Under the pieces are notes generated by a model. The model saw only the letters and a list, made by a program, of their open reading frames with translations. It ran no database searches and had not been told where the DNA came from. Shown here piece after piece: positions 1 to 64,000 of a stretch of DNA of 64,000 nucleotides. Positions within the stretch are counted from its first letter, which is position 1; each line of letters opens with the position of its first letter. The stretch comes from a virus. The translations under genes were made by a program, and so were the position numbers. The stretch is taken from the IMG/VR virus record IMGVR_UViG_3300045988_150084; one strand, 5' to 3'.

Positions 1-107
1 TATTTGCTCATCGAGGGCATTTGAGGACTGGAAAGACAGATTGTGAGGAGGAATTAAAATGAAAGACAAAATTTTTCCGTGTATCTTATGGATATGTTGA
101 CAAGGCC

Positions 108-563
108 GTGGATGGAGGAGCGTTGGAATCCTATACGCCAGCTGTATTACACACGAAAGATTACGATGGTAGATTTGTTACGCTGGAGGAGGCGGTCAGG
201 ATTTACGAGCTCCATGCTCCAGAAGAAAATGCGTATGCGGACTATGACGAGTTTCTTCCTATCTGCGTTGAAACTCAGTATTTTCCTGATGTAGATATAT
301 CATCTCGTTTCTCGATTTGTCCTGTCGATTACATCATCTATGACGGAAATAATTGGTTCATTCCTCTCAAGGAAAGGAGAGTAAAGAAAGCTAGTAAAGA
401 TGAAGCACTCAGGTGGATTGAGAGTTATGTGAAAGCCGTTAAAAGTTATGATGAACGTGTGAAAGCCCTTCCTGCGCCGACGCTAGAAACAATCTTCTTT
501 GCTAAAGATAAATCATTTTATCCTACAAAAGAAGAACTTGCAGCGATGCCGAAAGCAAATTAA
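108..563 (+). CDS. hypothetical protein (GTG start)
   Basis: 151-aa ORF immediately upstream of the integrase on the same strand. No recognisable motifs. Upstream RBS is weak. Confidence 0.35.
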   Translation: MDGGALESYTPAVLHTKDYDGRFVTLEEAVRIYELHAPEENAYADYDEFLPICVETQYFPDVDISSRFSICPVDYIIYDGNNWFIPLKERRVKKASKDEALRWIESYVKAVKSYDERVKALPAPTLETIFFAKDKSFYPTKEELAAMPKAN

Positions 564-578
564 AAGGAGAGTGGTAAT

Positions 579-1460
579 ATGGAATGGAAGGACTTGTATA
601 AGCGTATCGAGAAAGACCTATACTCTTCGATGAGTGAGAACACAGCCAAAGGCTACCTTACTGACATCAAAATGTTTGAATTTTCAGATAAGCCGTGCCG
701 TGATGCTGTTGAAAGGAAAAGAAAGGAGTGGCAGGACAAGGGGCTGTCTGGTAAGACTATCCAGAGGAGGTTTGCCGCGGTCAGATGGGTTCTCGATATG
801 TACCCTCGCGAGTTCGGTCTTGACGATATTCTTGACATCAAATCAGCTATGAAGCACGTTGACATTAATAACAAAGAGATGGTCTATGCCACGAAAGAAC
901 AGGCAGACAAGGTTATCTCTATGGCCGATGAACGGACGGCTCTCTGTGTAGCAATGATGTTCTACGAGGGGATGCGCCGCGATGAGGTGTACAACAACAG
1001 ATTACAGGACTGGGACATCAAAGGCGAGGACACTCTTAACGGAGGCGTTCCTGCTATCATTATCCCCCGCACAAAGAACGATGAGCCGAGACGTGTACCA
1101 TTAGCGCAGCAGACTATTGATTGTTTCCTCCGATATGTAAACGGTGACAGGGTACGGAACGCCAGACTTATCGAGAACGTCTCCCCAAAGACTGCCACCT
1201 ACACTATCCTTTCCACTTACGGTAGGCTTCGCAGGGAATCTATCCAGCGTGACGTAAAAAAAGCATCCATCACCGCAGGGTTTCCTCAGTTGCATTGCCA
1301 CAGCTATCGCCACGGTCTTGCTACCTTGCTTGCTAAAGCTGGGAGGGATTCTATCTATATCGCTACGATGATGGGACACAAGAACCTTAACACGACTCGC
1401 CGCTATATCCACCTCTCCCCTGCCGACCTCAAGAAAGGTACTATGGATGTACTAAAGTGA
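579..1460 (+). CDS. int: tyrosine-type site-specific integrase/recombinase
   Basis: 293 aa. C-terminal catalytic signature HxxR (HSYRHG) and RRYIHL (catalytic Tyr), with an N-terminal SAM-like domain. Strong RBS AAGGAGAG 7 nt before the ATG. Confidence 0.85.
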   Translation: MEWKDLYKRIEKDLYSSMSENTAKGYLTDIKMFEFSDKPCRDAVERKRKEWQDKGLSGKTIQRRFAAVRWVLDMYPREFGLDDILDIKSAMKHVDINNKEMVYATKEQADKVISMADERTALCVAMMFYEGMRRDEVYNNRLQDWDIKGEDTLNGGVPAIIIPRTKNDEPRRVPLAQQTIDCFLRYVNGDRVRNARLIENVSPKTATYTILSTYGRLRRESIQRDVKKASITAGFPQLHCHSYRHGLATLLAKAGRDSIYIATMMGHKNLNTTRRYIHLSPADLKKGTMDVLK

Positions 1461-1570
1461 GCAAAATCGGCTCGACGAGATGCAAAAATACCTCCGAATA
1501 TGATAGGGGATTTTCACGAAAAAGATACTTGCCACAGGTCTGAGTTTATGATATTCTCAAGTATAAGGAG

Positions 1571-1798
1571 GTGGCTACAATGCCGCGTAAAGTAGACTAT
1601 GATATGAAGCTCTCAAAACTCGCCGATAAGCTCAAGAAGAACGAGGAAGAGTATCAGAAACTGAAAGAGTCCTACGAAAAGACAAAAGAGGAGAAAAACC
1701 GCAAGTTCTATAAGAAGCTCCTAGACTTCATGGAGAAGAACAACATTTCCCCTGATAGTGCTATCGAGATTTTAGAGAAGAATCTGCCTACGACCTAA
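1571..1798 (+). CDS. small charged coiled-coil protein
   Basis: 75 aa, K/E-rich. Strong RBS AAGGAGGTG before the ATG. Followed by a bidirectional terminator. Confidence 0.5.
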   Translation: MATMPRKVDYDMKLSKLADKLKKNEEEYQKLKESYEKTKEEKNRKFYKKLLDFMEKNNISPDSAIEILEKNLPTT

Positions 1799-1878
1799 TC
1801 CGTCATAGGTTGAGAAAAACACCTACCTTCGTTTTCCTGCTGGTTGGTTACTGTTGGACAGATAGACTTTTGGTGAAC

Positions 1879-1913
1879 AAAAAACACCTACTTTTTAAGG
1901 TAGGTGTTTTTCT
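1879..1913. terminator. bidirectional rho-independent terminator
   Basis: Hairpin ACACCTAC(1884-1891)/GTAGGTGT(1900-1907), flanked by an A-run on one side and a T-run on the other. Lies between the convergent + and - genes. Confidence 0.6.
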
Positions 1914-1917
1914 CAGT

Positions 1918-2658
1918 TTATGATGATTTTTCAAGACCGTATGTGCCGTGACCTCTGCGACCATCTACGTCTCGTTTTCTCTTACAGGTAGCGCACAACG
2001 TACAACAAACGTACTTAGAAGCATCTCCCATTGTATCTTTTATGTACTCTGGGATAAGGCATTTCGTGACAGGCTTCAACACTTTGTACCCCTGCTCCAA
2101 TTTCACCTCAGAACCAAACTGAGCATTTTGGGCGCGCTCGAACGGATAGAGTGCGTAGTTAATGCCTTTATCGGCTTCTTTGCGACTCTCAGGAGGCAAT
2201 AGGTCTACGAACAGGACTTTCAATGCTTCTCGAACAGCAAAACGCTTATCAAGCTCATCACAAAGTTCACCGTAAAGTGCGCTGTGGCGTCCCCTGCTCG
2301 TCTCTGACAGCTCTGTAATCTTGTCCGCGATAAATTCTATGCGTTCCTCATCTGCGACGTTCTCAAGGCGCTTACAGATACTATTCCGCGCCGATGCACA
2401 TGCCTGTGGTGACATTCCTAGCTCGCTGGCCATGCTCTCTAAGGTATTCCCCGCTCCAACCATGAGGAGAATCTTCCGTTGCGTATCGGAGAGACAACCA
2501 AGAACAACCTGTAAACTATCAAGGACACGTTCACGCCGCTCAGTTTCTTCCAAAACGACATCAGGAGACAGACCATATTTTCTCGATACGTCAAAAGCAA
2601 TCTTGTCTGAGTCCAGCCAACCCTCACCGAGAAGGTCTACGGCGTTAGCCAAACTCAT
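1918..2658 (-). CDS. HTH transcriptional regulator with sigma-70 region-4/LuxR-type HTH
   Basis: 246 aa. The segment LSDTQRKILLMVGAGNTLESMASELGMSPQACASARNSICKRL resembles sigma-70 region 4. No region 2 was recognised, so this is probably not a full sigma factor. Confidence 0.45.
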   Translation of the reverse strand: MSLANAVDLLGEGWLDSDKIAFDVSRKYGLSPDVVLEETERRERVLDSLQVVLGCLSDTQRKILLMVGAGNTLESMASELGMSPQACASARNSICKRLENVADEERIEFIADKITELSETSRGRHSALYGELCDELDKRFAVREALKVLFVDLLPPESRKEADKGINYALYPFERAQNAQFGSEVKLEQGYKVLKPVTKCLIPEYIKDTMGDASKYVCCTLCATCKRKRDVDGRRGHGTYGLEKSS

Positions 2659-2900
2659 ACTTGCTCCTTTTTCAACGAATCGGAGGTAAAGTAGCAGCCC
2701 CTTATGAAACCGTTCCCAAGTTTTCTCTTCCCCTTGAATCGATACCTGTCTTTGAAATCTGAGGACTCACTCTTTATGTAGCGTACATCAGCAAAATACC
2801 GCTTGAGATTTTCTTCTGCCGCCTTTCTCTCATCCTCTACAACGACAGAATACCTTTCTACCTCATGCGGCATACGCACTACGAAAAAGTGCAGCCCCAT
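2655..2900 (-). CDS. hypothetical protein
   Basis: 81-aa ORF tightly coupled downstream of nrdG. Confidence 0.35.
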   Translation of the reverse strand: MGLHFFVVRMPHEVERYSVVVEDERKAAEENLKRYFADVRYIKSESSDFKDRYRFKGKRKLGNGFIRGCYFTSDSLKKEQV

Positions 2901-3427
2901 CAGCGAATTTTCACTACGTCCTCATTAATCTCGTTACCGTTGTCATCAAAATCGACGTTCTTATAGCTGCCATCATGGAGATGTTTCCAGATTTTCTGGT
3001 TACGGCTCCCACGGAACGGCAGTCTTTCTTTTTGCTTGCAATCAAACGCGCCGTCAATCACATAGTCAAACGGAGAAAAGACGTTAAGTTTACGCTTTTT
3101 GAACAGTTCATCAATGGTGTGGCCTGTGTAGATTGTAGTCTGTAAACCTTTCGACTTCGCCCACGCCGCAATCTCCTTGACCTCATCCATCTGCATAGAG
3201 CTTTCCCCACCGCTGAACGTGACACCACTCACAGGAGGAACATAGCTCTCAATCTTACCCTCAATCTCTTCTACGGACATCTCTACGCCACCGTCTGTTG
3301 ACCATGTAGAAGGATTCTGACACTCTTTACAATGGATGTCACACCCCTGCGCGAACAGGACGTAATTGATACCCTTCCCATCCGCGAGAGACGTGGCATT
3401 TACGCCAGCAACTTTCAACGAATACAA
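2900..3427 (-). CDS. nrdG: anaerobic ribonucleoside-triphosphate reductase activating protein (radical SAM)
   Basis: 175 aa with the CxxxCxxC radical-SAM motif (CDIHCKEC). Immediately downstream of nrdD. Confidence 0.85.
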   Translation of the reverse strand: MYSLKVAGVNATSLADGKGINYVLFAQGCDIHCKECQNPSTWSTDGGVEMSVEEIEGKIESYVPPVSGVTFSGGESSMQMDEVKEIAAWAKSKGLQTTIYTGHTIDELFKKRKLNVFSPFDYVIDGAFDCKQKERLPFRGSRNQKIWKHLHDGSYKNVDFDDNGNEINEDVVKIR

Positions 3428-3469
3428 AACCTCTTTTCAAATAATTTTCGAGCAAATCAGAGATATACA

Positions 3470-5533
3470 TCACAGATTACGCTTTCTTGAATCAAGTTCA
3501 GAGAGTTTTCCGTCGTTCCACCTATTCACGTCTGCAAGGTAGCCTGTGACGATTGCCACTCTCTGTAAATCAGAACTACCGCACCACGGACACTTCATTT
3601 CGTCTCCATCCCACTTATAATGACACTTATGACAGAAATTCATGGCAAAATTGAACCCCATGTAGCCGATTTCTTTCTTCTCCGCTGCATATTGAAGAAT
3701 GTCCAGAAGACCTTCCTTGTTCCATTTTGGGGACTGTCCAACTTCAAGATAAAAGATAGAACCGCCGAGAGCTAAGAGGTGATACTTTCCTTCAATGTCA
3801 ATCTTCTTCTTTGCGTCTACCCCAGCCCATACAGGAATATGACAGCTATTCGTAAAGAAATCATGGTCTGTGACACCCTTGACAACACCGAAACGCTTCT
3901 TGGTCTTATTCATCAAAGTAAAACAAGCATTTTCAGCTGGAGTGGAGAACACGGCATACGCAACGTGATATTTCTGTGTGGCCTTATCCGTCATAGCTTT
4001 CATGTGCTTGATGATTTCAAGGCCGAGTTCCTGAGATTTCTCCGATTCGCCGTGATGTTTTCCAGTAAGAGCAATCAGACACTCAGCAAGACCAATGTAG
4101 CCTACCGAGAGAGAGCCATTTCTGAAACACTTCTCCATGCTATCGTTCTCGTCTTTGAGGTTTTCATGTCCCATATACCACTTAGACGCAAACGGAAAAT
4201 CTTTAGCCTTGAAGGAACACATGATACCGTACCGCTCGTGAAGTTCCCCGATAGCATCGCTTACTGCTTCGTGAAGAATATCCCAGAACTCGGACAGCGG
4301 GTCGGAAGGATTCTTCTCTTTTGCAAGCAGAGCAAGATAGGGAAGATTCACAGTATCAAAAGCAAGGTTGCCACGCGCTTCTGGGGAACTATCTCCGTTG
4401 ATGTTCGTACCGACGTTCGTGCGACATCCCATTCTGGCGCAATTCATCTTGTCTTTATACATATCGCTGTCAGCCAAGACGAAACGCGGCATGATTCTTA
4501 TTCCTACACAATCTAAGGCAAGCATTGTAAGGTCAAAGTTAGGGTCACCTTCGTAAAGATTGATACCCTTTTTCAGTCTAAAGCAGAGAACAGGGAAGAA
4601 CGGCATTTCTCCATTCCCCATACCATCCATGAACGCTTTCAACGTCATTTCAGAAATCATGCGTCCCCAGAAGGAAGTATCTGTACCGAAATTGATAGAA
4701 GAGAACACATTCTGGCCGCCACTGCGAGCCTTTTGAGTATTTGCATTGTATACGAACGCTTGCATGGCTTGGAAAACAGCATCCCTCGTGCGTTTCATGG
4801 CAAGCTCGTAGACCTTTTCGTAATTTACATATCCGTCACCATAGACTTCCTTGATTTGCTTCACTTGCCGCTTGTATTCTCCCTCTGCATACGGCGCGAG
4901 GTCGGTGTCCCAATGTACATATCCTTCGCCGCCGAAGAAATTACTCTGCATGGACTGGAGGATGATACTAGCCAATGCTCCTGCCGTCGTGATATGCTTC
5001 GGAGGTCTTACATACCCTGTACCATTGTCAAATCCCTCTTTCAGCATTTTATAGAGGGGAGAGAAAAAACAGTTTACACTCATGTGCCTATACGGAAGGT
5101 CGTGAATATAGCAGATACCCTTTCGATGATTTTCCGCATACTTCGGATTCATCTTGAGAAGCTCGGTTTCCTTGAGAACATGTTCAGCAACAAAGTGAGC
5201 CTTAGAAGCCATACTATTCTCACTGTTCGCGTTATCTTTGGACGCTTCGAGAAGTAAACCGTCAATACCCTTCACCATATCCGTTTTCCCAAGACGATAA
5301 TCTGTGCGTTTCTGCCGATAGAGGATATACGCCTTGGCAACGTCAGGATATTTCTCCATCAACTTCTTTTCTACCGCATCGTGAATCTCATCCACGGTTA
5401 CGTCCCTATCGAACGAGATTTCACTAGCGATTTCCTTGCCAACTTCTGCGCTCTTAGCGGCTTTCGCCACCGCGTTTTCAATCTTTTCTCTTTTGAACGG
5501 CTCCTTCCGTCCGTCATGCTTCGTTACTGTCAT
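3470..5533 (-). CDS. nrdD: anaerobic ribonucleoside-triphosphate reductase (class III RNR)
   Basis: ATP-cone N-terminus. C-terminal Zn ribbon CHKCHYKWDGDEMKCPWCG and glycyl-radical motif RVAIVTGY. The start is moved to the internal ATG at 5533 (MTVTK), which has an RBS GGAGGAG. The ORF-track start at 5581 has no RBS. Confidence 0.9.
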   Translation of the reverse strand: MTVTKHDGRKEPFKREKIENAVAKAAKSAEVGKEIASEISFDRDVTVDEIHDAVEKKLMEKYPDVAKAYILYRQKRTDYRLGKTDMVKGIDGLLLEASKDNANSENSMASKAHFVAEHVLKETELLKMNPKYAENHRKGICYIHDLPYRHMSVNCFFSPLYKMLKEGFDNGTGYVRPPKHITTAGALASIILQSMQSNFFGGEGYVHWDTDLAPYAEGEYKRQVKQIKEVYGDGYVNYEKVYELAMKRTRDAVFQAMQAFVYNANTQKARSGGQNVFSSINFGTDTSFWGRMISEMTLKAFMDGMGNGEMPFFPVLCFRLKKGINLYEGDPNFDLTMLALDCVGIRIMPRFVLADSDMYKDKMNCARMGCRTNVGTNINGDSSPEARGNLAFDTVNLPYLALLAKEKNPSDPLSEFWDILHEAVSDAIGELHERYGIMCSFKAKDFPFASKWYMGHENLKDENDSMEKCFRNGSLSVGYIGLAECLIALTGKHHGESEKSQELGLEIIKHMKAMTDKATQKYHVAYAVFSTPAENACFTLMNKTKKRFGVVKGVTDHDFFTNSCHIPVWAGVDAKKKIDIEGKYHLLALGGSIFYLEVGQSPKWNKEGLLDILQYAAEKKEIGYMGFNFAMNFCHKCHYKWDGDEMKCPWCGSSDLQRVAIVTGYLADVNRWNDGKLSELDSRKRNL

Positions 5534-5699
5534 TCTTCTCCTCCAAAACCTTATACATACCTCCCGCTCGATAAGCAACAACTACGTTACCCTCGGCATC
5601 CTTGAACAAGTACACATCGCCACAATCGCACCTAGCATACCCATTCTCCATATACTTATCCCACAGTACATCCCAGCACCTTGCACACTTGACTTTCAT
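5514..5699 (-). CDS. small Zn-ribbon protein
   Basis: 61 aa with a CxxC...CxC pattern. Overlaps the corrected nrdD start by about 20 nt. Confidence 0.35.
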   Translation of the reverse strand: MKVKCARCWDVLWDKYMENGYARCDCGDVYLFKDAEGNVVVAYRAGGMYKVLEEKNDSNEA

Positions 5700-6358
5700 A
5701 CTGCAAAATCCTCTGCAAGCTGACTGAACTTACCACGGAAATTTTTCGTAAGGGAAATCGAATTGCCGAGAACTGACAGATATTTACCATACTTCACAAA
5801 ATCATTGTTATGATAACCCCTGTTGTCCTTCTGGAAACTGTCTCCGATAAGCACCACATGGCAATCATCGTGGCAACGTGTGAAAATGAGCTTCAAGGTT
5901 TCATAGTCGCAGTTTTCGGCTTCATCGATAATCACGCCAGCGTTCTCAAAATTTACGCCCCTGAGATTACTGTCTGTGGTCAAGTGCAAGAGCTTCCCTG
6001 CCCTGAGTGCTTGAATCTCATACGGTGTGAATCCCAGCGTCTCCATAGCGTCGTACACAGGGTTAAACAACGCTTCTGTCTTATCCTCCATAGTCCCAGG
6101 TAAAAATCCGTTCTGCAAGAACCTCTGAGAGACTTTCTGGATATAAATAATCTTGTTGATTACGTCATTCGCCAGAAGGTCAATCATAGCTGCACAGGAA
6201 ACAATCGTCTTGCCAGTACCAGCCGCGGCTTCGATAAAGGTAAACACATTGTCTGTGATACTGCTGAAAGCATCCTTCTGCTCCTGCGTCATGCCTGCAT
6301 AGAACCTATCGCGGTCTTTTCTATTCTTGAGTTCGATATATGGCTTATCGTTCACCAT
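5696..6358 (-). CDS. phoH: PhoH-like ATPase
   Basis: 220 aa with Walker A AAAGTGKT. PhoH-family-like sequence, a family common in phages. Confidence 0.7.
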   Translation of the reverse strand: MVNDKPYIELKNRKDRDRFYAGMTQEQKDAFSSITDNVFTFIEAAAGTGKTIVSCAAMIDLLANDVINKIIYIQKVSQRFLQNGFLPGTMEDKTEALFNPVYDAMETLGFTPYEIQALRAGKLLHLTTDSNLRGVNFENAGVIIDEAENCDYETLKLIFTRCHDDCHVVLIGDSFQKDNRGYHNNDFVKYGKYLSVLGNSISLTKNFRGKFSQLAEDFAV

Positions 6359-6590
6359 ATTTACCCTCTACATACTTCTTCGCAAGACTTACAATAACAT
6401 TGGCAACCATATCCTTGTTCTTCTCCTCTTTTTCAAGTACAAAGCCGACGAGATAGATAGCCGCGCGAATCAAAGCCCCCTCGCCGTGAGCTGCTACATA
6501 ATCTTCATCATCTCCGAACATGACCATAGCATAACCGCTATAACCATGTTTCTTACACTCATCGAGAACCTGACTCTCAAAATCGTCCAT
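6345..6590 (-). CDS. hypothetical protein
   Basis: 81-aa ORF in the co-directional gene string. Confidence 0.35.
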   Translation of the reverse strand: MDDFESQVLDECKKHGYSGYAMVMFGDDEDYVAAHGEGALIRAAIYLVGFVLEKEEKNKDMVANVIVSLAKKYVEGKYGER

Positions 6591-6593
6591 TGA

Positions 6594-7049
6594 CTACCTC
6601 CAAATCTTCACCAAGATACGTTGTCTACCAAAACGAAAGGCTTCTTTCTTTGTGTTCATGTAAATATCTATTCGATTTGTATATCCACCACCGAACCTAT
6701 CTTCGACGGTGTAAATGTGACCGTTTATTTCAACCTTTGTACCGAAGGGAACGCCGTCCATAGCGATTGTCCTGCCAGCTGTTGCTCTCCTGCCGCTTGC
6801 TGTTATGCCGTCACCCTTGCCGCACTCATCGTCCGAAGAGGTATAAGCACTAACATTGGCAACCATCTCTCGATAAGCAGGTTCTTCTACCTTCTGAACA
6901 GACTCAACAACAGGCTCTTTTACAGGTGATATGTATGTATCGTGCCAAACCTTATGAGCCTTTGCCGCATGATGAGGTTTTAGCAGCAGGAACACAACGA
7001 GGACAGCCTTGACCAAACCGAAAAACAGTTTACGACCCAACGACACCAA
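6594..7049 (-). CDS. secreted/membrane-anchored 3D-domain protein (MltA/YocH-like cell-wall binding)
   Basis: N-terminal hydrophobic segment. C-terminal ITASGRRATAGRTIAMDGVPFGTKVEINGHIYTVEDRFGGGYTNRIDIYM matches 3D-domain conserved residues. Confidence 0.6.
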   Translation of the reverse strand: MVSLGRKLFFGLVKAVLVVFLLLKPHHAAKAHKVWHDTYISPVKEPVVESVQKVEEPAYREMVANVSAYTSSDDECGKGDGITASGRRATAGRTIAMDGVPFGTKVEINGHIYTVEDRFGGGYTNRIDIYMNTKKEAFRFGRQRILVKIWR

Positions 7050-7638
7050 ACTCCTCTGCCCACGGAAGAGTGCTGATAAACTGGCAGAACTCTCTCCACT
7101 CAGGAAGTCTATGATTGTGCCGCTGATACCAGATGGTTTTTAACTGAGCGTAGTTCGTGACGATACCAGCGCCGATACAGATACCCTCTGGCATATTTGC
7201 CTTGACCGCGAGGAGATTTTCCTCAGATGGATGTTCTACATACTCCGAAACAATATCCTCAAAAATACCAAGGATAGTAGGATGTACATACTTGTTCGCC
7301 ATCTTTTTATAGTCCAGAGATTTTACCTTGTGCATCGAGGACATACTATTCTTTGTGAACCAATGGTATGTATCGTGCTGTTGCCACCAATACCGAGGAG
7401 CGATGATATCATATCCCACCGTAATCTGTCTGAGGAATTTATCATCCCCATGACCATACGGAGAATTACCCAGCTTGTCACCTCGCTTAATCAGCTTGAC
7501 CTTATCTACGTCCATATCATTCATATCCTTGATTTCTGTGGACATAGGGTAGCCAGCGCGAATAAGCGCTTCTTGAATCCCCCATACGTCAACATTAAGA
7601 ATTTTTATGTGCTCCATGTTTACCTCCTCGAATCGCAA
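7030..7638 (-). CDS. hypothetical protein (possibly a nucleotide-metabolism enzyme)
   Basis: 202 aa, between the 3D-domain protein and dUTPase. Contains RHNHR but lacks the ThyX RHRx7S motif, so it is not called ThyX. Confidence 0.4.
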   Translation of the reverse strand: MRFEEVNMEHIKILNVDVWGIQEALIRAGYPMSTEIKDMNDMDVDKVKLIKRGDKLGNSPYGHGDDKFLRQITVGYDIIAPRYWWQQHDTYHWFTKNSMSSMHKVKSLDYKKMANKYVHPTILGIFEDIVSEYVEHPSEENLLAVKANMPEGICIGAGIVTNYAQLKTIWYQRHNHRLPEWREFCQFISTLPWAEEFGVVGS

Positions 7639-7906
7639 TCAGGTATCTAGCCTTGCCAATCGCCGCGTCATCTGCCTTATAGACAAGATTCATACCTGTC
7701 GAATAATCAAAATCGCAGAACATATCGAAGAGAGGAGCTTCTTTGCTTTCTTCTGGGTAATTCCTTTGCAATTCCACCAGTTGTTTAGCTCTTTTCGTCC
7801 AGTCCGCATCCGAGATGATATTTTCATTGAATTTATAGTAAACAACTGAATGGACAAGCGTTTGAAGCCGTCTTCTCTTGATAAGTTCTACGATTTGTTC
7901 ATTCAT
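7595..7906 (-). CDS. hypothetical protein
   Basis: 103-aa ORF. Confidence 0.35.
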   Translation of the reverse strand: MNEQIVELIKRRRLQTLVHSVVYYKFNENIISDADWTKRAKQLVELQRNYPEESKEAPLFDMFCDFDYSTGMNLVYKADDAAIGKARYLIAIRGGKHGAHKNS

Positions 7907-8583
7907 TATTTCCCTGTGCTCCCAATACCGCCATCACGCAAATCGACAGGAACATCCTCACCAACAAGGAACTTCTGGAAGATACCCTGTGCAATCTTAT
8001 CTCCCTTATGGATAGCATGCGGCTCATCGTCGTAGTTATACAGGAAAATCATAATATGACCCTCATTTGAAGAGTTGTTGTAGTAGTCAGAATCAATAAT
8101 TCCCACCGAATTAGGAAGGATAAGGTGCTTCTTTACCCCCATCGAAGAACGAGGATAGATTTTCAACACCTCATCGGAGAGCATATACGCTTTCACTCCA
8201 GAAGGGATGCTCTTTTGTTCACCGCTACCGATAACGCAATCGATAGGAGAATAGAAATCGTATCCTGCCGAGAAAATTGTGCTACGCCTTGGAAGGATAA
8301 TATCCTCTGGGTTGAGGTTTGTGTTCTCTACCCTCTCGAAGCCGCGCACAGGTCTTTCCAGTACGTCGCAGAAGGAATTACAAACGCCTTCAATAGCACT
8401 CATCCGAAGACCCTTCATAATCTTCTTCTCTTCCCCTGTCACGTTGTTCTTTTCACAGAACTTATCGAAAAGTTTTTTCTCTCTGCGTACTGCTTCAACC
8501 AAAATCTGTGCTGCGTCACCCTTGTTCATCTGCGTTTTCCTTTCTTGTTCTGTGTTTTCCAATCCATCAATTTCTTCTGCCAC
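7906..8583 (-). CDS. dut: dUTP diphosphatase (dUTPase) with an N-terminal extension
   Basis: Motifs AGYDFYSP (motif-1/3-like) and GIIDSDYY (GxIDxDYRG-like). About 90-aa charged N-terminal extension. Confidence 0.7.
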   Translation of the reverse strand: MAEEIDGLENTEQERKTQMNKGDAAQILVEAVRREKKLFDKFCEKNNVTGEEKKIMKGLRMSAIEGVCNSFCDVLERPVRGFERVENTNLNPEDIILPRRSTIFSAGYDFYSPIDCVIGSGEQKSIPSGVKAYMLSDEVLKIYPRSSMGVKKHLILPNSVGIIDSDYYNNSSNEGHIMIFLYNYDDEPHAIHKGDKIAQGIFQKFLVGEDVPVDLRDGGIGSTGK

Positions 8584-8801
8584 GGCTCAAGCTCTTCATA
8601 AGGAGGAAGACCGCCTATACAATGTTTCAGAATACCTCTCTCAAGGTTTTCATCGACGATTTTTTCCATTTTCTGCTTGTACTCGTCAGCATTTTTTCTT
8701 TCGGAATCATAGTAAATCCATGTTCCATGATACTTGTACTTGTCCAAATATTCTGTCCTCCCCGATAAGCAAAGTTTTAATACTCCAGACTTCATAAGCA
8801 T
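8526..8801 (-). CDS. hypothetical protein
   Basis: 91-aa ORF upstream of dut. Partially overlaps it. Confidence 0.35.
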   Translation of the reverse strand: MLMKSGVLKLCLSGRTEYLDKYKYHGTWIYYDSERKNADEYKQKMEKIVDENLERGILKHCIGGLPPYEELEPWQKKLMDWKTQNKKGKRR

Positions 8802-9032
8802 CTGTCTCCATTACGCAGGAGAATTTGAACGAAGCACACGCTCCAAACATCACGCCGCGATTTCTTTTCGCGGAATACGATACTTAACGCATATCTAGGC
8901 CGCCATAGATGCCTTTCATTTTAAGGGGGTCGACTCCGCAGAGTATTGACCTCCCGAGACTTACACTATGGTTTTCGATATATGCTTTGCGCTGTATCGG
9001 AGTTTTAATGTCTTTTCTTTGACAAATAATGA

Positions 9033-9103
9033 AGACAGCGGCAGGACTTGAACCTGCGGCAATACCTTATCGGCAAGAACGGTTCCACACCATATTCGCT
9101 GTC
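9033..9103 (-). tRNA. tRNA-like sequence (acceptor and T-arm present, anticodon arm not foldable; possibly degenerate)
   Basis: Perfect 7-bp acceptor pairing (GACAGCG/CGCTGTC). T-arm GCAGG-TTCAAGT-CCTGC. No canonical anticodon stem found by eye. Confidence 0.45.
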
Positions 9104-9107
9104 ATAA

Positions 9108-9183
9108 TGGAGCTACCAGTAAGACTCGAACTTACAACCTTCTGATTACAAGTCAGATGCACTACCAGTTGTGCTATGGTAGC
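9108..9183 (-). tRNA. tRNA-Thr(TGT)
   Basis: Manual cloverleaf: acceptor GCTACCA, D-arm GCAC-AACTGGTA-GTGC, anticodon arm TCTGA-CTTGTAA-TCAGA, T-arm GTAAG-TTCGAGT-CTTAC. CCA is encoded. Confidence 0.8.
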
Positions 9184-9378
9184 ATGTAGCCGTCAACACC
9201 TCTGTGAAGACATCAACGGCATGTGCGGTTAAATTTTATAGAGCGATACCGTCAAGCTCTAGGAGTGCCAACGCCCAGTTTACGGATTCTAGTCACAGCT
9301 ATACCGATGGCTATCTTGTTTTGCACCCAGAAGGAGGTACTGAGTGCTTTATATAAAAGAGTTTCCTCTCTTATAATC

Positions 9379-9466
9379 TGGTGGGTAGGAGTGGATTTGA
9401 ACCACCGAAGACATAAAGCCAGCAGATTTACAGTCTGTCTCCTTTAGCCAACTTGGATACCTACCC
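9379..9466 (-). tRNA. tRNA-Tyr(GTA), type II
   Basis: 85 nt plus encoded CCA. Acceptor GGGTAGG/CCTACCC, T-arm GGTGG-TTCAAAT-CCACT, long variable arm, anticodon loop CTGTAAA. Confidence 0.75.
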
Positions 9467-9467
9467 A

Positions 9468-9542
9468 TGGCGGGGGATGTTGGACTCGAACCAACGATGC
9501 AGGAGTCAAAGTCCTGTGTCTTAACCACTTGACGAATCCCCT
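9468..9542 (-). tRNA. tRNA-Gln(TTG)
   Basis: Anticodon arm CAGGA-CTTTGAC-TCCTG, T-arm GTTGG-TTCGAGT-CCAAC, CCA encoded. Mismatch at the 1:72 pair. Confidence 0.8.
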
Positions 9543-9544
9543 AT

Positions 9545-9620
9545 TGGTGTACCAAGAGCGGCTCGAACGCTCGACCTACGGATTAAAAGTCCGTTGCTCT
9601 AGCCTACTAAGCTATTGGTA
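9545..9620 (-). tRNA. tRNA-Lys(TTT)
   Basis: Acceptor GTACCAA/TTGGTAC, anticodon arm ACGGA-CTTTTAA-TCCGT, T-arm GAGCG-TTCGAGC-CGCTC, CCA encoded. Confidence 0.85.
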
Positions 9621-9625
9621 CATGA

Positions 9626-9712
9626 TGGTGCGAAAGACGGGAATCGAACCCGTACAGTATTTCTACTGGGGGATTTTAAGTCCCCTGCGTCTGCCAGTTA
9701 CGCCACTCTCGC
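9626..9712 (-). tRNA. tRNA-Leu(TAA), type II
   Basis: Anticodon arm GGGGA-CTTAAAA-TCCCC, long variable arm, T-arm ACGGG-TTCGATT-CCCGT, CCA encoded. Confidence 0.8.
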
Positions 9713-9976
9713 ATGATAAATGGTTTTAGCGTTTTTTCCTTAACGACCTAGCTTTTCAGATGTGTTTTAGTGCTGGCCAGTCACTTCAAGCATAGTCCCA
9801 TTCACATCAGGGGCTTTAGGATTCGGTGCGATGCTCCTGCCATTTCAGACAGGTTACATTGTAGAGATGGTTCCAAGAGGTTTTCTTCTCTCAGGAAGTT
9901 CTCCTCATTACGGTTTATATCATATCACTTTTTCGGTCTGTTGTAAACAAAAAATTTATTTATATAACGTAATTTT

Positions 9977-10555
9977 TCATTTACCCAACTCATCGAAGAA
10001 AGACGGCTGGAGTGCGAACATGAAGTCCTTATATGACTCATCGAGGGAAACCATGTCAGCATAGTCTTGTTCAAAAAACTTGTGCAGTTCCCCATAGTTA
10101 CGGTCAGAGACTTCTCGAATAGCATACTTCTCGCCGCTCTCGCTCTCAATCACGTTACCGTTCACGGTCTTGGAGTGCTTTACTAAGTCGTAGAAGATAT
10201 TCTCATCCATGACATAGCAGAATCCTGTGATATAAAGTATCTTCTTCTCGCCGATTAGTTTACGAATCCGCTCAAAAGACTGCCGTTTCTTGTTCTCTAC
10301 CTTGCGTTCTACGCCGAAGATGGTCACGCGCAAGTCAGAATCAGCACCCTCACGAATCTTTTTATACGCGCCAGAACCGTCAATGATACGAGCTTCAAAC
10401 CCCTGTCTCTGAAAATGCAGGAGCAACTTTTTTTCAGACTTCTTTCCTCGCCGCTTATTGGAACGACCGATAGCCTGTCTCGATTTGCTCTTCTTACGCT
10501 CAAACTTGTTGTACTCTTTACACTTACGACACATACCGCGAGTCTCACTAGACAA
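9977..10555 (-). CDS. putative Holliday-junction resolvase-like nuclease (Hjc/PD-(D/E)XK fold)
   Basis: Pattern G..SEKKLLLHFQRQGFEARIIDGSGAYKK...DSDLRVTIFGVERKV parallels the Hjc signature GFxxxR..SG...D....E.K. Basic N-terminus with a CxxC. Confidence 0.45.
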   Translation of the reverse strand: MSSETRGMCRKCKEYNKFERKKSKSRQAIGRSNKRRGKKSEKKLLLHFQRQGFEARIIDGSGAYKKIREGADSDLRVTIFGVERKVENKKRQSFERIRKLIGEKKILYITGFCYVMDENIFYDLVKHSKTVNGNVIESESGEKYAIREVSDRNYGELHKFFEQDYADMVSLDESYKDFMFALQPSFFDELGK

Positions 10556-10566
10556 GCAGTACGGCT

Positions 10567-10755
10567 TTACGACACACTCAGAAATGGTGCATCCACCTCC
10601 TCTACATCGTCAATCACGATATTCGCAAACATATCCTCATCTGCATAGTCCTCTGGATAATCAATCATCCTCTGTTTTGCTTCTTCCTTTGAGGTAGCGC
10701 GGACAATAGAACTATCTTCCGTATGCCACCTCACCCGATACATCTTAGCCTCCAA
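10567..10755 (-). CDS. hypothetical small acidic protein
   Basis: 62-aa ORF. Confidence 0.35.
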   Translation of the reverse strand: MEAKMYRVRWHTEDSSIVRATSKEEAKQRMIDYPEDYADEDMFANIVIDDVEEVDAPFLSVS

Positions 10756-10880
10756 AGTGGATATACCTTCCCGCTACTTTCTCGATTAGCGACAAAACAC
10801 CGTTCATTACAACCCAGCCAAGTGCCAGACCAGCACTTAACATAGCTCCATCGACAAACAACATATACATCACTTTCCTT

Positions 10881-11099
10881 TCAGTTAAATAGCCATTTTG
10901 CGAGCTCAAGGGCTTCCAAAAACAGCCACGCGCCCATAGTAAAAAAGAACCCCATTAATACAAAAGGGAAAAGTTTCACCGTCACATCTGTAAAACCTTC
11001 AATAAAGCGTTTAACGACGAGAAGGAAAGGACGCGCCCCCTTTGCCAGCTCTGGATGTTTCTTATAAAGTTTACAATAAATATTATCCATAAACATTTT
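10881..11099 (-). CDS. hypothetical membrane protein (start trimmed to an internal Met)
   Basis: Hydrophobic C-terminus. The ORF-track start overlaps the upstream gene by 83 nt, so an internal Met abutting the upstream stop was chosen. Confidence 0.3.
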   Translation of the reverse strand, partial: KMFMDNIYCKLYKKHPELAKGARPFLLVVKRFIEGFTDVTVKLFPFVLMGFFFTMGAWLFLEALELAKWLFN

Positions 11100-11100
11100 A

Positions 11101-11439
11101 TTACTCCAATCTATCAGGTACAGGCTCTCCCCATAAATCATGCCGCGCAATATCACAAAACATATCGGCAATGCCAAGTTCATTGATACCGAAAGAAATA
11201 GCCAGAGCCTTGTTGCCCTTTACTGTCTCGCGAATTTCCTTTAATGTTTCCAGATACTCCATTATCACCTTCGCTTTCATGTTGCAGATAAGGGGAGAAC
11301 GACGGAGAGCAAGCTCTGCTGCGTAAAGAGCATTGTTTTCCTCATCTGAAAAGATAAACTTCATATCTTCTTTTTCTTCTTTCAGACGCATCTTTTCGAT
11401 AATTTTAATAGCTTTCTTTCTCTTCATTTTACTCACCAA
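11101..11439 (-). CDS. hypothetical protein
   Basis: 112-aa ORF. Confidence 0.4.
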   Translation of the reverse strand: MVSKMKRKKAIKIIEKMRLKEEKEDMKFIFSDEENNALYAAELALRRSPLICNMKAKVIMEYLETLKEIRETVKGNKALAISFGINELGIADMFCDIARHDLWGEPVPDRLE

Positions 11440-11828
11440 TCTTCACACAGAGCTAATTCTTCATCACCATATTTACACCACATATAGCTGCAATAATCGG
11501 CTTCATTGACGTGCTTGTTGAAATCATACCAAGCCATATCAACTAACCTATCATACACTTTCCTTTTCTTGAAATAATACTTTTGAAGCAAGCGATATTT
11601 CGCCAGTTTCTTTCCTTTTTCAAGGTCAAACTCATCATCTGGATGGCACTTCGCAACACCGACCAGCCCATCTTTTGTAAGCTCATCGGCATACTTTCCT
11701 AGGCTGTCCTTCACTTGAATAGAGAGGTGTTTTTCTTCAAAGATACCATTTACGATTTGATAGCCGTCTGGCTCATCTCCAGAAAACCGAGCGTAGACAT
11801 TGTTCCCCTTGCGCGTATACTCAATCAT
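11433..11828 (-). CDS. hypothetical protein
   Basis: Start reassigned to MIEYTRK, which is preceded by RBS GAGGAGG. An ATGA overlap links it to the upstream gene. Confidence 0.45.
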   Translation of the reverse strand: MIEYTRKGNNVYARFSGDEPDGYQIVNGIFEEKHLSIQVKDSLGKYADELTKDGLVGVAKCHPDDEFDLEKGKKLAKYRLLQKYYFKKRKVYDRLVDMAWYDFNKHVNEADYCSYMWCKYGDEELALCEDW

Positions 11829-12099
11829 TGTTTTCCTCCTCAAGAAGTCCAAGTGCTTCTGGCAGACTGAGGATGCCATTTTTGTGTAGCCATTCTTTTT
11901 CCTTGTCCGCTTTCCATGACGCATCGGAGCAGAAATCATCATACCAATCTAGCAGAGACAGAATCACCTTTCCGCATCTATCGCACCTGCAAACATCATA
12001 AATCTTTACGTTCGCGTTCATATAGCTAGAAGAAATTACATACGCTGGAATACGCTTTCCTTTCCGCTTATGTCCGAAGAGCTTACAAAGAATATTCAC
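11821..12099 (-). CDS. hypothetical Cys-containing (zinc-finger-like) protein
   Basis: 92 aa with CRCDRCGK. Confidence 0.4.
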   Translation of the reverse strand: MNILCKLFGHKRKGKRIPAYVISSSYMNANVKIYDVCRCDRCGKVILSLLDWYDDFCSDASWKADKEKEWLHKNGILSLPEALGLLEEENND

Positions 12100-12112
12100 T
12101 ATCTATTCCTCC

Positions 12113-12277
12113 TCAAAGAATAAATCCTGCAAGTTCCAAGAGTTTCAAGAGCAAGAAAACTCCCACACCGACCGCTAAAACTATGATGATAAATCTTGCC
12201 AAAAGTATAAGGAAACAGACTACGGCAACGAGAATAAACCAAAGTAAACCACCGATAATACAGATAATTTCTTTCAT
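12113..12277 (-). CDS. small hydrophobic membrane protein (54 aa, below the ORF-track size cutoff)
   Basis: MKEIICIIGGLLWFILVAVVCFLILLARFIIIVLAVGVGVFLLLKLLELAGFIL. RBS AGGAGGAG precedes the ATG. The 66-aa ORF 12099-12299 in another frame looks spurious. Confidence 0.45.
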   Translation of the reverse strand: MKEIICIIGGLLWFILVAVVCFLILLARFIIIVLAVGVGVFLLLKLLELAGFIL

Positions 12278-12504
12278 TTGCTCCTCCTGTACTCCTCACA
12301 ACTCCACGACAAATCTCCCATAGTGACAGGGGACTGTTTCATACTCTTTTTACAGAACTCAGAATCTTTATTTCTATGGCAGCTTGTCTCGGCGCAATCG
12401 GCTAAACAGAAGCAAATATCCGAACTTTTCCCTGTGTACTTCCATGTATGATACTCCTTAGTCCCCAATTCTGGGTTTTGACCCACGACATCAAGGTTTT
12501 CCAT
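12274..12504 (-). CDS. small Cys-rich protein
   Basis: 76 aa with CFCLADCAETSCH...FC. Confidence 0.4.
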   Translation of the reverse strand: MENLDVVGQNPELGTKEYHTWKYTGKSSDICFCLADCAETSCHRNKDSEFCKKSMKQSPVTMGDLSWSCEEYRRSK

Positions 12505-12722
12505 TACTTGTTTCCTCCTCTGTTCAAAAACGACTTCTTGATATTCTTCATCACACTTGCTGGAATACCAGCCGTAACACTCAGAGCAACCAATGTCTCC
12601 GATTTGCCGTCCGTATATCCATGAGAGTAATCACTTTCTTCTTTTGGAATCATAGAAATTTCTTCACACACATCGGAGTACATACGGATAATTTCCTCTC
12701 TGATTTTATTGCTAAGTTCCAT
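12504..12722 (-). CDS. hypothetical protein
   Basis: 72-aa ORF with coupled stop/start to its neighbours. Confidence 0.4.
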   Translation of the reverse strand: MELSNKIREEIIRMYSDVCEEISMIPKEESDYSHGYTDGKSETLVALSVTAGIPASVMKNIKKSFLNRGGNK

Positions 12723-13099
12723 TATTTATCCTCTCTTACCGTAATCCTTAATGAGTCCTTACTTATTTCTCCTTCGATAAAAGAAATGATGTAGTCACCG
12801 TACAATTCGATTCGGAAGAATCCTCCATAAACAGAATTAATGAAAACAATACCTAATGAAAACTTGTCATGTATAACGCACACCTGTGTATCGTATTTAT
12901 GTAAAAAGAGAGTCATATCGTTACCAATGACCACTTTATTATGTCCATTCACGATAGAGGAAAAGAGGTCTTCAAGGGTTTTTATATTTTGGTAAGCGAG
13001 TTTTTTATTCTCCTTCGAAAAGTCTTGTATGTTCATCTTATAAGAGTGGAGCGTCACTACATTCCTTTCACCGAATACCGAACGTTCAATTATTTGCAT
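12722..13099 (-). CDS. hypothetical protein
   Basis: 125-aa ORF. Confidence 0.45.
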   Translation of the reverse strand: MQIIERSVFGERNVVTLHSYKMNIQDFSKENKKLAYQNIKTLEDLFSSIVNGHNKVVIGNDMTLFLHKYDTQVCVIHDKFSLGIVFINSVYGGFFRIELYGDYIISFIEGEISKDSLRITVREDK

Positions 13100-13320
13100 T
13101 TCCAGTTTCCATCCTCAAATACTGCGTCAAAAGCATCCCCTGCTAAATACTTTTTGTCAAAATCGCTTTCTGGAATAGCGCATCCACAGGTAAGACAATC
13201 CTCATCACAACCGTCACAATCCAGTTTATTCCGCGTACAGAAATCGCAACACATGTTGTTCATCTCGCAATCTTCAACAGCGTCCTTACACTTCAAAACA
13301 CCACGACCTTTCCATGCCAT
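13090..13320 (-). CDS. small Cys-rich protein (12 Cys in 76 aa)
   Basis: CKDAVEDCEMNNMCCDFCTRNKLDCDGCDEDCLTCGC. Metal-binding-like. Confidence 0.45.
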   Translation of the reverse strand: MAWKGRGVLKCKDAVEDCEMNNMCCDFCTRNKLDCDGCDEDCLTCGCAIPESDFDKKYLAGDAFDAVFEDGNWKCK

Positions 13321-13502
13321 CCTTCCTGCATAACCCTACAAACCAAGTTATACGCTCCATCCTCTGTATATGTGTGTACCTTCGCTTTAGGTGGATATTT
13401 CTTTAGTTCGTGAATCATATCTTCCACAGTCATTCCCTTAATGTATGTAGCAAACCGTTTTCTCGATGGGGAGCGGTCAATATTTTCAACCTTCGTAATC
13501 AT
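13293..13502 (-). CDS. hypothetical protein
   Basis: Start moved to MITKVENID, which makes a GCATGA overlap with an upstream small ORF. Confidence 0.4.
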   Translation of the reverse strand: MITKVENIDRSPSRKRFATYIKGMTVEDMIHELKKYPPKAKVHTYTEDGAYNLVCRVMQEGWHGKVVVF

Positions 13503-13642
13503 GCGTCGAACCCCAGATAGTAGTCCCAAGAGCAAGCGACAGACACGGCCAGTTCGTACTTGCCCCAGCCGACTTCTCTTGCAAGCATAATGACTTCTTT
13601 CATTTTCTCGATTAGCTCATCAATCTTCTCTTCTTTTTCCAT
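13500..13642 (-). CDS. possible small ORF (47 aa, MEKEEKIDELIEKMKEV...)
   Basis: Found by manual translation. Preceded by GAGAGGAAAG. Partially overlaps ORF 13620-13868 in another frame. Confidence 0.25.
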
Positions 13643-13868
13643 TCGCTTTCCTCTCGAACCATAAACGGCATAACTCCTTCGCGTGATTTACCACGTTCAC
13701 AATATCCTCATTTCCATTCACGTTGATGCTCATTTCTTTCAGCGTCCCCTGTATAGCATCATCGTAGATAGTAATTGTTATCAAATCTGAACCCACCACC
13801 TTTTTTAATGATATAAAGCGCCTCGGCAATCGCCCCAAGAAGCGCTCCAAAGATAAGCACGGCAACAT
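13620..13868 (-). CDS. hypothetical protein
   Basis: 82-aa ORF. Confidence 0.35.
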   Translation of the reverse strand: MLPCLSLERFLGRLPRRFISLKKVVGSDLITITIYDDAIQGTLKEMSINVNGNEDIVNVVNHAKELCRLWFERKANGKRRED

Positions 13869-13950
13869 AGCTCAAAAAAGTAATCATAGTTACCTCAACT
13901 TTCTATGAATAAACTTGCAACTAATTAAAACAAATAGCATATAGTTACTG

Positions 13951-14172
13951 CTAAATCAGCATTTTAAGCTCCAAAAGCTCTTTTACAAGGGCCATAATCT
14001 TGCGCTTAATGCTGCATGCTGACGAAGCTGTGGTATAGCTGTAGCCCGCCGTCTTTCCAATCTCATCTGCATCAGCTCTTCCACAAACATCTCTACATAG
14101 AGAGTTCACAAGTAATCTACACAGCTCTGCTTTTTCCATAGTGAGTTCTGTTCTCTCATTCATATCTATCAC
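13951..14172 (-). CDS. hypothetical protein
   Basis: 73-aa ORF. Confidence 0.35.
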   Translation of the reverse strand: MIDMNERTELTMEKAELCRLLVNSLCRDVCGRADADEIGKTAGYSYTTASSACSIKRKIMALVKELLELKMLI

Positions 14173-14175
14173 TCC

Positions 14176-14421
14176 TCAGATGATATGCTCTTCTGGCCGC
14201 AAAATGCCATTTTCTGTAAGCTCCCTCTCGTCAACAAATGTATACCGATTGACGAACAGCGGGCATCTGTGGCACTCAGGTAACGTATAGTCCGTCATTG
14301 CATCATACCTTCCCCCGCACAGATAGATTTTTCTGCCGCTAGTTGTCTTAATTGATTCAACTGCGTTTCCTTTTCTCTTTTCCTCACCCTTGCGTACTAA
14401 CTCACACGCGCTCTGTCTCAT
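14176..14421 (-). CDS. hypothetical protein
   Basis: 81-aa ORF. Confidence 0.35.
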   Translation of the reverse strand: MRQSACELVRKGEEKRKGNAVESIKTTSGRKIYLCGGRYDAMTDYTLPECHRCPLFVNRYTFVDERELTENGILRPEEHII

Positions 14422-14457
14422 ATTTCTTCCTCCGAATAGATAATATTTGTTTTACAT

Positions 14458-14820
14458 TCATTTCGTTTCGCGAACAACTTCCGCAATTCTAGAAATAAAA
14501 TCTACAATATGGTCTTCTGTAATAGAAATATTATCTGGTGTGATAACAGATGCAGCAATCATTGCATAGATTGTTTTTCTGTCTGGAATCAAAATCAATA
14601 CAAGTGTGCATACAACTATGCTGGCAGTACAAATTTTTATTCCTTTAACTACAAGCACCCTCATTTTTTCTAAATCAGAATTACTAGTAGTAAAGAATAT
14701 ACCAAACAACAATAGCAGCAAAATAGGCACAGAGATACATAAAACAATGGCTGATGAATTATAAATTACATCGGAGACATGAATAAGATAAAACCATGTC
14801 GGTGAGATAATCGCGTCCAT
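14458..14820 (-). CDS. integral membrane protein (3-4 TM helices)
   Basis: 120 aa with several hydrophobic helices. Superinfection-exclusion-type candidate. Confidence 0.45.
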   Translation of the reverse strand: MDAIISPTWFYLIHVSDVIYNSSAIVLCISVPILLLLLFGIFFTTSNSDLEKMRVLVVKGIKICTASIVVCTLVLILIPDRKTIYAMIAASVITPDNISITEDHIVDFISRIAEVVRETK

Positions 14821-14837
14821 TTTGCTTAATCACCACC

Positions 14838-15041
14838 CTATATACGTATACATTCAAAATCCATAACTTCTGGTGTCTGTTCATCTTTCTCAAGCCAGCC
14901 CTTTCCTGCTGGAACTACAAGCGCACCGCTTTTCCCGTCGATATAAATTAGGTCACCAGTCAAGATACTCCTGTCCGTGTTTCCCTTTGTTACCTTGTAG
15001 ACTTTATTAGGCTCTAACCTCATTCGCGCTCCCTCCTCCAT
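14838..15041 (-). CDS. hypothetical protein
   Basis: 67-aa ORF. Confidence 0.35.
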   Translation of the reverse strand: MEEGARMRLEPNKVYKVTKGNTDRSILTGDLIYIDGKSGALVVPAGKGWLEKDEQTPEVMDFECIRI

Positions 15042-15238
15042 TTCACACCGTAAATATCAAACTTGTAGAGCAGAATCCAAAATGGATATTGGATTCTTTT
15101 CAAATATTCAAATTTACGATTAATAACACGTTGAATCTTTTTGGCTTTCTGTTCGTCTTTTATAGAATCCCTCCATTCGACTAATTCAAGGATTCCCATA
15201 AAGCATGTATATCCTGATTCTCTTGTGTGTCTGCTCAT
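15020..15238 (-). CDS. hypothetical protein
   Basis: 72-aa ORF. Confidence 0.35.
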   Translation of the reverse strand: MSRHTRESGYTCFMGILELVEWRDSIKDEQKAKKIQRVINRKFEYLKRIQYPFWILLYKFDIYGVKWRRERE

Positions 15239-15247
15239 CTTATTGCA

Positions 15248-15835
15248 TTACATACGCCCTTTCTCTAAGCAATCTATTTCCCTATTGAGATACCACGCAG
15301 CTTTTCGGAGGTCTTGTAAGCTGTCGGCGGTCTTGTGCCCGGCGCGGGCGATGTACTTGACTACGTTGCCGAGGTTAAAGCCGAGTCCCCATGCTTCGAT
15401 GGCGTCGATAGCTTCAACACCGCCTGTCTTGTAATACGATGGATGATTAACGGCTTCACGTTTCTCGATATGTTCAAGCTGCTCTTGTGCATACGTCGGA
15501 GCATCATCAGAGCCATGATTATCTTTTATTCCTGCTTCGTGTTTCCACATATCCTCAAGTGCAAATCTACAACCTATTGTACCCGGATTGCACCCGCACG
15601 AGTTCTTACACCTGCATTTACCGCAATTAGTCTTAGTCCTTACAAAATCACGCGCCGCATAAGAGAGCGCCTGTTTGTATCTCGTGACCATCTGCTTTTC
15701 TTTTTTCGTATTCATTAGCTCTTCTTTCTCTTTAAGGTCTGCAAGCTGCTCCTGCGCGTATGTCGGAGCGTCAATGATGCAATCTTCTGCATCAATTTCA
15801 TTTCCGTTTGTGTCGTAATGTACTGTTCTGCTCAT
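15248..15835 (-). CDS. DUF3310-family phage protein
   Basis: C-terminal HPSYYKTGGVEAIDAIEAWGLGFNLGNVVKYIARAGHK...DLRKAAWYL matches the DUF3310 signature. Cys cluster CGKCRCKNSCGC. Internal duplicated DAPTYAQEQL. Confidence 0.6.
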   Translation of the reverse strand: MSRTVHYDTNGNEIDAEDCIIDAPTYAQEQLADLKEKEELMNTKKEKQMVTRYKQALSYAARDFVRTKTNCGKCRCKNSCGCNPGTIGCRFALEDMWKHEAGIKDNHGSDDAPTYAQEQLEHIEKREAVNHPSYYKTGGVEAIDAIEAWGLGFNLGNVVKYIARAGHKTADSLQDLRKAAWYLNREIDCLEKGRM

Positions 15836-15852
15836 CTTCTTCTCCCTTCCTC

Positions 15853-16077
15853 CTATCCGCGTCCCATCATCTTGTTTACGATTCCATCTACCTCAGCCTT
15901 TTCATCATCGCTCAGATTGTCGTATTGAGGTGCGATAAACTCGGTTTCTTTCAGGGCTTTAAGTAGCGACTTTGCGAGAAAACTAAAGACACTTTTCGGA
16001 ATGTCTGCTCCGCTCTTGTTCAGAATGTCCATGATTTCAGCTATTGCCAAAACGTCTGAAAGTTTATCCTTGTTCAT
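15853..16077 (-). CDS. hypothetical protein
   Basis: 74-aa ORF. Confidence 0.4.
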   Translation of the reverse strand: MNKDKLSDVLAIAEIMDILNKSGADIPKSVFSFLAKSLLKALKETEFIAPQYDNLSDDEKAEVDGIVNKMMGRG

Positions 16078-16586
16078 CTTCTTCTCCTCTTCTTCAAATG
16101 ACTAATCTCTCTCATCAATCCAGCGAGGAAAACCTTATCCTTACTGTTCCATGACTTTTTTAATTCTCTTGATAATGAACGAATCAGGTACATTTTCATG
16201 TCATTTTCCCTCGATTTGCTCATACTCTTTCTCTTAGCTTTCTTCACACATTCAAGGTCAGTACCTACAAGAACGCCTATCTCATCGGGAATCTTGTCCT
16301 TCACGGCCTGATATAAAGCTCTCGGCATGACATAGTAGTTGTAGTGACCTTCAAAATTGTGTCCGTGCTTGCTGTGGAAATCCCCCTCAGAAACCTTTAT
16401 CTCATAGCACCAGATTGTCCCCTTCGTGTTTGTCTGCATAAAGTCAACGCGCTTTTTTCCATACCAGCCAATAGTTACCTCTGGACAACCGAAAGTTCTG
16501 AACTCTACCGTTTTTCTGATAAGGGCATGTTCCAGCTTTAGTGTTTCTTCGCTTTTCATGCTAACCTCTTCAATACTCGAAAGCAC
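16074..16586 (-). CDS. PD-(D/E)XK nuclease-superfamily protein
   Basis: RVDFM...CYEIKVS fits the D-(x)n-E-x-K motif. Confidence 0.5.
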   Translation of the reverse strand: MLSSIEEVSMKSEETLKLEHALIRKTVEFRTFGCPEVTIGWYGKKRVDFMQTNTKGTIWCYEIKVSEGDFHSKHGHNFEGHYNYYVMPRALYQAVKDKIPDEIGVLVGTDLECVKKAKRKSMSKSRENDMKMYLIRSLSRELKKSWNSKDKVFLAGLMREISHLKKRRRR

Positions 16587-16870
16587 AAATCATCCACGGT
16601 AACATTTTGATTAGCTCTTGTGTACCTGTGCTCCCTTTTATTCCTTTCGTGTTTGATAGGGACGCATAACGCTTCTTCCCCGATATGCAATCCCTTGAAT
16701 GAACGGTTATTCGCCTGTACCGCTCCCATCTCCTCAATAATTCTCTTGGTGCAAGGATGTCCTATATAGTGTGGAACACCTTCGATATGTACCGCTTTTC
16801 GAGGAATGGTATAGATACTGTAAACACCGTCTTTAGGCATCACGCTAGTCGATAAAACTGCCACAATCAT
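16556..16870 (-). CDS. hypothetical protein
   Basis: 104-aa ORF. Confidence 0.35.
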   Translation of the reverse strand: MIVAVLSTSVMPKDGVYSIYTIPRKAVHIEGVPHYIGHPCTKRIIEEMGAVQANNRSFKGLHIGEEALCVPIKHERNKREHRYTRANQNVTVDDLCFRVLKRLA

Positions 16871-17757
16871 TTCTTTTTATGTGCGCTCCTTCCGAAAGAA
16901 CAATACTTCCAGACTGGACAGAACCCTGCACACTTGCGCCCTCCCCATCTCTCTCGATAAGAACATGGAGGAGGAGTTACATGAGCTTCTAGTGCTTCTT
17001 GCAACCTGTGAGCCTTGGTCAGCATGTACTTCTGAATCCACTCATCGGAAATCTTATTGATACGGATAAGCTGCATATTGGTATTCACACCGCGGTCACG
17101 AGCAGAAAACGTCCCAGCATCGCGTGTAAATATCTCCACTTGCATATCATCAACAGGAAGGCCGATAGACTCTACCATTATCCGATAAGCATTGAGCTGA
17201 ATGGCAACATCATGTACATCCCTGATACCGCGCGTGTAGTATGTTTTGTACTTCTTCTTACCGTTCCTCCACTTCTCTTGCTTTCCGTCCTTACCGATGA
17301 CAGGTTCTTTATGCTTGACCAGCCCCATCGCATGAGCCGTCTTAAGGCTCCCATAGGTCTTCACGTCGTACAGGATATGTCTCTTGCCATCATAGCAGTC
17401 AAACTGTCCTGTATACGTCCCTGTTGGGTCTGTGAGCCGTTTCTCTGCAACCATCTGGTCATTCTCAAGGAACTGTTCGAGGAAAGCATGACAGCCTGTA
17501 CCAAAGATAGCGAAAATACTGTCTTGTGGGTTGATTGAGTAGTTCCTCGTTAGCTTCAAATACTCTTCTCTAGTCCCACTAAGGAGCTGCGTAGCAGATG
17601 GCTTTCCAGTCCACTCTCTTTGCTCTGAAATAGCCTTGAGCGTCCTGTGAGATAAGCACCTCCCTGCATCAAAACATCCTCCGATTCGACACTTCGTTAA
17701 ACACTTCTCGATTTGCACATCCTTCCCATCAGGGCAGATGTATTTGTTATATGGCAA
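16867..17757 (-). CDS. Cas4/RecB-like PD-(D/E)XK exonuclease with Cys clusters (probable Fe-S)
   Basis: DxK motif (LYDVKT). C-terminal CSYRERWGGRKCAGFCPVWKYC and N-terminal CPDGKDVQIEKCLTKC Cys clusters. Confidence 0.6.
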   Translation of the reverse strand: MPYNKYICPDGKDVQIEKCLTKCRIGGCFDAGRCLSHRTLKAISEQREWTGKPSATQLLSGTREEYLKLTRNYSINPQDSIFAIFGTGCHAFLEQFLENDQMVAEKRLTDPTGTYTGQFDCYDGKRHILYDVKTYGSLKTAHAMGLVKHKEPVIGKDGKQEKWRNGKKKYKTYYTRGIRDVHDVAIQLNAYRIMVESIGLPVDDMQVEIFTRDAGTFSARDRGVNTNMQLIRINKISDEWIQKYMLTKAHRLQEALEAHVTPPPCSYRERWGGRKCAGFCPVWKYCSFGRSAHKKK

Positions 17758-17781
17758 TTTATCACTTCTCCTCTGTCTATT

Positions 17782-19749
17782 TTAATCTGCGAGACGGATT
17801 CTACTCGTATTCAAATCCATCACTAGCTCTACTTCTTCCACCTTCGTACCATGTCTAGCCTTGCCAACACCGAGCATGACCTTGTTCTTCTTTAGCTCCG
17901 CTTCTTCTGGCATAAGCTCTGGATTTTTACCTGGCCTCCACAGCAGGAAGATGTTATCCGCACTCGCTTCAAGGTCGCCGCCGCCTTTGAGGTCTGCCAT
18001 GCTAGGCTTCTCCCAGATACGGCTACCGCGATTCAACTGACTCAGAACAACCACATGAATGTTATTGTCTTTTGCAAGTGGTTTCATTCCTTTAGCCGTC
18101 TCAGCAAGAAACTCGAACTGAGAACAGTTCTTCATATACTGAATGTAGTCGATAAAAACAACATCCAACTGCCCCTCGAAGAGCTTTGCGTTTGCATCCT
18201 TGATGTAAGAATCCACCTGTTTGATGTCCAGACCGTTCTTATCAATAATGTACAGATGTTCCTTGAGCTTATCGAGACAGTTATATACGAGCACATCTCC
18301 CTGCTTAATCATCTCGTCAACGATTTCAACAGGTCTTGCCAGCATACACGCCAGCACGCGCTCATAAAGTGCTCCTGCGCTCATCTCCATTGAGAAATAG
18401 AGGATATTCTTACGCTGTCTCACCACCATATCCACGCACATACAGACGGTGATGAAGGTCTTTCCTGCGCCGCTATATCCACCAATGAAGGTAACATCCT
18501 TACGCCGTCCCCCACCTCTCACACCATCGTCAACAGCTGTGATACCATACTGGACGCTCTTCTCTTCAAGCATCGCTCTCGTCTCTTCTAGGCATTGCTC
18601 TGGCGCTTTGAAATCCTCATCGAGACGAATATCCTCTTGTGACACATGTAAGAAATCAAGAATTGCAGGACGCTCCAGTTTCCATCTCTTAGCAAGCATG
18701 TCGGCAATAGAAATTAATGTCAAGTTGTCTTTGATACTCTTTGAAAAGCTCTCCGCTACCTTCTTCTCTGCCGATTCGGAGGAACATTTATTAAGCTCCT
18801 GTTCCAACACAAAGAGGTCAAGCGATACACGTTCAAGAGAGTCGAGGTCATTGTTTCCCTTTGTAAAATACTCATTAGCGTCCTTGATACCGTCAGGAAG
18901 AATCAGCACCTCGAACGGCACATCGGCGGCATATTTCAGAACGTTCTTCCTCACCTTTGTTAGCAGCGGATAAGCTACACCGTCATTATCAGGGACGAGC
19001 ACCACGGTAAGAGACTCATATATCCTATGAATCTTTTGTAGCTCTTCGAGGTGATATTTAGACGGCTGAGAGGAATTGTAGGCAACCGCCGCATATCCAG
19101 CTTGGTGAAGACTCATCGCGTCGAAGAATCCTTCTACGAGAAACAGCGTATTGGTAAGTCGTTCTTTCGCCCCTCTGAGGTTGAACAGGAACTTAGATTT
19201 CGTAAAAATATCGTCGTTCTTGTTGGTTAGATACTTAGGAGTTCCCTCGAATCGCCGTAAAGCATAGCCGACATAGCGACCGTTAGTATCGACAAACGGA
19301 ATAAACACATTTCCATGATTATCCGCGCCCAACGTAAACTCATTAATCGTTTCTTCTGTAAGACCGCGTTCTTTTGTGAGGTAGTCATGCACGACCTTGA
19401 CGTTTTTGTGATACGTCTCTGCCGCTTCTTCGTTGTAGTTGACGATACTCTTGCGCTTCACATACCCTTCGTCTTGAGAAATATCAACGTTAAGCTCGTC
19501 AGCAAGAATCTCACAAGCGGTAAAGAAGTCAACCTGTTCCATTTCCTCGATTAGATTGATTACATCACCGCTCTTGCCACACGCCCAACAATGAAACGTC
19601 TTATGGTCATACACGCAGAACTCCGTGGCATTGTCGTGCTTGCAAATCGGACAGACACCACGATATACATTTCCCTGACATGTAAGCTCCGTGAACTTCT
19701 CGCAATACTCCACGAGGTCTATCTGGTCGATTAGTGCTCTTAAAATCAT
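17782..19749 (-). CDS. bifunctional DNA primase-helicase
   Basis: N-terminal CHC2 zinc finger (CPICKH...HCWACGKSGD). TOPRIM (LVEGFFDAMSL). C-terminal DnaB/RecA-like Walker A GGYSGAGKT. Confidence 0.8.
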   Translation of the reverse strand: MILRALIDQIDLVEYCEKFTELTCQGNVYRGVCPICKHDNATEFCVYDHKTFHCWACGKSGDVINLIEEMEQVDFFTACEILADELNVDISQDEGYVKRKSIVNYNEEAAETYHKNVKVVHDYLTKERGLTEETINEFTLGADNHGNVFIPFVDTNGRYVGYALRRFEGTPKYLTNKNDDIFTKSKFLFNLRGAKERLTNTLFLVEGFFDAMSLHQAGYAAVAYNSSQPSKYHLEELQKIHRIYESLTVVLVPDNDGVAYPLLTKVRKNVLKYAADVPFEVLILPDGIKDANEYFTKGNNDLDSLERVSLDLFVLEQELNKCSSESAEKKVAESFSKSIKDNLTLISIADMLAKRWKLERPAILDFLHVSQEDIRLDEDFKAPEQCLEETRAMLEEKSVQYGITAVDDGVRGGGRRKDVTFIGGYSGAGKTFITVCMCVDMVVRQRKNILYFSMEMSAGALYERVLACMLARPVEIVDEMIKQGDVLVYNCLDKLKEHLYIIDKNGLDIKQVDSYIKDANAKLFEGQLDVVFIDYIQYMKNCSQFEFLAETAKGMKPLAKDNNIHVVVLSQLNRGSRIWEKPSMADLKGGGDLEASADNIFLLWRPGKNPELMPEEAELKKNKVMLGVGKARHGTKVEEVELVMDLNTSRIRLAD

Positions 19750-20138
19750 GTACCAAGAAATCCTTTCAAGTCGATGTCATATTCCTTCTTATCCGTAATA
19801 CTCTTAACGGCTTTCTTCTCTTCTTCGGACTGCCGACTCTCAACCCATATCTGAGATATACGCTCAAGTGAGTACACATCTTCAACAGGAATCTCCGTCT
19901 CAGTCAGCATCACACAGATATTCTTTATGGTCTGCCGTGGTAGCTTCATAAGATAACTCCGACAAATGAAATACTCCTTACGCGGCTTACCTCCTACGAA
20001 TGGTTTCAGATGGATATTTTGAAGCCAAGTGAGACAGCACTTATGCACCTGTTTATTGAAATCCATCTTACTAAATTCTATAATTTCCTCCTTAGTCATA
20101 CAGTCACCTCCTTGAATCGTATCAATAAAGTGTTTCAT
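19746..20138 (-). CDS. hypothetical protein
   Basis: 130-aa ORF upstream of the primase-helicase. Confidence 0.4.
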   Translation of the reverse strand: MKHFIDTIQGGDCMTKEEIIEFSKMDFNKQVHKCCLTWLQNIHLKPFVGGKPRKEYFICRSYLMKLPRQTIKNICVMLTETEIPVEDVYSLERISQIWVESRQSEEEKKAVKSITDKKEYDIDLKGFLGT

Positions 20139-20247
20139 AAAGTAGTATCTATTTATATTTGATAGTATAAGTTACTACTCTATGGGTAAAAAAAGATGTA
20201 AGTATTACACGAAAAGACGGCCTGTTATGACCGTCCACGGAATAGTA

Positions 20248-20961
20248 TTATTTACGAGGGAACTTGAAATCAAGCACCTTGGCCGCAGCCTCCTTGAGAA
20301 CTGGGTCATTGCTGTTGAACTTCATCCACGTCAGAGACTTCATAGAAACCTCGGACAACTTTTTACCGTTGTTCATACTGCCGTCACTCACCACCATATC
20401 GAGGAGCTTCTGGATTTCCTCAGGTGCATTTGCCGTATCGACAGGCTTCTGATATGTGCTGCTTGAGCCGTAGGACTGCCGCTTGTCATACTCTACCTTG
20501 GCTTCGAGATTGCCACTACGCTCGTTCTCTGGGAGCGCCCAATCGGGGAGAGTAATCTTACCGTAGAAGCGTCCATTATGCAGGTCAACGCGCGGAGAAT
20601 CAAGCTCATAGAGGTAGCGACCAATACCGAGCTGTGCCGCGGCACGCTTGAGAGCACCAGAGATAGCACCCTTGAGAGGAGAAGCCTGTTCCGTGAACTC
20701 AGCTCCGTCCGACTTGATGATAGTCTTGCCGCCGAACTCACACGCCAGAGTGCAGATAACACCCTTAGAGCAAGTCTCAAAACTGTCTTTCCAGCCCTCT
20801 ACGCCGAAGACCTCATCGAGACGGTTCTGGATGCCACGTGCCGAGACATAGGCAAGCATCGTGCCGCTCTGACGGTCTTTGAAGGTACTACCTACACGCC
20901 ACTCAATCTCTTTGCTGGAAAACGGTGCGCGGAGCAGTTCAGCTACATTTTTTTCTGCCAT
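20248..20961 (-). CDS. Rad52/22-family single-strand annealing protein
   Basis: Conserved ISGALKRAAAQLGIGRYLY motif. Start reassigned to MAEKN, which is preceded by RBS GGAGGA. Confidence 0.7.
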   Translation of the reverse strand: MAEKNVAELLRAPFSSKEIEWRVGSTFKDRQSGTMLAYVSARGIQNRLDEVFGVEGWKDSFETCSKGVICTLACEFGGKTIIKSDGAEFTEQASPLKGAISGALKRAAAQLGIGRYLYELDSPRVDLHNGRFYGKITLPDWALPENERSGNLEAKVEYDKRQSYGSSSTYQKPVDTANAPEEIQKLLDMVVSDGSMNNGKKLSEVSMKSLTWMKFNSNDPVLKEAAAKVLDFKFPRK

Positions 20962-21136
20962 TTTGTTCTTCCTCCATCTTGAACTGAATATTAACCTTTG
21001 GCACATAGCGAGTACCGTGAGAATCAACGGCGTAAATCCTGATTGGAATACCGTGTTTTATACAGTTTTTGCAATAAGCTGTTGCTTCGTTTACTTCGTC
21101 CGTGAGCACTCCAAATTCTTCGTGGATAAACGTCAT
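20939..21136 (-). CDS. small hypothetical protein (contains the protospacer for CRISPR spacer 2)
   Basis: 65-aa ORF. Nucleotides 21054-21093 are the exact reverse complement of array spacer 2. Confidence 0.35.
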   Translation of the reverse strand: MTFIHEEFGVLTDEVNEATAYCKNCIKHGIPIRIYAVDSHGTRYVPKVNIQFKMEEEQNGRKKCS

Positions 21137-21284
21137 TCTTACGACCTCCTATGTGATAATACCAGTATAGCAGAGTTAGAGCTTTACGTCAATAAAAAAT
21201 TCATTTACCCAGTAATACTTTTCGGCAGACGTTCTCGTGGTAAATCAATAATAGCACTTTGTTCGATTAGTGTCAATCTTAACT

Positions 21285-22061
21285 TTACTTAGAAAGACGC
21301 TTTGCGAGACGTACAGCGAGAGCAGGGTTTGTCTTAGAGAGACTACGCATAAAGTCAGAATCGATAGCTTTTTTTGAAGAGACGATAGGCTTCACATCGA
21401 CGGCATAGACAACGGCATGGTTTCTAGCAGGTTTCCCAATATCCTTCTTAGCTTTTTTGCCGAGTTGCCAGTTGTTTTTAAGAGCAGCGAAAAAGTAGGC
21501 AATAGGATTCTTGACAGAGAGGGAGCTATTGAGAAGGGCGAGCTTTTCTTCAACGTAGTTTACGCCAAGCTCTTTCATCTCCTCGAAGGAGCACGGCTTA
21601 TTGCCAGCCAGCTTGCGTCCGTATTCCAGAACTTTCGTTGCGTAGAGGACGGGGGAAATACCGAGGGCAGCAGCTTTCTGTCCAACGGCGGCATGGTGGC
21701 TAGTCTCAGTCTCCTTCTCAACATCGTTATTATTTGTTTTAACTATTCTAGTTTGTTCTTTGCGATTCGTAGCCATAGGGCATGTCATGGGCTTCTCGAG
21801 GATGCGGACATAGCGGCCAAGCACCATTTTAGGGATTTTGGGAGAGTACATGAGCTTGACGGCAACAAGACCAGCGCGGCGAAGGTCGGTAATGATATGA
21901 CTGATACGCGACATGGATTTACCCATCATCTCTGCAAGGCTTCGATTGTTCGCCCAGCATGAACCTGTTTTTGCGGAAAGATATTCAATTCTCTCGAACA
22001 GCAATACATGTGTGGATGTCATTTTGATACCGTTAATAGTGTCGTTCGGTTTGAACTTCAT
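21285..22061 (-). CDS. putative replication-initiation/replisome-organiser protein (N-terminal winged HTH)
   Basis: 258 aa. N-terminal HTH-like region (SLAEMMGKSMSRISHIITDLRRAGLV). Adjacent to the DnaA-box region and the primase-helicase module. Confidence 0.5.
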   Translation of the reverse strand: MKFKPNDTINGIKMTSTHVLLFERIEYLSAKTGSCWANNRSLAEMMGKSMSRISHIITDLRRAGLVAVKLMYSPKIPKMVLGRYVRILEKPMTCPMATNRKEQTRIVKTNNNDVEKETETSHHAAVGQKAAALGISPVLYATKVLEYGRKLAGNKPCSFEEMKELGVNYVEEKLALLNSSLSVKNPIAYFFAALKNNWQLGKKAKKDIGKPARNHAVVYAVDVKPIVSSKKAIDSDFMRSLSKTNPALAVRLAKRLSK

Positions 22062-22348
22062 GTTGTACCTCCATTTTTAATAAAAAAATAAGCGTCCAAC
22101 ACACCTTTTTGGTGCATCAGACGCTCTTGTTTCTTGAATCAGATGCTAGACTATGTTATAATAGTCGTAGATAGTTGATGAAACAGGTGTTGTCTATTTA
22201 TTTTGTTTCACCGACTTGCGTAGCTGAGTGGTGTGAAGATTACCAGCCGCGCTCGCTCTACTGGGTGGTGTAAAGGTAGACCAGTAAAGCCGCTTCTAAG
22301 TGACGCCAATCACTTGGGAGCATTTTTTTTGTTCAATTTTCAAGGAAA

Positions 22349-22369
22349 TGTGGATAACGCTGTGGATAA
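22349..22369. promoter_or_regulatory. two perfect DnaA boxes (TGTGGATAA x2, reverse complement of TTATCCACA)
   Basis: Direct sequence match at 22349-22357 and 22361-22369. A partial box lies at about 22404-22410. An A/T run is adjacent. Confidence 0.5.
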
Positions 22370-22468
22370 CTCGTGCTTCACAGATTGCTACCTACGTCTT
22401 ATATGATAACTCGCTAACCCTTATGTAGTCAACGCTTAAAAGCAAATATTTACACAAAAGGTTCGGTA

Positions 22469-22488
22469 TATTACTGAGTATTACTCAA
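22469..22488. repeat. two tandem 10-bp iterons (TATTACTGAG/TATTACTCAA), candidate parC/ParR operator
   Basis: Directly abuts the -35 of the parM promoter. Confidence 0.35.
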
Positions 22489-22500
22489 TGATATTTTTTC

Positions 22501-22529
22501 TTGACGTATCGCTTATAGTGTTATACAAT
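22501..22529 (+). promoter_or_regulatory. sigma-70-type promoter for parM (TTGACG-17 nt-TACAAT)
   Basis: Near-consensus hexamers with 17-nt spacing, 44 nt upstream of the parM start. Confidence 0.55.
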
Positions 22530-22572
22530 GTGAGCGTAGATGATTTTTGCTTATCGAGAAGGAGGAATTGCC

Positions 22573-23484
22573 ATGATTTCTATCGACGTAGGATTCGGTA
22601 ACACTAAGGTGTATGACGGCGAAACCTTAAACGTGTTCCCCTCTATCTATTACCGCGCCAAGGCAGCCGAAGCCGTGAACGACCCAAGAGATATGCTCCT
22701 TGAACTTGACGGTGAAAGGTATCATGTTGGTATCACAGCCCTGCATAAAGGTGGGGAGTCACAGATGGAGCGTCACAACCTCCTCCGTCACAAGCTCTTC
22801 ATTCTCTCTGCGATTTGCGCTACAACGAGAGGGGATTTCTCCGATAAGGTTCTTCTTGGTCTTCCGATTAGCGACATGGAGACGATGAAGGAATCTGTTG
22901 AAGGATTGAAAGGCGTATACCACGTTATTTTCAACGGAGAGACGCGAGAAATCAACATCACGGCTATTAAGGTATATCCCCAGTCAGAAGCCGTATACAA
23001 CCTCCTAGAGCGTCAGGACGAGAATATCAGAGACAAGGCAATCGGTATCATCGACGTGGGACAGAAAACAGTTGACCTCGCCTACTACAACTACGGCACG
23101 CTTGATGATGATAGGTGCGGTAGTCTCACAAAACTCGGTTGCAAGTCGGCATACCTTGACATCCAGAAAGCGCTTAATCGTGTCTGCGACATCGATACTG
23201 AGTGGTATCTGGTATCTAAGTTCTTGAACCGCGAAGCAATAGAAGAAGATAAGAATCGTGCGTTTGAGGACATGGCGCGTAAGATTCTGAGCGCAACCAG
23301 TAATCTTGGATGGAACTACCATGAACTCGATGCAGTATACCTTATCGGCGGCGGTAGTTCTTATGTTGAGCCGTTTGTAAAAGAGCATGTAAAGGTTCTT
23401 ACTGGAGAGAGCGAAAAAGTTATTATTCCGTCTAACCCAGTATTCGCGAATGTGAGGAGTTACTACGAGGGGGAATTGAAATGA
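22573..23484 (+). CDS. parM: actin-like ATPase ParM/StbA-family segregation protein
   Basis: Phosphate-1 motif ISIDVGFGNTK and GIIDVGQKTVDL, C-terminal YLIGGGS. Start reassigned to the ATG at 22573, which has RBS AGGAGG. Confidence 0.8.
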   Translation: MISIDVGFGNTKVYDGETLNVFPSIYYRAKAAEAVNDPRDMLLELDGERYHVGITALHKGGESQMERHNLLRHKLFILSAICATTRGDFSDKVLLGLPISDMETMKESVEGLKGVYHVIFNGETREINITAIKVYPQSEAVYNLLERQDENIRDKAIGIIDVGQKTVDLAYYNYGTLDDDRCGSLTKLGCKSAYLDIQKALNRVCDIDTEWYLVSKFLNREAIEEDKNRAFEDMARKILSATSNLGWNYHELDAVYLIGGGSSYVEPFVKEHVKVLTGESEKVIIPSNPVFANVRSYYEGELK

Positions 23485-23894
23485 GCAAGAGAGTCTCAGT
23501 AGTATTTCCTGGGCTTATCGGGGACTATGTGGAAAAACGCATGAACCAGCTCGGTCTTACTCCTAGTCAGTTCCTTCATATCATGGTTATCAGGGACTTA
23601 ATCAGACCGTTGACCATTGAAGAAGCTGGCATCTTGAGCATCGGCGTAGGTCGTATGAAGTCAGGCGGCAGTGCGGAACAGGTTATCGCTGGACTTGCCC
23701 CACTATTCGAGAGAGAAGGTTACTCCAAAAAACAGGAAGAGGAAGAACCTTTAGGAGACGATGACGTAAAGAAAGTGGTTAGCGACATCCTCTCCGAGCC
23801 AATCCCAGAACCGCCAAAGGTAGAAGAGCCAAAACAGACCGTAGAGAAACACCAAGACGAGCCTAAGATGGGGAATATGACAGGCTACATCTGA
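23481..23894 (+). CDS. parR: ParR-like DNA-binding adaptor (putative RHH N-terminus, acidic C-terminus)
   Basis: 137 aa, translationally coupled to parM. N-terminal basic and hydrophobic region. C-terminal E/D-rich tail. Confidence 0.5.
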   Translation: MSKRVSVVFPGLIGDYVEKRMNQLGLTPSQFLHIMVIRDLIRPLTIEEAGILSIGVGRMKSGGSAEQVIAGLAPLFEREGYSKKQEEEEPLGDDDVKKVVSDILSEPIPEPPKVEEPKQTVEKHQDEPKMGNMTGYI

Positions 23895-23912
23895 AAATAG
23901 GCAAAAAAATAA

Positions 23913-23939
23913 GGGGACTGCGAAAGCAGCCCTCTTTTT
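23913..23939. terminator. bidirectional terminator between convergent parR and the HTH gene
   Basis: GGGACTGC-GAAA-GCAGCCC hairpin with A-run and T-run flanks. Confidence 0.5.
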
Positions 23940-24384
23940 ATAGTTTATTTTTTCTTTTCATCGGATATAAAGCGAATACGGCTTTCTCAAGGTCAGACGC
24001 AAGGTTTTTCTCCGCTGCTTCTTTTTCCAGCCGTAATTTTTCCTCGATTTGTTTCTTCTTATAAGCGGCGTAACCCCTTACGAGATAGTCGCGCCCTTCT
24101 CTTGTGTGAATCCATTTTTCCACATCAGCAGGGAGTGTAACAAGTTGTTCAGAAACACTAGCTTCACCTAACAGCGTATCGACAGGGATATTCATGCCCT
24201 CTGCGGCTTTGATGATGTTTTTGAGATAGACACGGCTACCCTTCATCGCTTGTAGGTATTGTGGTTTCCAGCCAATGCTACGGCAAAACTCGGCGGCAGA
24301 GATTTTATGCTGCTTGGTATATCTCTTAATAGTCTCGAACAGATAATCTCCGCTAATGTGTGTTGACTTACTATTATTTACCAT
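23938..24384 (-). CDS. XRE-family HTH transcriptional regulator
   Basis: HTH region KISAAEFCRSIGWKPQYLQAMKG. Start moved to MVNNSK, which has RBS AAGGAGTG. Confidence 0.6.
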   Translation of the reverse strand: MVNNSKSTHISGDYLFETIKRYTKQHKISAAEFCRSIGWKPQYLQAMKGSRVYLKNIIKAAEGMNIPVDTLLGEASVSEQLVTLPADVEKWIHTREGRDYLVRGYAAYKKKQIEEKLRLEKEAAEKNLASDLEKAVFALYPMKRKNKL

Positions 24385-24614
24385 TCGAACACACTCCTTA
24401 CCAATAAATAATACAATGTGCAATCGCATGTTATCAGTACATATAATTTTTACTTTGTCCTAGTATAAAAAGCAACGAAATTTATTTATTCAAATATGAT
24501 AGTATGCTTTTCTTTCATAACTAGTTAGATAACATCGTAGAGCGTCACAAGACTCTATTTACATTATATTGAATAGCAGGAGAATCCGCAAGACCTAAAT
24601 CATGCTAGTTAATA

Positions 24615-27600
24615 TTAAATAATACTCCTAAATTTGTTGCCAACAACAGACATCCGATAGATTTTATTCGTCTCGATTGGTACATAAACACTATTGAACA
24701 TTACCATATCGTGCTGAGTTCCATCGGGACATTCCAGAGTAAAGAACATCATAGGCTTACCGTTTTTCTGTTTCCAATGTTTGATACGTCGCACAACACC
24801 GAGAACAATACGGACACGTTTGTCTTGCTCATCGGGAGCCTGATATTTACTTGTATCATAATCAGCGAAAATATCTTCAAAGGTCATGCCGAGCACTTCC
24901 AGCTCTCCAGCCTTGTAATCATAGTCTTCGTCGGTATTCTTAACCTCTTTGATTTTCTGTTCGATGTCCCAATACTTAGAGCTGTAATCAAGATACTTCT
25001 TATGAGCTTCTTTCTTCTTCTTCGTACCGTCTTTCGCTGTCTCATAGATAGCCTTATTCTTCTCGATTCGCTCTTTCACGGTAGAAAGCTGTCTGTTCAG
25101 CTTGTCAAGCGTGCCGCTCTGGTATACATCCTGCAAGAGTTCACTCCTGTCACCGAGGAAGTCAAGTGCTCCTGCTTTGATAAGATTTTCTACCTTGTCC
25201 TTTGGGAGTTTCTTATAGCTCTGATAGTCAAGAGGAACAGGAATATCGCCAATGCCAGAGATATAGTTAATAGCCATTCTGATAGTTTTATCGTCAACCA
25301 CTTCCCAATCACAGGTATGTGAACGCGCATCGGGAGGGAGAATCTTGATACCGTGCCGACGAGCGTCATTGACATATACTAGAAGGTCTTCCTGTTTGTC
25401 TCCGTTGTAGGCGTTGAGATAGGCACAAAGGAACTCAGCAGGGTAATGAGCCTTGAGGTATGCCGTCTGATAGCAAGTATAGCCGTAAGCCGCGCTGTGC
25501 GATTTGTTGAACTGATACGCCGCCGCATTGGACAACCATTCTGCCAACTTTTGAGCGACATCTTGACTTACACCACGTTTCTCGCAATCATTCACAAACT
25601 GAGGGACAAGTTTAGCCATCTCCTCTGGAATCTTCCTACCGATAGCACGACGAAACACATCTGCTTGACCAAGGTCATACCCTGCCATAGCCTGTACAAT
25701 CTGCATAGCCTGTTCCTGATAAAGCATGACACCATAGGTATCTTTCAAGCAATCCTCTACCCAAGGATGGATGTATGTAAACGGCTGTCCTTTTCTCCGA
25801 TTCGTAAACTCATCAACCATGCCGCTCTGAATAGTGCTAGGACGATACAATGCCACCAACGGAACAATATCGAACACATTTTGAGGTTTGATGTCTTGAA
25901 TGATTTTCCGCATACCACCAGACTCAATCTGAAAACATCCGAGAACATCATCATGGTTCAGCATATCGAAGGTAGCCGTATCTGTGTCAGGAAGGTTGTC
26001 TACGTCCACAGACGCGCCGTAACGTGCCTCCACCATCTTACAGGTGTTATCTATCACGTCAAGCGTTTTAATGCCCAGAACGTCCTCTTTGAGTAGTCCC
26101 ATGGCTTCGAGGTCGTGATACTCATAGGCACACACATAGTCTTCTCCCTGTTTCTCAATAGCACACCACTCCGTAGGGTCACTAGAAAAAAGCATGACAG
26201 CACTTGCATGACAGCCATAGTTTTGAATAATGCCAACATACTTCATCGCAAGGTCTTTCAAACGCTCATCGGTCTGTTCTTCAATGGTCTTAGGAAGATT
26301 GCGAATCGCAGAAGGTTCATAGCCAAGACTTCTAGCCGCTCTTTGAATTGCCGCACGCTCCCCCATCAGTCCAAAAGTGCGAACGTGATATACCTCGTGA
26401 TACTTGTCTACAAGATATTGGATAGCATCGCCGCGCCTACTGTTGGGAACATCCGTGTCAATATCTGCGCTCGAACTTCTTTTGTCGTGTGCAAACCTTT
26501 CAAAGATAAGCCCGTACTTGATAGGGTCAATGCGAGTAATGTCCATGAGGTAAGCAACAAGACAGCCACCGACACTACCACGTCCGATACCCGTCCTGAT
26601 ACCGAGGTTGTGACATCCTCTTACAAAGTCCTCTGTCATAAGCATGTAGTTCGTATAGTCAATCTTATCGAGAACCTTGATTTCATGGTCAATCTGCGCT
26701 TTGTACTTGGGATATTCTGACTCAGGAACATGACCGACAATCTTCTTTTTGAACCCATCCGCTACTAGCTTGCACATCTGAGAGAGGGGCGTTTCGCCGT
26801 CAGGAACTTCAAAGACAGGATAATGTTTTTCTCCAAAAGGAATCTCTACCTGCTCACACTTGTCCGCTACACGCTCAGTTTCCTCGATTAGCTCATCAGC
26901 AATAGTGCCGTCAAGGTAGCTCAGAGCATCGCGTGCTTGCTGTTCGGAATGGATATAGTAATCGTCAGTCTGATAGTAAGTGCTGTCTTCGTCGATACCG
27001 AGCCATTTCCTATGTGTGTCCGCTTCATCTTTGTTGACATAGTGAGAGTCCTCAGTAACATAAGCAGAGATACCTAAGTCCGTGGCGAGGTCAAGCATGT
27101 TCTGGTTATACTTCTTTTGCTCTTCATCTGTACCGAGCTGCAATTCAACATAAAAATCCTCACCAAAAACATCTTGGAAGGTCTTAGCACGGTCATAGGC
27201 AAGGTCATAGTCCCACTCGTCACCGTTTCGCGGATTGAGAAGACCACCCATGCAAGCAGAGGAAATAATCAGACCTTCTTTATGAGCGATAATATCCTCG
27301 GTAGTGAGCCGCATTGTGTAGAAGAAATTATCAGGTTTATTTCCCTTGTCACCATATCCAATCGTTGCTAATCGGAGAAGATTATGATAGCCTGTCTCGT
27401 TCTTAGCAAGTAAGATAATATGGCAACTAGCCTTTCTGTCTTTGACGTAATAGTTAGGAACCCAGTACCCCTCCATACCAAAGATAAACTTGATAGATGT
27501 ACCGTGCTCCTTGTTGTACTTCTTTGTCTCTTTGTACGCCTCCATAAGACCGCTCGTCGTGCCGTGGTCTGTCAGCGCCCAAGCAGTTTGTCCAAGCTCT

Positions 27601-27683
27601 CCGATTCGAGAAACCATCTCTGGAATTTTAGCAATGGCATCTCTCTTTGAGTAATGACTGTGCCTATGTAACCCTACGAACAT
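24615..27683 (-). CDS. dnaE: DNA polymerase III alpha subunit (DnaE-type, PHP domain)
   Basis: 1022 aa. N-terminal PHP motif GLHRHSHYS...LTDHGT. Pol III alpha core-like sequence throughout. Confidence 0.85.
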   Translation of the reverse strand: MFVGLHRHSHYSKRDAIAKIPEMVSRIGELGQTAWALTDHGTTSGLMEAYKETKKYNKEHGTSIKFIFGMEGYWVPNYYVKDRKASCHIILLAKNETGYHNLLRLATIGYGDKGNKPDNFFYTMRLTTEDIIAHKEGLIISSACMGGLLNPRNGDEWDYDLAYDRAKTFQDVFGEDFYVELQLGTDEEQKKYNQNMLDLATDLGISAYVTEDSHYVNKDEADTHRKWLGIDEDSTYYQTDDYYIHSEQQARDALSYLDGTIADELIEETERVADKCEQVEIPFGEKHYPVFEVPDGETPLSQMCKLVADGFKKKIVGHVPESEYPKYKAQIDHEIKVLDKIDYTNYMLMTEDFVRGCHNLGIRTGIGRGSVGGCLVAYLMDITRIDPIKYGLIFERFAHDKRSSSADIDTDVPNSRRGDAIQYLVDKYHEVYHVRTFGLMGERAAIQRAARSLGYEPSAIRNLPKTIEEQTDERLKDLAMKYVGIIQNYGCHASAVMLFSSDPTEWCAIEKQGEDYVCAYEYHDLEAMGLLKEDVLGIKTLDVIDNTCKMVEARYGASVDVDNLPDTDTATFDMLNHDDVLGCFQIESGGMRKIIQDIKPQNVFDIVPLVALYRPSTIQSGMVDEFTNRRKGQPFTYIHPWVEDCLKDTYGVMLYQEQAMQIVQAMAGYDLGQADVFRRAIGRKIPEEMAKLVPQFVNDCEKRGVSQDVAQKLAEWLSNAAAYQFNKSHSAAYGYTCYQTAYLKAHYPAEFLCAYLNAYNGDKQEDLLVYVNDARRHGIKILPPDARSHTCDWEVVDDKTIRMAINYISGIGDIPVPLDYQSYKKLPKDKVENLIKAGALDFLGDRSELLQDVYQSGTLDKLNRQLSTVKERIEKNKAIYETAKDGTKKKKEAHKKYLDYSSKYWDIEQKIKEVKNTDEDYDYKAGELEVLGMTFEDIFADYDTSKYQAPDEQDKRVRIVLGVVRRIKHWKQKNGKPMMFFTLECPDGTQHDMVMFNSVYVPIETNKIYRMSVVGNKFRSII

Positions 27684-28396
27684 TTCAACCTCTCCTCCGC
27701 AATCTCAAAATACGCATCATTCTGCTCCCAGCCGATATAGTTCCTGTTTGTATTCTTAGCCGCAATAGCCGTTGTTCCACTACCTATAAATGGGTCAAGA
27801 ATTACATCCCCTTCGTTACTGTATGTCTTGATGAAGTATTCACACAATGAAACAGGCTTCTGCGTAGGATGTAGAGTCTTGCTAAAGGAAGGTCGCCATT
27901 GAACTTTTAGAACGTCGCGAGGGAATCTTGTACCAGTAGGGTTTTCACTACGGAAACGTTTCATCGCGTTATAGTTACTACTATTTCTGTCTGTCAGCCC
28001 ACACCGATACGGCTTACCGTGCCCCATAATAGGGTGATAGACAGGCAACTTATCGTAGAACACTAATACATTCTCGTGACACTTCATAGGCATCCGACGA
28101 GCATTTAGAAAACCTGTTGAGTTCGCTTTCTCACAAATCCATTCATATCGGAACATCTTAGGATTGGACATAACTACCGTTGCCGTGAATGGCATCTGAG
28201 TGAAAATGAGAATGGCAGAATTTTTCTTTGTCACCCTCTTAATTTCCTTCCAGAACGCATCCATATCAACAACCGTGTCCCATTTATTTCTTGTCGTGCC
28301 GTAAGGAGGGTCGGTCAACACCATGTCAACTGAATTATCAGGCAGAATCTTCATTCCCTCGATACAGTCACCGTGATAGATAATATTCTTTTCCAT
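27674..28396 (-). CDS. DNA methyltransferase (N6-adenine/N4-cytosine, beta class), no cognate nuclease
   Basis: DPPYG motif IV, then FIGSGTT motif I. Start set at MEKNIIYHGDC. The ORF-track N-terminal 22 aa overlap dnaE. Confidence 0.8.
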   Translation of the reverse strand: MEKNIIYHGDCIEGMKILPDNSVDMVLTDPPYGTTRNKWDTVVDMDAFWKEIKRVTKKNSAILIFTQMPFTATVVMSNPKMFRYEWICEKANSTGFLNARRMPMKCHENVLVFYDKLPVYHPIMGHGKPYRCGLTDRNSSNYNAMKRFRSENPTGTRFPRDVLKVQWRPSFSKTLHPTQKPVSLCEYFIKTYSNEGDVILDPFIGSGTTAIAAKNTNRNYIGWEQNDAYFEIAEERLKCS

Positions 28397-28425
28397 ACAA
28401 AAAAAGAAGGAAGCTCTCGCTCCTC

Positions 28426-28608
28426 TCAGCAGACAACCCCGATAGCAGAGTTGAATCCGCACTTATATCCCCTTGTCGCTGCCTTGAGGGCCTCTTGAGC
28501 CTCGTGCAACGTTTTATAGCGTCCTACATGGTGCTTCTGCCTTACACCGATACCGACACGCCATTTACCTCTTTCCGTATCAAACCAAATCACGCCATCT
28601 TTACGCAA
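28426..28608 (-). CDS. hypothetical small protein
   Basis: 60-aa ORF. Confidence 0.3.
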   Translation of the reverse strand: MRKDGVIWFDTERGKWRVGIGVRQKHHVGRYKTLHEAQEALKAATRGYKCGFNSAIGVVC

Positions 28609-28619
28609 ACAAATCTCTC

Positions 28620-28820
28620 CTAATCATCTTCATGTAGCATCTCATACATACGTCTCCACCTTCTGCCCTGTCTGCAATTCTTCCACGCTCCATCGCGTTT
28701 CCAAGGGTCACCAGTACACTTACCGTTTACCCAATAGATACAGGCAAGACAGAAACACCACTTGTCGCAAGCGTTCTCTATACACCTACGACAGAACCGT
28801 TTCAACGCACAACTAAACAT
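28620..28820 (-). CDS. small Cys-rich protein
   Basis: 66 aa with CALKRFCRRCIENACDKWCFCLACIYWVNGKC. Confidence 0.35.
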   Translation of the reverse strand: MFSCALKRFCRRCIENACDKWCFCLACIYWVNGKCTGDPWKRDGAWKNCRQGRRWRRMYEMLHEDD

Positions 28821-28868
28821 ATCGCATCAACTCGTTTTTAGACCCCCGAAGGGGTACAGTATATTTTG

Positions 28869-29480
28869 TCAAGGAATCATAACTCCACCGATAAGACCAA
28901 TGCCAGCACCGATGAGGAACGATTCAAACGTCTTTTTATGACGCTTTTTAGCTTCGTCCTTCTTCACTTGCTGGACTTCTTTATCTTTCTGCTCGGTGAG
29001 TGTCTTTGTATTCTGTTCCACGGCAATTTGTACTTCACGTTCAACGATGGGAGTCACGTCGAGAGTAGTCTTACTAGACTGTTCCACTTTCAGTTTACCC
29101 TTATCAAACTTCTGCGTCTCGTTGTCAAGAGTATCAAACGCCGTCTCTTTGCCGTTGTAGTTAATTACCACTTGCGGCTTATCGGAGCGAATCTCTACGT
29201 CAGCGTCGTTAGGAGTCTCCTTCTGGACGTACTGAATAACAGATTCTTTCTGCGATTCGACAGGGATTTTTACCTCTTTGACCTCAGTAACAACCTTGGG
29301 AACTTCCACTCGATTAGCACCGTATTTCTTACACGCTTGCCATCCACACATGAAAGAGATAGCAAGGAGAGAAACAATGATGATGCCATAGAGCACCTTA
29401 TCTTTGTTCTTCCAGACAATACCGAGAAAACCAGTAGCCTTATCCTTGATTTCCTGCTTATTCATAGATAACATCTGCAT
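28869..29480 (-). CDS. bitopic membrane protein of the lysis cassette (N- and C-terminal TM segments)
   Basis: Start reassigned to MQMLSMNKQ, which has RBS AAGGAG and overlaps the endolysin stop. TM segments near residues 30-50 and at the C-terminus. Charged central region. Confidence 0.45.
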   Translation of the reverse strand: MQMLSMNKQEIKDKATGFLGIVWKNKDKVLYGIIIVSLLAISFMCGWQACKKYGANRVEVPKVVTEVKEVKIPVESQKESVIQYVQKETPNDADVEIRSDKPQVVINYNGKETAFDTLDNETQKFDKGKLKVEQSSKTTLDVTPIVEREVQIAVEQNTKTLTEQKDKEVQQVKKDEAKKRHKKTFESFLIGAGIGLIGGVMIP

Positions 29481-30057
29481 CAAACTCCTTATCGCCAATG
29501 ATAGCCTTGTCCGTGTACTGCCACATGAAACCCTTGATACCGTCCGTACCATCATCGTCAGCGGTAGGGTTATACCCATTCTTCCACGCAGCGTTCCACA
29601 CAGCACAATCAAGCGACTGCCAATCAATGTAGTTGTTCAGCCATCCCTCCGAAGCGTATACACCGCAATCAAGTGGGTACATACAGTTGAGGAAAGCGCG
29701 GCAGATACCTGTCACATTATCGCTAGAGAACTCAAACCCATGCCTAGACTTATAACCGTCCGCATCCTCCATGTCATAGAAGATAGGCAGCTCGAGGAGC
29801 ACTCCAGCTCCTGAGATTACCTCCTTACAGTTATCGGCTTCAATCGTTGCTTCATACGGCGTAAGTCCATATCCATAGTGATAAGCGCCCACTTGCAGAC
29901 CTACCGCATGAGCACCGTTCACATTTTCGAGAAACCTATCGTCGCGGCCTGTCTTGCCATAGGAGCACCGTACAATAGCGAAATCATACCCTGCATCCTT
30001 CACCGCTTGCCAATCGACAACACCGTTATTCTCTGAAACATCAATACCATATCTCAT
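29458..30057 (-). CDS. endolysin, glycoside hydrolase family 25 muramidase
   Basis: N-terminal GIDVSENNGVVDWQAVK and a DFAIVR...G..YHY pattern typical of GH25. Confidence 0.8.
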   Translation of the reverse strand: MRYGIDVSENNGVVDWQAVKDAGYDFAIVRCSYGKTGRDDRFLENVNGAHAVGLQVGAYHYGYGLTPYEATIEADNCKEVISGAGVLLELPIFYDMEDADGYKSRHGFEFSSDNVTGICRAFLNCMYPLDCGVYASEGWLNNYIDWQSLDCAVWNAAWKNGYNPTADDDGTDGIKGFMWQYTDKAIIGDKEFDADVIYE

Positions 30058-30070
30058 ATACCATTCCCCT

Positions 30071-30319
30071 TTAACTCCACCAAAGAAACATGCCTAACAC
30101 AATGCAGACCACGATGATAAGCGGCATAATCTTCCCAATCAGAATTAAGGCAAGTAATGCCCAAAATGCACCGATGGCGAAAGCATAGTAGACAACACAA
30201 AGAACAAACATACAGAACATAGAAAGAAACCAAAGGACGGCTTTTTCAGCTTTCCTTCCCATCTCTTTCAGCTTCTCGATATGAGGAATCTTGTGAAACA
30301 AACTCTTAATCTTATCCAT
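30071..30319 (-). CDS. holin (small multi-TM protein)
   Basis: 82 aa with two or three hydrophobic helices. Immediately upstream of the endolysin. Confidence 0.55.
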   Translation of the reverse strand: MDKIKSLFHKIPHIEKLKEMGRKAEKAVLWFLSMFCMFVLCVVYYAFAIGAFWALLALILIGKIMPLIIVVCIVLGMFLWWS

Positions 30320-30322
30320 GAA

Positions 30323-30643
30323 TTACCTCCTTACAGGTGGAGCACCGTTAGGACTGTTCAACTCACTATCAATCCGATACTTGCCGAGAGACTGTCTGAC
30401 AAGACCATAAATAGAAGGGACAGCGCCGATAACACCAAGTAGCCCCTGCCAACAGCTAGACAGCTCGAAGTGATACCCACAAAGACCATTAAGCCAATAA
30501 CCTACCAGCCAAGAAGTACCCACGCACATGAAAAACAGCCCCCATAGGATAGCCATGAGAGCTGCACATGTATAGACATTGTTTCTCACCCAATCGGCAG
30601 TAGCCAATGCCTTGTTCTTTAGCTTTTCAAAAACCAATGACAA
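30323..30643 (-). CDS. holin-like membrane protein
   Basis: 106 aa with multiple TM segments. Confidence 0.45.
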   Translation of the reverse strand: MSLVFEKLKNKALATADWVRNNVYTCAALMAILWGLFFMCVGTSWLVGYWLNGLCGYHFELSSCWQGLLGVIGAVPSIYGLVRQSLGKYRIDSELNSPNGAPPVRR

Positions 30644-30881
30644 ATCTGAGCAGAGTTACGATAAGAGCACCGCCACCAGAAATAATAGCCCAGAAAGCCG
30701 TGTTCTTATTCTTCTCAAGCTCACCAACCCTCCTTTCAAGGTCGCTCATCTCAGAACGATAGACTTCCTTCGATGGGTACAGACTAGGTAAATCAGACTT
30801 TAAGTCATTGAGACTAGCAAGAATCTCCGAAGACTGTTCCTCTAACCTTTTCAGCCTGTACTCAAGCGTTTCTTGTTCCAA
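30627..30881 (-). CDS. XhlA-like lysis-associated protein (coiled coil plus C-terminal TM)
   Basis: 84 aa. N-terminal coiled coil LEYRLKRLEEQ. C-terminal TM AFWAIISGGGALIVTLL. Confidence 0.5.
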   Translation of the reverse strand: MEQETLEYRLKRLEEQSSEILASLNDLKSDLPSLYPSKEVYRSEMSDLERRVGELEKNKNTAFWAIISGGGALIVTLLRFVIGF

Positions 30882-30885
30882 TCAA

Positions 30886-33228
30886 TCACCCTCTTATCAT
30901 CAAAGATACCTGACCGTCTATATATGTTCCACTTTCGTTTTTGAGGTACACAGTACACCCATAGCGCGTTATATTCTTTATTTCAATCGTGCCACCTGTA
31001 TACGATGGGAAAATGCTAGGAGTTTTGAAGTAGAGATTATCGAAAGCAACATCTGTGCCGCTTGCCGTGACATCAATGACCTGTGTCTCTTCTTGGATTG
31101 GTGCAACAATCTTTAATTCTGCCGCATTACAATAGCCATTAATGAGAATACGGAACTGGATGTATCTACAATCTATCTTCTTCGCCGTGTAATCTTCCCA
31201 CTCTCCGTAGGAATCAGAGCCATAACGCATCTGGGCGCGACAAGTGCCTTGCAAATCGAGGTAGGGAATTATCGTATACACATCATCAAGGTCAATTCCA
31301 TCACACTCACACACCGCATAGGAGGACGTAGGAATCGAGGAAAGCTCTCTTTCTGTGGAGAAGTTCTTACGTTGCCATGTAAAGTGGTCGTTGTTGGTAG
31401 TTCTGAGAGAGTCAAACTCTTTAATAGAGGGTATTGCCAGTCTGCGAATCGAAGAGAACTCATAAGAAAATCCTCTGCTCGTCTTTCTGAGGGCATCGTT
31501 GTCTGCATACTCATAAGAAACCATCCTACGAATTGCAACATAGTCATCCGAAACATTGAGCCTGTCAGTATAGAGCGCTCTCGATAAGTCAGAATCACTA
31601 GATACACCGACTGTTGAACGCACACAGGTGTCATAATCATCCTTGACATTGACTCGGGGGTTGAAATCCTTAGTGAACGACCAATAGAGGGACATATTGT
31701 TTTTGTTGCCGCTCTCATCGTAGACAGTCCAAGGAATCGACGTTCTATCTTTTGTATCTGAGTTAAACTTATCAAACCTAGCCAGCGAATCGGAAGGAAT
31801 CTTGTTAAGTTCATCGTCCGTCAGGGAACGCTTAAATACTTGCAGTCCGTAAAGATTGAACTGTGTATGGCTATTTCCGTCATAGAACGCACCAAGGTAG
31901 GTAGTGGAATCACACACGCCACGGCTTTGAGGTAACTCTACTGGCAGCTTCTTTCCGTCGCAGAATAGCTCCAGCCTTGTTCCTGTCGCCCTCAGAATGA
32001 TTCTATGCTTTTTACCATCGTTGACGCGGACACCAGTATTGTATACATAATCGCCGCCGTTTAACCGCTGTGTGTATTTATAGGCAACCCTCCGATTAGC
32101 GTCATAGTCAATAGAGACAGGAATTGCCTTTCGGATAGTTCTGTCCGTATCGAGAAAACAGGAAACAGACAACACTTTATGTATCTTCGTGTCATATTCT
32201 GCTGTCCTTCCTGTGTATTTCACAAAACGACTAGCATCAAAAGAATCAGATACGAAAGTGAGTGTTTTTGTTTTTCCGATAAGGTTGATGTTTGAAAAAT
32301 CTCTATTTGCTCCACCTGTGGTATTTTTAGAGAGGATGCGATAATAGGAACTTCCCCCTGTTTTTAGAGGTACGACAGTTGGAGTATTACCGCTGCACTT
32401 GAACGAAGCAATATCAGTATATGTCACGCCATCCGAAGAGCTTTGAATAACGGCATCGCTAGGAGGGTCGGAATCATTACTCAAGAAAATAGCAGTTGTA
32501 AGTGAAACAGGTTCTTTGATGAAAATATCTAAATATTGACCATTGTTTATCCTGTTCATATACGAGCTGTAACTTGAATCGAAAGCACAGTATGGGTCAC
32601 TTACACCACTAGAACCTCTTACCGCAAAATTATCAACACCCCAGTTACCATTGGAGGACAGAGCAGGGTTATACCAAATGCCGTTTTCGTCTATTTTCTC
32701 GTCTGAAATGGTGAAATTAGAGAGTGCGTTAGCTCTTTGCGAATAATTATCACCGCCGCCTGTACACGAAAAGGCAATAGTCGTTACTTTTAGCCCCTTG
32801 AGCCAAGAATAGGTAACTTTATTGATATAGACACCATTTAGCCAAAGTTCCGCTGTTCCGTCTATCGTGCTGAAATGGATATACACATGATTGATACCTG
32901 GATGCCCATTGATACCAGAATCACCGAAAGTGAAGTAATTATTATCACTACCACCAACAAGTGCAGTTGTAGGTCTGTCGATAGAATTTTCATTCAAAGA
33001 AACAACATGCCAAAACCACGAATCACACCCACGATGAGTTCCGTATGTGTAAAAGTCGTAGCTAATCCAATACTCACTACATGATGGAACGTTCTTGGTG
33101 ATTTTATTGGCAAAACCGACGTTTAAGGCCGTGCCAGTAATAGTTTTGTACGAGTCTGTAATTACAACATAGCTATTGTGGACATCAAAGAAGTCTGCTT
33201 CTCCTTTTGATTTATAGAGAAAACTCAT
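30886..33228 (-). CDS. tail fibre / receptor-binding protein (780 aa)
   Basis: Large protein at the distal end of the tail module. Ser/Thr/Asn/Gly-rich beta-type composition. Confidence 0.5.
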   Translation of the reverse strand: MSFLYKSKGEADFFDVHNSYVVITDSYKTITGTALNVGFANKITKNVPSCSEYWISYDFYTYGTHRGCDSWFWHVVSLNENSIDRPTTALVGGSDNNYFTFGDSGINGHPGINHVYIHFSTIDGTAELWLNGVYINKVTYSWLKGLKVTTIAFSCTGGGDNYSQRANALSNFTISDEKIDENGIWYNPALSSNGNWGVDNFAVRGSSGVSDPYCAFDSSYSSYMNRINNGQYLDIFIKEPVSLTTAIFLSNDSDPPSDAVIQSSSDGVTYTDIASFKCSGNTPTVVPLKTGGSSYYRILSKNTTGGANRDFSNINLIGKTKTLTFVSDSFDASRFVKYTGRTAEYDTKIHKVLSVSCFLDTDRTIRKAIPVSIDYDANRRVAYKYTQRLNGGDYVYNTGVRVNDGKKHRIILRATGTRLELFCDGKKLPVELPQSRGVCDSTTYLGAFYDGNSHTQFNLYGLQVFKRSLTDDELNKIPSDSLARFDKFNSDTKDRTSIPWTVYDESGNKNNMSLYWSFTKDFNPRVNVKDDYDTCVRSTVGVSSDSDLSRALYTDRLNVSDDYVAIRRMVSYEYADNDALRKTSRGFSYEFSSIRRLAIPSIKEFDSLRTTNNDHFTWQRKNFSTERELSSIPTSSYAVCECDGIDLDDVYTIIPYLDLQGTCRAQMRYGSDSYGEWEDYTAKKIDCRYIQFRILINGYCNAAELKIVAPIQEETQVIDVTASGTDVAFDNLYFKTPSIFPSYTGGTIEIKNITRYGCTVYLKNESGTYIDGQVSLMIRG

Positions 33229-33767
33229 TTAAGCACCACCTCTCCACTTCCACCAAGACCGCTATACAGGTACAACATACCATTGTCTATGCCAATATTA
33301 AATTCACCACTCACAGTGCCGTTCTTAGTCACGTTTAGGAATGTTTCCCTTCTCGAATAGTCCTTGCTCTTCGTATCTTGCGAATCGGAGGAATCTATAT
33401 CCATGACAACAGTAAACTCAGTAGCGTCTTTCAGAATATTTCCCATCGTTGCATAGGACACTTTTCCGTCGAATTGTACCTTTGTCTCATAGTCAATATC
33501 ATGGATTTCTCGAACAGCATCATAGTTTGTAGATACAGAAATCTTCCTACGAACGACCTTTACGCCAACGTCAAAAAACTTGAACGTTACTTCATCAACA
33601 ATTTTTTCTTTTGGTACGACAAAAACTTGAATGTCCTTTGCGACGAGTTTATAGTGAGGAAAATAGTAAGCGACAACTTTTCTAGGAGTAACCTTTACGC
33701 GTTCAGAATTGATGATGGCTACGAGCTTTACATCGCTTACAGTTACCCTATCGTCCATGTCACTCAC
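33225..33767 (-). CDS. tail/baseplate protein
   Basis: 180-aa ORF in the tail module. Confidence 0.4.
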   Translation of the reverse strand: MSDMDDRVTVSDVKLVAIINSERVKVTPRKVVAYYFPHYKLVAKDIQVFVVPKEKIVDEVTFKFFDVGVKVVRRKISVSTNYDAVREIHDIDYETKVQFDGKVSYATMGNILKDATEFTVVMDIDSSDSQDTKSKDYSRRETFLNVTKNGTVSGEFNIGIDNGMLYLYSGLGGSGEVVLK

Positions 33768-34567
33768 CCCTTAATTACAATTTTTATGTTCTGCATATCG
33801 GACGGACTATCAAATTTCAGCGGAATATAGCAAGTGGAAGTGCCAACTGGAATCTCGTATGTACCGACCTTATCGCCAACGGAAAATTGCAGAGTTTTGA
33901 GTTTAGACCCCTTCTTTTCAAGCTGACAGCAGAGATAACAGGACATAATATCAGATGTCTGTTTCAGATTTGCCAACTGCTCATTATCAAGCTGAATTAC
34001 GCCCTCTTTATCTATATCCGTGAGAAGATAATTTCCGTCCGTTCCTTTCTCCCAATTCGTGATGTCATTGATAGTGAGGTGTGTGTATTCGGCATAAACT
34101 GGAATCTCCGTGTCAGAAATAAAAATATCCTTAACCAACGCTCCACCCGAATAGTCATTTCCGAATGTGACAGACATAGGCAAAGACTTTACACTCGTGT
34201 CAACTGTGCTATATTTAGCCCCAGCGATTGTTACCTCTACTAAAAGGCCATCATCTTGAACATGAAAGTGACAGAAAACCCTTACTCCTGTACCAAGGTC
34301 AGCATGTTTGTCAGTGAATAAAGAACTAAAGGTTGTCGCGTTGACACGAAGTTCTTTATTTTTGAGCGTGAACGAAAACCATGGGTCAGCGTATGTGTAA
34401 TCTTTGGAATAGAAGAAAGAGTAATAAGCGTCCTTTGTCTCGATTGGTGTAGGAATAGAAAAATAACAACCCTTGTCAATGCGAATATATTCTCCTGACT
34501 GACTAACACCTTTAGAAGAGTTAGGGAGTAAGGTAACATCACCCTTGTTGTAATAGGAAAAACTCAT
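33764..34567 (-). CDS. tail/baseplate protein
   Basis: 267-aa ORF in the tail module. Confidence 0.4.
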   Translation of the reverse strand: MSFSYYNKGDVTLLPNSSKGVSQSGEYIRIDKGCYFSIPTPIETKDAYYSFFYSKDYTYADPWFSFTLKNKELRVNATTFSSLFTDKHADLGTGVRVFCHFHVQDDGLLVEVTIAGAKYSTVDTSVKSLPMSVTFGNDYSGGALVKDIFISDTEIPVYAEYTHLTINDITNWEKGTDGNYLLTDIDKEGVIQLDNEQLANLKQTSDIMSCYLCCQLEKKGSKLKTLQFSVGDKVGTYEIPVGTSTCYIPLKFDSPSDMQNIKIVIKG

Positions 34568-35562
34568 TCTGAAATCCTCCTTGTTGTAAGAGTAAGTGTA
34601 TCAATACCATCAACGAAATCCCATGCCGTGCCGATAGAGTGGTCACCGTAGTCAACCTTTTGCTGGGAAGTATTCGTACCATAAGCTACATCGAGCGCGT
34701 TGATATTCTCTCCAGTTCTTGAGGTAGTACCACAGAAACCAAATTTACGAACATCAACTAGCGTTTTAGCTTTTGCGAGGGAATCAGCATTGACTTTTAG
34801 TGTAGCCGTAGCGTTTGTGAACTGCGTCGTATACTTATCGCCGACCTTTGCCCATCCATCTCCTGTAATGCTCTCTACATCAACCTCTTGTACCGTATCG
34901 GAGAAGGTGATAGGGTCTTCTGAAACAATCAGGTTGCGGAGATAAACACCTTGAAAAGCAATCTTGAATGGAACAGCCCTAGCTCTTACAATACTGCTCT
35001 GAATAGAGGAGATATGTTTGCATTGACCGCCTACCTTGTTATGGTAGTATACCTTGAGAACATTCCCCCCTTCGATATATGACTTTAAGACATCAACGTT
35101 CGCATAGGAAGAACCGTATGAATCGTATTTATCACCCCAACTTCCCATTGGAGGTATATCAGGCAGCCAATTTCCATCACCATGATGTTCGTAGAGCCAG
35201 TCCCAATGATAGTCGTTCCAATTATACCTGATTCTTGCCACATGATTTACAGAATAGTCTGTGACACTATCACTTGCCGATGTATAGTACCTTACATAAG
35301 AAGAAAGCGTATCTCCGTTCGGCATTTCTGCTTTATACATCTTTGTGAAATCCTTGGGAATAGGAATAACCTCTGCCGAATAGTAGAAATCCGACAGGGA
35401 CTTAGGGTTAATCATAAATCCTGCTTCAATGTTATACGGAATACGAATCCATTTCTTATCGAGATAGGTGATTTCCTCAAGTGCCGTAGAACCGTTACCC
35501 TTATCGTTGACATAGTTCAGAAGGTCTGCATTGTGCGTATTTGCGTAGAAGAACTTACCCAA
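34564..35562 (-). CDS. tail/baseplate protein
   Basis: 332-aa ORF in the tail module. Confidence 0.4.
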   Translation of the reverse strand: MGKFFYANTHNADLLNYVNDKGNGSTALEEITYLDKKWIRIPYNIEAGFMINPKSLSDFYYSAEVIPIPKDFTKMYKAEMPNGDTLSSYVRYYTSASDSVTDYSVNHVARIRYNWNDYHWDWLYEHHGDGNWLPDIPPMGSWGDKYDSYGSSYANVDVLKSYIEGGNVLKVYYHNKVGGQCKHISSIQSSIVRARAVPFKIAFQGVYLRNLIVSEDPITFSDTVQEVDVESITGDGWAKVGDKYTTQFTNATATLKVNADSLAKAKTLVDVRKFGFCGTTSRTGENINALDVAYGTNTSQQKVDYGDHSIGTAWDFVDGIDTLTLTTRRISE

Positions 35563-35575
35563 AAGGAATCCCCCT

Positions 35576-36031
35576 TTATGCCTGTTCGATTACTGCTTCA
35601 ATATGGATAGATTCATCCGTGTCGTTTGCTGGAATTTCTGCCTTGCTAGAAGCCGCCTTGACCCAGATAAGCGTATTTTTATCCGTGATTACGTCGCTGA
35701 TTGTGAGCTTGTTAGACCACGCTGCGTTTGTAAGCGCATTTGCCGCTGAGTCATAGTCACCAACAGCAAAAAACCACTTAGCTGTATCACCCGTATTAGG
35801 CTCATACTTCTTTGTCTCAGAGTTGTAGTGGTAAGCCGTGATAACCGTATCTCCGTAAGTCTTATAGCCACTATCGCACCGAATCGCAATCTGTTGGCAG
35901 GAGGACTCCTCTTTAGCCGCGTTCAGCGTGAAGGACAAGGGATTTGTCTGTGTACCGTTCTGGGAAAGCTCTGTTCCGTCAGTTGCATCCTTTGTTACCG
36001 TACCATTGTAAAGTTTAATCAGGTCGCTCAT
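35576..36031 (-). CDS. tail protein
   Basis: 151-aa ORF. Confidence 0.35.
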   Translation of the reverse strand: MSDLIKLYNGTVTKDATDGTELSQNGTQTNPLSFTLNAAKEESSCQQIAIRCDSGYKTYGDTVITAYHYNSETKKYEPNTGDTAKWFFAVGDYDSAANALTNAAWSNKLTISDVITDKNTLIWVKAASSKAEIPANDTDESIHIEAVIEQA

Positions 36032-39012
36032 TATTTATCAATCTCCTTTTTCACAAGAGTTTTTACTCCGTCTTCAATAAGAAATTCTGAATTATTATCA
36101 AGAGTTACCGAATCGAGAAGATTTATACTTCGTATCTCAGTCCCTTTTCCTTCGCTTGCGTCTGTGTCTACTGTAAATTTATATGGAGAAGCGAAACAAT
36201 AGTCATTACCAGAACGAATACTAAGAGAAAGGCTCTGCTTGGTTGCCTTAAACGTAATCTTCGTCTCGTATGTCACAGCATGATAGTCACCGCTTATCTC
36301 ATAGAACGTCGCGCCGATTGCTTCATCCCAAGAAAGGGTAACGTATTCTCCAGACATACTCTGCCGTACAAAGGCAACAGGGTTAGGCATTAACGACATC
36401 GTGAACGTCTTTGTAGTGCTTGCCGAATTGCCAGCTTGGTCATAAGCCGTGATAACGACCGTATTAATACCATCTACGCCAATACCTGTGTATCGAGTGT
36501 TGGTTGTGTGTTCGAGCTTGTCGCGGTATTTGACCGTGTATTCCTTGAAGTCTCCCTCCGTATTCTTATCCCATGTAAGACTGAACTTTGCGCCATCTTT
36601 TGTGAGAATGACGTTCTGTGGTGTGGCTGGAGGACTGTCCGTGAGGTGAAGAGTAACCGTACCTGTCTCAATCGCTTTAGAGTACAGACCGCTCTCATTT
36701 CTGACGATAACGCGGAACGCTACATTTGCATCCTGTTTTTCTTCGGCCTCATAGGAACAAACATTTGTATCTGTGAGAAGCTCCCATTCCCCATCTGGAT
36801 ATTTACGATAGAGAGAATAATACACCCCGATTTGTGTAGGAGAAGCTCCCCACGTTACTTTTGCTTTTAGCTTTGTGATAGGCGTATCGAGAATATCATC
36901 AAGAACCGTAACTCTGATACCGTCAGCTGGCAATGGCGTGCCAAGAACAGGCTTATTAAGAGAATAGTTAGGCATTGTGATTGTCGCACCGAGCGTATCG
37001 TTGTAGATAGTCGGATTGTACTGTCTTCCCTTAATGGTATATTCGCCGTCTTCTGTCTCTTGAATCTCCGTAATTCTAAAGGGCATTTCTACGAAAATAT
37101 CCTTATAGGTAATGGAAACAACATCGGACGGTTCGAGGTGTGCAGCTTGATAGCCAGTCTTGAACTCTACTTGAAGAGTACACGTTCTGTTGTAGTCTCG
37201 ATAGAAACGACCAAGACGAAGAGCTTGAGCCTGAGAAGTAACGCCCTCCAGTTCAACCTCTTTTGTAATAATCTTGTGCCGTTGTCGTTGGTCACCATAA
37301 TCATCAACAATAGCGGTTGCCGTTTGCCAGTTATTGAGAGGGTCGATAAACTTGATTTGATATTGGTTCGGACACTCATCGAGGGAAATCTGTGAGATAG
37401 AGAAATCCTTGATAGAACTGTCCGTGAACTTGTAGGATATATCAGTCTGTCTCTCGATTCGCAGATGAAGTTTATTCTTAGACAGGACAAGATAGCCGCA
37501 GAAAGAAGCCATGATATTTTGAATCCAGTCCCACATAGATTGCTGATTGTCCATGACAAGGTTCAATTCATATCTCTTGCCTGTAAGAACTGTTCCGTCA
37601 GCCATCTTGTAGGAGACTTCCGCGTCGCACCAGTCAGCCGCTTCTTTGAAACTATCCTCGTCGATATTTTCCTCTGTCAGCCAAAGACCGCCGCCGTATG
37701 TCTTGTTGAGAAGCAAGTCCCTGAGACACATAGCAGGATTTGTTGAATATACCCATTGATTAGTTCGCGTATCATATACCTTGCGTCCTTTTACAAGTGC
37801 TTCGATAGACGGATTTCCGTTTAGCTCACTACATACAGAAAAAGTAAGGTCTAGCCATGCCATATTAGGATAGCCGCCGACCGTTTCATAGTTCTCAGGT
37901 GTGTCTCCGTCGTGATACGTCATTTTAGTCTGTCCTGCAATCGTAGAAGCAACGGCTGGAACAGGCTTGCGGTAGCACGGAGAGGGCTTGCTGTTCACTA
38001 CATATCGGTCAAATGTACAATACCATGCCTTACGTTTTCGCATGTGATGCCAATGAGATTCGCTGTGTCTAGTGTTAGGGACAGAGAGGAGAACCATACC
38101 GTCTCTATAAGCCCTAATGTCCCAATCATCGCCGCCATCCTTGCGTAGTTCCGCGCGTCCCTTGAAGGTTAAGTCACCAATGAGGATGTCTCCTGCACTT
38201 CGAGAGGTATTAGCAACAGGGAACGCCTCCCATCCGTCCTGCAATCTATTGATATACGAGATGAGGGAAGACACTTCCATCTGCCAAGACCAATAACTTG
38301 CGTCCGAGCTTTGTGTATCGTCCTGATTTTTTAAGTCTAACTTTTTGAGGTTTCCGTTCCAGTACAGTTGAAGCTGTTTTCCGTCCATCTGTACCCATGC
38401 GTCCTCGAATCGTCTGTTCTGCACATAGAAGATAGTCCTGCTCTGAATATCATCTTTACTCGATGAGTCGGGGATGTTGTAAGAAGCAGCCGTGACGTTT
38501 TCGACACCTTCAATACCACCCTCGCAGAGAACAACATGCTTATGAAGTGTATTTGCATCTGCGTCTGTTTCGTGAAGCGTCTGATTGCCAGTTACTTTTC
38601 TTCTACCATAGACAACTGGGATAACACCGCCGAGAGACTGAGTTTCCTGTTCGCGGTCAAACCTCATTACACTTACGTTGCTATTCGATTGTCCTTGCTG
38701 ACCACCAAAAGCCGTCCAAATCGAGGAGAAAAGAGAAGCCCCCATGATACCAGCCGCAAGGGAAACGCCGTGAGCCGCTTGTAAGCCAAACATAGCAGGA
38801 TTGCAGAAGCCAACCGCAAAACCAACGACGGATAAAGCAACCTTACCAGCGTCCTTACCTCCACCGCCTTTACCGAATCGTTGAAGGTCAAACTTGAACG
38901 CTTTAGAGGAAAATTTCAGAAATTCGTCACCGTAAACCTCATCGCTCAAGGCATTGCGGGACGTGATAAATCTATCCTTCATTGTTCCCTCCTTAGTGAT
39001 AATTAGCTTCAA
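36031..39012 (-). CDS. central tail fibre / host-specificity (lambda J-like) protein
   Basis: 993 aa, immediately distal to the distal-tail genes. Contains FN3-like repeats (GTVTLHLTDSPPATPQNVILTK...). Confidence 0.55.
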   Translation of the reverse strand: MKLIITKEGTMKDRFITSRNALSDEVYGDEFLKFSSKAFKFDLQRFGKGGGGKDAGKVALSVVGFAVGFCNPAMFGLQAAHGVSLAAGIMGASLFSSIWTAFGGQQGQSNSNVSVMRFDREQETQSLGGVIPVVYGRRKVTGNQTLHETDADANTLHKHVVLCEGGIEGVENVTAASYNIPDSSSKDDIQSRTIFYVQNRRFEDAWVQMDGKQLQLYWNGNLKKLDLKNQDDTQSSDASYWSWQMEVSSLISYINRLQDGWEAFPVANTSRSAGDILIGDLTFKGRAELRKDGGDDWDIRAYRDGMVLLSVPNTRHSESHWHHMRKRKAWYCTFDRYVVNSKPSPCYRKPVPAVASTIAGQTKMTYHDGDTPENYETVGGYPNMAWLDLTFSVCSELNGNPSIEALVKGRKVYDTRTNQWVYSTNPAMCLRDLLLNKTYGGGLWLTEENIDEDSFKEAADWCDAEVSYKMADGTVLTGKRYELNLVMDNQQSMWDWIQNIMASFCGYLVLSKNKLHLRIERQTDISYKFTDSSIKDFSISQISLDECPNQYQIKFIDPLNNWQTATAIVDDYGDQRQRHKIITKEVELEGVTSQAQALRLGRFYRDYNRTCTLQVEFKTGYQAAHLEPSDVVSITYKDIFVEMPFRITEIQETEDGEYTIKGRQYNPTIYNDTLGATITMPNYSLNKPVLGTPLPADGIRVTVLDDILDTPITKLKAKVTWGASPTQIGVYYSLYRKYPDGEWELLTDTNVCSYEAEEKQDANVAFRVIVRNESGLYSKAIETGTVTLHLTDSPPATPQNVILTKDGAKFSLTWDKNTEGDFKEYTVKYRDKLEHTTNTRYTGIGVDGINTVVITAYDQAGNSASTTKTFTMSLMPNPVAFVRQSMSGEYVTLSWDEAIGATFYEISGDYHAVTYETKITFKATKQSLSLSIRSGNDYCFASPYKFTVDTDASEGKGTEIRSINLLDSVTLDNNSEFLIEDGVKTLVKKEIDK

Positions 39013-39796
39013 ACGGAATTGCTGGGAAACCGCTGAAATGTTTTAGATTATTGAACTTCTTACAACACTCTTTTGTCTTATCGCAACCACGTTCGAGAAT
39101 CACATACTGACCAACCAAATCACTTTGTAGAAAGTTGATACCAAGCGTGATATTGTTTCCGTCATTGCTGATAATATTCCTCGATTCGCCACGGATAATA
39201 GCCATTCCAAAGGAAAAGAAATCCTTATCGAAAGAGCTTTCAACAGTCAGAACATTTCCATCCGTACTCACATTGGTGATTTTTACGTTGTACTGCTTTT
39301 GTTCAAGAGCACAATTCGCATCGCCAAAGTTACTATTGCATTGTGTCTGGTAAAGCCTTTGCGGAGTATTAACCGTGGGGAAAATGGAACGTAGCGTACA
39401 TGAAAAAACACCCTCTGAATAAGAAGGTGAATCAAGGTAGCCGATAAAGATAGGGAGACAAGAACCATCTTTCAGACTGTCAGGGTATTGTATTTTCCAG
39501 ATACCAACCTCACATCCGCGAAAGTCAAAACCATTCAACACATAAGACAGCTTAGTTCCGTCAACATCGCCAAGATGTACCTGTGTCTCATCGAAAAGAT
39601 TATCAGCACTCCTCGTAATATCGTCTCTCGAAAAGGGAATGTGTACAAAGGTTTGACCATTGAAAACAATATCCTCATCACATGCAGCAATATAGGAAAG
39701 TCCTGTTCTGAGCTTTAGGACATACAGTTCAATAAAGAACGGAGCGTTTGAGTCTTTTGCTTTCTCCATTTCAACAGGGATATAAGACAAAATCAA
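38993..39796 (-). CDS. distal tail protein
   Basis: 267-aa ORF. Confidence 0.4.
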   Translation of the reverse strand: MILSYIPVEMEKAKDSNAPFFIELYVLKLRTGLSYIAACDEDIVFNGQTFVHIPFSRDDITRSADNLFDETQVHLGDVDGTKLSYVLNGFDFRGCEVGIWKIQYPDSLKDGSCLPIFIGYLDSPSYSEGVFSCTLRSIFPTVNTPQRLYQTQCNSNFGDANCALEQKQYNVKITNVSTDGNVLTVESSFDKDFFSFGMAIIRGESRNIISNDGNNITLGINFLQSDLVGQYVILERGCDKTKECCKKFNNLKHFSGFPAIPFEANYH

Positions 39797-40728
39797 TCAC
39801 CGTCCTTTTTCATAGGAGCACCAACAACAACGAGGTGCATAGTGGAGGAACTTGCTGTCTGAGGAATCATAGGAGCACCAAAAAGGTACGTCTTTCCCTT
39901 ATCAACACCGAGTAATTCACTTTTTTCCTTACCGCTGAAATAGCAAACAGCTCTCTTGAAATAGAACTCATTGCTCTCTCCGAAAAGGTAAGAATACGGC
40001 TTCAACACGACATGGTTTGCTGCCCCATTGTCCGAAGTAAGAGTCATTTGACACTTATATCCAACAATGTTCTGCATTTCTCGAATATCTGTAATAGTAA
40101 GCTCACTAGGCATATACACATTATAGATATTTCCGTGGTTAATGAACTGGAGAGGAGAGAAATCACCGTAGCGGTTATACAGAGCCATCAGCCTATCTCG
40201 CTCTTTCTTTTTTCCATTCATATTGAAGGTGAAAGTGTGGATAGGATTGTTCCATGTTTTTTCTCTAGCGTCAGCAAGCGTTTCGAGGATATTTGTATTC
40301 CAATCGTCTGTATCTTCAATTTCTCCTCGAATCGGAAAATCAAACTCGGCAAATTCTGGAAGTTCTTGATATAAAACCTTACTTCTATCAATCTGCAACT
40401 TAATTTCAGCACTATAACCGACGATGTTCTGCATCTCACGAATCTGTTTGAATGTTATTTTTTCTGCAAAACAACACGTTTCTTTTGTTCCATTATAGTT
40501 GAAATAAAACTTATCGAGAAGTCCGTGATGTCTGTCATAGAAGTCGCGAAGATACCCGAGCATATTTTCCTTACCATACACAACAAAAGATAGCATTTTC
40601 TTTGCTCTTGCTCTCCTGCGATTATGGACAACCATACCGTTATAGAACTGAATTTCTTTGCTTTCCCATGAGTAAATATTTTGTACTTCCCCACGAGGGA
40701 CAATATTTAATACTTCAATATCACTCAT
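39793..40728 (-). CDS. minor tail protein
   Basis: 311-aa ORF. Confidence 0.4.
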   Translation of the reverse strand: MSDIEVLNIVPRGEVQNIYSWESKEIQFYNGMVVHNRRRARAKKMLSFVVYGKENMLGYLRDFYDRHHGLLDKFYFNYNGTKETCCFAEKITFKQIREMQNIVGYSAEIKLQIDRSKVLYQELPEFAEFDFPIRGEIEDTDDWNTNILETLADAREKTWNNPIHTFTFNMNGKKKERDRLMALYNRYGDFSPLQFINHGNIYNVYMPSELTITDIREMQNIVGYKCQMTLTSDNGAANHVVLKPYSYLFGESNEFYFKRAVCYFSGKEKSELLGVDKGKTYLFGAPMIPQTASSSTMHLVVVGAPMKKDGD

Positions 40729-41126
40729 CGTTTATAACCTGCCTTGAATCCTTTTTGCCAGAAATCTCTATGGTAAATTGTGCTTGATGTTTCTCCTTCG
40801 ATTGTGGGAACTTGCATAGCTAAAACCTTACCATATCCAAGATAGATACCAAGGTGGGAGTCACCGAGAACGTCAAAGAGAATAATATCTCCGAATTGCA
40901 GTTTCTCGTAATCATTCTCTCTTGTGAAATGGCCATTGAGATACCTTGCTAATCGGAAAGGCTCTCTCTTCTCCCAGTCCTTTGTAATAGGCCGTCCATC
41001 GTCAAATGTCTGCTCCCAGCCATGCTCTTTGTAAAACAAGGAACACAGACCAAGGCAGTCACATCCGTCGAAGTCACGACCGTTGAATTTATGAAGAATA
41101 CCAATGTATTTATCTATATTTTCCAT
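40725..41126 (-). CDS. NlpC/P60-domain tail protein (lambda gpK-like)
   Basis: Cys-His signature CDCLGLC...GDIILFDV...HLGIYLG. Confidence 0.5.
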   Translation of the reverse strand: MENIDKYIGILHKFNGRDFDGCDCLGLCSLFYKEHGWEQTFDDGRPITKDWEKREPFRLARYLNGHFTRENDYEKLQFGDIILFDVLGDSHLGIYLGYGKVLAMQVPTIEGETSSTIYHRDFWQKGFKAGYKR

Positions 41127-41209
41127 GATACCTCCTTAACGCCTGAGCTTCTTGCGGCGTTTACTAGGCTTTTCACCTAGGCTTTCCCTTTATGGGAGCT
41201 TACGAAAGA

Positions 41210-44200
41210 TTATCTGAAACCGTGACGCTGTTGATTGCCCATGATTCTCTGGAAAGCACGCGGGTTCTTTTGAATTGCTCTCATAACACTTGCACTATCT
41301 GCTTGCGTATTGAGAACAACCATATTCCCAGAACCGTTATCTTTACTCCCCATAGCGGCTAACATATCGTTCTGTTGTTGCATAAGCTGTTCCAGACGTT
41401 TGTTGCTGCTTGTCTTAATCACGGTGTTATTACGGTTGAACTTGCGGTAATTCTCCACAGTTTTAGGACTCATAACAGGCTCATAGGACTCACCAAGGTC
41501 ACCGCCGTCCGCGTATCGCTTCATACCAGCAATAGCTTCTGGATTGGCATTGAGCGTATCGAGGAAGGAAACTCCGACCTTATCCACCGTGGATTTCTTG
41601 ATGATATACTCACCATTGGATGTGCGGATAAACTGCCCTCGATTAGCAAGGTAGGTAAGAATGGAATCACTTGTACCTGTTCCTGCTCCTCCGATAAGAC
41701 CTGTTGTGTCACCGCCAGTAGCGAACTTAGGAATCAATCCACCAGCAGCCATTGGGAAGAAATTCCTTGTCATCATCGTCCCATTCAAGGTCATAACCGA
41801 ACCAGACAAAATATCCATGACCGAAGTATTTGCTGTTGTTGTAGCCGTTCCTGTAACCTTTGCGCTAGTGTCTAATGCCGTTTTAGCCGTGCCGAGGATT
41901 GTCTCTTTTGTGAGAAGTCTAGTTGCATTTGACATGGCATTTGTGACTGCTGAAGCACCCTTAACAGTAGTAGAATTGATTGCCAGCTTTTGTCCGAGGT
42001 CTGAGAACGCTTTTGTATAGTCTGCCTTACCGCCGAATTGGTTTGTTGCACCGTATCGAGAGGAAGGAATCCTATCCATGACGTTTCCGCTCCAGCCGCT
42101 CATAAAGCCGCCTACTCTGCCGATATTGTTGACAAAGTTTCTCCTCTGCACCCTTCTCGTGATGTTCTCACCGCTAAGAATGTCCTTGAGTCCCCATTTC
42201 TGCATCTGAACCTTGAGGATTTGTTGGAGAGCGAGCTTTGCAATATCACTCCAGAGTGCTTTCCACGACTCTTTGAACGACTTTCCTTCGAGCAGCACAT
42301 CGGAGAATATAGAATGGACACCATTTTCGATGATGTCGGCAAGTTGGTCTGTCACAGCATTAAGAGATTTCTTTACATCGTCAATGGATTTCTGAACCTC
42401 TGTCAAGTCCTTCTTATATTGCTGTGTAGCTTCGCCGCCGTGTTCGCGGTTTTGGTCAATCCTATCGGTAAGTTCATCTACATGCTTAGAAACCTTTTGA
42501 ATCTCGGCATTGAGTGTCTTATCTTCGCTTGTGAGGGTCTTGCGTTTCTCGATAAGCAAATCAAGGCGTTTCTGTTCGGCATCACGTTCTGTCTCCCAGC
42601 CGCTACGCTTCTCGTAGTCGCTTGACTCTGCCTTAGATAACTGAGAATGAATCCAGTCGTATTTCTTTTGCAGGATGTCAAGTTTCTGTGCATAGAACCG
42701 CATATTCTCCATATAGGACTCATTGTCGGTCATGCCGTTTACTTTGTACTCGTGTGCGTTGGAAAGACTCTCAAGCTGTGCGTCCAGACGTTCCGTAGGA
42801 GACATAGAGCCATAAACCTTACGGTCGCGCTCCGCTTTGTCTTCTACATACTTCGATTCGAGGGAATCTAGTTGACTACGAGACTTGATGATAGAGTTAA
42901 TAGCCTTGGTGAAATCACCCTTGCCCTCTTTATCAAACTTCTTCGCAATCTCTTGAATCTCAGAATCTGGAAGTGTCTTGATACCTTCGATGGACAGATT
43001 ATTCTCACTCAGGAAACCCTTGAAGCCACTGAACTTATCGGAATAGTCCTTGAGGAAGTCTTCGCCGTTCTGTTGGATTGCTCTCCAGTAACTAAGCGTA
43101 GTCTCCGTAGACTTGAGTTTAGCTTCTTCGTTCTCGGCAATCTTCTTATAGATTTCAGCCGTATAGCCACTCAGTTTAGCTTCGGTTTCAAGGCGTTTCT
43201 GTTCCCTCTCATAGCGCTTCTGGTCAGTCTCGTACCGATAAGCAGCTTCTTCGATACCGTTTCTATGGAACGCATTTTCACCACGGTATTTCTCCCAACG
43301 GTCAACAGACTCGCTCGAACTAATCGAAGGAGAGCCATATTTAACACCGTTAGCTTGAGCAAGTTCTTTGATGTCTACACGACCGAGAACAGCTCCGAAA
43401 TACTGTTGCGCTTCTTCCATTGTTCCATGATGAACGCCGCCGCTACTGTTCCGTGCGATATACCCACCGTTGCCGTCATAGATACCTACATGCTTATTCC
43501 AGTTGATGATGTCACCAGCATTGAGAGGAGCTTCACCAGCGTGATATGCACTTCCTGCCTGTTCCATAAGCGTGTCGCCGTTCGGACTATTGACAGATGT
43601 GATACCGTGCTTGTTCATCATGTAGGAAACCCAAGACGAACATTGACTCTCCCATGTAGAGTTATCATCAAAACCTGCATCTATGCCGCGCCATTGTTCG
43701 CCAGCATGAGCGTCAGCTTCTTTGACCATGGCTTCACCGATGTTCTCGCCAATGGTTTGTGTTGCCGTGTTCCAACCAGACTCATTAGCGTATTGGTCAA
43801 TAGAACGAGAGTAATTATATCCATCTTCGTCCTCGGGCCAAGCATTAGTGTGACCGACATTATACCAATCCGTAGCGGTTTTAGCGTCATCGTAGCGCAT
43901 ACCGTTATAAGCGTCACCGCGAATGTATGTCTTAGCTAATTCATCGATGAGGTCTGCCTCGTCTTTGAAACTTCCCATATAGCCGCCGATGTGAGCGTTT
44001 GTAGTAAACTCAGTAACGTTAGGAGTTTCAGACATAAATTGGCCATACATCATATTAGGAGTGATATAGCGGCCTGTTGTGTCTTGGATTTCTTTCGACA
44101 CCCTTACCGCAAGTTCAGCAAGATATGGATTTGTGAAGGAACTGTAATCATACCCACCAGCATTAAGCCGAGAACCTTCCGTCATGCGATGTTCATCGTT

Positions 44201-47200
44201 TCGGGAATAGTCCCTAGAATACTTCGTACTGTTGTACTTCTTATCAAATTCCTCGATATAGTCAGGAAGAACCTTGTCTAGTTGCTCATCGGAGAGGAAA
44301 TTGCCATAGAGTTTCTTCCAAATCTCACCCTCGGATAACCCCTGTGAAGCAAGGTTACCAAACTTTTCGAGGAGCTTATAAGCAGAATCAAATGGGTCAG
44401 AACCGCCAGTAGCAAACAGGTCGCTGATACCAGAGAAGTCTGTATTCTTAGCACCCTTGCCATAGAACAGGTTCAGAAGACTAAACAAGGAAGATTCTTT
44501 CACGCCATACTTGGAAAAATCACCGCGAGACATCATATCTTTGACTGTGGCGATAGCCTGTTGCTGTTCGTCAGAGTAGTTTATATACTCTTTCGGTTCT
44601 TTCTTCTCATGGCCAGATGAATCCCTTCCAGAACCAGAACCACCACGCCCAGAGCCGAAATTCTCAGAATCCTTGCCTTCGTTGTTGCGTCCCTCTGTAA
44701 TGTCTTTGGACTCATAAGGAGTAACCTTTTGGAGTCCTTCAATCGCTTCTTGCGCTTTTTTGTTCTCTTCGTCTAGGTAGCCTTGAATATCTTCTAACGC
44801 TTTTCCTTTAACTTCACTTTGGTCTTCTGTTACCCAGTCAAGGTGTCTCTGGATATTATCTATCTGTGCTTCTTTGATTTTTTTAAGCACGGTGTCTAAA
44901 AGACCGTCCCCAAGGCTTTCTTGCTCCTCTTTAAGTGATTCAATAGATTGTTTGTCTACTTCAATCGCTTGCGCATCCATGTTGTATCTAAATTGATAGA
45001 ACATAGCGTATGCTTTTTGAAGGATATTTAACCCATCGAGCTGTGAGGTTGTCCATTTACCAAAGTTTTGAATGGATTTTTCCAACCTATCTCTTTCTTT
45101 ATTCGTCCATTCAACTTGATTGAGATAATATTGATAGAGAGAAGTGTTTGCTTCTTTTAGTTTTTCTTCTTTTGCATTTGTCGCAGTAATATAATTATCT
45201 TTTTCAGCATTATATGCTTCTGTTGTGTAACCAGCTTGCTTGATTCTTTCTGCTGCATCTGCGCCAAACACATCTGTCAAATGTTGGTCAATGTCGATTA
45301 GCTTACTTTTTGAAGTTGCAAGTTCTTCTTCTGAGAGTTTCCCAGATTCAATAGCTTCTTTCAGTTCTTGTGCTTTTTCTATGCTGCTATCTGTCATTTC
45401 GATGTTCTTTTTACGAGCATCAACCTCTTTAGAAAGCGTATCAACTTCTGTTTCCAGACTTTCCTTTACCTTATCAGTAGCTTCACTAAAATCGAGAAAA
45501 AGAGGAACAACAACTGCAAGAAGGGTAATTATAACTCCGATAGGCCCACCAAAAGCAGAAAAGGCAATATTGAGAACGCGAGCTGCCATAGAAGCAGCAG
45601 TCATCCCTGCGGCCGCAAGTCTGCCTGCGTCAGCCATAGCAATCATTTTAACTCTAGCGATTTCGGTACTTACTGCGTTCGCTTTAGCGTATCTATCAGC
45701 TATCCTGAGTTGCTGTGCATAAGACATCTGAGCCAGTTGTACCGCTTTCGTAGACGTAACAACCTTTTTGTCAGTAGTGATGAGACGTTCAAGCTCTGCT
45801 CTATATTCTTTTGTTTGTCTTATTGAATTAACGGTAGCAGAACTTTTCGAATCGGATTTATTTATTGACGTAGCCGCTGGGATATTCATCACCTGAGTCA
45901 TGTATGAAGACCTGCCAGACGCATAAGCAGCTTGAAGGTTTCCAGCAAGAGAGGAGATGATACCTGCATTTTTTTGTGCAGCACCGACTTCCCACATCGC
46001 AGTAGTTTTACCAGCTAAAGAAGCAATTTGTCTGAGGATAGGAGGTAATAACTTGTATGCCGCAACAATAGCAAGGATACCCTTCGCGAACTGATAAGCG
46101 TGAGATGTTCCTTTTTGACTTTTTTCAAGGAGACTATTTAAGAGATTGAGAATCCACTTAATGTCATTAACAAGACCGTTGTTGCCGTTCGACATGAAGA
46201 GCTTTGCGATATTCGCTTTCAGAGTCTCTACCTTACGAGCAACCGTGTCCATCTGGAGAGCTAACTGTTGGTCTGTGAATCCAGCGGAATCCTTGGTCAG
46301 CTCGATAGTACGTTTCAACTCGTTGTAGTTGTTCAAGAGAGCGATGGTCTTGGATGATTGCCACTTACCACCAGAGATAGCAAGCATAAAATCAGACAAG
46401 GACTTAGAATCAAGGTTTGTGTGTTGCAGTCCTTTGGAAATATCAAGAATCAGGTCTTCAACAGGACGTAACTCTTTCTTTCCGTTTGCGCCAATCTTAT
46501 AAACCTCAATGCCGAATTTTTGCATAGCCTTGACAGCCTTATCTGACTGAATCGAGGCAAACAAGGATTTCAGCATTGTACCGATTTCATTACCACTCTT
46601 AGCCGTGGTACGGACACCTGTTGCGATGAGTGCGTTTAAGAAACCAAAGGAAACACCAGCGGCGTTCGCGGCAGCTCCTGATTGCTTAACACCTTCTGTC
46701 AAATCCTGCGCCGAAGCACCAGATGTATGAGCAAGTTTCGTCCACACATCGAGGATATGAGTAGAACGTGCCATCAATAGGTTACTGTCCTCTGTCTGCA
46801 TATTGAACTGGGAGAGTGCCGACTCAAGACCAAGTACAGCGTCCTTCATCTCAAAGTTATCTGTGGTAGCCATCTTAGCCGCTTGCGCCGTCAGAATTTC
46901 AGTATTCTTAGCGCCCACGTCAGCGTCACCGCCGCCTTGGCCATACAAACGACCGACAGACCTTGCCGCTTCGAGGACATTATCAGCAGACTGTCCGAAT
47001 TGAGCACCGATAGAAGCAAACTTTGAGAACTCTCCGTTCATCGCCGCTTGTCCTTCTTCTACCTTCGGCAACACCTGTGCGATACCAGCCATAGCAAGCT
47101 CGTACTTAGAAACGTCAGATACCACATCGGAGGGGAAACTGATAATATGATTCTCAATAGAACTACCGATTGCCCAGTTCGCAGATTCTCTAGCTCTCCT

Positions 47201-49939
47201 GAGGATGTTCTCTATATTAAGCGCATGACGAGGAGCTTTAGAAATTTCCTCATTGAATCGCTCTGCCTGACGGTTGAGAAGTCTGAGTTCGGTTCTTGCT
47301 CTCTCAAAACCAATCTTATCAGTAATAGAATTTGTCTTTTGGAACTGTAAGTAGAGGTCTTGAGCGTTCTTACGCGCTTCGGAGAGCCGTGCATTGAACG
47401 ATTCGGAGATAGAGAGGGCTTCAACCTTGTTATCCTTGAGAGGAGCTGGCTTCTTGACGTTTACGCCCTTTAGCATGGACTCGTCAACGCCTACGGCCTT
47501 TCCCTCTTCGCCAAGTTGCTTGAGTGCCTTTGCAATATCCTCGATACGGTTCTTCTCCGTGATATAGCTGTTCTGAGTATAGACAAGCCCAGCCTTACCA
47601 GTATGCTGGGAGATTCTTCTCTTTACCTTCTCAAGAGCTTTAAGCTGATTAGCAATCTGCTCCTGCCGAGCGGCTTCTTCTGCATCGGCTTTCTTCTGAG
47701 CAGCTTGACGAGCTTTCTGGATAGCAAGGCGTGTCTTTTGTTCCGCTTGGAGGACTTTCTCTCTTTCTTGTGCGGATTTCTCTGCTTGCTTAGTTTCCTC
47801 TTTTTGAGCCTTGGCTTCTTCCTCCATTTGCTTCTTGAGGAGGGCAGAACTTTTCTTTGCGGCCTGTTCCTGTTGCTTAATTTCCTCATCGAAAAGGTTA
47901 GTGACTTTCATACCACTACGCGCTTTTTCAATGTCTCTCAAGCTCATGGGCTGATTCTGTACGTTCTTTACATAGTCAGCGTATTTTCCCTCTGAGAATG
48001 GATTTGTTGTAGAAAGGTCACCTTTAAGTTCTGAAAGAACCTTGCGTAAAGCAATAATTCTCTGCCGAGCTTGTTCCCACTTGCGTTCATTGAGAATCGT
48101 GCCGTTATCTCTGCTGTTCCATCCGCTGTTGACGAGCTTATCATGCTCTTTCTGAGCGGCTTCAAGACGCTTTGCAGGTTCTTCGCCAAGTTTCCTACTT
48201 ACTGACCGTTTGAGTTCCTCGAAATGCCTACGAAGGGTTTCAAGCGTTGTGAGATACTTTCTAGCATCCCTGTCAGCGCGATTGATACCTTGAGCGAAAT
48301 CACCGTTGCCGAGTTGCTGGAGGAGCGCTTCTGCCTGTGTGATTCTTGCGAGGGCGCGGGCATATTTGCCAAGGGATTCGTCCTGCTCTGCTCCCTTTTT
48401 GAGAAGTTGTACAAGGTCATTCTGTTGCTTAGAAACATCAACCTTTGTGTCGTTGGTTTTCTTTCCGCTTGCATAAGCCTTGCGAAGTTCTTCCTCTTTA
48501 GCGCGGATTTGCGAATCGAGGGTCTTTACTTCTGGTTTCTCAGGAGCTTTCTTCTCTTTGGATGATTCTTTTTTCTCTGCTTCTGCCTGTGCCTTACGCT
48601 CCGCGGCTTTTTCAACAACATCCTTACCGAATTTCTTGAGTGTATCACGAGCCTCGTTTACAACAGCGAAAGCATTGGCAATAGAGGAAAAGTCGATATG
48701 TGCCGCGTTCCAGAGGTATTCATACATAGAGCGCGTATCGGCAGCAAGAGCATTGATAGCGGAGACAGGGAGAGATTTACCTACGTTTTCCCATGCGCGA
48801 GAAAGACGTTCTGTATAGTCCTTGATGTCCTCATTCGCGTCCGTACTCTTGACAGACGGTTTCTTCGCTTTAGGAGCGGTAGTTCCCTTGACGTTCAGCC
48901 TCGGCGGTTCGGGAATCTTGATGTTCTTAAAGCTCTCGTTTATCTCGTGTGCCAGCTTCTTCGTCGATTCGACCATAGCGACTGTCTTATCGTTTGCATT
49001 GACCAGACTCGAATTAACTTTTGTGTCAAGAACGTTAGCAATTTCCAGCCATTTCTTTTTGATACCGTCGAGAAGCCCAGCGGCTTCGGCATACTCTTCC
49101 AGAATAGCCTTAACTGCCTTTTCGGAGAAACTATCATCTGTTGTAAGAGCTTCTTTAGCGTTCTTCTCTGTCTTAGCCTTTGCCTTTGCAGCTTCTTTTT
49201 CCCTTTCCGCTTCTCTTTTCGCTTGAGCCGCCTTTGCAGCAGAAAGAAGAGTATACTCATTCCTAAGAGCGCGGATTTCCTCTCTCTGTCCTTCTACGGA
49301 GAGGTCTTTGGGAAGTCCCTTGACTTTATTAAGTCCTGAGATAAAGTTGCCCAAATCCATCTTGACTAGATTATTGCCAGCAAGAGAATGTAACTCCTTT
49401 TTGATATTAGCTACGTTTTTACTGACGATACCAGAATAAGTTCTTACATTGTCAGCGGCTTTCTCTAGGTTAATACCATCAACAGCATTTGTCCTGATTT
49501 TCTCTGCTGATGAAGCAATCTCATTGATAGCCGTTTTGATTGACTTGGATTGTGCTAGAAACTTATCTAAAGCATCATCTTGAGCCTTTGCTGTCTCTTC
49601 TGTTGCCTTTTTTACGCCTTTTGCGGCATCGATTTGCTCTTTAGACGCATTGACACTCTCTTGCAGCTTCTTGTTCACGTCTCCAATCTCTTTGGTCATG
49701 GTCGTTAAGCCAAGGGATTTAGAGATTTTTTCAAGGTTTCGTGCTAGTTCGAGAGCAGAGCCACCAGTCTCATTTAGGGAAGAGATGATAGACTTCCTGT
49801 ATTCATCCTTAAAATCGGTAAACTTGATGTCGTTGATGGAATTGAGCGCATCTTTTACTTTTTCGAGATTAGTAAGAGACTTGCCAATTTCAACTTCCAA
49901 GTTATATGAGATTTTCGTAGACTTAGAATCGTCTGGCAT
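41210..49939 (-). CDS. tail tape measure protein (2909 aa) with embedded CHAP peptidase and glycosidase-like domains
   Basis: Very long, A/K/E-rich alpha-helical protein. TM/GxxxG stretch. CHAP-like domain (QCSSWV...HVGIYDG) encoded around 43.4-43.8 kb. Confidence 0.85.
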   Translation of the reverse strand: MPDDSKSTKISYNLEVEIGKSLTNLEKVKDALNSINDIKFTDFKDEYRKSIISSLNETGGSALELARNLEKISKSLGLTTMTKEIGDVNKKLQESVNASKEQIDAAKGVKKATEETAKAQDDALDKFLAQSKSIKTAINEIASSAEKIRTNAVDGINLEKAADNVRTYSGIVSKNVANIKKELHSLAGNNLVKMDLGNFISGLNKVKGLPKDLSVEGQREEIRALRNEYTLLSAAKAAQAKREAEREKEAAKAKAKTEKNAKEALTTDDSFSEKAVKAILEEYAEAAGLLDGIKKKWLEIANVLDTKVNSSLVNANDKTVAMVESTKKLAHEINESFKNIKIPEPPRLNVKGTTAPKAKKPSVKSTDANEDIKDYTERLSRAWENVGKSLPVSAINALAADTRSMYEYLWNAAHIDFSSIANAFAVVNEARDTLKKFGKDVVEKAAERKAQAEAEKKESSKEKKAPEKPEVKTLDSQIRAKEEELRKAYASGKKTNDTKVDVSKQQNDLVQLLKKGAEQDESLGKYARALARITQAEALLQQLGNGDFAQGINRADRDARKYLTTLETLRRHFEELKRSVSRKLGEEPAKRLEAAQKEHDKLVNSGWNSRDNGTILNERKWEQARQRIIALRKVLSELKGDLSTTNPFSEGKYADYVKNVQNQPMSLRDIEKARSGMKVTNLFDEEIKQQEQAAKKSSALLKKQMEEEAKAQKEETKQAEKSAQEREKVLQAEQKTRLAIQKARQAAQKKADAEEAARQEQIANQLKALEKVKRRISQHTGKAGLVYTQNSYITEKNRIEDIAKALKQLGEEGKAVGVDESMLKGVNVKKPAPLKDNKVEALSISESFNARLSEARKNAQDLYLQFQKTNSITDKIGFERARTELRLLNRQAERFNEEISKAPRHALNIENILRRARESANWAIGSSIENHIISFPSDVVSDVSKYELAMAGIAQVLPKVEEGQAAMNGEFSKFASIGAQFGQSADNVLEAARSVGRLYGQGGGDADVGAKNTEILTAQAAKMATTDNFEMKDAVLGLESALSQFNMQTEDSNLLMARSTHILDVWTKLAHTSGASAQDLTEGVKQSGAAANAAGVSFGFLNALIATGVRTTAKSGNEIGTMLKSLFASIQSDKAVKAMQKFGIEVYKIGANGKKELRPVEDLILDISKGLQHTNLDSKSLSDFMLAISGGKWQSSKTIALLNNYNELKRTIELTKDSAGFTDQQLALQMDTVARKVETLKANIAKLFMSNGNNGLVNDIKWILNLLNSLLEKSQKGTSHAYQFAKGILAIVAAYKLLPPILRQIASLAGKTTAMWEVGAAQKNAGIISSLAGNLQAAYASGRSSYMTQVMNIPAATSINKSDSKSSATVNSIRQTKEYRAELERLITTDKKVVTSTKAVQLAQMSYAQQLRIADRYAKANAVSTEIARVKMIAMADAGRLAAAGMTAASMAARVLNIAFSAFGGPIGVIITLLAVVVPLFLDFSEATDKVKESLETEVDTLSKEVDARKKNIEMTDSSIEKAQELKEAIESGKLSEEELATSKSKLIDIDQHLTDVFGADAAERIKQAGYTTEAYNAEKDNYITATNAKEEKLKEANTSLYQYYLNQVEWTNKERDRLEKSIQNFGKWTTSQLDGLNILQKAYAMFYQFRYNMDAQAIEVDKQSIESLKEEQESLGDGLLDTVLKKIKEAQIDNIQRHLDWVTEDQSEVKGKALEDIQGYLDEENKKAQEAIEGLQKVTPYESKDITEGRNNEGKDSENFGSGRGGSGSGRDSSGHEKKEPKEYINYSDEQQQAIATVKDMMSRGDFSKYGVKESSLFSLLNLFYGKGAKNTDFSGISDLFATGGSDPFDSAYKLLEKFGNLASQGLSEGEIWKKLYGNFLSDEQLDKVLPDYIEEFDKKYNSTKYSRDYSRNDEHRMTEGSRLNAGGYDYSSFTNPYLAELAVRVSKEIQDTTGRYITPNMMYGQFMSETPNVTEFTTNAHIGGYMGSFKDEADLIDELAKTYIRGDAYNGMRYDDAKTATDWYNVGHTNAWPEDEDGYNYSRSIDQYANESGWNTATQTIGENIGEAMVKEADAHAGEQWRGIDAGFDDNSTWESQCSSWVSYMMNKHGITSVNSPNGDTLMEQAGSAYHAGEAPLNAGDIINWNKHVGIYDGNGGYIARNSSGGVHHGTMEEAQQYFGAVLGRVDIKELAQANGVKYGSPSISSSESVDRWEKYRGENAFHRNGIEEAAYRYETDQKRYEREQKRLETEAKLSGYTAEIYKKIAENEEAKLKSTETTLSYWRAIQQNGEDFLKDYSDKFSGFKGFLSENNLSIEGIKTLPDSEIQEIAKKFDKEGKGDFTKAINSIIKSRSQLDSLESKYVEDKAERDRKVYGSMSPTERLDAQLESLSNAHEYKVNGMTDNESYMENMRFYAQKLDILQKKYDWIHSQLSKAESSDYEKRSGWETERDAEQKRLDLLIEKRKTLTSEDKTLNAEIQKVSKHVDELTDRIDQNREHGGEATQQYKKDLTEVQKSIDDVKKSLNAVTDQLADIIENGVHSIFSDVLLEGKSFKESWKALWSDIAKLALQQILKVQMQKWGLKDILSGENITRRVQRRNFVNNIGRVGGFMSGWSGNVMDRIPSSRYGATNQFGGKADYTKAFSDLGQKLAINSTTVKGASAVTNAMSNATRLLTKETILGTAKTALDTSAKVTGTATTTANTSVMDILSGSVMTLNGTMMTRNFFPMAAGGLIPKFATGGDTTGLIGGAGTGTSDSILTYLANRGQFIRTSNGEYIIKKSTVDKVGVSFLDTLNANPEAIAGMKRYADGGDLGESYEPVMSPKTVENYRKFNRNNTVIKTSSNKRLEQLMQQQNDMLAAMGSKDNGSGNMVVLNTQADSASVMRAIQKNPRAFQRIMGNQQRHGFR

Positions 49940-50059
49940 ATAAATCCTCCTTCGGATTGTTCTTTTGATTAGAATATGCTATACTTAATTGGTGAATTTA
50001 ATACGACAGAACGAATAAGCCTGTTGTATATTATAGGTACAAAATAACAAAAATGTTCC

Positions 50060-50088
50060 TTTACGCATCGGGGAATATTTGCTATAAT
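50060..50088 (+). promoter_or_regulatory. promoter TTTACG-17-TGcTATAAT for the plus-strand moron
   Basis: Extended -10 TGCTATAAT with a reasonable -35. Confidence 0.45.
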
Positions 50089-50126
50089 GTACCTAAGTAA
50101 ATTGTGTGTTTTTCTAGAATGGAGTG

Positions 50127-50561
50127 ATGAGGATGCAAAATAACGAGAAAGACGGCGCGTTTATTACTATGTCCGAGACTACATTTTTTTCTATACTGAC
50201 GCTAACACTATTACCCACAATTATTTCTTTAATTATTTTAATTTATTTCAAGTTGTCGCACGGTGTTCTCGTGGAGATTGACTTCGTTATAGCATTTGTT
50301 ATAGCATTTGTAGCAAGTGTACCTTTTGTTCTTGTTGGATTAATTCCTGCATTTATCGCAAAAAGTAAAGGAAGGAATTTTGGGAAATGGTGGTTGTATG
50401 GCACAATGACATTTATGATTGCCGTTATTCACTCTCTCCTCATAAAAAAGAATGATACTGTTTTAGCAGAGGACAAATCTCTCAAGAAATGCCCTTACTG
50501 CGCCGAGTATATCAAGAAAGAATCTAAGGTCTGCCGTTACTGTGGGAAGGAGCTTGAGTAA
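50127..50561 (+). CDS. membrane protein with C-terminal Zn ribbon (moron)
   Basis: Three or four TM helices. Internal AFVIAFVIAFV repeat. C-terminal CPYC-x11-CRYC. The only plus-strand gene in a 35-kb minus-strand block, and it has its own promoter. Confidence 0.55.
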   Translation: MRMQNNEKDGAFITMSETTFFSILTLTLLPTIISLIILIYFKLSHGVLVEIDFVIAFVIAFVASVPFVLVGLIPAFIAKSKGRNFGKWWLYGTMTFMIAVIHSLLIKKNDTVLAEDKSLKKCPYCAEYIKKESKVCRYCGKELE

Positions 50562-50562
50562 T

Positions 50563-51136
50563 TACTGATTCTGCATGAACTCCATGAAGTCATTTGCGTC
50601 ACCATGAGTACGCTGGACACCTTTCAGTTCATCTTGCTCGCGCTCGGAGTTCTTAGTCATACCTTCCATAAGACCTTCTAACTCAGGATAGGACAAGTTC
50701 TTGATGTCTTGTACCGTCATGCTCGTATTAGCTACGATGCTGGCAACAAGTTCATCCCAAGTTACTTGTCCTTCTTTGTCTTTTTTTTTGCTTCTCCATA
50801 TCCGCTCGTCGCGAAGAACACATCGAAGATTTTCGGAATCATAGCAACGTCAACGAAGCCCTCGATTTCCTCTCGCGTATACTTCTCACCAAAAGCAAGC
50901 ACGAGCAGTTCCATCATGGCTTCATACGGCTCATCAGAGAAATACTCCTTATCATTGTCGCTCGTAGGCGTGGACTCAACAACTTTTTGCACATCGGGAG
51001 AAATGATATTGAGAATAGCCATATCCGTTCTGAACCGTGTGATATAGTGGCGAATCTTGTTCTTGTACTTGATAAGTGCAGGGAAAATCTCGCGCTCCTT
51101 ACCATCACGGCATTTGATGAAATTATCTTTTTCCAT
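50563..51136 (-). CDS. tail assembly chaperone with programmed -1 frameshift (lambda G/GT analogue)
   Basis: The 124-aa G-like ORF (50762-51136) ends ...EAKKKTKKDK. Slippery heptamer A_AAA_AAG sits at about 50782-50790. The -1 frame stays open for about 65 more codons to the TAA at 50563-50565. Located between the major tail protein and the tape measure gene. Confidence 0.55.
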
Positions 51137-51238
51137 ATTGTCATAACCTTTCGTAATAGATTTCAGTTTTTCGTCAATGAGGGTTTCCCCTCAAAGACAA
51201 GAAAAGAGAAGAGATAGTAACCTCTCCTCCATCATTCA

Positions 51239-52057
51239 TTAGTGACCTGCGTCTGTGCCTGTGGAACCCGTGCTAGACGAACCCGCCGAGGCGGTCGGAG
51301 CAGTAACATCCTTGTTGTCGGACTCTGCCTCCGTGACATCCTCCGTAGCGAAGCTCCAGAACTTGCCGTCCTTACGCTCAGGGTCAACAATGGAGAATTT
51401 CAGCTCAGGAGCAAAAGCGTTCTTGTGCTTGAAATCCAGCTTGAGAGAGCCGTCGGAACGCGTCTTGTAAAGGATAACGTTCATGCGGACGATACGACCG
51501 TTTTTCTGCTTCATCGGCTTCGACTTGAAGTAAATCGTGGCATAGCCAGGAACGGAAACCGTCTGCACATCAAGACCAACAGCACCAGTATCGGTCGTAT
51601 ATGCGTAGGTAGCTTTAAGCTCCTTGCCAGCATACGTCGCATCAACCTTGCTGTCCGTCACCTTCACCACGTTACCCTCATCGTCAGCGACAACGAGCGT
51701 AGCAAGGTCAGCCGTATCAGCGTGTGCCAGCTTAATAGCACCGCCAGTACCGACCGTGACAGCTTCATCAAGAGCGAAGACAACAACACCCTTCTCCTTG
51801 GCCTTTACGCCCTGAGTGAGTGCGACCGTCTGCGTGTCCATCGAAGCGTTCGTAAACGTGACGGAACCGCTCTTCTCAGTCTGATACGAGAACAGGGACG
51901 TATTGGACTCGCCGCCGAAAATGTCCTCCATCTTGGACGAGAACTCGAACGTAGCGTTCTGGAGGTGGATGTAACCAACCTTGCCAGTCTCACCGACTAC
52001 AATAGCCTTACCAGTACCCTCAACAAAGAAGGACTCGTTCTTAGTGATTGGATTCAA
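51239..52057 (-). CDS. major tail protein
   Basis: 272 aa, beta-rich. Position between the head-tail genes and the chaperone. Confidence 0.55.
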   Translation of the reverse strand: MNPITKNESFFVEGTGKAIVVGETGKVGYIHLQNATFEFSSKMEDIFGGESNTSLFSYQTEKSGSVTFTNASMDTQTVALTQGVKAKEKGVVVFALDEAVTVGTGGAIKLAHADTADLATLVVADDEGNVVKVTDSKVDATYAGKELKATYAYTTDTGAVGLDVQTVSVPGYATIYFKSKPMKQKNGRIVRMNVILYKTRSDGSLKLDFKHKNAFAPELKFSIVDPERKDGKFWSFATEDVTEAESDNKDVTAPTASAGSSSTGSTGTDAGH

Positions 52058-52074
52058 ATTAATTCTCCTTTTCT

Positions 52075-52473
52075 TTATGCAAAAATTAACGGACGATAAC
52101 GCTGTGCATATTTATATACGCCCTTCGTGTCAGATGGAAGGTTATAGCACGAACCAACGAAAAAATCCTCCTCGCGCAGCTCTTCCGTAATGATTCGCTT
52201 CATAGCTTTCAAATCTGCCCTCGATTTAGCATAATAATCTACGCACAAAAAACCTCTCAGCACATAAATATTATCCGTTTCAGTTGCGGACGAGAAATAT
52301 ATGCTTACGAAGTTTACGTTATCAACTGTGGCGTAACTAAGCGGCGTTAATTCCCTGCGGATTCGCTGATTAATTTCGCCCTCGGTTTTTGGATTTCCCA
52401 GCAGTTTTATGAGGTCTTTATTCTTTTTGAGCTTGCGGTAAACATCATCAAGGACTCCCATATCATCTGTCAT
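52075..52473 (-). CDS. tail terminator / head-tail joining protein
   Basis: 132-aa ORF. Confidence 0.4.
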   Translation of the reverse strand: MTDDMGVLDDVYRKLKKNKDLIKLLGNPKTEGEINQRIRRELTPLSYATVDNVNFVSIYFSSATETDNIYVLRGFLCVDYYAKSRADLKAMKRIITEELREEDFFVGSCYNLPSDTKGVYKYAQRYRPLIFA

Positions 52474-53105
52474 AGAGAAATTCTCACCTTCTTCATTTCA
52501 CTCTTAAAATATCTAGCGACACATTCGACAAAAACGTTGTGAATCTCTTCTTCCATATCGGAGAGGAGATTATTGTCCAGCAGCGCCCTTTTTAGAACAT
52601 GATAAGCTGGAGATGGTGTGTAGAAATAGCCATCAATTTTCAGTCTGTGGTTGCGTCCTCTGAGGTTTATATGGCGTGAAGACCACCAATCCTCAAGGTT
52701 TACCCACTCAGCACTACCGCTAGAGGAATATTCGTTTCCGTCAAGGTCTTTATATACGCCCTTCGGTCTACCCATGATAGCCAAGCCATCCGCAAGACGG
52801 TTTTTGTTGAAATTGGAAGAAGCCAAGTAATTGGACAGGTATGGATTCTCATCCGATTTGTCCATTAGGCTGCCCTTTCCGTACTCAGCAATCCACGCCT
52901 TCTGTCCCCACGCTTCTACGATATAGCTCACAACTGCATCCGTTGGATAATATTGCCCAGTAGATAAGATGTGTGCTTCACCGTCAATCGTGTTCATCTT
53001 CTGCCACTCTGTACGAACGTTATCTTTTGCCGCTTTGATATATTTTGAGACAACCCTACGGACACCTTCACCAAGGTTTTTCCCTAGGTCAAATCTTCTA
53101 CTCAT
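52470..53105 (-). CDS. head-tail connector protein
   Basis: 211-aa ORF. Confidence 0.4.
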   Translation of the reverse strand: MSRRFDLGKNLGEGVRRVVSKYIKAAKDNVRTEWQKMNTIDGEAHILSTGQYYPTDAVVSYIVEAWGQKAWIAEYGKGSLMDKSDENPYLSNYLASSNFNKNRLADGLAIMGRPKGVYKDLDGNEYSSSGSAEWVNLEDWWSSRHINLRGRNHRLKIDGYFYTPSPAYHVLKRALLDNNLLSDMEEEIHNVFVECVARYFKSEMKKVRISL

Positions 53106-53677
53106 AGGTTACGGTTATCGTCGCTTGTCTGAACCGCAAGGAGTCCAGCAAACTTCGTGGTGTCAATAGCGTCTACACAATAGTTCTTGCTGTCGAGTGT
53201 GATACGGTCAAGTAACTTAATATCGCAAATCGGAACGCGGAACTCTTTTGTCGTGCTAGGAAGAAGCCCTGCATCCATCATTCGCATATTGGCATTTACT
53301 GTCACATGATTGCATGGCGTGTCGAGAACATGAACCAGTTCCGTGCCAATCAAATCACCGTCTTCGTTATACTTCTCTTCGCCCTTCCTTGTTACGGAGA
53401 TAGCGCCGTTGCACATATACACCGTAGCTTGCACCGACTCGGCAGAGGGACGTAATGCAACAACGATGAAATTTTTCTTAGTTCCCTTTATCGTGCAGGA
53501 AAACAGGTCACCATTTTGGAGCTCCGTGTTCTCTTGAAGGAGTCCAGTAAAAACAAAGTTGCTCTTGAAGTTAGAAGCATTACTTTTACCGACTCGTGTG
53601 AGAACAATCTTTTCTGGGTCTTTACCGACAATATCAATCGGCTGTTTGAACCTATTAAAAAGCGCGAACATCGGCAT
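53102..53677 (-). CDS. head-tail adaptor/closure protein
   Basis: 191-aa ORF. Confidence 0.4.
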   Translation of the reverse strand: MPMFALFNRFKQPIDIVGKDPEKIVLTRVGKSNASNFKSNFVFTGLLQENTELQNGDLFSCTIKGTKKNFIVVALRPSAESVQATVYMCNGAISVTRKGEEKYNEDGDLIGTELVHVLDTPCNHVTVNANMRMMDAGLLPSTTKEFRVPICDIKLLDRITLDSKNYCVDAIDTTKFAGLLAVQTSDDNRNL

Positions 53678-54233
53678 TTAACCCCCTCAGAAGCATCTTG
53701 ATGTCAGAAGTGAAGAAACTATCGTCTGTCATCATAATGTTAAAGTCAAGAGATGTTAATTGCTTTGCTCCAGCGAAACTCTGTGCCTGTCTGATATTGC
53801 AAGCAAGCATAGCCGTTGCCGTCTTGAGACGTTTAGGATACTCGTCGAAACCACTCTTGTACTTGATTTCAAGTTTAGACGGTCTGGAGTGGAAGAGCAT
53901 CATGTTAATATCGAAAGAGCCGATGTAGGTGAAGTACCCATCATTCTCAGTATCAAGCTCAATATCATTCACATCGAGAGCATTTGTACTCCTGCCGAAC
54001 AACGTATCAGAGATACAGGTAACTGACTCGATTTCAATGATAGGAGAATGACTGAGCTTTCCTCGATTAGTCTTAGATAGCTTTACCCTGTCAACGTATT
54101 CCTTTGGAACAAACGACCGACCAAGAAAGCTGTTGATAAGGTCTGTTGCCATCGCTACATCTGAGGAATTAACTCCATCAATCGTAGAGCAATAAACAGG
54201 AATTTCTTCTTCTGTGAGGTACATATCACTCAT
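53655..54233 (-). CDS. head-tail connector protein
   Basis: 192-aa ORF. Confidence 0.4.
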   Translation of the reverse strand: MSDMYLTEEEIPVYCSTIDGVNSSDVAMATDLINSFLGRSFVPKEYVDRVKLSKTNRGKLSHSPIIEIESVTCISDTLFGRSTNALDVNDIELDTENDGYFTYIGSFDINMMLFHSRPSKLEIKYKSGFDEYPKRLKTATAMLACNIRQAQSFAGAKQLTSLDFNIMMTDDSFFTSDIKMLLRGLNADVRAF

Positions 54234-54420
54234 TGGAAATCAGCCCCATCACCTTAACCTCTGCAAACTCCTCTGGATTGACAAGAACATACCCATCGTG
54301 AGCGATAACCGCGCGGTGTTTGAGAATAATGACATCCTCATTCGTTCTTACCTTGTAGACAACATTCTTTGGAGTATCCTTCGGTGCAACCTTCGTCGTA
54401 GTGGTTTTTCTTCGTGGCAT
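54226..54420 (-). CDS. small hypothetical protein
   Basis: 64-aa ORF. Confidence 0.3.
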   Translation of the reverse strand: MPRRKTTTTKVAPKDTPKNVVYKVRTNEDVIILKHRAVIAHDGYVLVNPEEFAEVKVMGLISNE

Positions 54421-54504
54421 TGAATCAACTCCTTTAGAAGCCGCCGCTGACGCTTTTTGTTTATTTGTTGGCTTACCAAGCGACTTATTACGAAAGGTTA
54501 GAGA

Positions 54505-55563
54505 TTAGTCGTGACTTGCCCCAGCACCAGCCGTAGCGTTCGTGGACGGACTCTCATCTGTCTTGTTGACCGTGATAACATCCGTACCAACAGGAACCGT
54601 AGCCTCCGTCTCGCCGTCAATCGTGAGCAGGAGGTGACCGTAGTTACCGCCGCGCACGATGAACGTATCGAACAGAACCGCGATATAACGCTGTGCAAGG
54701 TCTTTCTCCGTGCCAAGCTGATACATACGCGGAACATCACTAGCCACGTACTGACGCTCAAGGAGGTTCTCATCGACAATAGCAATCTTACCGACAGGGC
54801 AGTAAATATCCGTCACAATCGGCAGAACGCCAGCGACCGTCATAATGCCAGTCACCTTAATGCCAGGAAGAACCTCGACATCGTAGGTCTTGACCTTATC
54901 CTTCGCGTTAATCTCCTGAGACTCAAGTTTTGCCTTATCGAGCGGATTCATGTAGATAGCAGTCGGCGTAACCTTGTACTTCTTGTTGTACATAAGCATA
55001 GCCACACCGTTGCGGATAGCCTCCGTCAGACGCGCGTCCTTAGCAATCGTACCAGTCTTCTTAATCTGCGTGATGATGGAGCAATACTCGTGAGATGTGG
55101 AGTCCATGAGGTCTTTCGCACCGCCAGTCCACACAGCGCGGTCTTGTGCATCGAGCATATCAGAGACAACTTCCGAAAGGTCTTGCGCTTGAAGGTCACC
55201 GAAAAGCCCCTGCTGCTGCGTAACCTCACGGTCAAACTTGCCGAACGTGATACCATCAACCTCTGCGCGAATCAGAGCCGAACGCTCAACACGCTGGACT
55301 TGCGTATCAAGAGCATGGTCGATTGCACGCGGGTCAATGAACTTCTCCTTGGTGTCATGTGCGAGCTTCTCGAAGTAGCGCGTCGGATGGCCTGTTGCAG
55401 CCTTGGCCTTAACGCGCTGAAGGAGCGTACCCCGCTTGCGCGTCTTATCCATAATCTGCGACTCGAAAACAGGGACATACAGTGCGCCTGTGCCGATATA
55501 GTCAGCCGTCGCGTTCGCGAAACTCATAAAGCGGCTCTCGCCGTCAAAAAGTCGAATACTCAA
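54505..55563 (-). CDS. major capsid protein
   Basis: 352 aa downstream of the scaffold/protease. TTG start with RBS GAGGAAGG. Confidence 0.6.
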   Translation of the reverse strand: MSIRLFDGESRFMSFANATADYIGTGALYVPVFESQIMDKTRKRGTLLQRVKAKAATGHPTRYFEKLAHDTKEKFIDPRAIDHALDTQVQRVERSALIRAEVDGITFGKFDREVTQQQGLFGDLQAQDLSEVVSDMLDAQDRAVWTGGAKDLMDSTSHEYCSIITQIKKTGTIAKDARLTEAIRNGVAMLMYNKKYKVTPTAIYMNPLDKAKLESQEINAKDKVKTYDVEVLPGIKVTGIMTVAGVLPIVTDIYCPVGKIAIVDENLLERQYVASDVPRMYQLGTEKDLAQRYIAVLFDTFIVRGGNYGHLLLTIDGETEATVPVGTDVITVNKTDESPSTNATAGAGASHD

Positions 55564-55579
55564 ATTTTACCTTCCTCTC

Positions 55580-56602
55580 TTATGCCTGAAACTCGTCTTG
55601 ATGCTCATTCCAGAGCTGGATTTTCTTCGCCCATTTCTGCTCTGCCGTCAGCTTATCGTTATCGTCGATAGCCTTGGAAAGCTCCATAGCCGTCTTCTTC
55701 TCACCGTCGAAACGCGGAAGGGATGCAAAGTCAACCTTCGTCTTGCGCTCTGGCTCTTTCTCCTCTGCCTTCGTCTCAACCTTCTTCTCGGCAAGTGTCT
55801 GTGCCATAGCGTCCTTGATACCAGCCGTGATAGCATCCTGCATAGCCGCAAAATCCATCTTCGGCTCTTCCTGCTTCGGCTCAGCCTTGTCTTCAACCTT
55901 GGACAGCTTTTCAACCGTCTCCGTCAGCGTCTTCATAGATGCTTCAAGAGCGGAAAACTTAGCGTCGAAAGCCTTTTTCTGCTCATCGAGAGCGTTCTTC
56001 GTTTCCTCGTTCAATTCTTCATTCTCCTTATTCATCATGGAACACATAAACTTAGTATTCTGAAATGCCGCCTTGTTCTTGTAGAGGATTGCAACCCCTG
56101 TGAAGTGCGCTCCCAGCCCTGTAAGAGTCTGCGCTTTATCATCCCTCATCACACCGTCAAAGTAAACTTCGACAGAGAACCCAAGAGAATCTTTTGCACT
56201 CTCAATCGTGTCACACACATCGGGAAAATCATTCTTCCACAAATGACCAGCAACAGCAATTTCATTACCGTTCAAATGAGCTTCATCAACCACGCCGACC
56301 TTAAATCGAGGAGCATGGTCTTTCAGATTATGTGCAGGGTCGCTAAAGAAATCATCACTCCATTGGACGTTTACGCCGCTACCAGCAAGGGACTCCACAT
56401 CAATATTTTCACTACTGATAATGGTTTTATATCCCATAATGCCGCCGCATGGTGTACCGTCCGTGGGAGTATCAACATACCCAGCAACGCCGCTGAAATT
56501 CAATACGTCAGGATTGTTCTCGTCCTGCATCGTACTGAAACTAGAGAAATTAAGCGTTACGCTCTTTCCCTCTGTCTTCTTCTGCTCGTTTCTTTTCGCC
56601 AT
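55580..56602 (-). CDS. prohead protease / scaffolding protein
   Basis: 340 aa, between portal and capsid. C-terminal coiled coil (EELNEETKNALDEQKKAFDAKFSALEASMKTLTETVEKL). Confidence 0.45.
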   Translation of the reverse strand: MAKRNEQKKTEGKSVTLNFSSFSTMQDENNPDVLNFSGVAGYVDTPTDGTPCGGIMGYKTIISSENIDVESLAGSGVNVQWSDDFFSDPAHNLKDHAPRFKVGVVDEAHLNGNEIAVAGHLWKNDFPDVCDTIESAKDSLGFSVEVYFDGVMRDDKAQTLTGLGAHFTGVAILYKNKAAFQNTKFMCSMMNKENEELNEETKNALDEQKKAFDAKFSALEASMKTLTETVEKLSKVEDKAEPKQEEPKMDFAAMQDAITAGIKDAMAQTLAEKKVETKAEEKEPERKTKVDFASLPRFDGEKKTAMELSKAIDDNDKLTAEQKWAKKIQLWNEHQDEFQA

Positions 56603-57905
56603 CAGTCTTCTTTTTCACATCCTCTTTTTGGTCTTTGCCTAAACCATTAAATCCACCAGTCTGCACAGCATATTTTTTATTCAATACCGATTTCATTTCT
56701 GCCTGAGTCATGTCGTTATACGGACTGTCAATATGCGGCATACCGATAGCATTTCTATACTCTGCAAAGGTAATACCGTTGTTGTTCCATTGTTCCGTGA
56801 GCATCGTCTGCTTCTGTTGCTTCTGCGTCAGCGTGTCTTCAAAGACAAACTCGAACTTCAAATAATCGCCCATACCTAAACGACCAATGATTTTCTTGTT
56901 AATCTCATCGGCAAGCAGTAAGCAATACGGACGAACCGCTTCATTAAGCATGGACTCATTCTGCTCTTCCACAGTAGAACGGTCTGTATTGCTGCCCTGA
57001 CCAAGTTTCTTAGGGTCAATACCAAAGGCAAGAGCAATCTCCGTGATTAACTCTTTCTGCCATTCGAGGAACAGCCCTTCGTCACCGTCAGCACCAAGAT
57101 GAAGTGCTTGAGCACCCTTTGTACCGCCGATAATTGCCTGTTCGCCGCGTCCCTGTACCTCTTCACGCCAATACTTTCTGAACGCATCGAGGTCTGCCTG
57201 TGAGACGTTCTCTCCAAGGTCAAGGGCATATTTAGGAATAGCATTGTCGGTCTGTGTAGAAGCGTATTCTTGAGCACTACTTAACGCATTGATATGCTGG
57301 AAAGCCGCTTCGATAGGAGATAAACCGTATGGCGTATCGACGGTCTTATTATGCTGCAAATAAAGAACATCCTTGTCATACAGATACGTTCTATTCGCTC
57401 CTACGACCTGACAGAATCGGTAAAAATCTGGATTTGTGAAAAACCCTGTGACATATTCAAGAGCGAAACCGTTAATCGGATATAACTTCATTGGTCTGCG
57501 AATGTCTCCAGTAAAGACAATCTCGGCCGCTCCATTATCTCCAATCAGGGTTTCATTGATAACCTGTCCCCAGAAAGACTCGTAGGTGTCTGTCTCGTTA
57601 GGGTGCAGGATAATATTCTCCAATGCTTTGATAGCAGCACCATAGGTACGTTTATCTCCTGCATTGGTAGGGACAATCCTCCAATTCTGCGCTAATACTC
57701 CGTCCCGAATAAGGGAAATAGCACGGTGAGGAATTGCCATTCGAGAAAAGTTCCGCAAGCTCCGTTCGTTTACCTTGATAAGCGAATCTTTTGGAGTAAA
57801 GTTAGGCAAAGAAATAATCGTCGTGGCAGACTGCCTTTGAAGGTGTCCGTCAGACGGTGTTTTAATGCCAAGGTGGAAAATCTTCCCGAAAGCTCTTATC
57901 TCCAT
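56550..57905 (-). CDS. portal protein
   Basis: 451 aa immediately downstream of the large terminase. Confidence 0.6.
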   Translation of the reverse strand: MEIRAFGKIFHLGIKTPSDGHLQRQSATTIISLPNFTPKDSLIKVNERSLRNFSRMAIPHRAISLIRDGVLAQNWRIVPTNAGDKRTYGAAIKALENIILHPNETDTYESFWGQVINETLIGDNGAAEIVFTGDIRRPMKLYPINGFALEYVTGFFTNPDFYRFCQVVGANRTYLYDKDVLYLQHNKTVDTPYGLSPIEAAFQHINALSSAQEYASTQTDNAIPKYALDLGENVSQADLDAFRKYWREEVQGRGEQAIIGGTKGAQALHLGADGDEGLFLEWQKELITEIALAFGIDPKKLGQGSNTDRSTVEEQNESMLNEAVRPYCLLLADEINKKIIGRLGMGDYLKFEFVFEDTLTQKQQKQTMLTEQWNNNGITFAEYRNAIGMPHIDSPYNDMTQAEMKSVLNKKYAVQTGGFNGLGKDQKEDVKKKTDGEKKRAEEDRGKERNA

Positions 57906-59446
57906 TTTGTGAAAATCCCTCCCATCGGTGTTGGTTTCATGCGCGAGGATAGTCCTCCAAAAACAAGGCGGTGAGACATATCAGGGAAAGCAGCAGAACA
58001 AATCATGTTAAGTGCATCCATTCCATCATCACTACCCTTTGGAAATCGTAAAAATTCGTTGACAAGTACAGTCTGGTCTTTGCGGAACTTGATGTATTTG
58101 TTCTTGATTCTCGGAATCATACCGCGAAGACGTAACTGCTTTTCAACCTTGCTGTTGTACTCATTAATTGGAATCTGAATACCAGCGTTCAGACCTCTCT
58201 TAGCAACTTCATCCTTGAACATTGCTTGGAACTGAACTGTCTCAATCGTCACCGAAACAAGGTGGCTCTGATATTTCATAGAACCCGCAATAATGAGGTC
58301 AATGAGCCTGTCTGGCTTAAATCTTCCCATAGTCACATCAAGTACATAGAGGAACCCGTTCTCATCCTTACCAGCGAATATGATTGCTGCTCGGTCTGAT
58401 TTTGCCTTGCCAAGAGAAGGGTCAACAGCGCCATAAACTTCCTTGATTTCTGGAAGTTCATAGTAGTAATCAAACCACTCAGGAAGGAACTCCGCGTTCG
58501 CAGGGTCAATCGGTTCATTCTGATACTCACTTGCAAAAGAACTACTATCGGAAACCCGAAGTTCCATCATATTCTCGTAATAATCTGGAGAACTCTCAGG
58601 CCAAAGAGATTCGACACCTTTAAGCATCTCATCTCTGTGCTTCTGATAGAATTGATAGGCATCTTCGCCAGCCTTAGGGTTGTGCTCGTCCGTGAGAATT
58701 TGTTCCCAATCATCCCACAACGGAGAATCCGAAAAGTGCTGTACCGCTTGGTATCTCTTTCTGTCCCACATTGAGAACGCAGGAGCAGTTAAGAGCTTTT
58801 GCAGTAATGACTCATAGTGAAGCACCGTCCCAATATAGATATAGTCGCTTGTTGGTGTACCTACTGGGATAAGGGCTTTCATAAACCAGTTGAACAACTT
58901 TTTTCGTTGCGCTTCTGTCTCTACGTTTTCATCGTTCTCCAAATCATCGATGATGATTAACTCAGGGCGAATCGAGCCGAACTTATTACCGCGAAGTTTC
59001 TGTCCAGCACCACGGCCATAAACCTGTACACGGTTAGAAGTAATAATCTTATCTTGCGCCCATTTCTCTTCCGAAACAAGGTCACCAAAATCGGTTTTGA
59101 TAAGGTCATTTTCTTCAAGTTCTGTCTTTATCGCCGAGATGAAAGAACGCGCTTGGTCTAACGTATCAGAAACGAGCAAAATGTTCCTTTTGTACTTGTA
59201 AACTATGCACCAGATAATCAGCAAAAACGAGATAACCTGCGACTTACCATGTCCACGCGGAGCGGCTCGAACATAGAAGTTTTTTCGTCTTTTTCTCCTC
59301 AGAATCATGTCCTCTGCGGACTTGAAAATTTCCTTGTGTAAAGGGGAAAATGCACAAGAAAATACCGAGGGGAAATAGGTAAGAGCGAACTTTTCAAGGG
59401 AAGTAGCACAGTCTTTCATGCGCTGTCCCGCGTCCTCTCTATCCAT
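57896..59446 (-). CDS. terL: terminase large subunit
   Basis: 516 aa. Walker A-like AAPRGHGKS. C-terminal nuclease-like domain. Position upstream of the portal. Confidence 0.75.
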   Translation of the reverse strand: MDREDAGQRMKDCATSLEKFALTYFPSVFSCAFSPLHKEIFKSAEDMILRRKRRKNFYVRAAPRGHGKSQVISFLLIIWCIVYKYKRNILLVSDTLDQARSFISAIKTELEENDLIKTDFGDLVSEEKWAQDKIITSNRVQVYGRGAGQKLRGNKFGSIRPELIIIDDLENDENVETEAQRKKLFNWFMKALIPVGTPTSDYIYIGTVLHYESLLQKLLTAPAFSMWDRKRYQAVQHFSDSPLWDDWEQILTDEHNPKAGEDAYQFYQKHRDEMLKGVESLWPESSPDYYENMMELRVSDSSSFASEYQNEPIDPANAEFLPEWFDYYYELPEIKEVYGAVDPSLGKAKSDRAAIIFAGKDENGFLYVLDVTMGRFKPDRLIDLIIAGSMKYQSHLVSVTIETVQFQAMFKDEVAKRGLNAGIQIPINEYNSKVEKQLRLRGMIPRIKNKYIKFRKDQTVLVNEFLRFPKGSDDGMDALNMICSAAFPDMSHRLVFGGLSSRMKPTPMGGIFTKWR

Positions 59447-59627
59447 TACCGCCTCGGCTGACGTAGTTTCCTCGATTGCCTTTGCTAACTCATCAAAATA
59501 TCTTTTCTGCTTTATAGAATCACCCCTTTTAGTGCCTTGTCCCTGTCAGCACCTTGGACACTCCCAAATTGCATGTCTTCCTCGTGCCTCAGCCTCGTGC
59601 CTACACTCATAAGCTAGGACTTTTGTT

Positions 59628-60182
59628 TTAGATGGCTCTGATTGTCTCGAACATATCCGAACGTCGAAGCTCTTCAAAGACCTCGGCTTTAACTTGCGGG
59701 TATCTGTCTAGGATTTTCAAAAAGACTTCAAGAACTTTTCGCACCTTCTGGATGCCTAGCTGTTCTTTCTGAATTCTTGAAACGCTCTCGTTCAAATCTT
59801 CGAGAAACTTGCACGAATGGAGATAGGCGTTTGAGATGGAGGAAATCTCAGACAGCTTCTCTTCATCGTCTTTGAGGTTATCGAGTATTCTGCCGAGCTT
59901 GTTTGTATGCCTTACAAGACGGTTGCGGACACTCCATGCCTCGGAAAGAGCATTAAAGCGATTAACCGCTGTTGCGACATCATTCCTGCCTACGTCCGTT
60001 AAGCCATGCGCGGCGCAGTATCTTGAAATAGTCATTTTGTTCAACGGCTGCTCGCCAGCTGGGAGGGATTCTCTGTTGATTACATCGGCTACTTCTTCAC
60101 AGGTAAGCGTCTTGCGGAGTTCAAGAACCTTCCTACCCAACCCGAGTTCATCAATCCTGTACTTCATGTAATCACCTCTCAA
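59628..60182 (-). CDS. terS: terminase small subunit (HTH)
   Basis: 184 aa. N-terminal HTH-like segment (LTCEEVADVINRE). Immediately upstream of terL. Confidence 0.5.
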   Translation of the reverse strand: MRGDYMKYRIDELGLGRKVLELRKTLTCEEVADVINRESLPAGEQPLNKMTISRYCAAHGLTDVGRNDVATAVNRFNALSEAWSVRNRLVRHTNKLGRILDNLKDDEEKLSEISSISNAYLHSCKFLEDLNESVSRIQKEQLGIQKVRKVLEVFLKILDRYPQVKAEVFEELRRSDMFETIRAI

Positions 60183-60190
60183 TTTGTCCT

Positions 60191-60225
60191 CTCATATATT
60201 ATCTATGGTGGCTTTTCAAGTAAAA
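60191..60225 (-). promoter_or_regulatory. conserved promoter-like motif, copy 1 (TTTTACTTGAAAAGCCACCATAGATAATATATGAG on the minus strand)
   Basis: Lies 10-45 nt upstream of the terS start. Near-identical to copy 2 at 61794-61828. Confidence 0.4.
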
Positions 60226-60544
60226 AAGGGCTGAAATTCCAAAAAAAATCATTTTTAATCAAATTTTTAACTAAAATAGCTATAAGATATATCTTTTATA
60301 AAGAACCTGAGAGTAAGAACAGGAAGTTGACCTCGGATGCGACGAGGACATGAAGCGATGATTTTGTGACTATATTTTCGTGCTCCTTGTGACGCTCCAG
60401 AGCAAAGATGTCATTTTTCGCGTTTTTTACGATAAAAAGTACCCTCGATTTTGCCACGCGATAACTTATACCTGTGAAAGATTCGAGAGGGATTTCCTTC
60501 GTAAATTTACGAAGGAAATCCGCTTAAAATCGATTTTACGTTAA

Positions 60545-60832
60545 TTACCTACCCCCTTTTCCCTTGTTGAGAGTCTTCATAGCGGCAGAACGAGCTTTTT
60601 TTGTGCTGTCAGAAATACTATTTTTCCCACGTCGGAATGTAAGTAGCTTCTTTGGAACTCGATATTCTACTGCCCAGATATGTCGATTGGTCTTGAATAC
60701 CTGATAGCGTGGATAAATCTTGTCCAGCTTCGTAATCATCTTCGTGTCGCTTGTCCAAATCCTCATCTCGTCAGGCTCTCGCTCAAACTCAATAACGGTT
60801 TCTTGTTCTTCTTTTGCTGTGTACTCTTTCAT
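60545..60832 (-). CDS. hypothetical protein
   Basis: Start set at MKEYTAKEEQ, which has RBS AAGGAG. The upstream part of the ORF-track ORF has no RBS and is treated as noncoding. Confidence 0.4.
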   Translation of the reverse strand: MKEYTAKEEQETVIEFEREPDEMRIWTSDTKMITKLDKIYPRYQVFKTNRHIWAVEYRVPKKLLTFRRGKNSISDSTKKARSAAMKTLNKGKGGR

Positions 60833-61342
60833 GTAAACTCCTTTCAGCGTTCGGCTAAAGCCGAATTGTCTTTTCCAGACAATCAAATGTTTGCTAATCG
60901 AGGAAATAGGGTTGTGACTGCCTACAAGCGGCGTAGCCGCATACCTAGCCATATAGATATATTTATACCCATTGGTCGTGCGAAGGGGCTTAGAGCGAAC
61001 GTCAGGCGGTCGGTTTCTATCGACGGCGTGGCTTCGTGATACGCCCGAGTGCGTGGTGAGCGGAACACACACTCTTGGTTCGTCTGCTTGATATATATAA
61101 ATACATCTACACAGATTGAAACATGAATGTTTCTTTTGCTAATCTCTTACAGAGAGTTTTACTAATCGGAGAAGTTGGTCGGGGGAAGGCTTGTCAAAGC
61201 CGACACCGATATTATTTATTTAAGATATACGTTAGTATAGATTAAATAAATAATACATTTTATTAACACCCTTGTATGTATATATATTAATTAGATGGGG
61301 TAATTTTTCCCCCTAATTGTGCTGCCTGTCAGATTTGCCCCC

Positions 61343-61645
61343 TCAGATGGTGATTTTAAGTCGATACAGAGACGGGACTCCCCTCTGGCGCGATGGTGCA
61401 TATTCAATCATTCCCTTCTCGATTAGTTCCCTTCTTGCTCTATGAATCGTTTTTCTGGCCATTCCAGTATCTTGAACCGCTAGGCGGTCTGTGTAACAGA
61501 ACTCTCCTTCTCTGCCCTTCCAAGACAAAATGAGAAACAGTTTCAATGCCGATGGCGAGGTTTCCTTGATTCTCTTGATAAATTCGTAGTTCACTTCTTC
61601 CTCCTGTGATTCTTCTTCCTGATTCGCGACCATTTCAGCCGACAT
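61343..61645 (-). CDS. winged-HTH DNA-binding protein
   Basis: 100 aa. Acidic N-terminus. HTH-like segment MARKTIHRARRELIEKGMIEY. Confidence 0.45.
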   Translation of the reverse strand: MSAEMVANQEEESQEEEVNYEFIKRIKETSPSALKLFLILSWKGREGEFCYTDRLAVQDTGMARKTIHRARRELIEKGMIEYAPSRQRGVPSLYRLKITI

Positions 61646-61776
61646 TTCACCTTTGCGCCGCTATACACTTTCTTCCGATGGGGACATTCATAGACACCTT
61701 CCCAGTAGTATAACCCCTGACAGTACATCAAAGCATAGTTCCTCGATAAGCCGATTTTGTTTCCTAGTATCTTCAT
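61591..61776 (-). CDS. small basic protein
   Basis: 61 aa. Directly downstream of promoter-motif copy 2. Overlaps the next ORF by 55 nt in another frame. Confidence 0.3.
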   Translation of the reverse strand: MKILGNKIGLSRNYALMYCQGLYYWEGVYECPHRKKVYSGAKVKCRLKWSRIRKKNHRRKK

Positions 61777-61793
61777 GGCGTAAAAATTCCCCC

Positions 61794-61828
61794 TTCATAT
61801 ATTATCCGCGGTGACTTTTCAAGTAAAA
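61794..61828 (-). promoter_or_regulatory. conserved promoter-like motif, copy 2 (TTTTACTTGAAAAGTCACCGCGGATAATATATGAAG)
   Basis: Shares TTTTACTTGAAAAG-CACC---GATAATATATGA with copy 1. Confidence 0.4.
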
Positions 61829-63278
61829 ACACGCTCAAATACATTAAAGTTACATTAGAATTATATTATAGAAAGCTATAAGAGTTAACATGATGTAATG
61901 CTACCCAGTAACACTCAATCATATTGCCTTGACATCCCTTTTGCCATGCGCCCTCGGCGGCTCTGAAATTGTCCTCCCTGAGTGATACTTGACAATAGCG
62001 CGTAACACCGTGAGTAACGCCAAAAACTGCTGCCTATGTACACCCTCAACAGACACCATCTTCCTCGATTTGTAAACTAAAAAACGCAAAGTGCTTGACG
62101 ATGTATACGAGAATAAAGCGCCCCCTAGCTGGATTAAGTGTTTTTTGCAGGTTTGCCGAAAATTGCCCCATCTAGCCCCAATCCTTTAGTTAGTTGAAGA
62201 GCCTGTGAAGCCTTATACCACAAGGGCTGGCGGCACTTCCACGTTGCATAATTGATATTATAAAACGATTGAGAATAATTTCCAATAACGTGTATTAATC
62301 AAGTTGTCTGACAATTTCTTATTGATAGATTTTCTCATTTACTTTGACCTTTTGTCCTATATCATTTCTGCATATTATGCGCGCGTATTATGCTATTTTT
62401 GTATGTACGCCTCCAGTGGACACGTTACTAAAATATACCCCTCTAGGGTATACCAAAGTCAAACTTAATTTTACTTCTATTTTATCCAATTCAATTTAGC
62501 TAAATCGTTTTTATCCTTAGTAGCATCAAGGCTTTTCGCATATCCAGTCCCATTTAGTAATATATCTTGTTACATAATCATACCCGATATCATTAAGTCT
62601 TATTCAATCATACCTAGTAATACCCTTGCATATCGGAGAAGTGTGTTTTAGCAAAGTAAAGTAAATAGTATTCATACTTGATTGCTATGTTTTAGTAAAG
62701 TAAAGAGACAGGAAAATAGTCCTATTTAATTCTCTCAACCCTTGTAATTACTAGCTTCATCGCCCTTGTACTCTCTCGATGCACATTTGTTTTGCCTTAT
62801 CAAATTATTATTGTCTGACAATTTATTTTTCTTGTTGCCCGCCAGCCCTTGTAATTACTAGCTTCATCACTGTTTTCTACCTTTTTCTAATAAAACAAAA
62901 TATCCATGCTCATATATCAACGCCCCGCCAGCCCACTAACTACGCCGCCTGATAGCCTTTTCGATTAGCAAAAAATCATCACTTTCTCTCATATAAAAAT
63001 ACACGCGAGGAAATCCCTTATTGATAATATTTCTCAAAGGAATTAAAAATAAAAAGACTTGCACGTTATTCGTCGCTTGCTATAACAAAGTTGCAATCGG
63101 GAACGGCCCGAAAGGGAAATGAACCGAAAGCAATCCATCCGACGCCCGCGGGGGGGCCGAACAAGACGCCCCGCTTAAAAGAGAAAGAAAGGAGATGAAA
63201 AGGCCGCTATCAGGCCCAGCACGCCCGCCGCAGTCAACTTCTATTAATAGTTCTTTGAAAATTTCATATTGCAGGGGG

Positions 63279-63463
63279 GTTTCCGTCCCCTTACGGGGAT
63301 TTTGTTTTTCAACGAAGAAGAGTTTTATTCGACCGTCGCGCCCGCTGATGAAAGTTTCCGTCCCCTTACGGGGATTTTGTTTTTCAACTAAACGAAGCAA
63401 CAGCTTATTGCAAAAACTGTATAAAACAGTTTCCGTCCCCTTACGGGGATTTTGTTTTTCAAC
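63279..63463 (+). CRISPR. CRISPR-like mini-array: three 35-bp repeats and two 40-bp spacers
   Basis: Repeats GTTTCCGTCCCCTTACGGGGATTTTGTTTTTCAAC at 63279-63313, 63354-63388 and 63429-63463 (all identical, partly palindromic). Spacers at 63314-63353 and 63389-63428. An AT-rich leader-like stretch lies at 63241-63278. No cas genes in the window. Confidence 0.8.
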
Positions 63464-63584
63464 ACGCTCGTCGGGAATAGAGTTACGCGAGTACCCTGCT
63501 ATATGGATTAATATTGACCCGTAGACTCCGAGAACAGGGGACGCGGCCGGCGAGGGCCTCTAACGTGACAGGTTAGTAGGTACG

Positions 63585-63839
63585 GTGAACCACACTCAAG
63601 CCGGTTTTAAGAAGTACCGAAGGCCTTCTTGCGTCTCACACGACAACCGACTCGGGGAGACAGGCCGGAGGGGCGTTAAGTTGCGCCCGCTTGTTGGCAG
63701 CACGGTATTACTTTATGTAGTATCGCCGGAGGTCGAGCAGTTCAATAAGGCCGAGTATGACGTCAAGGCGGGCCGCGTTGATAATCTCGGCGTGTTCTGT
63801 CAGCAGTTCATGCTGGCCGGTATGAAGGAGGTGAAGTAA
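63585..63839 (+). CDS. hypothetical protein (GTG start) in the high-GC region
   Basis: 84-aa ORF. Codon usage is GC-rich, unlike the phage. Confidence 0.3.
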   Translation: MNHTQAGFKKYRRPSCVSHDNRLGETGRRGVKLRPLVGSTVLLYVVSPEVEQFNKAEYDVKAGRVDNLGVFCQQFMLAGMKEVK

Positions 63840-63841
63840 AG

Positions 63842-64000
63842 ATGTTCTGGAAAGCGTTCCACTCCTACTACTACACGGAGGACGAGGAAGAACGTGCCGA
63901 ACTGTTGCAGGACTTCCCCGCCGCCGTGCCGATGACGGAAGAAGAGTTTTATTCGACCGTCGTGCCCGCTGATGAAATCATGGTGACGGGGAACTACCTT
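63842..64000 (+). CDS. hypothetical protein, partial (contains the near-match to spacer 1)
   Basis: RBS GGAGGTG before the ATG. Runs off the window end. Nucleotides 63938-63977 match spacer 1 at 39/40. Confidence 0.4.
   Translation, partial: MFWKAFHSYYYTEDEEERAELLQDFPAAVPMTEEEFYSTVVPADEIMVTGNYL

Follow-up and report, generated by a model that had tools for sequence, protein, structure and literature searches.

A mini-CRISPR array in the early region of a phage

The window analysed here is a stretch of DNA 64,000 nucleotides long. Close to its right-hand end it carries a leaderless mini-CRISPR array of type III-A, followed by a rightward early gene block that continues past the window. The features discussed below are these.

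63059–63086, + strand: candidate promoter of the rightward early genes (TTGCAC, 16 nt, TATAAC), conserved in 10 of 10 aligned relatives
63232–63278, + strand: left array flank, whose homology to relatives without an array runs as far as the first repeat
63279–63463, − strand: leaderless type III-A mini-CRISPR array of three identical 35-nt repeats and two 40-nt spacers
63279–63313, 63354–63388 and 63429–63463: the 35-nt repeats, + strand sequence GTTTCCGTCCCCTTACGGGGATTTTGTTTTTCAAC
63314–63353, − strand: spacer 1, 39/40 to the carrier's own 62-aa early gene and 40/40 to an array-less sibling phage
63389–63428, − strand: spacer 2, a perfect match to the carrier's own genome
63464–63545, + strand: right flank of the array, in which homology to relatives (closest L025) returns at the first base past the last repeat
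63585–63839, + strand: 84-aa ORF that opens the rightward early block and is a chimera left over from a 192-aa gene
63842 to 64000, where the window cuts it, + strand: 62-aa early gene, ending at 64030 in contigs identical to the window end
63938–63977, + strand: protospacer 1, inside the 62-aa early gene, with one mismatch (GCG>GTG, Ala>Val)
21054–21093, − strand: protospacer 2, inside a 65-aa ORF (20939–21136, minus strand; also called by the source annotation)
64182–64505, outside the window, early block: 107-aa Crn4b-family ring nuclease gene, assigned by a PDB 9r7b match and its predicted fold

Contig k119_101089 (ERZ27229728) is 100.000% identical to the window at 53510–64000 and at 1–6108 and joins the two ends via 3,731 nt, closing the genome at 67,731 bp. 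Because of this bridge, the window is seen to be 94% of a circularly closing phage genome of ~67.7 kb, and the array, which lies inside it, is carried by the phage itself. No host DNA and no cas gene turned up in the window, and the large ORFs scanned there all have phage functions: replication, nucleotide metabolism, lysis, tail, capsid or packaging. The source is probably a phage of human-gut Selenomonadaceae, of whose genome the window holds most. Its lifestyle may be temperate or plasmid-like, to judge by a tyrosine recombinase and a ParM-like gene.

The identical array in identical flanks recurs in at least five other assemblies, which argues against an assembly chimera. Misjoining of a host array to phage DNA could in principle exploit the 40-nt identities between the array and the phage, yet it is extremely unlikely here: both flanks are identical in at least six assemblies built with differing assemblers at k-mer sizes well beyond 40, their homology to array-less relatives extends as far as the repeats, and the array adjoins neither protospacer. 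Among ten relatives with an identical terminase, the array is restricted to this sub-lineage. At 99–100% identity the lineage is very young, so its conservation is uninformative about selection. One variant (L001) has a one-spacer array that keeps spacer 2.

Spacer targets and the host type III-A system

An identical repeat is found in arrays of gut Selenomonas/Selenomonadaceae that flank complete type III-A loci (cas1, cas2, cas10 with its HD domain, csm2, csm3, csm4, csm5, cas6 and csm6). The original prediction had tied the need for an Acr to cas genes of this repeat type in the host; bacteria with the identical repeat do possess them, Csm6 included. In the host arrays the terminal repeats nearest cas1 are degenerate and the opposite end has a conserved leader, and this places the crRNA sense of the phage array on the minus strand. 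Read in this direction, the repeat is GTTGAAAAACAAAATCCCCGTAAGGGGACGGAAAC and forms a hairpin with an 8-nt ACGGAAAC tail. Three of 140 host spacers match the ~250-nt array locus: one targets the left flank, one the segment that was replaced and one the right flank, and the three share the same sense. Since identical-repeat hosts target this phage family, the phage does encounter Csm-positive hosts.

Spacer 2 equals 21054–21093 on the minus strand at 40/40 positions, where zero matches are expected by chance. The 65-aa ORF containing this protospacer sits between genes for an HTH_36 protein (21285–22061) and a Rad52-family recombinase (20248–21027). Its sense strand corresponds to spacer 2 as read on the window's + strand, so that a minus-strand crRNA would pair with the mRNA. 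Spacer 1 matches the array-less sibling (L007/L026; ERZ28572823 scaffold_215) at 40/40 positions and the window and every array-bearing contig at 39/40, the mismatch falling at crRNA spacer position 15. The original prediction did not make use of the spacer 1 match. The 3' flank of each protospacer agrees with the anti-tag at 1/8 positions. Neither spacer was found in a host array among the 140 host spacers, and the spacers match host loci over nothing longer than 11 nt.

On balance, both spacers appear to derive from this phage lineage, in which case the self-targeting sets phage against phage lineage and not host against prophage. The original prediction, assigned to 108–29480 and so not covering the array, had taken a perfect self-matching spacer as a host spacer aimed at a resident prophage. 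The 40/40 match is real, but the spacer is phage-borne, and the argument that host self-targeting implies an anti-CRISPR therefore fails as stated.

Cas-less arrays of one or two spacers in intergenic regions of viral genomes are known from the portogloboviruses SPV1/SPV2 (Medvedeva et al. 2019; PMC6858448) and from phages and prophages surveyed by Faure et al. 2019, as reviewed in PMC11656645. The array described here is of this known type: its repeats equal those of the host, and a spacer matches a gene near the array in a close relative, where the carrier is point-mutated. It differs in its III-A, RNA-targeting repeat type, in the perfect match of one spacer to the carrier and in the ring nuclease gene 0.7 kb away.

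These likenesses raise the possibility that the mini-array is a weapon, its crRNAs loading host Csm and destroying superinfecting siblings. The perfect match of spacer 1 to the closest array-less relative, where the carrier is point-mutated, speaks for this, as does the correct crRNA polarity of both spacers; the target adjoining the array and the host-identical repeats fit the published pattern (PMC6858448; PMC11656645). Nevertheless, spacer 2 is perfect to the carrier, both protospacer flanks fail to pair with the crRNA tag, neither a promoter nor a leader was found for the array, and a co-encoded ring nuclease would weaken the weapon too. Type III systems tolerate mismatches, and the carrier is expected to gain no protection from the single one at crRNA position 15. 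We consider a weapon against siblings doubtful.

Origin and transcription of the array

The array takes the place of ~95 nt of early leader, and at either side the junction coincides exactly with the end of a repeat. The left flank overlaps the target of L010_174, a host III-A spacer with its 3' end 4–5 nt from the junction, and the right flank contains that of host spacer L014_11158 (63516–63545). No host-leader similarity was found around the phage array. Because host spacers hit the locus, the junctions are flush and the host leader is absent, capture from a host array by spacer/protospacer recombination in a heavily targeted leader is the most likely origin. Host spacers would have recombined with matching phage protospacers, a piece of the host array thereby entering the leader and ousting the ~95 nt. 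Bacteriophage mini-arrays are described as leaderless and their proposed origin is recombination with host arrays, according to PMC11656645. Unlike the virus mini-arrays above, the present locus offers direct, if circumstantial, evidence of such recombination in junctions that are flush with the repeats and in host spacers that hit either flank; the model is circumstantial because the host spacer at the left junction stops 4–5 nt short. In array-less relatives the 84-aa ORF beyond the right flank is represented by an intact 192-aa gene, from which about 620 nt have been lost in the carrier; family and PDB searches with the 84-aa ORF gave no match.

The two-spacer array would lie in the untranslated leader of the phage's rightward early operon. 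The sequences of relatives diverge immediately 3' of the candidate promoter, a site that a consensus promoter scan did not list, and transcription from it would traverse the array antisense. This bears on whether the array is active. It may be a silent recombination scar from which no crRNA is made, since it has neither a leader nor a promoter for the crRNA strand and is antisense to transcription from the early promoter; alternatively, its targets may be silent in lysogeny, or the host strains Csm-less. A tolerance factor would then be superfluous. Such a reading is possible, though not the one we prefer. No promoter-like site was found upstream of the array on the minus strand, the conserved rightward promoter candidate and the three same-sense host spacers point to + strand transcription, one variant has lost spacer 1, and in so young a lineage persistence is no sign of selection. 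A III-A system can also tolerate a perfect prophage match while the target is untranscribed (Goldberg et al.; PMC5754349), which would suit a temperate or plasmid-like phage; the spacer in that work, however, is in a host array and here it is on the phage, whose lysogeny is putative. Set against silence are a terminator-like hairpin just past the array on the minus strand (63217–63201), the polarity of both spacers, which fits RNA targeting, the possibility of leftward read-through transcription into the array, and the targeting of the phage family by identical-repeat hosts.

The antisense orientation would also allow the array transcript to act as an RNA decoy, pairing with host spacer 1 or 2 crRNAs including their 8-nt tags so that Csm is titrated as 'self' and Cas10 is not activated. 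Indeed, a + strand transcript of the early leader would hold both protospacers with perfect anti-tag flanks, and repeat-derived RNA anti-CRISPRs are known near Acr genes (PMC10651486; bioRxiv 10.1101/2024.10.29.618823). This proposal is pure inference and very improbable: it calls for a host array carrying these spacers, of which none was found among the 140 host spacers, each repeat resembles an intrinsic terminator on the + strand that would limit both the transcript and downstream expression, and the genuine targets remain. The array resembles the solitary repeat units of the RNA anti-CRISPRs Racr (PMC10651486) and the crRNA-like regulatory RNAs of viruses, Cracr (bioRxiv 10.1101/2024.10.29.618823), in placing host-type repeats on a phage beside a protein anti-CRISPR candidate. 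It differs in its full repeat–spacer–repeat–spacer–repeat structure, with normal 40-nt spacers and no solitary repeat, and in that its spacers match the phage and not host cas promoters.

Candidate tolerance genes and the ring nuclease

The original prediction placed a novel anti-CRISPR among small ORFs at 108–563, 1571–1798, 28426–28608, 28620–28820, 50127–50561 and across 10.5–16 kb. These ORFs are present, and the general expectation of a CRISPR-tolerance or anti-CRISPR function on the element is supported by the Crn4b-family gene, but the nominated genes, their position and their novelty are not. Searches of the nominated ORFs against Acr families, DUF1874 and PDB Acr structures gave no matches, and those at 108–563, 1571–1798 and 28620–28820 and most of those in 10.5–16 kb matched nothing at all. 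Several were assigned to other families: 28426–28608 is an HNH-endonuclease fragment, 15248–15835 is DUF3310, 16074–16586 is MmcB-like, and the moron ORF (50124–50561) is a zinc-ribbon protein in a PHROG of unknown function. No HTH (Aca-like) gene was detected beside any of them. The sole fold prediction among them, for 123–563, reached a pLDDT of 49; this ORF does lie in a variable early accessory block, a typical place for anti-defence genes, and for most of the nominated ORFs no homologue of known function could be detected. With its premise of a host array against a prophage gone and a recognised anti-type-III candidate located elsewhere, a novel Acr among these ORFs is improbable. The credible candidate belongs to the known Crn4b family and lies beyond 108–29480.

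The ring nuclease gene begins 719 nt downstream of the array, which is 182 nt past the window end. It is seen in contigs that match the last 801 nt of the window at 100% identity; L002–L004 have 0 mismatches to the window end over 780–801 nt, and L002 holds the first 69 codons. From these contigs we infer its presence in the window's source genome. The 107-aa protein is a Crn4b-family member. In a phmmer comparison it aligns with Crn4b (PDB 9r7b) over residues 2–105 (E 2.9e-13, 34% identity), nearly its full length. Its AF2 model (pLDDT 97) superposes on 9r7b with a Foldseek TM of 0.81, and Crn4 structures alone were significant in that search, no other fold being recovered. Among 63 homologues T7, P8 and H9 are invariant and R91 is present in at least 90%; T7, H9 and R91 align with the Thr, His and Arg named as conserved in Crn4, where mutation of the His and Arg abolished activity (PMC12830947). 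Like Crn4b (Chi et al., Nat Commun 2025; PMC12830947; PDB 9R7B), the protein is small and without the Crn4a hairpin extension, and like the phage and plasmid Crn4b orthologues that Chi et al. (PMC12830947) put forward as possible anti-CRISPRs, it is encoded on a mobile element. Characterised Crn4b cleaves cA3 and cA4 and not cA6 (PMC12830947), which may limit the predicted activity of the phage protein, depending on the cOA that activates the host's Csm6. Characterised Crn4 proteins come from type III-D loci, and Crn4b is linked to Can2; the host system relevant here is III-A and uses Csm6. AcrIII-1 (DUF1874) has an unrelated fold and was not detected in searches of the phage ORFs; the two are likened by function alone.

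Homologues of the ring nuclease also occur in array-less relatives and in 22 deposited phage records, and four other mobile elements carrying Crn4b have no array nearby. The gene is family-wide and not specific to the array lineage, so it was not acquired to tolerate the array. By analogy with Crn4, it is nonetheless the most probable CRISPR-tolerance factor of this phage. A ring nuclease leaves Csm3 RNA cleavage and the Cas10 HD nuclease unaffected.

We favour, with moderate confidence, a phage that has captured a leaderless III-A mini-array and for which the Crn4b-family ring nuclease is the best-supported tolerance function. By analogy with Crn4 and AcrIII-1, the enzyme, expressed from the early block, would cleave cyclic oligoadenylates made by Cas10. 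Their loss would keep the host CARF-HEPN RNase Csm6 inactive, blunting III-A immunity regardless of whether its spacers come from the host or from the array on the phage.

Phage array and its self-matches

The self-matching CRISPR array lies at 63279–63463, where three copies of a 35-nt repeat, all identical, alternate with two spacers of 40 nt in a complete repeat–spacer–repeat–spacer–repeat unit. Spacer 2 matches 21054–21093 on the minus strand perfectly (40/40) and spacer 1 matches 63938–63977 with one mismatch; 0 such matches are expected by chance in either case. The original prediction, placed at 108–29480, read a perfect self-match as a host array attacking a resident prophage. The match is real, but it is one of two such self-matches, and the array both falls outside that range and is borne by the phage itself. 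An assembly chimera is excluded because at least five further assemblies have the array between the same flanking sequences. One array variant has spacer 2 alone. Among ten relatives with an identical 516-aa terminase the array is restricted to this sub-lineage; array-like repeats were sought in these ten and in four other elements carrying Crn4b, and none was found.

Genes of the window are of phage type and mostly on the minus strand. Besides the features listed, they include a PhoH-like protein, tail, baseplate and tape-measure genes, a tube protein, an SU10-like capsid protein and a portal protein. Neither cas nor host genes were detected in the window ORFs scanned, and the five tRNAs are the sole Rfam matches in the window.

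Principal features of the window (strand in brackets where assigned)
579–1460 (+), tyrosine recombinase
2900–5581, NrdG and NrdD
9108–9712 (−), cluster of five tRNA genes: Thr-TGT, Tyr-GTA, Gln-TTG, Lys-TTT, Leu-TAA
15248–15835, DUF3310
16074–16586, MmcB-like
17782–19749, primase-helicase
20248–21027, Rad52-family recombinase
21054–21093, protospacer 2, in a 65-aa minus-strand ORF annotated as a gene
22540–23484 (+), ParM-like actin
24615–27683, DnaE-type polymerase
27674–28462, DNA methyltransferase
28426–28608 (−), HNH endonuclease fragment, 60-aa ORF beside the methyltransferase
29458–30057, GH25 endolysin
50124–50561, zinc-ribbon protein of a family with no assigned function
57896–59446, 516-aa gene upstream of the portal, no family match; judged to be the large terminase by its place beside the portal
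63938–63977, protospacer 1, in a 62-aa plus-strand gene starting at 63842

The phage's gut-metagenome contigs were retrieved by exact-protein look-up. One of them, k119_101089 (ERZ27229728), is 100.000% identical to window 53510–64000 and to window 1–6108, and bridges both window ends with a 3,731-nt segment of small genes that run rightward. Because this contig joins the two ends, the genome closes at 67,731 bp, of which the window is 94%; the assemblies of two relatives are 71.6 and 71.7 kb. A host junction was seen on no contig of this phage, which gives no support to calling it a resident prophage. With a ParM/ALP-like actin and a tyrosine recombinase also present, the lack of a junction suggests a phage that may persist as a plasmid-prophage instead of integrating. 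The actin and a 137-aa partner occupy 22540–23894 (+), followed by a phrog_8 transcriptional regulator at 23938–24429 (−). ERZ28569052 scaffold_103, which has genes identical to the window (at its 72707–81483), is 100,552 bp long against the 67.7-kb closure; it could contain a host junction, or else be a concatemer or mis-scaffold. Megablast of window 1–25000 against deposited phages returned a tRNA match only and no relative, and IMG/VR held neither the repeat nor a relative of the Rad52-like gene. In the assembly collection the identical terminase of the phage family appears in 136 blocks, and the family is widespread in the human gut.

Host type III-A system and crRNA orientation

An uncultured Selenomonas MAG, other Selenomonadaceae MAGs and metagenome contigs have arrays with the 26-nt core of the repeat, and the full repeat is matched 35/35 in uncultured Selenomonas sp. 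CAKPXP01 and two metagenome contigs (Ga0256404). Arrays with the identical repeat flank cas1, cas2, cas10 (HD), csm2, csm3, csm4, a RAMP gene in the csm5 position, cas6 and csm6 (CARF and HEPN). These loci constitute a complete type III-A system: the host does have cas genes for this repeat type, on which the expectation of a tolerance function hinged. In the host loci Ga0256404_1010891 (474–12040) and CAKPXP010000007.1, two arrays that share this repeat and have near-identical leaders enclose the III-A operon. A one-spacer array (locus L009) was considered as a mobile-element array and rejected, since it turned out to be a short array of the host, located at the his/nitroreductase locus.

Host arrays have degenerate terminal repeats on the cas1 side and a conserved leader on the other side, so the crRNA sense is the window minus strand, GTTGAAAAACAAAATCCCCGTAAGGGGACGGAAAC. 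Read on this strand, the repeat forms a CCCCG-UAA-GGGG hairpin followed by an 8-nt 3′ tail, ACGGAAAC. It thus has the marks of a type III-A repeat, namely a Cas6-type hairpin, an 8-nt tail giving the crRNA 5′ tag and spacers of 35–42 nt; host spacers span 35–46 nt (mostly 36–42) and the phage spacers are 40 nt. The repeat presumably resembles the III-A repeats of S. thermophilus and S. epidermidis. Host spacers match this phage family. Many spacers of the host arrays cover a ribosome-binding site and start codon read in the sense direction, which fits selection for crRNAs complementary to mRNA.

In the minus-strand orientation any crRNAs from the two phage spacers would be complementary to mRNAs. 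Established type III targeting rules set what counts as a non-self target. Protection of the self targets by anti-tag pairing was considered and rejected, pairing with the tag being found at 1 of 8 flank positions in both. With flanks unpaired to the crRNA tag, and with the spacer 1 mismatch at crRNA position 15, both self targets would therefore be non-self under these rules. Against the host cas loci, spacers 1 and 2 gave matches of at most 11 nt, which lends no support to a Cracr-type regulatory role.

Probable capture and class of the array

In the alignment of ten relatives, homology to the window continues as far as the opening base of the first repeat and picks up again with the base that follows the last repeat. 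The closest array-less relative, ERZ28572823 scaffold_215, is 99% identical upstream and has ~95 nt of unrelated sequence in the array's place with the flanks kept; this ~95-nt element is retained in every array-less genome of the alignment. It is a noncoding early-leader element (L007 2023–2121 on the relative's contig, with equivalents in loci L022–L030), is targeted by a host III-A spacer and possibly forms a structured leader RNA. Of 140 host III-A spacers, three match a ~250-nt locus in the relatives: one falls in the left flank, one in the replaced segment and one in the right flank. All have the same sense, and one ends 4–5 nt from the left junction. These same-sense matches identify the locus as a hot spot that is transcribed early and heavily targeted. 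The evidence fits capture of the whole two-spacer, three-repeat unit by recombination of two host spacers with their protospacers, in which a piece of host array would recombine into the CRISPR-targeted phage leader and replace ~95 nt. This recombination route is the one proposed for leaderless phage mini-arrays (PMC6858448). Neither spacer 1 nor spacer 2 has an equal among the 140 host spacers (nine host or metagenome loci), and hence the donor array was not found.

The array lies beside a 1.4-kb ORF-poor control region (61850–63280), which has leftward structural and regulatory genes on one side and rightward early genes on the other, and contains motif repeats of 26 nt (62736, 62843) and 20 nt (62304, 62811, 63251). 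A 57-nt direct repeat (60181–60237 and 61784–61840) lies upstream of two minus-strand genes. The first early gene encodes 192 aa in nearly all relatives; in the array lineage a ~620-nt deletion has cut it down to an 84-aa chimeric ORF (63585–63839), which makes two rearrangements in this CRISPR-targeted region.

In the virus-borne mini-arrays described in PMC6858448 and PMC11656645 the repeats are identical to those of the host, the spacers target neighbouring genes of sibling viruses, and the carrier's own copy is mutated. The phage array shares with them its one or two spacers, the lack of cas genes on the element and spacers that match related viruses. Spacer 1 follows the pattern, being 40/40 to the array-less ERZ28572823 scaffold_215 and carrying one mismatch in every array-bearing genome. 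Spacer 2 departs from it because it is a perfect self-match: its protospacer in the carrier is neither mutated nor deleted. It is also 40/40 to ERZ28569052 scaffold_103 and ERZ2661970 NODE_6134, contigs that may or may not carry the array. An RNA anti-CRISPR of the Racr type is a solitary repeat unit, unlike the full array with 40-nt spacers seen here. The array is thus a bacteriophage type III-A example of the known virus-borne mini-array class, and what is unusual in it is the perfect self-match together with junction evidence for capture.

Signals around the array bear on how it may be read. Upstream of it there is no promoter-like site on the minus strand, downstream on that strand there is a terminator-like hairpin, and comparison of the host leader with the phage array flanks gave noise only, the host leader being absent from the phage. 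A promoter-like TTGCAC-16-TATAAC at 63059–63086 is kept in all ten aligned relatives, with strong divergence just downstream, which points to early transcription antisense to the array; each repeat resembles an intrinsic terminator on the plus strand. The array may be a weapon, a decoy or a scar.

Small genes and a Crn4b-like tolerance candidate

The original prediction sought a novel Acr among small ORFs of the window. A set of 63 small ORFs, all those of the window plus those of the 3.7 kb beyond it, was scanned with Pfam and PHROGs and revealed no Acr-linked family and no DUF1874 (for PHROGs, among the best 25 of 47 families). No family match was obtained for 123–563, 1571–1798, 28620–28820 or 63585–63839, and PDB sequence searches with these four, 50124–50561 and three early ORFs past the window gave nothing, except for a 107-aa protein encoded past the window. 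The ORF at 28426–28608 matches only the zinc-binding part of an HNH endonuclease and is probably a gene remnant. None of the ORFs originally proposed showed Acr family similarity or an Aca-type HTH neighbour in sequence scans and PDB searches. The AF2 model of 123–563, from only 7 sequences, has a pLDDT of 49, too low for use. This plus-strand 146-aa ORF lacks the 21 N-terminal residues of its 163–167-aa homologues, which form six protein clusters only, none annotated.

The gene for the 107-aa protein (64182–64505) starts 182 nt past the window, on contigs that agree with the final 780–801 nt of the window at 0 mismatches. The order is array, 84-aa ORF, 62-aa gene with protospacer 1, 107-aa gene. 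By phmmer the protein matches 9r7b (Crn4b) over residues 2–105 (E 2.9e-13), 9sma (1.2e-6) and 9qs9 (8.4e-6). Its NLTPH (T7, H9) and VRD (R92) align with Crn4b motifs; across 63 homologues T7, P8 and H9 never vary, and at least 90% share R91. Conserved Crn4 residues, with roles from PMC12830947, are T13, H15 and R112 in Crn4a and H17 and R103 in Crn4b. An AF2 model built for the homologue P0001, 93% identical to the phage protein, has a pLDDT of 97 and a pTM of 0.84; Foldseek aligns it to 9r7b with TM scores of 0.81/0.76 (E 1e-9), and its seven significant matches are all Crn4, a fold reported to have no structural relatives. Sequence, motifs and predicted fold together place the 107-aa protein in the Crn4b family. 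Homologues at 74–79% identity occur in array-less relatives, and distant ones in array-less mobile-element contexts and in 22 deposited phage records, all annotated hypothetical.

Chi et al. (PMC12830947) showed that cyclic oligoadenylates are cleaved by Crn4, which also relieves type III immunity, and proposed that phage Crn4b orthologues may act as anti-CRISPRs. We regard the predicted Crn4b-like ring nuclease, with moderate confidence, as the most probable tolerance factor; it would act on the Cas10–Csm6 signalling arm of the host. A tolerance function on the element is thus supported in part, though through another gene than the listed ORFs and on other grounds than a host attack.

That the mini-array and the putative ring nuclease work as a pair, as a counter-defence module or RNA anti-CRISPR, seems improbable. 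In such a pair the nuclease would quench the cell-wide collateral cOA/Csm6 response, so that the phage tolerates a crRNA that matches it perfectly. The array would either redirect the host Csm complex against sibling phages or, through an antisense early-promoter transcript, supply an anti-tag-bearing decoy that titrates host crRNPs with the same spacers. We know of no description of an array and ring nuclease module or of a type III-specific RNA anti-CRISPR; if true, the pair would be one or the other mechanism.

Since phages themselves carry captured arrays, a perfect self-targeting spacer beside phage genes does not imply a host attack on a prophage. The junctions and flanking host-spacer matches document a probable capture route, recombination at a CRISPR-targeted hot spot, and the perfect self-match raises the question of how type III self-targeting is tolerated. 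Placing a predicted member of the recently described Crn4 family in a widespread human-gut phage family supports the proposal of Crn4b as a viral anti-CRISPR, and offers a natural phage–host pair with gut Selenomonadaceae that have a complete III-A/Csm6 system.

Follow-up and report, generated by a model that had tools for sequence, protein, structure and literature searches.

The window, by which we mean the whole stretch of 64,000 nucleotides of viral DNA analysed here, carries on its minus strand a 65-aa ORF (20939-21136) with a Rad52/Erf-like gene at 20248-20961 on one side and a replication-initiator-like gene at 21285-22061 on the other. This ORF, also predicted with 65 aa in independent assemblies, has a GGAGG Shine-Dalgarno motif 8 nt upstream and is the first gene of an early operon, where it is followed by Rad52/Erf, a protein of 117-130 aa, a primase-helicase, and an exonuclease. 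Directly 5' of it, two strong sigma-70-like promoter matches are found on the minus strand (21164-21276), TTGACA-17-TATTAT (11/12, with TG) and TTGACG-17-TATACT (10/12, with TG), both identified by consensus match only. The coordinates thus agree with the original prediction, which put the protospacer into a small early ORF flanked by the Rad52-like gene and the replication initiator. Pfam and PHROG searches assigned the predicted protein to no family, and a Foldseek comparison of its AlphaFold2 model (pLDDT 72) with the PDB returned no match better than E = 0.8. Its own family comprises only 26 clusters, with some members in phi29-like podophages. The ORF includes a 40-nt stretch, 21054-21093, which reads TGTTTTATACAGTTTTTGCAATAAGCTGTTGCTTCGTTTA on the plus strand. 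In two relatives the synonymous divergence amounts to 10-12/40 in this stretch, as compared to ~5% elsewhere.

On the plus strand, positions 21054-21093 are the exact reverse complement (40/40) of TAAACGAAGCAACAGCTTATTGCAAAAACTGTATAAAACA, the second spacer (S2, 63389-63428) of a short CRISPR array near the right end of the window. The match is confined to the spacer, the first base past either border differing from the repeat, and no match to spacer 2 arose in shuffled controls (0/100 shuffles). As had been predicted, the ORF therefore contains an exact 40-nt protospacer for spacer 2 on the minus strand, which is the mRNA-sense strand, and its flanks (...GACGAAG on the 5' side and CGGTATTC on the 3' side) are those given originally. 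The array itself (63279-63463) lacks cas genes and a leader and reads GTTGAAAAACAAAATCCCCGTAAGGGGACGGAAAC on the minus strand, its crRNA-sense strand. It consists of three mutually identical 35-nt repeats (R1, 63279-63313; R2, 63354-63388; R3, 63429-63463) and two 40-nt spacers, S1 (63314-63353) and S2. The same array was found in four further samples, and thus in at least five; an S2-only variant occurs in one. The repeat is predicted to form a hairpin (UCCCC-GUAA-GGGGA, -9.8 kcal/mol) followed by CGGAAAC, and 7 nt separate the stem from the repeat's 3' end. The best match of the Rfam CRISPR-DR families likewise was to the minus strand of the array; in a scan of 61500-64000 these families scored below threshold only, and no structured RNA family was detected for the GC-rich leader. 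BLAST searches of the target and array regions against GenBank phages gave no match, and scans of IMG/VR recovered neither the repeat nor relatives of the Rad52/Erf protein.

Spacer 1, too, matches the carrier genome, a match on the same strand that the original prediction omitted. Its protospacer (63938-63977, plus strand) is located 585 bp from the spacer and is identical at 39/40 positions. The single difference is a C-to-T change, which is expected to result in a G:U wobble at position 15 of the crRNA. All array-bearing genomes have the T at this position, and the closest array-less relative (L014) matches spacer 1 perfectly (40/40). This target lies within a 62-aa ORF (63842-64000, plus strand), an early gene of the rightward operon that extends 30 nt past the window end, is complete in a related contig (L029, 10258-10446), and had no family in Pfam or PHROGs. 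The carrier has two divergent early operons whose first genes are the targets of S1 and S2, and both spacers are oriented such that a crRNA would be antisense to the target transcript. Both match perfectly in an array-less sibling (L014/L026). Relatives of ~91% identity show 8-12 mismatches to the spacers, and both spacers match this sublineage only.

Array and target share one circular phage or phage-plasmid genome of ~67.7 kb, which belongs to a phage of gut Selenomonadaceae. The two ends of the window are connected in L009/L029 by 3731 bp of small phage ORFs, and related contigs have sizes of 67.7-73.8 kb. Phage genes are present on both sides of the array, and the 67.7-kb genome contains no cas genes. 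The original prediction had regarded the target as part of a resident prophage, a view that does not hold with array and target on the same circular genome. An array of the host beside an integrated prophage was also considered and rejected, because phage genes flank the array and L009/L029 closes the circle. Temperate features of the genome include ParM/ParR-like partition genes, a tyrosine recombinase, and a CI-like regulator. A ring nuclease or a known anti-CRISPR domain was not found in any of 10 small early ORFs. A chimeric assembly, joining the array to a perfect S2 target from a different, co-occurring strain, is highly improbable. Array-bearing and array-less strains are indeed 99.2-99.9% identical and stem from the same cohort, and the independent array-bearing contig L009 stops short of position 21054. 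However, the S2 site is identical in every sampled member of the sublineage (L017, L018, L025, L026), and the array context was found again in five independent assemblies.

Judged from its sequence, the array repeat clearly belongs to the type III-A (Csm) CRISPR system of the host. It is identical at 35/35 positions to the repeats of arrays in Selenomonas MAGs and metagenome contigs (L001/L003, L021, L022, L062). These host arrays adjoin genes for Cas1, Cas2, Cas10/Csm1, Csm2-5, Cas6, and Csm6, as identified by NCBIfam equivalog models, and the neighboring genes are csm rather than cascade or cas3. One of the contigs, L062, is of Selenomonas type with the arrangement cas10-cas2-cas1-array-leader, and its spacers match the window at 41/41 and 37/37 positions. 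In the host arrays a degenerate terminal repeat adjoins cas1 and the leader lies at the opposite end. Host spacers are 35-42 nt long and show a pronounced strand bias: 16 SD..ATG motifs occur on one strand as against a single one on the other, and of the matches to phage genes, 9 of 11 at the nucleotide level and ~30 of 31 at the peptide level are to the sense strand. A csm-linked repeat, a predicted hairpin with an 8-nt tag, the spacer length, and the putative antisense orientation of the crRNA are all consistent with type III-A. The systems of Staphylococcus epidermidis and Streptococcus thermophilus share with the present case repeats that are 35-36 nt long and end in GGGGACGGAAAC, a hairpin that precedes the 8-nt tag, spacers of 35-42 nt, the strand bias, and, in the host, a full cas1-cas2-cas10-csm2-5-cas6-csm6 locus. 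The tag ACGGAAAC resembles that of S. thermophilus. A difference from both systems is that the phage array, known here from sequence, is located apart from cas genes. With no cas genes, host-like leader, or crRNA-sense promoter-like site in cis, it is an orphan mini-array.

This assignment changes how the flanks of the S2 target have to be read. Type III-A systems target RNA and use no PAM, and I-E repeats are shorter than 35 nt. The AAG next to the protospacer, originally taken to resemble a type I PAM, is on the side that would pair with the trimmed 3' end of the crRNA, and the informative flank is the other one, CGGTATTC. As the original prediction had proposed, we compared the flanks of protospacers of arrays with the same repeat. 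The eight compared (six of host spacers plus those of S1 and S2) have no common motif, and the last three bases of their 5' flanks include GTA, ATA, CAC, TAA, ACG, and AAG. A type I target with an AAG PAM was rejected on account of the csm neighbors and of this lack of a flank motif at eight protospacers. A PAM incompatible with the AAG/CGG flanks, which had been suggested as a refutation, is not applicable to a system without a PAM. We thus give next to no credence to the view that a host array has a PAM-dependent, type I-like target in a resident prophage. In the original orientation the protospacer is indeed preceded by AAG, but the repeat is that of type III-A loci, the eight flanks share no motif, and the array is internal to the phage genome. 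In type III-A terms, the 65-aa ORF mRNA would base-pair with the minus-strand crRNA, which would be composed of the tag ACGGAAAC and the spacer. The flank CGGTATTC matches the anti-tag GTTTCCGT at only 1/8 positions, as does the 3' flank of the target RNA, CGGUAUUC, when compared to the anti-tag GUUUCCGU. Because the flank of the target RNA would not pair with the tag, Cas10 would be licensed at the S2 target, and the site would be competent in principle. The notion of a fully competent target is therefore retained in part. The site is a genuine protospacer that a cognate effector could recognize, and its competence would follow from the rules of type III systems and not from a PAM.

The array is located in the leader of the rightward early operon. 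A promoter-like site on the plus strand, TTGATA-18-AAAAAT (63021-63050), is the candidate start of the leader transcript, which would contain the array in antisense. Shortly downstream of this site, relatives contain targets of host spacers that pair with plus-strand RNA, and such targets also map to both sides of the array position. The protospacer of one host spacer (L062_4069; 63473-63509, plus strand, 37/37) begins 9 nt to the right of R3. The left flank of the array (63239-63278, plus strand) is homologous to the protospacers of two others in relatives (L003_174 and L062_4288), both of which are truncated by the array in the window, that of L003_174 ending ~3 nt from the left junction. 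The array exactly replaces ~125 nt of the early leader, which is heavily targeted by host spacers, and the replaced homologous segment held the protospacer of L021_1184 plus half of that of L062_4288. Both array ends are complete repeats that directly abut phage sequence. The right flank, ACGCTCGTC, is homologous to ACGTTCGTC of array-less relatives (L053, L055), and neither flank is similar to the leaders or trailers of host arrays. In the crRNA-sense direction, consensus scans detected no promoter-like site for at least 2 kb upstream; a lineage-specific terminator-like hairpin (63201-63217, minus strand) follows 62 nt past R1. On the plus strand each of the repeats is itself terminator-like, with a 6-bp stem (-9.6 kcal/mol) and then UUUGUUUUU.

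The explanation that we favor, tentatively and at somewhat less than an even chance, is that the array is a fragment of a host array captured through spacer-protospacer recombination, and that it is probably poorly expressed and its self-match tolerated for that reason. The host would have acquired the spacers of this fragment from the same phage lineage. The fragment would then have been copied into the phage through homologous recombination of host spacers with the phage protospacers that match them on both flanks, and R-S1-R-S2-R would precisely have taken the place of the ~125 nt of leader. As the array is antisense within the leader transcript and has no crRNA-sense promoter-like site, it probably yields little or no crRNA, which would make the self-match tolerable, and any advantage to the phage would be the loss of the replaced protospacers. 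Complete repeats at the ends, flanks that are used as protospacers, and an orientation colinear with host spacers fit such a capture. That the junctions lie within 3-9 nt of known protospacers carries little statistical weight, since host protospacers are dense in the leader. A low-sensitivity search of ~400 host spacers (43 translated array ORFs, 247 inter-repeat peptides, and 161 nucleotide spacers) found no host array with the order A-S1-S2-B, nor S1 or S2 themselves. Spacer-protospacer recombination between phages and CRISPR loci has reportedly been described by Watson et al. in 2018. It is likewise documented in the work of Varble et al. (2019; Nat Microbiol 4:956) as far as this is summarized in PMC8616872, where homology between spacer and target moves CRISPR DNA of the staphylococcal type III-A system into phages. 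The products in that summary are transducing particles with CRISPR-cas loci, whereas the product in our case would be a stable, viable phage that received a 185-nt array fragment by double crossover. Leaderless mini-arrays of phages are already known, and recombination with host arrays has been proposed as their source; this source and the proximity of the targets to the array have not been explained (PMC6858448). Here one natural case comes with an unusually complete context, namely the type III-A loci of the host, siblings with and without the array, and dozens of host spacers directed at this phage family, and the clean junctions suggest that a piece of a host array was captured by way of homology between spacers and protospacers. 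If the array is not expressed, recombination with host arrays would represent a route by which phages delete targeted sequence.

The main rival to capture of an inert fragment, possible but clearly less probable, is a working mini-array: the phage or phage-plasmid would express S1 and S2 crRNAs that are loaded into the host Csm complex and exclude sibling phages and phi29-like podophages. Its own targets would be tolerated because type III interference requires target transcription and the early operons would be silent in the lysogenic or plasmid state. Type III-A systems reportedly tolerate temperate phages in this conditional manner, a perfect target in a lytic gene coexisting with the matching spacer as long as the target is untranscribed, as Goldberg et al. 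are said to have found in 2014. In that case the spacer resided in the host array; in ours the phage itself carries it. Two spacers, host-identical repeats, the lack of cas genes, and the location of a target in a neighboring gene are features of a known class (PMC6858448; PMC8616872), and the temperate features of the genome and the Cas6 and Csm6 encoded by the host would suit such a function. The perfect matches in the sibling L014/L026, the point change of the S1 target in every array-bearing genome, and a podophage (L060/L061) that matches S2 at 37/40 positions, with one mismatch within crRNA positions 1-35, would be in keeping with it as well. Both targets are in 5'-proximal early genes. 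The minus-strand terminator-like hairpin that follows the array argues in the same direction; together with the intact repeats and the occurrence in at least five samples, this lineage-specific hairpin would also fit a functional transcription unit. The functional orientation of the spacers is expected under capture and under a working mini-array alike. What speaks against expression is the lack of a host-like leader and of a crRNA-sense promoter-like site for at least 2 kb; however, these scans match the consensus only, so that crRNA might still be made from a weak or non-canonical promoter. Moreover, with S2 perfect on the carrier and S1 altered only to a G:U wobble at position 15, an expressing phage would target itself upon induction. 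Heterotypic relatives, with 8-12 mismatches, are not matched, and repressor immunity would in any case exclude near-identical siblings. The spacers of published mini-arrays typically have no match to the carrier genome (PMC8616872); the present array shares the features of the class and the matches to related viruses, but it does match its own carrier. The closest comparison is with the mini-arrays of the SPV1 and SPV2 portogloboviruses and the phage and prophage mini-arrays of Faure et al. (2019), which are viral, contain one or two spacers and host-identical repeats, and lack cas genes. As in our case, one target is in an adjacent gene, perfect in a close relative, and point-changed in the carrier (PMC6858448; PMC8616872). 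Unlike those arrays, ours is of type III-A and not type I, its S2 is perfect on the carrier, the change in S1 is a wobble only, a crRNA-sense leader or promoter was not detected, and it replaces a homologous segment between two protospacer sites used by the host. A phage-borne spacer that matches its own carrier perfectly is rare, here moreover in a type III system, where point mutations give little escape. If the array is expressed, the phage or phage-plasmid would live with programmed, transcription-dependent self-targeting.

Self-regulation, in which host Csm with the phage's own crRNAs would silence leaky early transcripts or abort cells that enter the lytic program (a lysogeny lock), is very improbable. 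The idea would account for both spacers hitting the first genes of the divergent early operons in an antisense-crRNA orientation, but type III activation triggers the Cas10 DNase and the collateral RNase of Csm6, which would harm the phage, close relatives manage without the array, no crRNA-sense promoter was detected, and the S2-only variant exists. A role of the plus strand in counter-defense is slightly less remote, yet still improbable. In one form, the leader RNA would supply S1- and S2-sense decoys with the perfect anti-tag GUUUCCGU, which would occupy the host crRNPs with those spacers but leave Cas10 inactive. In the other form, the three repeats, each a hairpin plus U-tract, would stop leader transcription and hide the protospacers downstream. 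Host spacers that pair with the plus strand do map to either side of the array, the repeats are terminator-like on that strand, and the two spacers are the very ones that would be a threat to this lineage. A solitary repeat-like 35-mer with 25-26/35 identity lies in the same hotspot in three relatives (L014, L010, L056). However, the two forms conflict, because terminators would prevent decoy synthesis, and the early genes downstream still have to be expressed. A few productive target encounters suffice to trigger cOA signaling, so that a decoy would need to be in vast excess. Our literature search for anti-tag decoys yielded no precedent. Were it nonetheless correct, however improbable, that the phage captured threatening host spacers and keeps them antisense in its earliest transcript, this would be a spacer-specific RNA anti-CRISPR, a kind not yet described, and would explain why the targets of phage mini-arrays tend to lie near the array. 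Known RNA anti-CRISPRs, or solitary repeat units, are likewise repeat mimics in non-coding phage regions (Camara-Wilpert et al., 2023; PMC10651486; PMC11656645). The window differs from these in having three full repeats and two spacers in the opposite orientation, and the array was thus not assigned to them; the solitary 35-mer is present in the three relatives only. A degenerate repeat in the same orientation at the array site of relatives was rejected as well, since its alignment scores did not exceed those of shuffled controls. The solitary unit of L014 gave no Rfam match, and the predicted hairpin of the unit in these relatives is weak.

The mini-array comprises three identical 35-nt repeats at 63279, 63354, and 63429, which read GTTTCCGTCCCCTTACGGGGATTTTGTTTTTCAAC on the plus strand and enclose two 40-nt spacers, S1 (63314-63353) and S2 (63389-63428). 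As originally predicted, positions 21054-21093 are the exact reverse complement of S2, with GACGAAG flanking one end and CGG the other. The identity ends at both spacer borders, and 100 shuffles yielded no match of this kind. This protospacer lies in a 65-aa ORF on the minus strand (20939-21136; GGAGG 8 nt upstream of the ATG) between a Rad52/Erf-like and a replication-initiator-like gene. A second self-match, missing from the original prediction, was found for S1, which recurs at 63938-63977 (39 of 40 nt, same strand), only 585 bp away from the array.

The window is nearly all phage. It encodes the large terminase, portal, major capsid protein, tail tube, and a 2909-aa tape measure protein (41210-49939), as well as a DnaE-type polymerase (24615-27683), a primase-helicase, Rad52/Erf, an exonuclease, PhoH, NrdD/NrdG (2900-5581), five tRNAs (9108-9712), a tyrosine recombinase (579-1460), a CI-like regulator, and a ParM/ParR-like partition pair (22540-23894). 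Both window ends recur with 100% identity in an independent contig, L009/L029, where 3731 bp of small plus-strand ORFs connect them; this sequence evidence gives a genome of about 67.7 kb (window plus L029 10447-14200) in circular or circularly permuted form. Related contigs measure 67.7-73.8 kb. At 100.5 kb, one source contig is about 1.5 times as long as the genome, suggesting that its assembly is concatemeric. The genome probably represents a phage-plasmid. The array occupies a non-coding site between the minus-strand structural module and an operon of small early genes that runs rightward, and no cas genes were found anywhere in the ~67.7-kb genome. It is therefore phage-borne and not a host array beside a prophage.

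An exact search with the repeat core retrieved arrays from Selenomonas/Selenomonadaceae MAGs (L001/L003, L004) and metagenome contigs (L019-L024), every one of which is a long host array. In L001 the array adjoins cas1, cas2, cas10/csm1, csm2, csm3, and csm4. L021 contains a complete cas1-cas2-cas10-csm2-csm3-csm4-csm5-cas6-csm6 locus with one array of the same repeat on each side, and the gene order in L062 is cas10-cas2-cas1-array-leader. The Cas proteins of these three loci exceeded the curated cut-offs of NCBIfam or Pfam models except Cas6, whose score of 55.6 bits is under the 58.65-bit cut-off. As its sequence is that of the arrays beside these loci, the mini-array repeat is a type III-A (Csm) repeat. 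The same three hosts, which have perfect spacer matches and the identical repeat, show a GC content of 63%, about 19 percentage points above that of the window (44%); other carriers of the repeat (L002, L004, L019) range from 42 to 49%.

Several lines of evidence agree that the productive strand, which provides the crRNA sense, is the minus strand of the window, reading GTTGAAAAACAAAATCCCCGTAAGGGGACGGAAAC. In the host arrays, which run in the same direction as the cas genes, a degenerate terminal repeat adjoins cas1 and the leader is at the far end. The top match of the Rfam CRISPR-DR models (35 bits, under the gathering threshold) is on the minus strand, on which the repeat is predicted to form a UCCCC/GGGGA hairpin with CGGAAAC after it. 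Such a fold would leave an 8-nt tag, ACGGAAAC, which we take to be identical to the III-A tag of S. thermophilus. The strand choice is also supported by the sense-strand bias of host spacers, as 9 of 11 nucleotide-level and about 30 of 31 peptide-level matches to the phage family are on the gene sense strand. Among 139 spacers (L001, L003, L004, L019-L024), SD..ATG motifs, which likewise favor this orientation, occur 16 times on the complementary GTTTCC strand versus once on the other, by a rough estimate about three times as often as in random phage 40-mers, which suggests that host spacers are enriched for translation-start regions or transcript 5' ends.

The original prediction had regarded the AAG next to the S2 protospacer as a type I-like PAM. 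Type III systems recognize RNA and need no PAM; it is well established that self and non-self are distinguished by pairing of the 8-nt crRNA tag with the 3' flank of the target RNA, as work by Marraffini and Sontheimer from 2010 is reported to have shown. When the protospacers of six host spacers in this phage family, taken from same-repeat arrays, were compared with those of S1 and S2, no common motif was found on either side of these eight protospacers, the last three 5' bases being GTA, ATA, CAC, TAA, ACG, and AAG. The AAG beside the S2 target therefore carries no significance. It borders that end of the target where the 3' terminus of the crRNA pairs, and this terminus is trimmed in type III systems. 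The 3' flanks of S2 (CGGUAUUC) and S1 (UCAUGGUG) each agree with a perfect anti-tag (GUUUCCGU) at 1 of 8 positions. Moreover, a minus-strand crRNA would be antisense to both target mRNAs (the 65-aa ORF on the minus and a 62-aa ORF on the plus strand), so that both sites would in principle be competent type III targets. The carrier's own S1 target contains a single C to T exchange, present in every array-bearing genome, with a predicted G:U wobble at crRNA position 15. We would not expect this wobble to block recognition, considering the mismatch tolerance that Pyenson et al. reportedly described for type III-A in 2017. Thus, the original prediction of a competent target in a resident prophage stands as far as competence in principle is concerned, albeit for a type III system, but both array and target are phage-borne. 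The PAM-based model as a whole, although it started from a real protospacer with real flanks, retains next to no probability.

Among related phages, the closest array-less sibling (L014 and L026 from one sample; 99.2-99.9% identical to the window) perfectly matches both S1 and S2. Relatives of about 91% identity differ from S1 at 8-10 and from S2 at 10-12 positions. Of the 18-19 positions at which L034 and L035 (S2 site at 3044-3083) differ in the 198-nt ORF, 10-12 are within the protospacer; 10-12 of its 40 positions differ versus about 5% in the remaining ORF, the changes include five synonymous ones within six invariant codons (YCKNCI), and no other coding 40-mer in 2.2 kb is as divergent. 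This pattern, seen in two relatives only, hints that the site may have undergone multi-mismatch escape from type III targeting. Homologues of the 65-aa ORF (55 aa; 75-85% amino acid and about 86% nucleotide identity) are located directly after the capsid gene in phi29-like podophages of ~12 kb (L044-L049, 3001-3168; L060/L061, 1501-1668), which encode Phi29_MCP, a connector, the Gp16 ATPase, and a protein-primed PolB. One small gene is thus common to two unrelated phage groups, which presumably have the same host. In L060/L061 the S2 site agrees at 37 of 40 positions, with one mismatch within crRNA positions 1-35.

Translated ORFs called across the host arrays provided 247 further inter-repeat peptides, about 30 of which match this phage family. 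Most host-spacer matches fall into the early leader, the non-coding start of the rightward operon where the array is located, and its genes; the remaining ones hit replication-initiator, ParM, and primase genes. The host contig L062, from the same cohort as several phage contigs, carries a spacer (L062_4069) that matches 63473-63509 (37/37), and at least three more against the same leader in L014-type phages. Its oldest spacer matches 38921-38961 (41/41) on the antisense strand of a 993-aa tail-region gene, a non-functional orientation for RNA targeting. With at least eight distinct protospacers in ~450 nt, the early leader is a hotspot of type III-A spacers. This region (63021-63600, corresponding to 5500-6500 in L010-L016) is GC-rich, non-coding, and mosaic among relatives, and it matched no Rfam family. 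On either side of the array position, leader-directed host spacers are complementary to plus-strand RNA, implying a rightward transcript that would begin near the promoter-like site at 63021-63050.

Alignment of the hotspot with relatives, and searches of the array flanks, revealed that the 185-nt array stands in place of about 125 nt of leader and thus is a replacement, not a simple insertion. Complete repeats at both ends directly abut phage sequence. The sequence on the left, ...TTCATATTGCAGGGGG, shares homology with the protospacers of the host spacers L003_174 and L062_4288, the former ending ~3 nt short of the junction. To the right, the array adjoins phage sequence, ACGCTCGTCGGGAATAG... 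(ACGTTCGTCGGGAAAAG in the array-less L053 and L055), in which the L062_4069 protospacer begins 9 nt away from the junction. The displaced segment carried the L021_1184 protospacer and one half of the L062_4288 protospacer. Since the array runs colinear with host spacers in their sense orientation, it is antisense to the leader transcript. Its flanks show no similarity to host leaders, and a consensus scan detected no sigma-70-like site in crRNA sense within 2 kb upstream.

The simplest account of the array would be its capture by recombination with a host array. The phage might have exchanged DNA with a host array R-[A]-R-S1-R-S2-R-[B]-R in a double crossover or by gene conversion, guided by the homology of spacers A and B to their protospacers in the leader; S1 and S2 would originally have been the host's own spacers against this lineage. 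This would account for the complete repeats at both junctions, replacement instead of insertion, the orientation of the array and its lack of a CRISPR leader, and would explain why matches of both spacers are confined to the carrier lineage. Tolerance of the self-match would follow from scant or absent crRNA production by the phage copy, and the benefit, if any, would be the loss of targeted leader sequence. Spacer-mediated recombination between phage and CRISPR is documented for staphylococcal type III-A (Varble et al., 2019, according to the passage in PMC8616872), and host-array recombination has been suggested as the source of leaderless phage mini-arrays (PMC6858448). However, no donor array with S1 or S2 was found among about 400 host spacers in a low-sensitivity search, and protospacers cover the leader so densely that the closeness of the junctions to known ones is weak evidence. 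For these reasons we favor capture only tentatively and give it somewhat less than an even chance.

A working mini-array of the known kind, which is less probable than capture but its main rival, would fit S1, which resembles published phage mini-arrays in that the target gene is adjacent and the target is perfect in a sibling and mutated in the carrier. For S2, the podophage near-match offers a plausible competitor, and temperate features would permit conditional tolerance; yet there is no promoter-like site in crRNA sense, S2 perfectly matches the carrier itself, and heterotypic relatives are without matches. The plus-strand repeat forms a GUCCCC/GGGGAU hairpin (-9.6 kcal/mol) followed by UUUGUUUUU, and by this predicted fold each repeat looks like a weak intrinsic terminator. 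A counter-defence exerted by this strand, as an anti-tagged decoy or terminator, is nevertheless improbable. That the array serves as a self-regulatory lysogeny lock is a still more distant prospect. As for an assembly chimera, which we regard as very improbable, the same R-S1-R-S2-R array stands in the same context in four further samples (L030-L033). L009 has an R-S2-R variant, and none of 15 further loci from relatives that share the terminase or neighbouring proteins carries an array. Taken singly, phage mini-arrays, the targeting rules of type III-A, and spacer-mediated recombination have all been described before. What is new is that they come together in a mini-array of type III-A that is carried by a gut Selenomonadaceae phage, matches the carrier itself with its spacers, and has junctions indicative of capture from a host array.

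At the array site, three terminator-like repeats are arranged in tandem with a putative early promoter on one side and early genes on the other. Array-less relatives have a solitary 35-mer, GTCGATAAACACAAAGCCCGACCGGGGACGAAAAC, on the minus strand of their loci, equivalent to the plus sense of the window (L014 6175-6209, L010 6336-6370, and L056). The equivalent position in the window is about 63190-63230, ~100 nt from the array site. The 35-mer agrees with the type III-A repeat at 25-26 of 35 positions in ungapped alignment (maximum 23/35 in 300 shuffles) and is oriented opposite to the array; it would thus be read in repeat sense as part of the early leader RNA. The hairpin it forms is weak (-4.6 kcal/mol), and a search of Rfam gave no match. 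It is a candidate for a solitary repeat unit or an RNA anti-CRISPR. Elsewhere in the genome, the host spacer peptide DAPTYAQEQL (from P0049) matches twice, at 15505 and 15772, within one 195-aa ORF on the minus strand (15248-15835), which reveals an internal duplication in this gene.

Follow-up and report, generated by a model that had tools for sequence, protein, structure and literature searches.

How can a phage carry a CRISPR array whose spacers match its own genome? Mini-arrays found in phages are mostly interpreted as tools for fighting competing phages. In the stretch of virus DNA analysed here (IMG/VR record IMGVR_UViG_3300045988_150084; 64,000 nucleotides, hereafter the window), the first-pass annotation had described three identical 35-bp repeats and two 40-bp spacers, had matched both spacers to the window itself and had pictured a host array beside a prophage that it targets. 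The coordinates of all repeats and spacers proved correct, and the case combines a self-matching array, an apparently antisense placement in an early leader and a position at the epicentre of host type III-A targeting. Sequence comparisons with relatives and host arrays point to Selenomonas-like gut bacteria as the host of the phage, and the array is most probably captured host memory.

The locus has the geometry of a CRISPR array (direct repeats of 25–40 nt, unique spacers of similar length), with three repeats of 35 nt and two spacers of 40 nt. The repeat GTTTCCGTCCCCTTACGGGGATTTTGTTTTTCAAC occurs in exactly three copies in the whole window, all at 63279–63463, and none is expected in shuffled sequence (100 shuffles). 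Rfam returned a weak CRISPR-DR18 match on the minus strand (35 bits vs a gathering score of 50). Among 185,579 GTDB species genomes, the exact repeat was found only in one Selenomonas sp. MAG, where a 32-repeat array lies directly upstream of cas1, cas2, cas10/csm1, csm2, csm3 and csm4 (all calls above NCBIfam cut-offs). Ten more host contigs with the identical repeat were obtained, two through a metagenome scan and eight through a protein-database search that picked up spurious ORFs translated across arrays. Seven of these ten have type III-A cas genes beside the array; of the other three, L014 and L114 are without a cas call, and in L013 a 9.6-kb inter-array stretch lies outside the annotation. 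Contig L013 (Ga0256404_1010891) has a pair of arrays that share repeat and leader and are separated by about 9.6 kb. The suspected CRISPR nature of the unit is borne out by this identity, 35/35, to arrays beside type III-A cas genes.

Spacers in the host arrays are 35–43 nt long, vs 40 nt in the phage array. Wherever the end of a host array was read out, a host leader, (A/C)GTCCCTCCGAAAAGCCTTGTCATTCC (longer form (A/C)GTCCCTCCGAAAAGCC...), adjoined it; the side of this leader always corresponds to window position 63464 and beyond, while the mutated terminal repeat of the MAG adjoins cas1. Because the host leader side corresponds to the right of the phage array, the crRNA-sense strand is the minus strand of the window; the repeat check proposed earlier thus yields type III-A with crRNA-sense on minus. 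On that strand the repeat ends 3' in ACGGAAAC, directly after the hairpin, which is the 8-mer crRNA 5' tag of S. thermophilus III-A (PMC9297841). The host leader is absent next to the phage array, and beyond the repeats the window flanks have no homology to host array flanks or leader.

At least five other metagenome assemblies, independent of each other, drawn from three or more studies and made with different assemblers, contain this array between identical flanks; among them are four short contigs (L016–L019) from other samples and studies, which have the three-repeat form with identical junctions. Because these junctions recur in independent assemblies, the array is not an assembly artefact, which disposes of the chimeric contig that the first-pass annotation had named as a refutation; the phage-carried type III-A mini-array is real. 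L001/L015 has a two-repeat form with spacer 2 only and is otherwise 100% identical to the window. The single repeat–spacer unit that sets it apart reflects a very recent loss or gain, or an assembly collapse. In IMG/VR, no match was found to the exact repeat, spacer 1 or spacer 2, and no CRISPR-like array occurs in 79 IMG/VR terminase relatives. Also, no match was returned by megablast of 56000–64000 against GenBank phages, or by blastn of 63200–63560 against GenBank phages and PLSDB plasmids.

The picture of a host array beside a prophage does not hold, as the window is a circularly permuted phage genome without host DNA. Contig L001 is 100% identical to window 47896–64000, continues for 3,731 nt and then runs into window 1–1790; because it joins position 64000 to position 1, the window represents 64 kb of a circular or circularly permuted phage genome of ~67.7 kb. 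The window encodes a terminase (57896–59446, minus), portal, major capsid, tail tube and a 2,909-aa tape measure, together with PolIII-alpha, a primase-helicase, a Rad52-type protein, a ParM-like protein, NrdD/NrdG, a tyrosine recombinase and five tRNAs (Table 1). Its large ORFs encode PolIII-alpha, tail proteins and a methylase, with no cas gene among them, and the 3.7 kb absent from the window hold only small ORFs without family matches. The lack of cas genes noted for the window therefore holds for the whole ~67.7-kb genome. Two of the explanations first offered for the array, that it is carried by the mobile element itself and that it is orphan or inactive, fit these data; a CreTA-type or Cas-autoregulatory module does not, as there is no cas locus and the matches are full-length and lie inside ORFs, not in a promoter.

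Table 1. Position of the array, its targets and other features in the window (strand as plus or minus of the window).
Feature	Position	Strand	Remarks
Repeat 1 (35 nt)	63279–63313	minus	crRNA-sense strand = GTTGAAAAACAAAATCCCCGTAAGGGGACGGAAAC; exact copy
Spacer 1 (40 nt)	63314–63353	minus	plus strand = sense of 62-aa early ORF
Repeat 2 (35 nt)	63354–63388	minus	exact copy
Spacer 2 (40 nt)	63389–63428	minus	plus strand = sense of 65-aa ORF, replication module
Repeat 3 (35 nt)	63429–63463	minus	exact copy; leader-proximal end by analogy with host arrays
Spacer 1 protospacer	63938–63977	plus	within 62-aa early ORF (start at 63842, cut off by the window end)
Spacer 2 protospacer	21054–21093	minus	inside 65-aa ORF 20939–21136 (minus)
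Promoter-like element, early operon	63059–63086	plus	TTGCAC 63059–63064, 16 nt, TATAAC 63081–63086; in all relatives
Early leader RNA, 5' part	63095–63278	plus	last ~40 nt = protospacer region of host spacers
Early leader, 3' part	63464–63740	plus	conserved multi-helix structured RNA
84-aa ORF	63585–63839	plus	fusion remnant after 624-bp deletion in first early gene
Small tyrosine recombinase	579–1460	plus	
Rad52-family single-strand annealing protein	20248–20961	minus	PF04098 on 237-aa product; adjoins 65-aa ORF
ParM/ALP-like segregation protein	22540–23484	plus	
PolIII-alpha	24615–27683	minus	

The array lies within the phage's own early leader. Ten contigs (L001–L010) have a terminase identical to that of the window, and the repeat is absent from nine of them (L002–L010). 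Because all nine align to the window both left and right of the array, the flanks are the phage's own sequence; at the array site these relatives have a native segment of ~95 nt, e.g. GGAAGTATCCTCTTTGAAGGGTTTGTATTGCCCGCGATGTTATTTCCGTC... The array had been placed in DNA of about 60% GC, unlike the phage around it. Its surroundings measured 54–57% GC and, far from being foreign, constitute the phage family's own structured leader, which is conserved in array-less relatives. The leader is ~650 nt long and follows a promoter-like element that a simple promoter scan skipped, its last base being C. Early transcription would start near 63093, and the 5'-most host spacers (L112_sp9 and L111_sp22) start at or just past the TATAAC box, near this predicted start. 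In the 3' part of the leader, RNAalifold indicated compensatory changes in 20 of 58 predicted pairs, with many G-U pairs, several of them invariant. The structure fits a plus-strand RNA, because invariant G-U pairs would be C-A on the other strand. This structured RNA is also the principal target of host type III-A spacers. No Rfam family was found for the leader, and a ToxIN-like RNA–toxin pair made of the leader and the 192-aa gene was ruled out, as neither tandem repeats nor a family match were present.

In the array-less relatives L002–L010, the native segment (e.g. L006, reverse complement, ...GAAATCATTTCCGTCCGG...) contains TTTCCGTC(C), which equals repeat positions 2–10 and is nearly the anti-tag; within the replaced segment it belongs to a conserved hairpin stem. 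The identity could be fortuitous, or it could mark an attachment core or an inbuilt signal of 'self'.

Further downstream, 624 bp of the relative (L006:5157–5780) are missing from the window, with a junction at 63734–63740 and a 7-nt microhomology. The deleted stretch is most of the 192-aa first early gene, which is kept in most relatives and is the gene most often matched by host spacers. This deletion is a second escape-type lesion in the same phage lineage.

Host memory of this phage family was surveyed by mining the 11 host loci, which gave 296 unique spacers; these were searched against the whole window, and against what was available of the relatives, namely ~21 kb surrounding the terminase plus a few further loci, at a match cut-off of E < 5e-4. 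Matches to the phage family were found for 28 of the 296, of which 13 lie in the ~650-nt leader, five in the first early gene (192 aa), seven in other early-operon genes and three elsewhere. The orientation is that of RNA targeting, with the crRNA complementary to the leader RNA or mRNA, in 26 of the 28. Mapping at the peptide level confirmed the pattern and added further matches in the replication module, beside the target of spacer 2. The 5' part of the leader is matched by MAG spacer 20, L114_sp5 and L115_sp15, and the ~95-nt segment replaced in the window is itself matched by L013_sp10 and L112_sp5. On the left, L111_sp20 spans the array junction and MAG spacer 20 stops 4 nt short of it; on the right, L111_sp17 equals window 63473–63509 (37/37), beginning 10 nt past the junction, and L013_sp15 matches 63516–63545. 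This distribution agrees with experimental type III work, in which protective spacers fell in the early region with a strong strand bias and phages escaped via deletion (PMC7515739). With 13 of the 28 phage-matching host spacers in ~1% of the genome and deletion-type escapes in the phage, the locus records a dense arms race. The oldest spacer of the L111 array, L111_sp1, equals window 38921–38961 (41/41) in the tail-gene region, in an orientation that cannot pair with mRNA.

The spacers of the phage array also match members of this family, including the carrier. Spacer 1 matches its protospacer on the same strand at 39/40, with a mismatch at 63963 (C in the spacer, T in the target), and matches the array-less relative L006:4916–4955 at 40/40; the 62-aa ORF that contains the target is the first intact gene 3' of the early leader. 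Spacer 2 is the reverse complement of its protospacer at 40/40, and the same score was found in all ten related loci L020–L029. The 65-aa ORF hit by spacer 2 has the gene of an HTH replication protein on one side and the Rad52-like gene on the other. One sample yielded an array-less relative (L006 and L022) in which both spacers find a 40/40 match. Pfam and PADLOC returned nothing for both target ORFs and the 192-aa gene. At both targets the plus strand of the array is the coding strand; therefore, a crRNA from the minus strand would be antisense to mRNA, as type III needs. Type III complexes read a flank complementary to the crRNA tag as 'self'. The 3' flank of the spacer 1 protospacer, TCATGGTG, agrees with the anti-tag GTTTCCGT at one of eight positions, and that of the spacer 2 protospacer, CGGTATTC, likewise at one of eight, so that both would be expected to count as non-self. 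The matches and their abrupt end at the repeat boundaries thus stand as first described, and represent true spacer–protospacer relations.

Only a host array can have supplied three perfect host repeats. An off-target neo-array built by Cas1–Cas2 was ruled out, as its product would be a duplicated native pseudo-repeat rather than three exact copies of the host repeat. We consider it on balance probable that the phage array is a captured fragment of a host array that lies antisense in the early leader, probably yields no crRNA and possibly serves as a 'self' decoy. A host immunised several times against the phage would have recombined with it, most likely through the ~40-nt homology between array spacers and early-leader protospacers, which a Rad52-type protein could anneal; the Rad52-family protein of the phage is a candidate catalyst of such short-homology recombination. 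About 95 nt of leader would thereby have been swapped for repeat–spacer 1–repeat–spacer 2–repeat, either by replacement of the DNA between two protospacers or by Campbell-type integration at one spacer and excision at another. Because the orientation of a functional type III spacer is set by the direction of target transcription, capture by this route would leave the array antisense to the early transcript. Insertion site, orientation and content (two spacers typical of host memory) all appear to fit such a capture, and spacer–repeat units from arrays can enter phage genomes (bioRxiv 10.1101/2020.10.09.333658). Against it, the capture needs four consecutive anti-phage spacers in the correct order, and the only host array with spacers of both flank types (L111) has the order opposite to that requirement. 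As to a donor, neither spacer 1 nor spacer 2 was found among the 296 host spacers, none of which abuts exactly on either array junction.

To the right of the array, a consensus-based scan of 1.4 kb found no promoter-like site on the minus strand, and all genes in this stretch run in the opposite direction. A promoter inside the repeat (TTGAAA as -35) was ruled out, as no -10 box lies at the proper distance. The promoter-like element, the strand bias of host spacers in the non-coding leader and the covarying, G-U-rich structure together suggest that the plus strand is transcribed, from the conserved early promoter. Given the absent host leader, the lack of a minus-strand promoter-like site and the apparent transcription of the plus strand, a crRNA is probably not made from the phage array, and the perfect self-match would therefore not be lethal. 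Orientation and the missing leader thus offer a simple resolution of the self-targeting paradox.

In the plus-strand RNA of the array, the copy of each of the two protospacers is directly followed by GUUUCCGU, which is perfectly complementary to the tag ACGGAAAC. On this strand, every repeat folds into a hairpin of -9.6 kcal/mol followed by the U-tract UUUUGUUUUU, and each is scored as an intrinsic terminator. For an early operon, three such hairpins in the leader should be costly unless there is read-through or a downstream promoter. Among the possible consequences of the captured fragment, the best supported is the loss of the heavily targeted segment, then a 'self' flag on the protospacer ending at 63278, then attenuation of transcription into the downstream targets, and last a decoy effect, in which the plus-strand RNA would bind host complexes with spacers 1 and 2. 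Such a decoy would be useful solely in hosts that hold spacers 1 and 2.

An alternative that we regard as rather unlikely is a mini-array used in competition, whose minus-strand transcript would engage host Cas6 and Csm and kill superinfecting relatives, its own targets being silent while the phage is carried. Orphan arrays of one or two spacers, without cas genes, with host-identical repeats and with spacers matching close relatives have been described in viruses (Faure et al., 2019; SPV1/SPV2 in Medvedeva et al., 2019; reviewed in PMC11656645), and the phage array resembles them in all these respects, including the related-virus matches that the published description gives (PMC11656645). The relative in a single sample that matches both spacers at 40/40, where the carrier has one mismatch in protospacer 1, would suit a weapon of this kind, as would the antisense orientation of both crRNAs to mRNAs that type III requires; a functional spacer orientation and 40/40 matches in array-less relatives are equally expected under competition. 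The tyrosine recombinase and the ParM-like gene make a carried state plausible. However, unlike the viral mini-arrays, the phage array matches its own carrier (40/40 and 39/40) with non-self flanks, and the mismatch-tolerant type III machinery would target the phage itself on induction or lytic growth. Nor was a host leader or a promoter-like site found on the crRNA strand, a further difference from the viral mini-arrays; the array lies downstream of, and antisense to, the early promoter. In addition, it is of the RNA-targeting type III-A and replaces a host-targeted segment, and insertion at a hot spot of host spacers with deletion of that segment is outside the predictions of competition.

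Less likely again, in our estimate, although plausible and testable, is that the array acts as an RNA-based anti-CRISPR. Memorised protospacers, each with a perfect anti-tag, would be transcribed from the strongest early promoter of the phage, so that Csm–crRNA complexes would read them as 'self' and no Cas10 signalling would follow. The antisense repeats may also pair with host pre-crRNA and block its processing by Cas6. Self/non-self discrimination by tag–anti-tag pairing in type III systems was reportedly established by Marraffini and Sontheimer 2010. Complementarity between tag and flank is used to avoid signalling (PMC9297841). In form, this plus-strand RNA equals what antisense transcription of a host array would give, the natural 'self' substrate; in the present case it would be made by the phage, beside genuine non-self targets. 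Solitary repeat units (Racrs) are likewise phage copies of host repeats with possible interference at the RNA level; they are sense-strand repeat mimics that bind Cas proteins (PMC10651486), whereas the present array appears to be antisense, comprises three repeats with spacers and would act by anti-tag 'self' mimicry. The array raises the hypothesis that such mimicry can be turned against type III systems and, if this is true, recombination with host arrays would be a general route by which host memory is turned into decoys.

Quite improbable is an origin of the kind seen with PhiAP1.1, where the repeat would serve as an attachment or homology site for integration into the host array, which is thereby disrupted, and the spacers would have been gained via excision at another repeat. 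Spacer–protospacer recombination and the capture of spacer–repeat units by phages were reportedly described by Varble et al. 2019. As in those cases and PhiAP1.1, units of the array would have entered the phage by recombination with a host array, and the number of units varies. There is precedent for spacer–repeat units at attP after induction (bioRxiv 10.1101/2020.10.09.333658), the phage encodes a tyrosine recombinase, and the TTTCCGTC(C) of the array-less relatives places 8–9 nt of the repeat 5' end at the array site. An 8-mer common to a 95-nt segment and a 35-nt repeat has, however, a chance expectation of ~0.08 by a rough calculation. Also, ~45 nt of native sequence are missing on each side of that core and repeat 3 is complete, so the junctions, unlike those of PhiAP1.1, misfit a crossover at an att core. 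The recombinase gene is ~4.8 kb distant, and none of the examined host contigs has phage DNA joined to the host array or cas genes. The Varble and PhiAP1.1 cases concern type II-A systems of staphylococci and streptococci in the laboratory, whereas the array described here belongs to a natural, stable lineage present in several human gut samples. It offers a concrete, testable case of array-to-phage transfer in the wild.

We think it very unlikely that the spacers were acquired in situ, with host Cas1–Cas2 using a phage repeat captured earlier and drawing prespacers from abundant phage DNA. Self-derived spacers are what this would predict, and the identity of L001, with spacer 2 only, to the window with its two spacers would mean a change of one unit over a very short time. 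Against this, a leader that could direct integration is absent, the position of the extra spacer is leader-distal by comparison with host arrays, so that a loss in L001 fits better than a gain, spacer 1 is closer to the allele of a relative than to that of its own carrier, and a single-repeat version was not seen. Two last options, an assembly chimera between a phage contig and reads of a host array and a repeat of non-CRISPR kind (terminator, REP element), are hardly credible: the terminator-like score of the plus-strand repeat speaks for the latter, whereas the repeat is confined to one site in the window and is identical to that of cas-associated arrays, and identical junctions in six or more independent assemblies from different assemblers, with phage sequence on both flanks, speak against the former.

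Other features of the genome bear on the lifestyle of the phage. Host flanks are absent from all contigs, and the ParM/ALP-like protein, the tyrosine recombinase, the Rad52-type protein and PolIII-alpha co-occur; the phage may be maintained as a plasmid, i.e. as a phage-plasmid. The late (minus) and early (plus) modules are divided by an AT-rich, ORF-poor stretch of ~1.4 kb (61700–63060), which contains direct repeats (TTGTCTGACAATTT at 62304 and 62811; a 26-mer at 62736 and 62843) together with a 14-nt inverted repeat, perfect in both arms, at 62220 and 62839. All of these repeats are candidate operator, origin or packaging sites. Further, the replication module of the phage was found on L020 (ERZ28569052 scaffold_103, 100,552 bp), a contig ~1.5 genome lengths long; concatemeric assembly might account for this length, as might a larger relative or integration of the phage.

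Follow-up and report, generated by a model that had tools for sequence, protein, structure and literature searches.

Viral mini-arrays are the clearest case of viruses aiming host adaptive immunity at one another. Virus-borne arrays of this kind hold one or two spacers between host-identical repeats and lack cas genes, and their spacers match closely related viruses, often in genes that lie beside the array, with the carrier's own site mutated (PMC6858448, PMC7099407, PMC11656645). Those found in phages are leaderless, and reviews among the same sources describe mini-array spacers as similar, not identical, to the carrier, self-identical spacers not being expected (PMC6858448, PMC7099407, PMC11656645). 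In type III systems, single mismatches are non-protective and targeting depends on transcription. [quoted passage not shown] Type III-A adaptation favors DNA just downstream of early promoters (PMC13575424). Silent prophage targets are tolerated by type III-A, and this tolerance is costly when prophage transcription is leaky (PMC5754349).

The mini-array described here lies in a 64,000-nt stretch of DNA (the window) that is phage genome throughout and derives from a gut Selenomonas phage. Its packaging and virion genes encode a terminase (TerL), a portal, an SU10-type capsid, a 2909-aa tape-measure-like protein, and tail and baseplate proteins. Replication and nucleotide functions are represented by DnaE, a primase-helicase, a Rad52-like protein, NrdD/NrdG, PhoH and a dUTPase, and the window also encodes a GH25 lysin, a methylase, a tyrosine recombinase (integrase), a ParM-like actin and five tRNAs. 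The carrier is a Selenomonadaceae phage and is probably temperate or plasmid-like; it is the integrase and the ParM-like gene that point to lysogeny. Its nearest cultured relatives have TerL proteins less than 40% identical, and blastn against GenBank phages returned no match.

A contig recovered by exact-protein look-up, L010, is 99.7-100% identical to the window. In L010, the early region continues past the window's right end for 3.7 kb and runs directly into the integrase at the window's left end. Since this gene order closes on itself, the array lies in the interior of a circular or circularly permuted genome of ~67.7 kb (~68 kb); one member of the phage family is represented by a contig of 67,712 bp. 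A host chromosomal array lying beside a prophage was considered and rejected, since phage DNA makes up the flanks on either side as well as the two targets, and the gene order closes.

The array has the form repeat-spacer-repeat-spacer-repeat, with three repeats and two 40-nt spacers in 185 bp (63279-63463; Table 1). The repeat, which reads GTTTCCGTCCCCTTACGGGGATTTTGTTTTTCAAC on the plus strand, is 35 nt long and present in three exact copies, where none is expected by chance, and no further copy was found in the window at up to 3 mismatches. A repeat core was found in long arrays of Selenomonas and Selenomonadaceae MAGs, and the phage repeat is identical at 35 of 35 positions to the 33-copy repeat of an array in a Selenomonas MAG (CAKPXP010000007.1). 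That host array adjoins cas1, cas2, cas10/csm1, csm2, csm3 and csm4; the hits to Cas10/Csm1, Csm2, Csm3 and Csm4 have E values from 4e-211 to 7e-19, and Cas6, Csm5 and Csm6 fall outside the stretch of MAG sequence compared. Repeat identity together with the adjoining cas10/csm genes assigns the array's system to type III-A (Csm). The phage itself has no cas genes among the ~40 window ORFs scanned for cas families, nor do the precomputed Pfam hits of the near-identical contigs L010 and L020 contain any cas family. In the crRNA sense, the repeat folds as a hairpin followed by an 8-nt tag, ACGGAAAC, and a search of Rfam gave a weak, below-threshold match to CRISPR-DR18 on the minus strand. The type III-A repeat of S. 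thermophilus ends in GGGGACGGAAAC, and the ending of the phage repeat resembles that of type III-A repeats from S. thermophilus and S. epidermidis. A further match to the repeat core, in a Lewinella MAG (L002), proved to be a lone terminator-like hairpin and not a CRISPR. We consider it near certain that the element is a phage-borne type III-A mini-array.

The direction in which the array would be read was deduced from the host loci. In CAKPXP010000007.1, the degenerate terminal repeat is the copy that adjoins cas1, and in the related host arrays L003 and L005 a leader promoter of consensus type (TTGACA-17-TAAAAT) lies 41 nt from the repeat, at the end opposite the cas1-side degenerate repeat. 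These leaders and the layout of the cas genes place the crRNA sense of the phage array on the minus strand, which would make spacer 1 leader-distal. Neither flank of the phage array is similar to the host leaders. No convincing minus-strand promoter was found to the right of the array, where the best PWM score was 8.3 against a background median of 7.2; the leaders of L003 and L005 score 16.7. On the plus strand, each repeat resembles an intrinsic terminator (a hairpin followed by a U-tract), and promoter-like sites with PWM scores of 11.0 and 6.6 lie just upstream of the array. None of the spacers in two host MAG arrays equals spacer 1 or spacer 2. Neither the cores of the repeat and of spacer 1 nor a conserved flank motif had any match in viral_contigs, and metagenome_contigs likewise had none to the spacer 1 core.

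Table 1. Features of the mini-array, its targets and its surroundings, in window coordinates.
Feature	Coordinates	Strand	Remarks
CRISPR repeat 1	63279..63313	-	35 nt; crRNA sense GTTGAAAAACAAAATCCCCGTAAGGGGACGGAAAC
Spacer 1	63314..63353	-	40 nt; plus-strand text is the target sense strand
CRISPR repeat 2	63354..63388	-	exact repeat copy
Spacer 2	63389..63428	-	40 nt; 40/40 to window 21054-21093
CRISPR repeat 3	63429..63463	-	exact copy; would be first repeat in crRNA sense
Near-protospacer of spacer 1 in the carrier	63938..63977	+	one mismatch
62-aa acidic early ORF, first 53 codons (cut by window end)	63842..64000	+	ATG 63842 behind AGGAGG
Promoter-like site TTGGCA-18-TAGTAT	63694..63723	+	215 nt upstream of spacer 1 protospacer; conserved in L015
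Perfect spacer 2 protospacer	21054..21093	-	40/40
65-aa ORF holding spacer 2 target	20939..21136	-	first gene of Rad52-like / primase-helicase operon
Strong sigma-70-like promoter TTGACG-17-TATACT	21164..21192	-	71 nt upstream of spacer 2 protospacer
GC-/purine-rich lineage-specific leader segment	63094..63278	+	between shared promoter region and array
84-aa ORF	63585..63839	+	probably C-terminal remnant of a 192-aa gene

Spacer 1 matches a site on the same strand, within the 62-aa gene, at 39 of its 40 positions; the mismatch is a C at 63339 against a T at 63963 (spacer position 26). None of 100 shuffles of the window gave any spacer 1 match at up to 3 mismatches, and the match is therefore non-random. 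An earlier, sequence-only reading of this DNA had recognized a CRISPR array and the near-match, including the position of the mismatch and the target flanks ACG and TCA, and all of this holds, the flanks reading more fully ...GATGACG and TCATGG... Its distance of 550 bp needs correction, as 584 bp separate the end of spacer 1 from the start of the target and 474 bp separate the target from the end of the array. It had also called spacer 1 leader-proximal, an orientation that is probably wrong given the minus-strand crRNA sense and flanks that at neither end resemble a host leader. The target gene, thought from sequence to have no recognizable function and perhaps to belong to a mobile element, does lie in one, since the whole window is phage, and its product has no counterpart among Pfam or PHROG families. 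Exhaustive searching with HMMER turned up only one true homologue of the 62-aa protein, out of 1.8 billion representative proteins. Beyond position 64000, L010 supplies the complete 62-aa gene. The concern that the target might be a remnant of the array is answered by the conservation of this ORF, which is also present in a sister phage, L015, that has no array.

Read in the type III direction, the mismatch of spacer 1 falls at crRNA position +15 and sets G opposite U, a wobble. This position lies outside the sensitive interval from +1 to +7, so the mismatch should not protect the carrier, and we regard it as unlikely that the +15 wobble serves as protection against type III.

Spacer 2 matches the carrier's own genome at all 40 positions, on the minus strand, a self-match that the earlier reading had missed. 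The 65-aa target protein has no Pfam or PHROG family. The promoter upstream of it has a PWM score of 15.6, above the window's 99th percentile of 13.8. The array and this target are 42 kb apart along the window, or ~25 kb by the shorter arc of the circular genome. The protospacer is perfect in 10 of 10 contigs with this allele. Among 30 close variants of the target protein, the commonest allele has 11 mismatches to spacer 2 over 40 nt; spacer 2 is thus specific to the carrier's own allele group, which extends to a relative as distant as 95.5% identity to the window.

For both spacers, the plus-strand text is the sense strand of the target, so that minus-strand crRNAs would pair with the target mRNAs, as type III requires. 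The 3′ flanks of the targets, TCATGGTG for spacer 1 and CGGTATTC for spacer 2, each agree with the anti-tag GTTTCCGT at 1 of 8 positions, and neither target bears an anti-tag. Both protospacers lie close downstream of predicted promoters (71 nt for spacer 2, 215 nt for spacer 1), which fits the adaptation hotspot reported for type III-A (PMC13575424). Compared with the host cas loci, the two spacers reach at best 21-24 matches of 40, equal to the shuffled null. We take both spacers to be true type III-style memories of the phage's own family, each a sense-strand piece acquired a short way downstream of an early promoter.

The sister phage L015 is 99.5% identical to the window in the structural genes and the integrase-NrdD region and, to judge by record names, appears to come from the same cohort. 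Spacer 1 matches it at 40 of 40 positions (L015 10097-10136), within its copy of the 62-aa gene. Comparison of the orthologous loci, which the earlier reading had looked to for both the array and the target site, thus finds the target site in L015 but no CRISPR repeat. The carrier's one-base difference from L015 is nonsynonymous, encoding Val in the carrier and Ala in L015. Over the whole gene, 10 of 189 nt separate the two alleles, with nine differences falling within the first 26 nt and the tenth in the protospacer, and the DNA adjoining the gene is ~91% identical. Against this allelic and flanking divergence, one difference in 40 nt is no more than background.

An identical spacer 1 is found in four further assemblies (L011-L014); the array with its C/T difference is known from at least five independent assemblies and from four or more samples besides the window's own, and L010 carries a variant, repeat-S2-repeat only, in which the target of spacer 1 is still T. 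Assembly chimerism through the shared 40-mer was rejected, because the junctions are not within the repeats and identical ones occur in assemblies from different samples and pipelines, as judged from contig-naming styles. The array carriers are near-clonal (99.7-100% identical), so persistence of the array says little about selection. A TerL identical to that of the window was found in 69 contigs of the collection index and in 136 blocks of the contig look-up. Ten distinct early-region variants share this TerL. One of them, the L010 contig, has the repeats; another, the L015 contig, contains a site that spacer 1 matches perfectly; a third has a homologue with 8 mismatches in 40; and the remaining seven show no spacer 1 match within 8 mismatches.

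Both flanks of the array are common to array-less sister phages. At the position of the array, 8 of 8 distinct array-less relatives have a conserved, rod-like structured RNA of ~105 nt on the plus strand, with 36 pairs, 12 of which show compensatory changes. Pair cells are canonical in 96.5% of cases when read on the plus strand (49 of these cells being G:U), compared with 80.9% on the minus strand, and 0 of 500 shuffles attain the observed value. Rfam has no family for the structured RNA or the leader regions. This RNA is missing from the carrier, though the flanks of the array align with the relatives, and the alignments indicate that the array replaces the conserved plus-strand structured leader RNA. 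Identity between the carrier and L015 ends exactly at 63093, where a leader segment specific to the carrier's lineage begins. A 9-mer at the relatives' site, TTTCCGTCC, resembles the end of the repeat; as its local score equals the 95th percentile of shuffles, a degenerate repeat there was rejected. The carrier lineage has further lost most of a 192-aa gene, to the right of the array, by a deletion between two GAGCAG microhomologies; L015 and eight other relatives retain this gene whole.

One host spacer, sp21, is the only spacer from two host MAGs to match the phage family, at 25 of 25 positions, just left of the array site and in the plus sense. For the mini-array reading set out below, sp21 is evidence that the host has been exposed to this phage family. 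Taken with the plus-strand structured RNA, its plus sense implies that the site is transcribed rightward, antisense to the crRNA direction.

Tentatively, and at rather less than even confidence, we favor the reading that this is a virus-borne mini-array which borrows host Csm against sister phages, with self-tolerance arising from silent resident targets. In a cell holding the phage, the array would be transcribed from the minus strand, host Cas6, assumed to be present, would cut the RNA into crRNAs bearing the ACGGAAAC tag, and host Csm complexes would load them. When an incoming sister phage transcribed its early genes, Csm would detect the transcripts and type III immunity would be triggered; the outcome would be superinfection exclusion, with the host bearing the cost. 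What the sequences show is the array's identity, its link to the host, the logic of its orientation and the matches to sister phage and carrier, whereas we infer the expression of the array, its use by Csm, lysogeny and a benefit to the phage. Because the wobble should not protect and spacer 2 is a perfect match, the carrier's self-tolerance must, on this account, come from targets that are silent and untranscribed. Several observations speak against the mini-array reading. The array has no convincing crRNA-sense promoter or host-like leader, and its site is transcribed in the opposite direction. Spacer 2, if expressed, would strike the carrier at least as strongly as it would most competitors, and in a Csm-positive host neither lytic growth nor induction of the carrier could then proceed. 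Any leaky transcription of the resident prophage would make the presumed tolerance expensive (PMC5754349). Finally, the array is rare, occurring in one of ten early-region variants.

The leading alternative is that the array is an inert fragment of a host type III-A array, captured by illegitimate or repeat-mediated recombination, unexpressed and functionless. On that account, the repeat-S1-repeat-S2-repeat unit held two host memories, the leader RNA was replaced on capture, and the one-base difference is ordinary allele divergence. The missing host leader and the lack of a credible minus-strand promoter agree with it, as does the perfect spacer 2 self-match, which would be harmful if the array were expressed, and selection in the host fully explains the sense orientation and promoter-proximal origin of the spacers (PMC13575424). 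Recombination with host arrays is in any case the presumed source of phage mini-arrays (PMC6858448, PMC7099407). The region is also rearranging, as the microhomology deletion of the 192-aa gene illustrates, and the carriers are near-clonal. [quoted passage not shown] Self-acquisition from the carrier's own gene, at a time when it still had C, with a later mutation of the target to T that lessened self-targeting, appears quite improbable. It draws on the fact that, beyond the first 26 nt of the gene, the protospacer difference is the sole allele difference, that mismatches can lower the cost of incomplete type III-A prophage tolerance (PMC5754349), and that viral mini-arrays normally go with a point mutation at the carrier's own locus (PMC6858448). 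However, a single difference would land in 40 of 163 nt about 25% of the time by chance, the mismatch is a +15 G:U wobble outside +1 to +7 (PMC9704408), up to 6 mismatches are still targeted in S. epidermidis (PMC5754349), the target of spacer 2 is unmutated, and L010, which retains spacer 2 only, also has T. The suggestion of an escape or tolerance mutation, made in the sequence-only reading, therefore keeps the support of the standard interpretation in the literature (PMC6858448) but is weak for this locus, where the spacer is the L015 allele, divergence is at background, the mismatch is a +15 wobble and spacer 2 is an unmutated, perfect self-match.

An RNA anti-CRISPR is unlikely in either of two forms: (a) minus-strand repeat RNA, Racr-like, that would titrate Cas6 or Csm, or (b) an antisense mimic of the targets. 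In the second form, which we hold to be highly unlikely, an early rightward promoter would transcribe the array antisense, and in the resulting RNA a perfect anti-tag, GUUUCCGU, would follow each copy of the spacer 1 and spacer 2 targets. Host Csm with the same spacers would bind this RNA, read it as 'self' and not fire. We know of no anti-tag decoy that has been described. What commends an RNA anti-CRISPR is that the site is transcribed from the plus strand in the family (as the pairing percentages of the structured RNA and the plus sense of sp21 indicate), that promoter-like sites lie just upstream on the same strand (PWM 11.0 and 6.6), that each spacer reproduces the sense strand of one of the phage's own early transcripts and has an exact anti-tag behind it, and that phage-encoded repeat RNAs are known CRISPR inhibitors (PMC10651486, PMC11656645). 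Against this, Racrs are solitary repeats without spacers; and for the mimic form, the plus-strand repeat hairpin and U-tract should terminate transcription before the spacers are reached, and the RNA would be useful only against hosts with exactly these spacers, which are in neither of the two host arrays. The sequence-only reading had also raised a crRNA-like RNA of the CreA/CreT or Cas-autoregulatory kind that would repress the adjacent gene through near-complete pairing; we considered it together with crlRNA- and Cracr-like forms and with repression of host cas genes through imperfect pairing. Nothing recommends it beyond the closeness of the array to its target and a match one base short of perfect, and it is not supported at this locus: neither cas nor toxin genes lie nearby, the three repeats show no degeneration, the spacers are a full 40 nt, pairing is full-length and lies within ORFs and not promoters, the second target is 42 kb off (~25 kb the short way), and matches of the spacers to the host cas loci are at chance. 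We know of no such repression by type III without immune activation, and consider this explanation extremely unlikely.

Validated mini-arrays avoid matching their carrier, and the present array does not. If it is active, a resident phage would be using host Csm as a form of immunity against incoming kin that is blind to sequence differences, with only the silence of its own genes to protect it. If it is inactive, nature has left a clean record of how a piece of a host array was taken up by the very phage that it targets. Either way, the carrier and L015 form a matched pair of phages, 99.5% identical in the shared modules compared, with and without the array. Were the decoy reading true, the locus would be an RNA anti-CRISPR built from captured host immune memory in place of a structured leader RNA.

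Among described systems, the crRNA-like regulators (CreA/CreTA, crlRNAs and the viral Cracrs; bioRxiv 10.1101/2024.10.29.618823) resemble the locus in being small array-like units outside a normal array, and Cracrs are phage-borne. They differ in pairing partially with the promoters of host cas or toxin genes, whereas the spacers here have full-length matches in phage ORFs; partial promoter pairing, a cas locus and degenerate repeats are all absent. Racrs, the solitary repeat units of Camara-Wilpert et al. 2023 (PMC10651486), likewise present a phage-encoded host CRISPR repeat without cas genes, but are single repeats without functional spacers, unlike the three perfect repeats and two targeted, full-length 40-nt spacers found here. 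The tolerance of prophages by type III-A systems (PMC5754349) offers a parallel of another kind, in that a perfect or near match to a resident phage is tolerated while the target is untranscribed, and mismatches lower the cost while immunity is kept. In that work the spacers lie in a host array, whereas here they are on the phage and tolerance is presumed. The features expected of a type III-A array are present: a repeat hairpin with an 8-nt tag, adjacency of the host array to cas10/csm genes, complementarity to transcripts and target flanks without an anti-tag.

The closest likeness is to the mini-arrays themselves. The leaderless arrays of phages and prophages reported by Faure et al. 2019, as they are described in PMC7099407, PMC6858448 and PMC11656645, share with the present one host-identical repeats, one or two spacers and no leader, target related phages, including genes adjacent to the array, and are presumed to originate by recombination with host arrays; according to the reviews, self-identical spacers are not expected in them, and the present array has one. 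The mini-arrays of SPV1 and SPV2, portogloboviruses of Saccharolobus (Medvedeva et al. 2019, PMC6858448), also have one or two spacers, no cas genes and host-type repeats, are intergenic, and are directed against a related virus of the same population, in genes near the array, with the carrier's own site point-mutated. They differ in belonging to viruses of archaeal hosts and in having host-like leaders that bear promoters, which the phage array lacks. In SPV1 and SPV2, moreover, the self sites are mutated or deleted, which prevents self-targeting, while here spacer 2 is a perfect match and spacer 1 differs by a wobble. The present locus thus combines a viral location, one to two spacers, a host-identical repeat, no cas genes and a related-virus target with a departure from the usual property of such arrays, that the carrier's own site is mutated or deleted and hence untargeted. 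Spacer 1 fits the description of a virus-borne mini-array point by point, and the self-identity of spacer 2 does not; the near-match of spacer 1 is a known pattern and the exact self-match of spacer 2 is unusual. What sets the locus apart within the known class is that its repeats are of type III-A, that one spacer matches the carrier perfectly, and that it stands in place of a conserved leader RNA.

The window lineage carries its mini-array in place of a structured leader RNA. Every array-less relative has this conserved RNA, which is rod-like, measures about 105 nt and lies in the early leader on the plus strand. Its fold comprises 36 pairs, 12 of which show compensatory changes, and is rich in G:U pairs. 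The leader RNA of these relatives belongs to no Rfam family. A 109-aa ORF on the plus strand (window 63195-63524) runs through the whole array, translating the repeat three times as VSVPLRGFCFST. It is almost certainly spurious, and it is absent from the gene calls of the near-identical contig L010.

Further along, comparison with the array-less sister phage L015 (9423-10001) indicates that the 84-aa ORF at window 63585-63839 is probably what is left of the C-terminal part of a 192-aa gene. The gene is intact in nine of nine array-less relatives, and about 640 bp have been lost from the window lineage between two GAGCAG microhomologies. This deletion could represent an escape from host type III spacers. 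The phage family is linked to its host because spacer 21 of the type III-A array in the Selenomonas MAG CAKPXP010000007.1 (L001 and L004) matches it at 25 of 25 nucleotides (L015 8903-8927), with the match continuing beyond these 25 nt across a 3-nt indel. The target lies in sense orientation, directly left of the array site. Among related host arrays, that of a Selenomonadaceae MAG (L003 2768-2868) is minimal, consisting of one degenerate repeat, one intact repeat and a single spacer behind a normal leader promoter; decay or interruption of the locus may explain this form.

Features of the phage genome and of the array site in its array-less relatives
Feature	Position	Strand
Direct repeats CAACCCTTGTAATTACTAGCTTCATC (x2), TTGTCTGACAATTT (x2), TGTTTTAGYAAAGTAAAG (x2)	window 62100-63060	
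Structured leader RNA	L039-L047 (reverse complement), about 12.1-12.5 kb, equivalent to window 63279-63470	plus
ParM-like gene	window 22540-23484	
Five-tRNA cluster (Thr-TGT, Tyr-GTA, Gln-TTG, Lys-TTT, Leu-TAA)	window 9108-9712	minus
2909-aa ORF with minor-tail (tape measure) and NlpC/P60 peptidase domains	window 41210-49939	minus
Second NlpC/P60 ORF, separate from the 2909-aa ORF	window 40725-41126	

At the level of the whole genome, the replication module (window 14939-27136) seems to have been assembled apart from the remaining genome in several samples. Contig breaks flank it near 14.9 and 27.1-27.4 kb, and its alleles within the phage family are 95.5% identical; together, these observations point to modular exchange within the family. 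The contig from which the window probably derives, ERZ28569052 scaffold_103 (L020), extends to 100,552 bp, compared with a phage genome that closes at about 67.7 kb, and the excess may reflect a concatemer-like assembly or other content beyond position 64000.

The repeats listed in the table fall within a gene-free, AT-rich stretch of about 1 kb, which adjoins the gene for a 100-aa winged-helix protein with weak matches to replication initiators. The combination of this AT-rich stretch with its repeats, a winged-helix neighbor and a ParM-like gene suggests the origin or partition region of a plasmid-like prophage.
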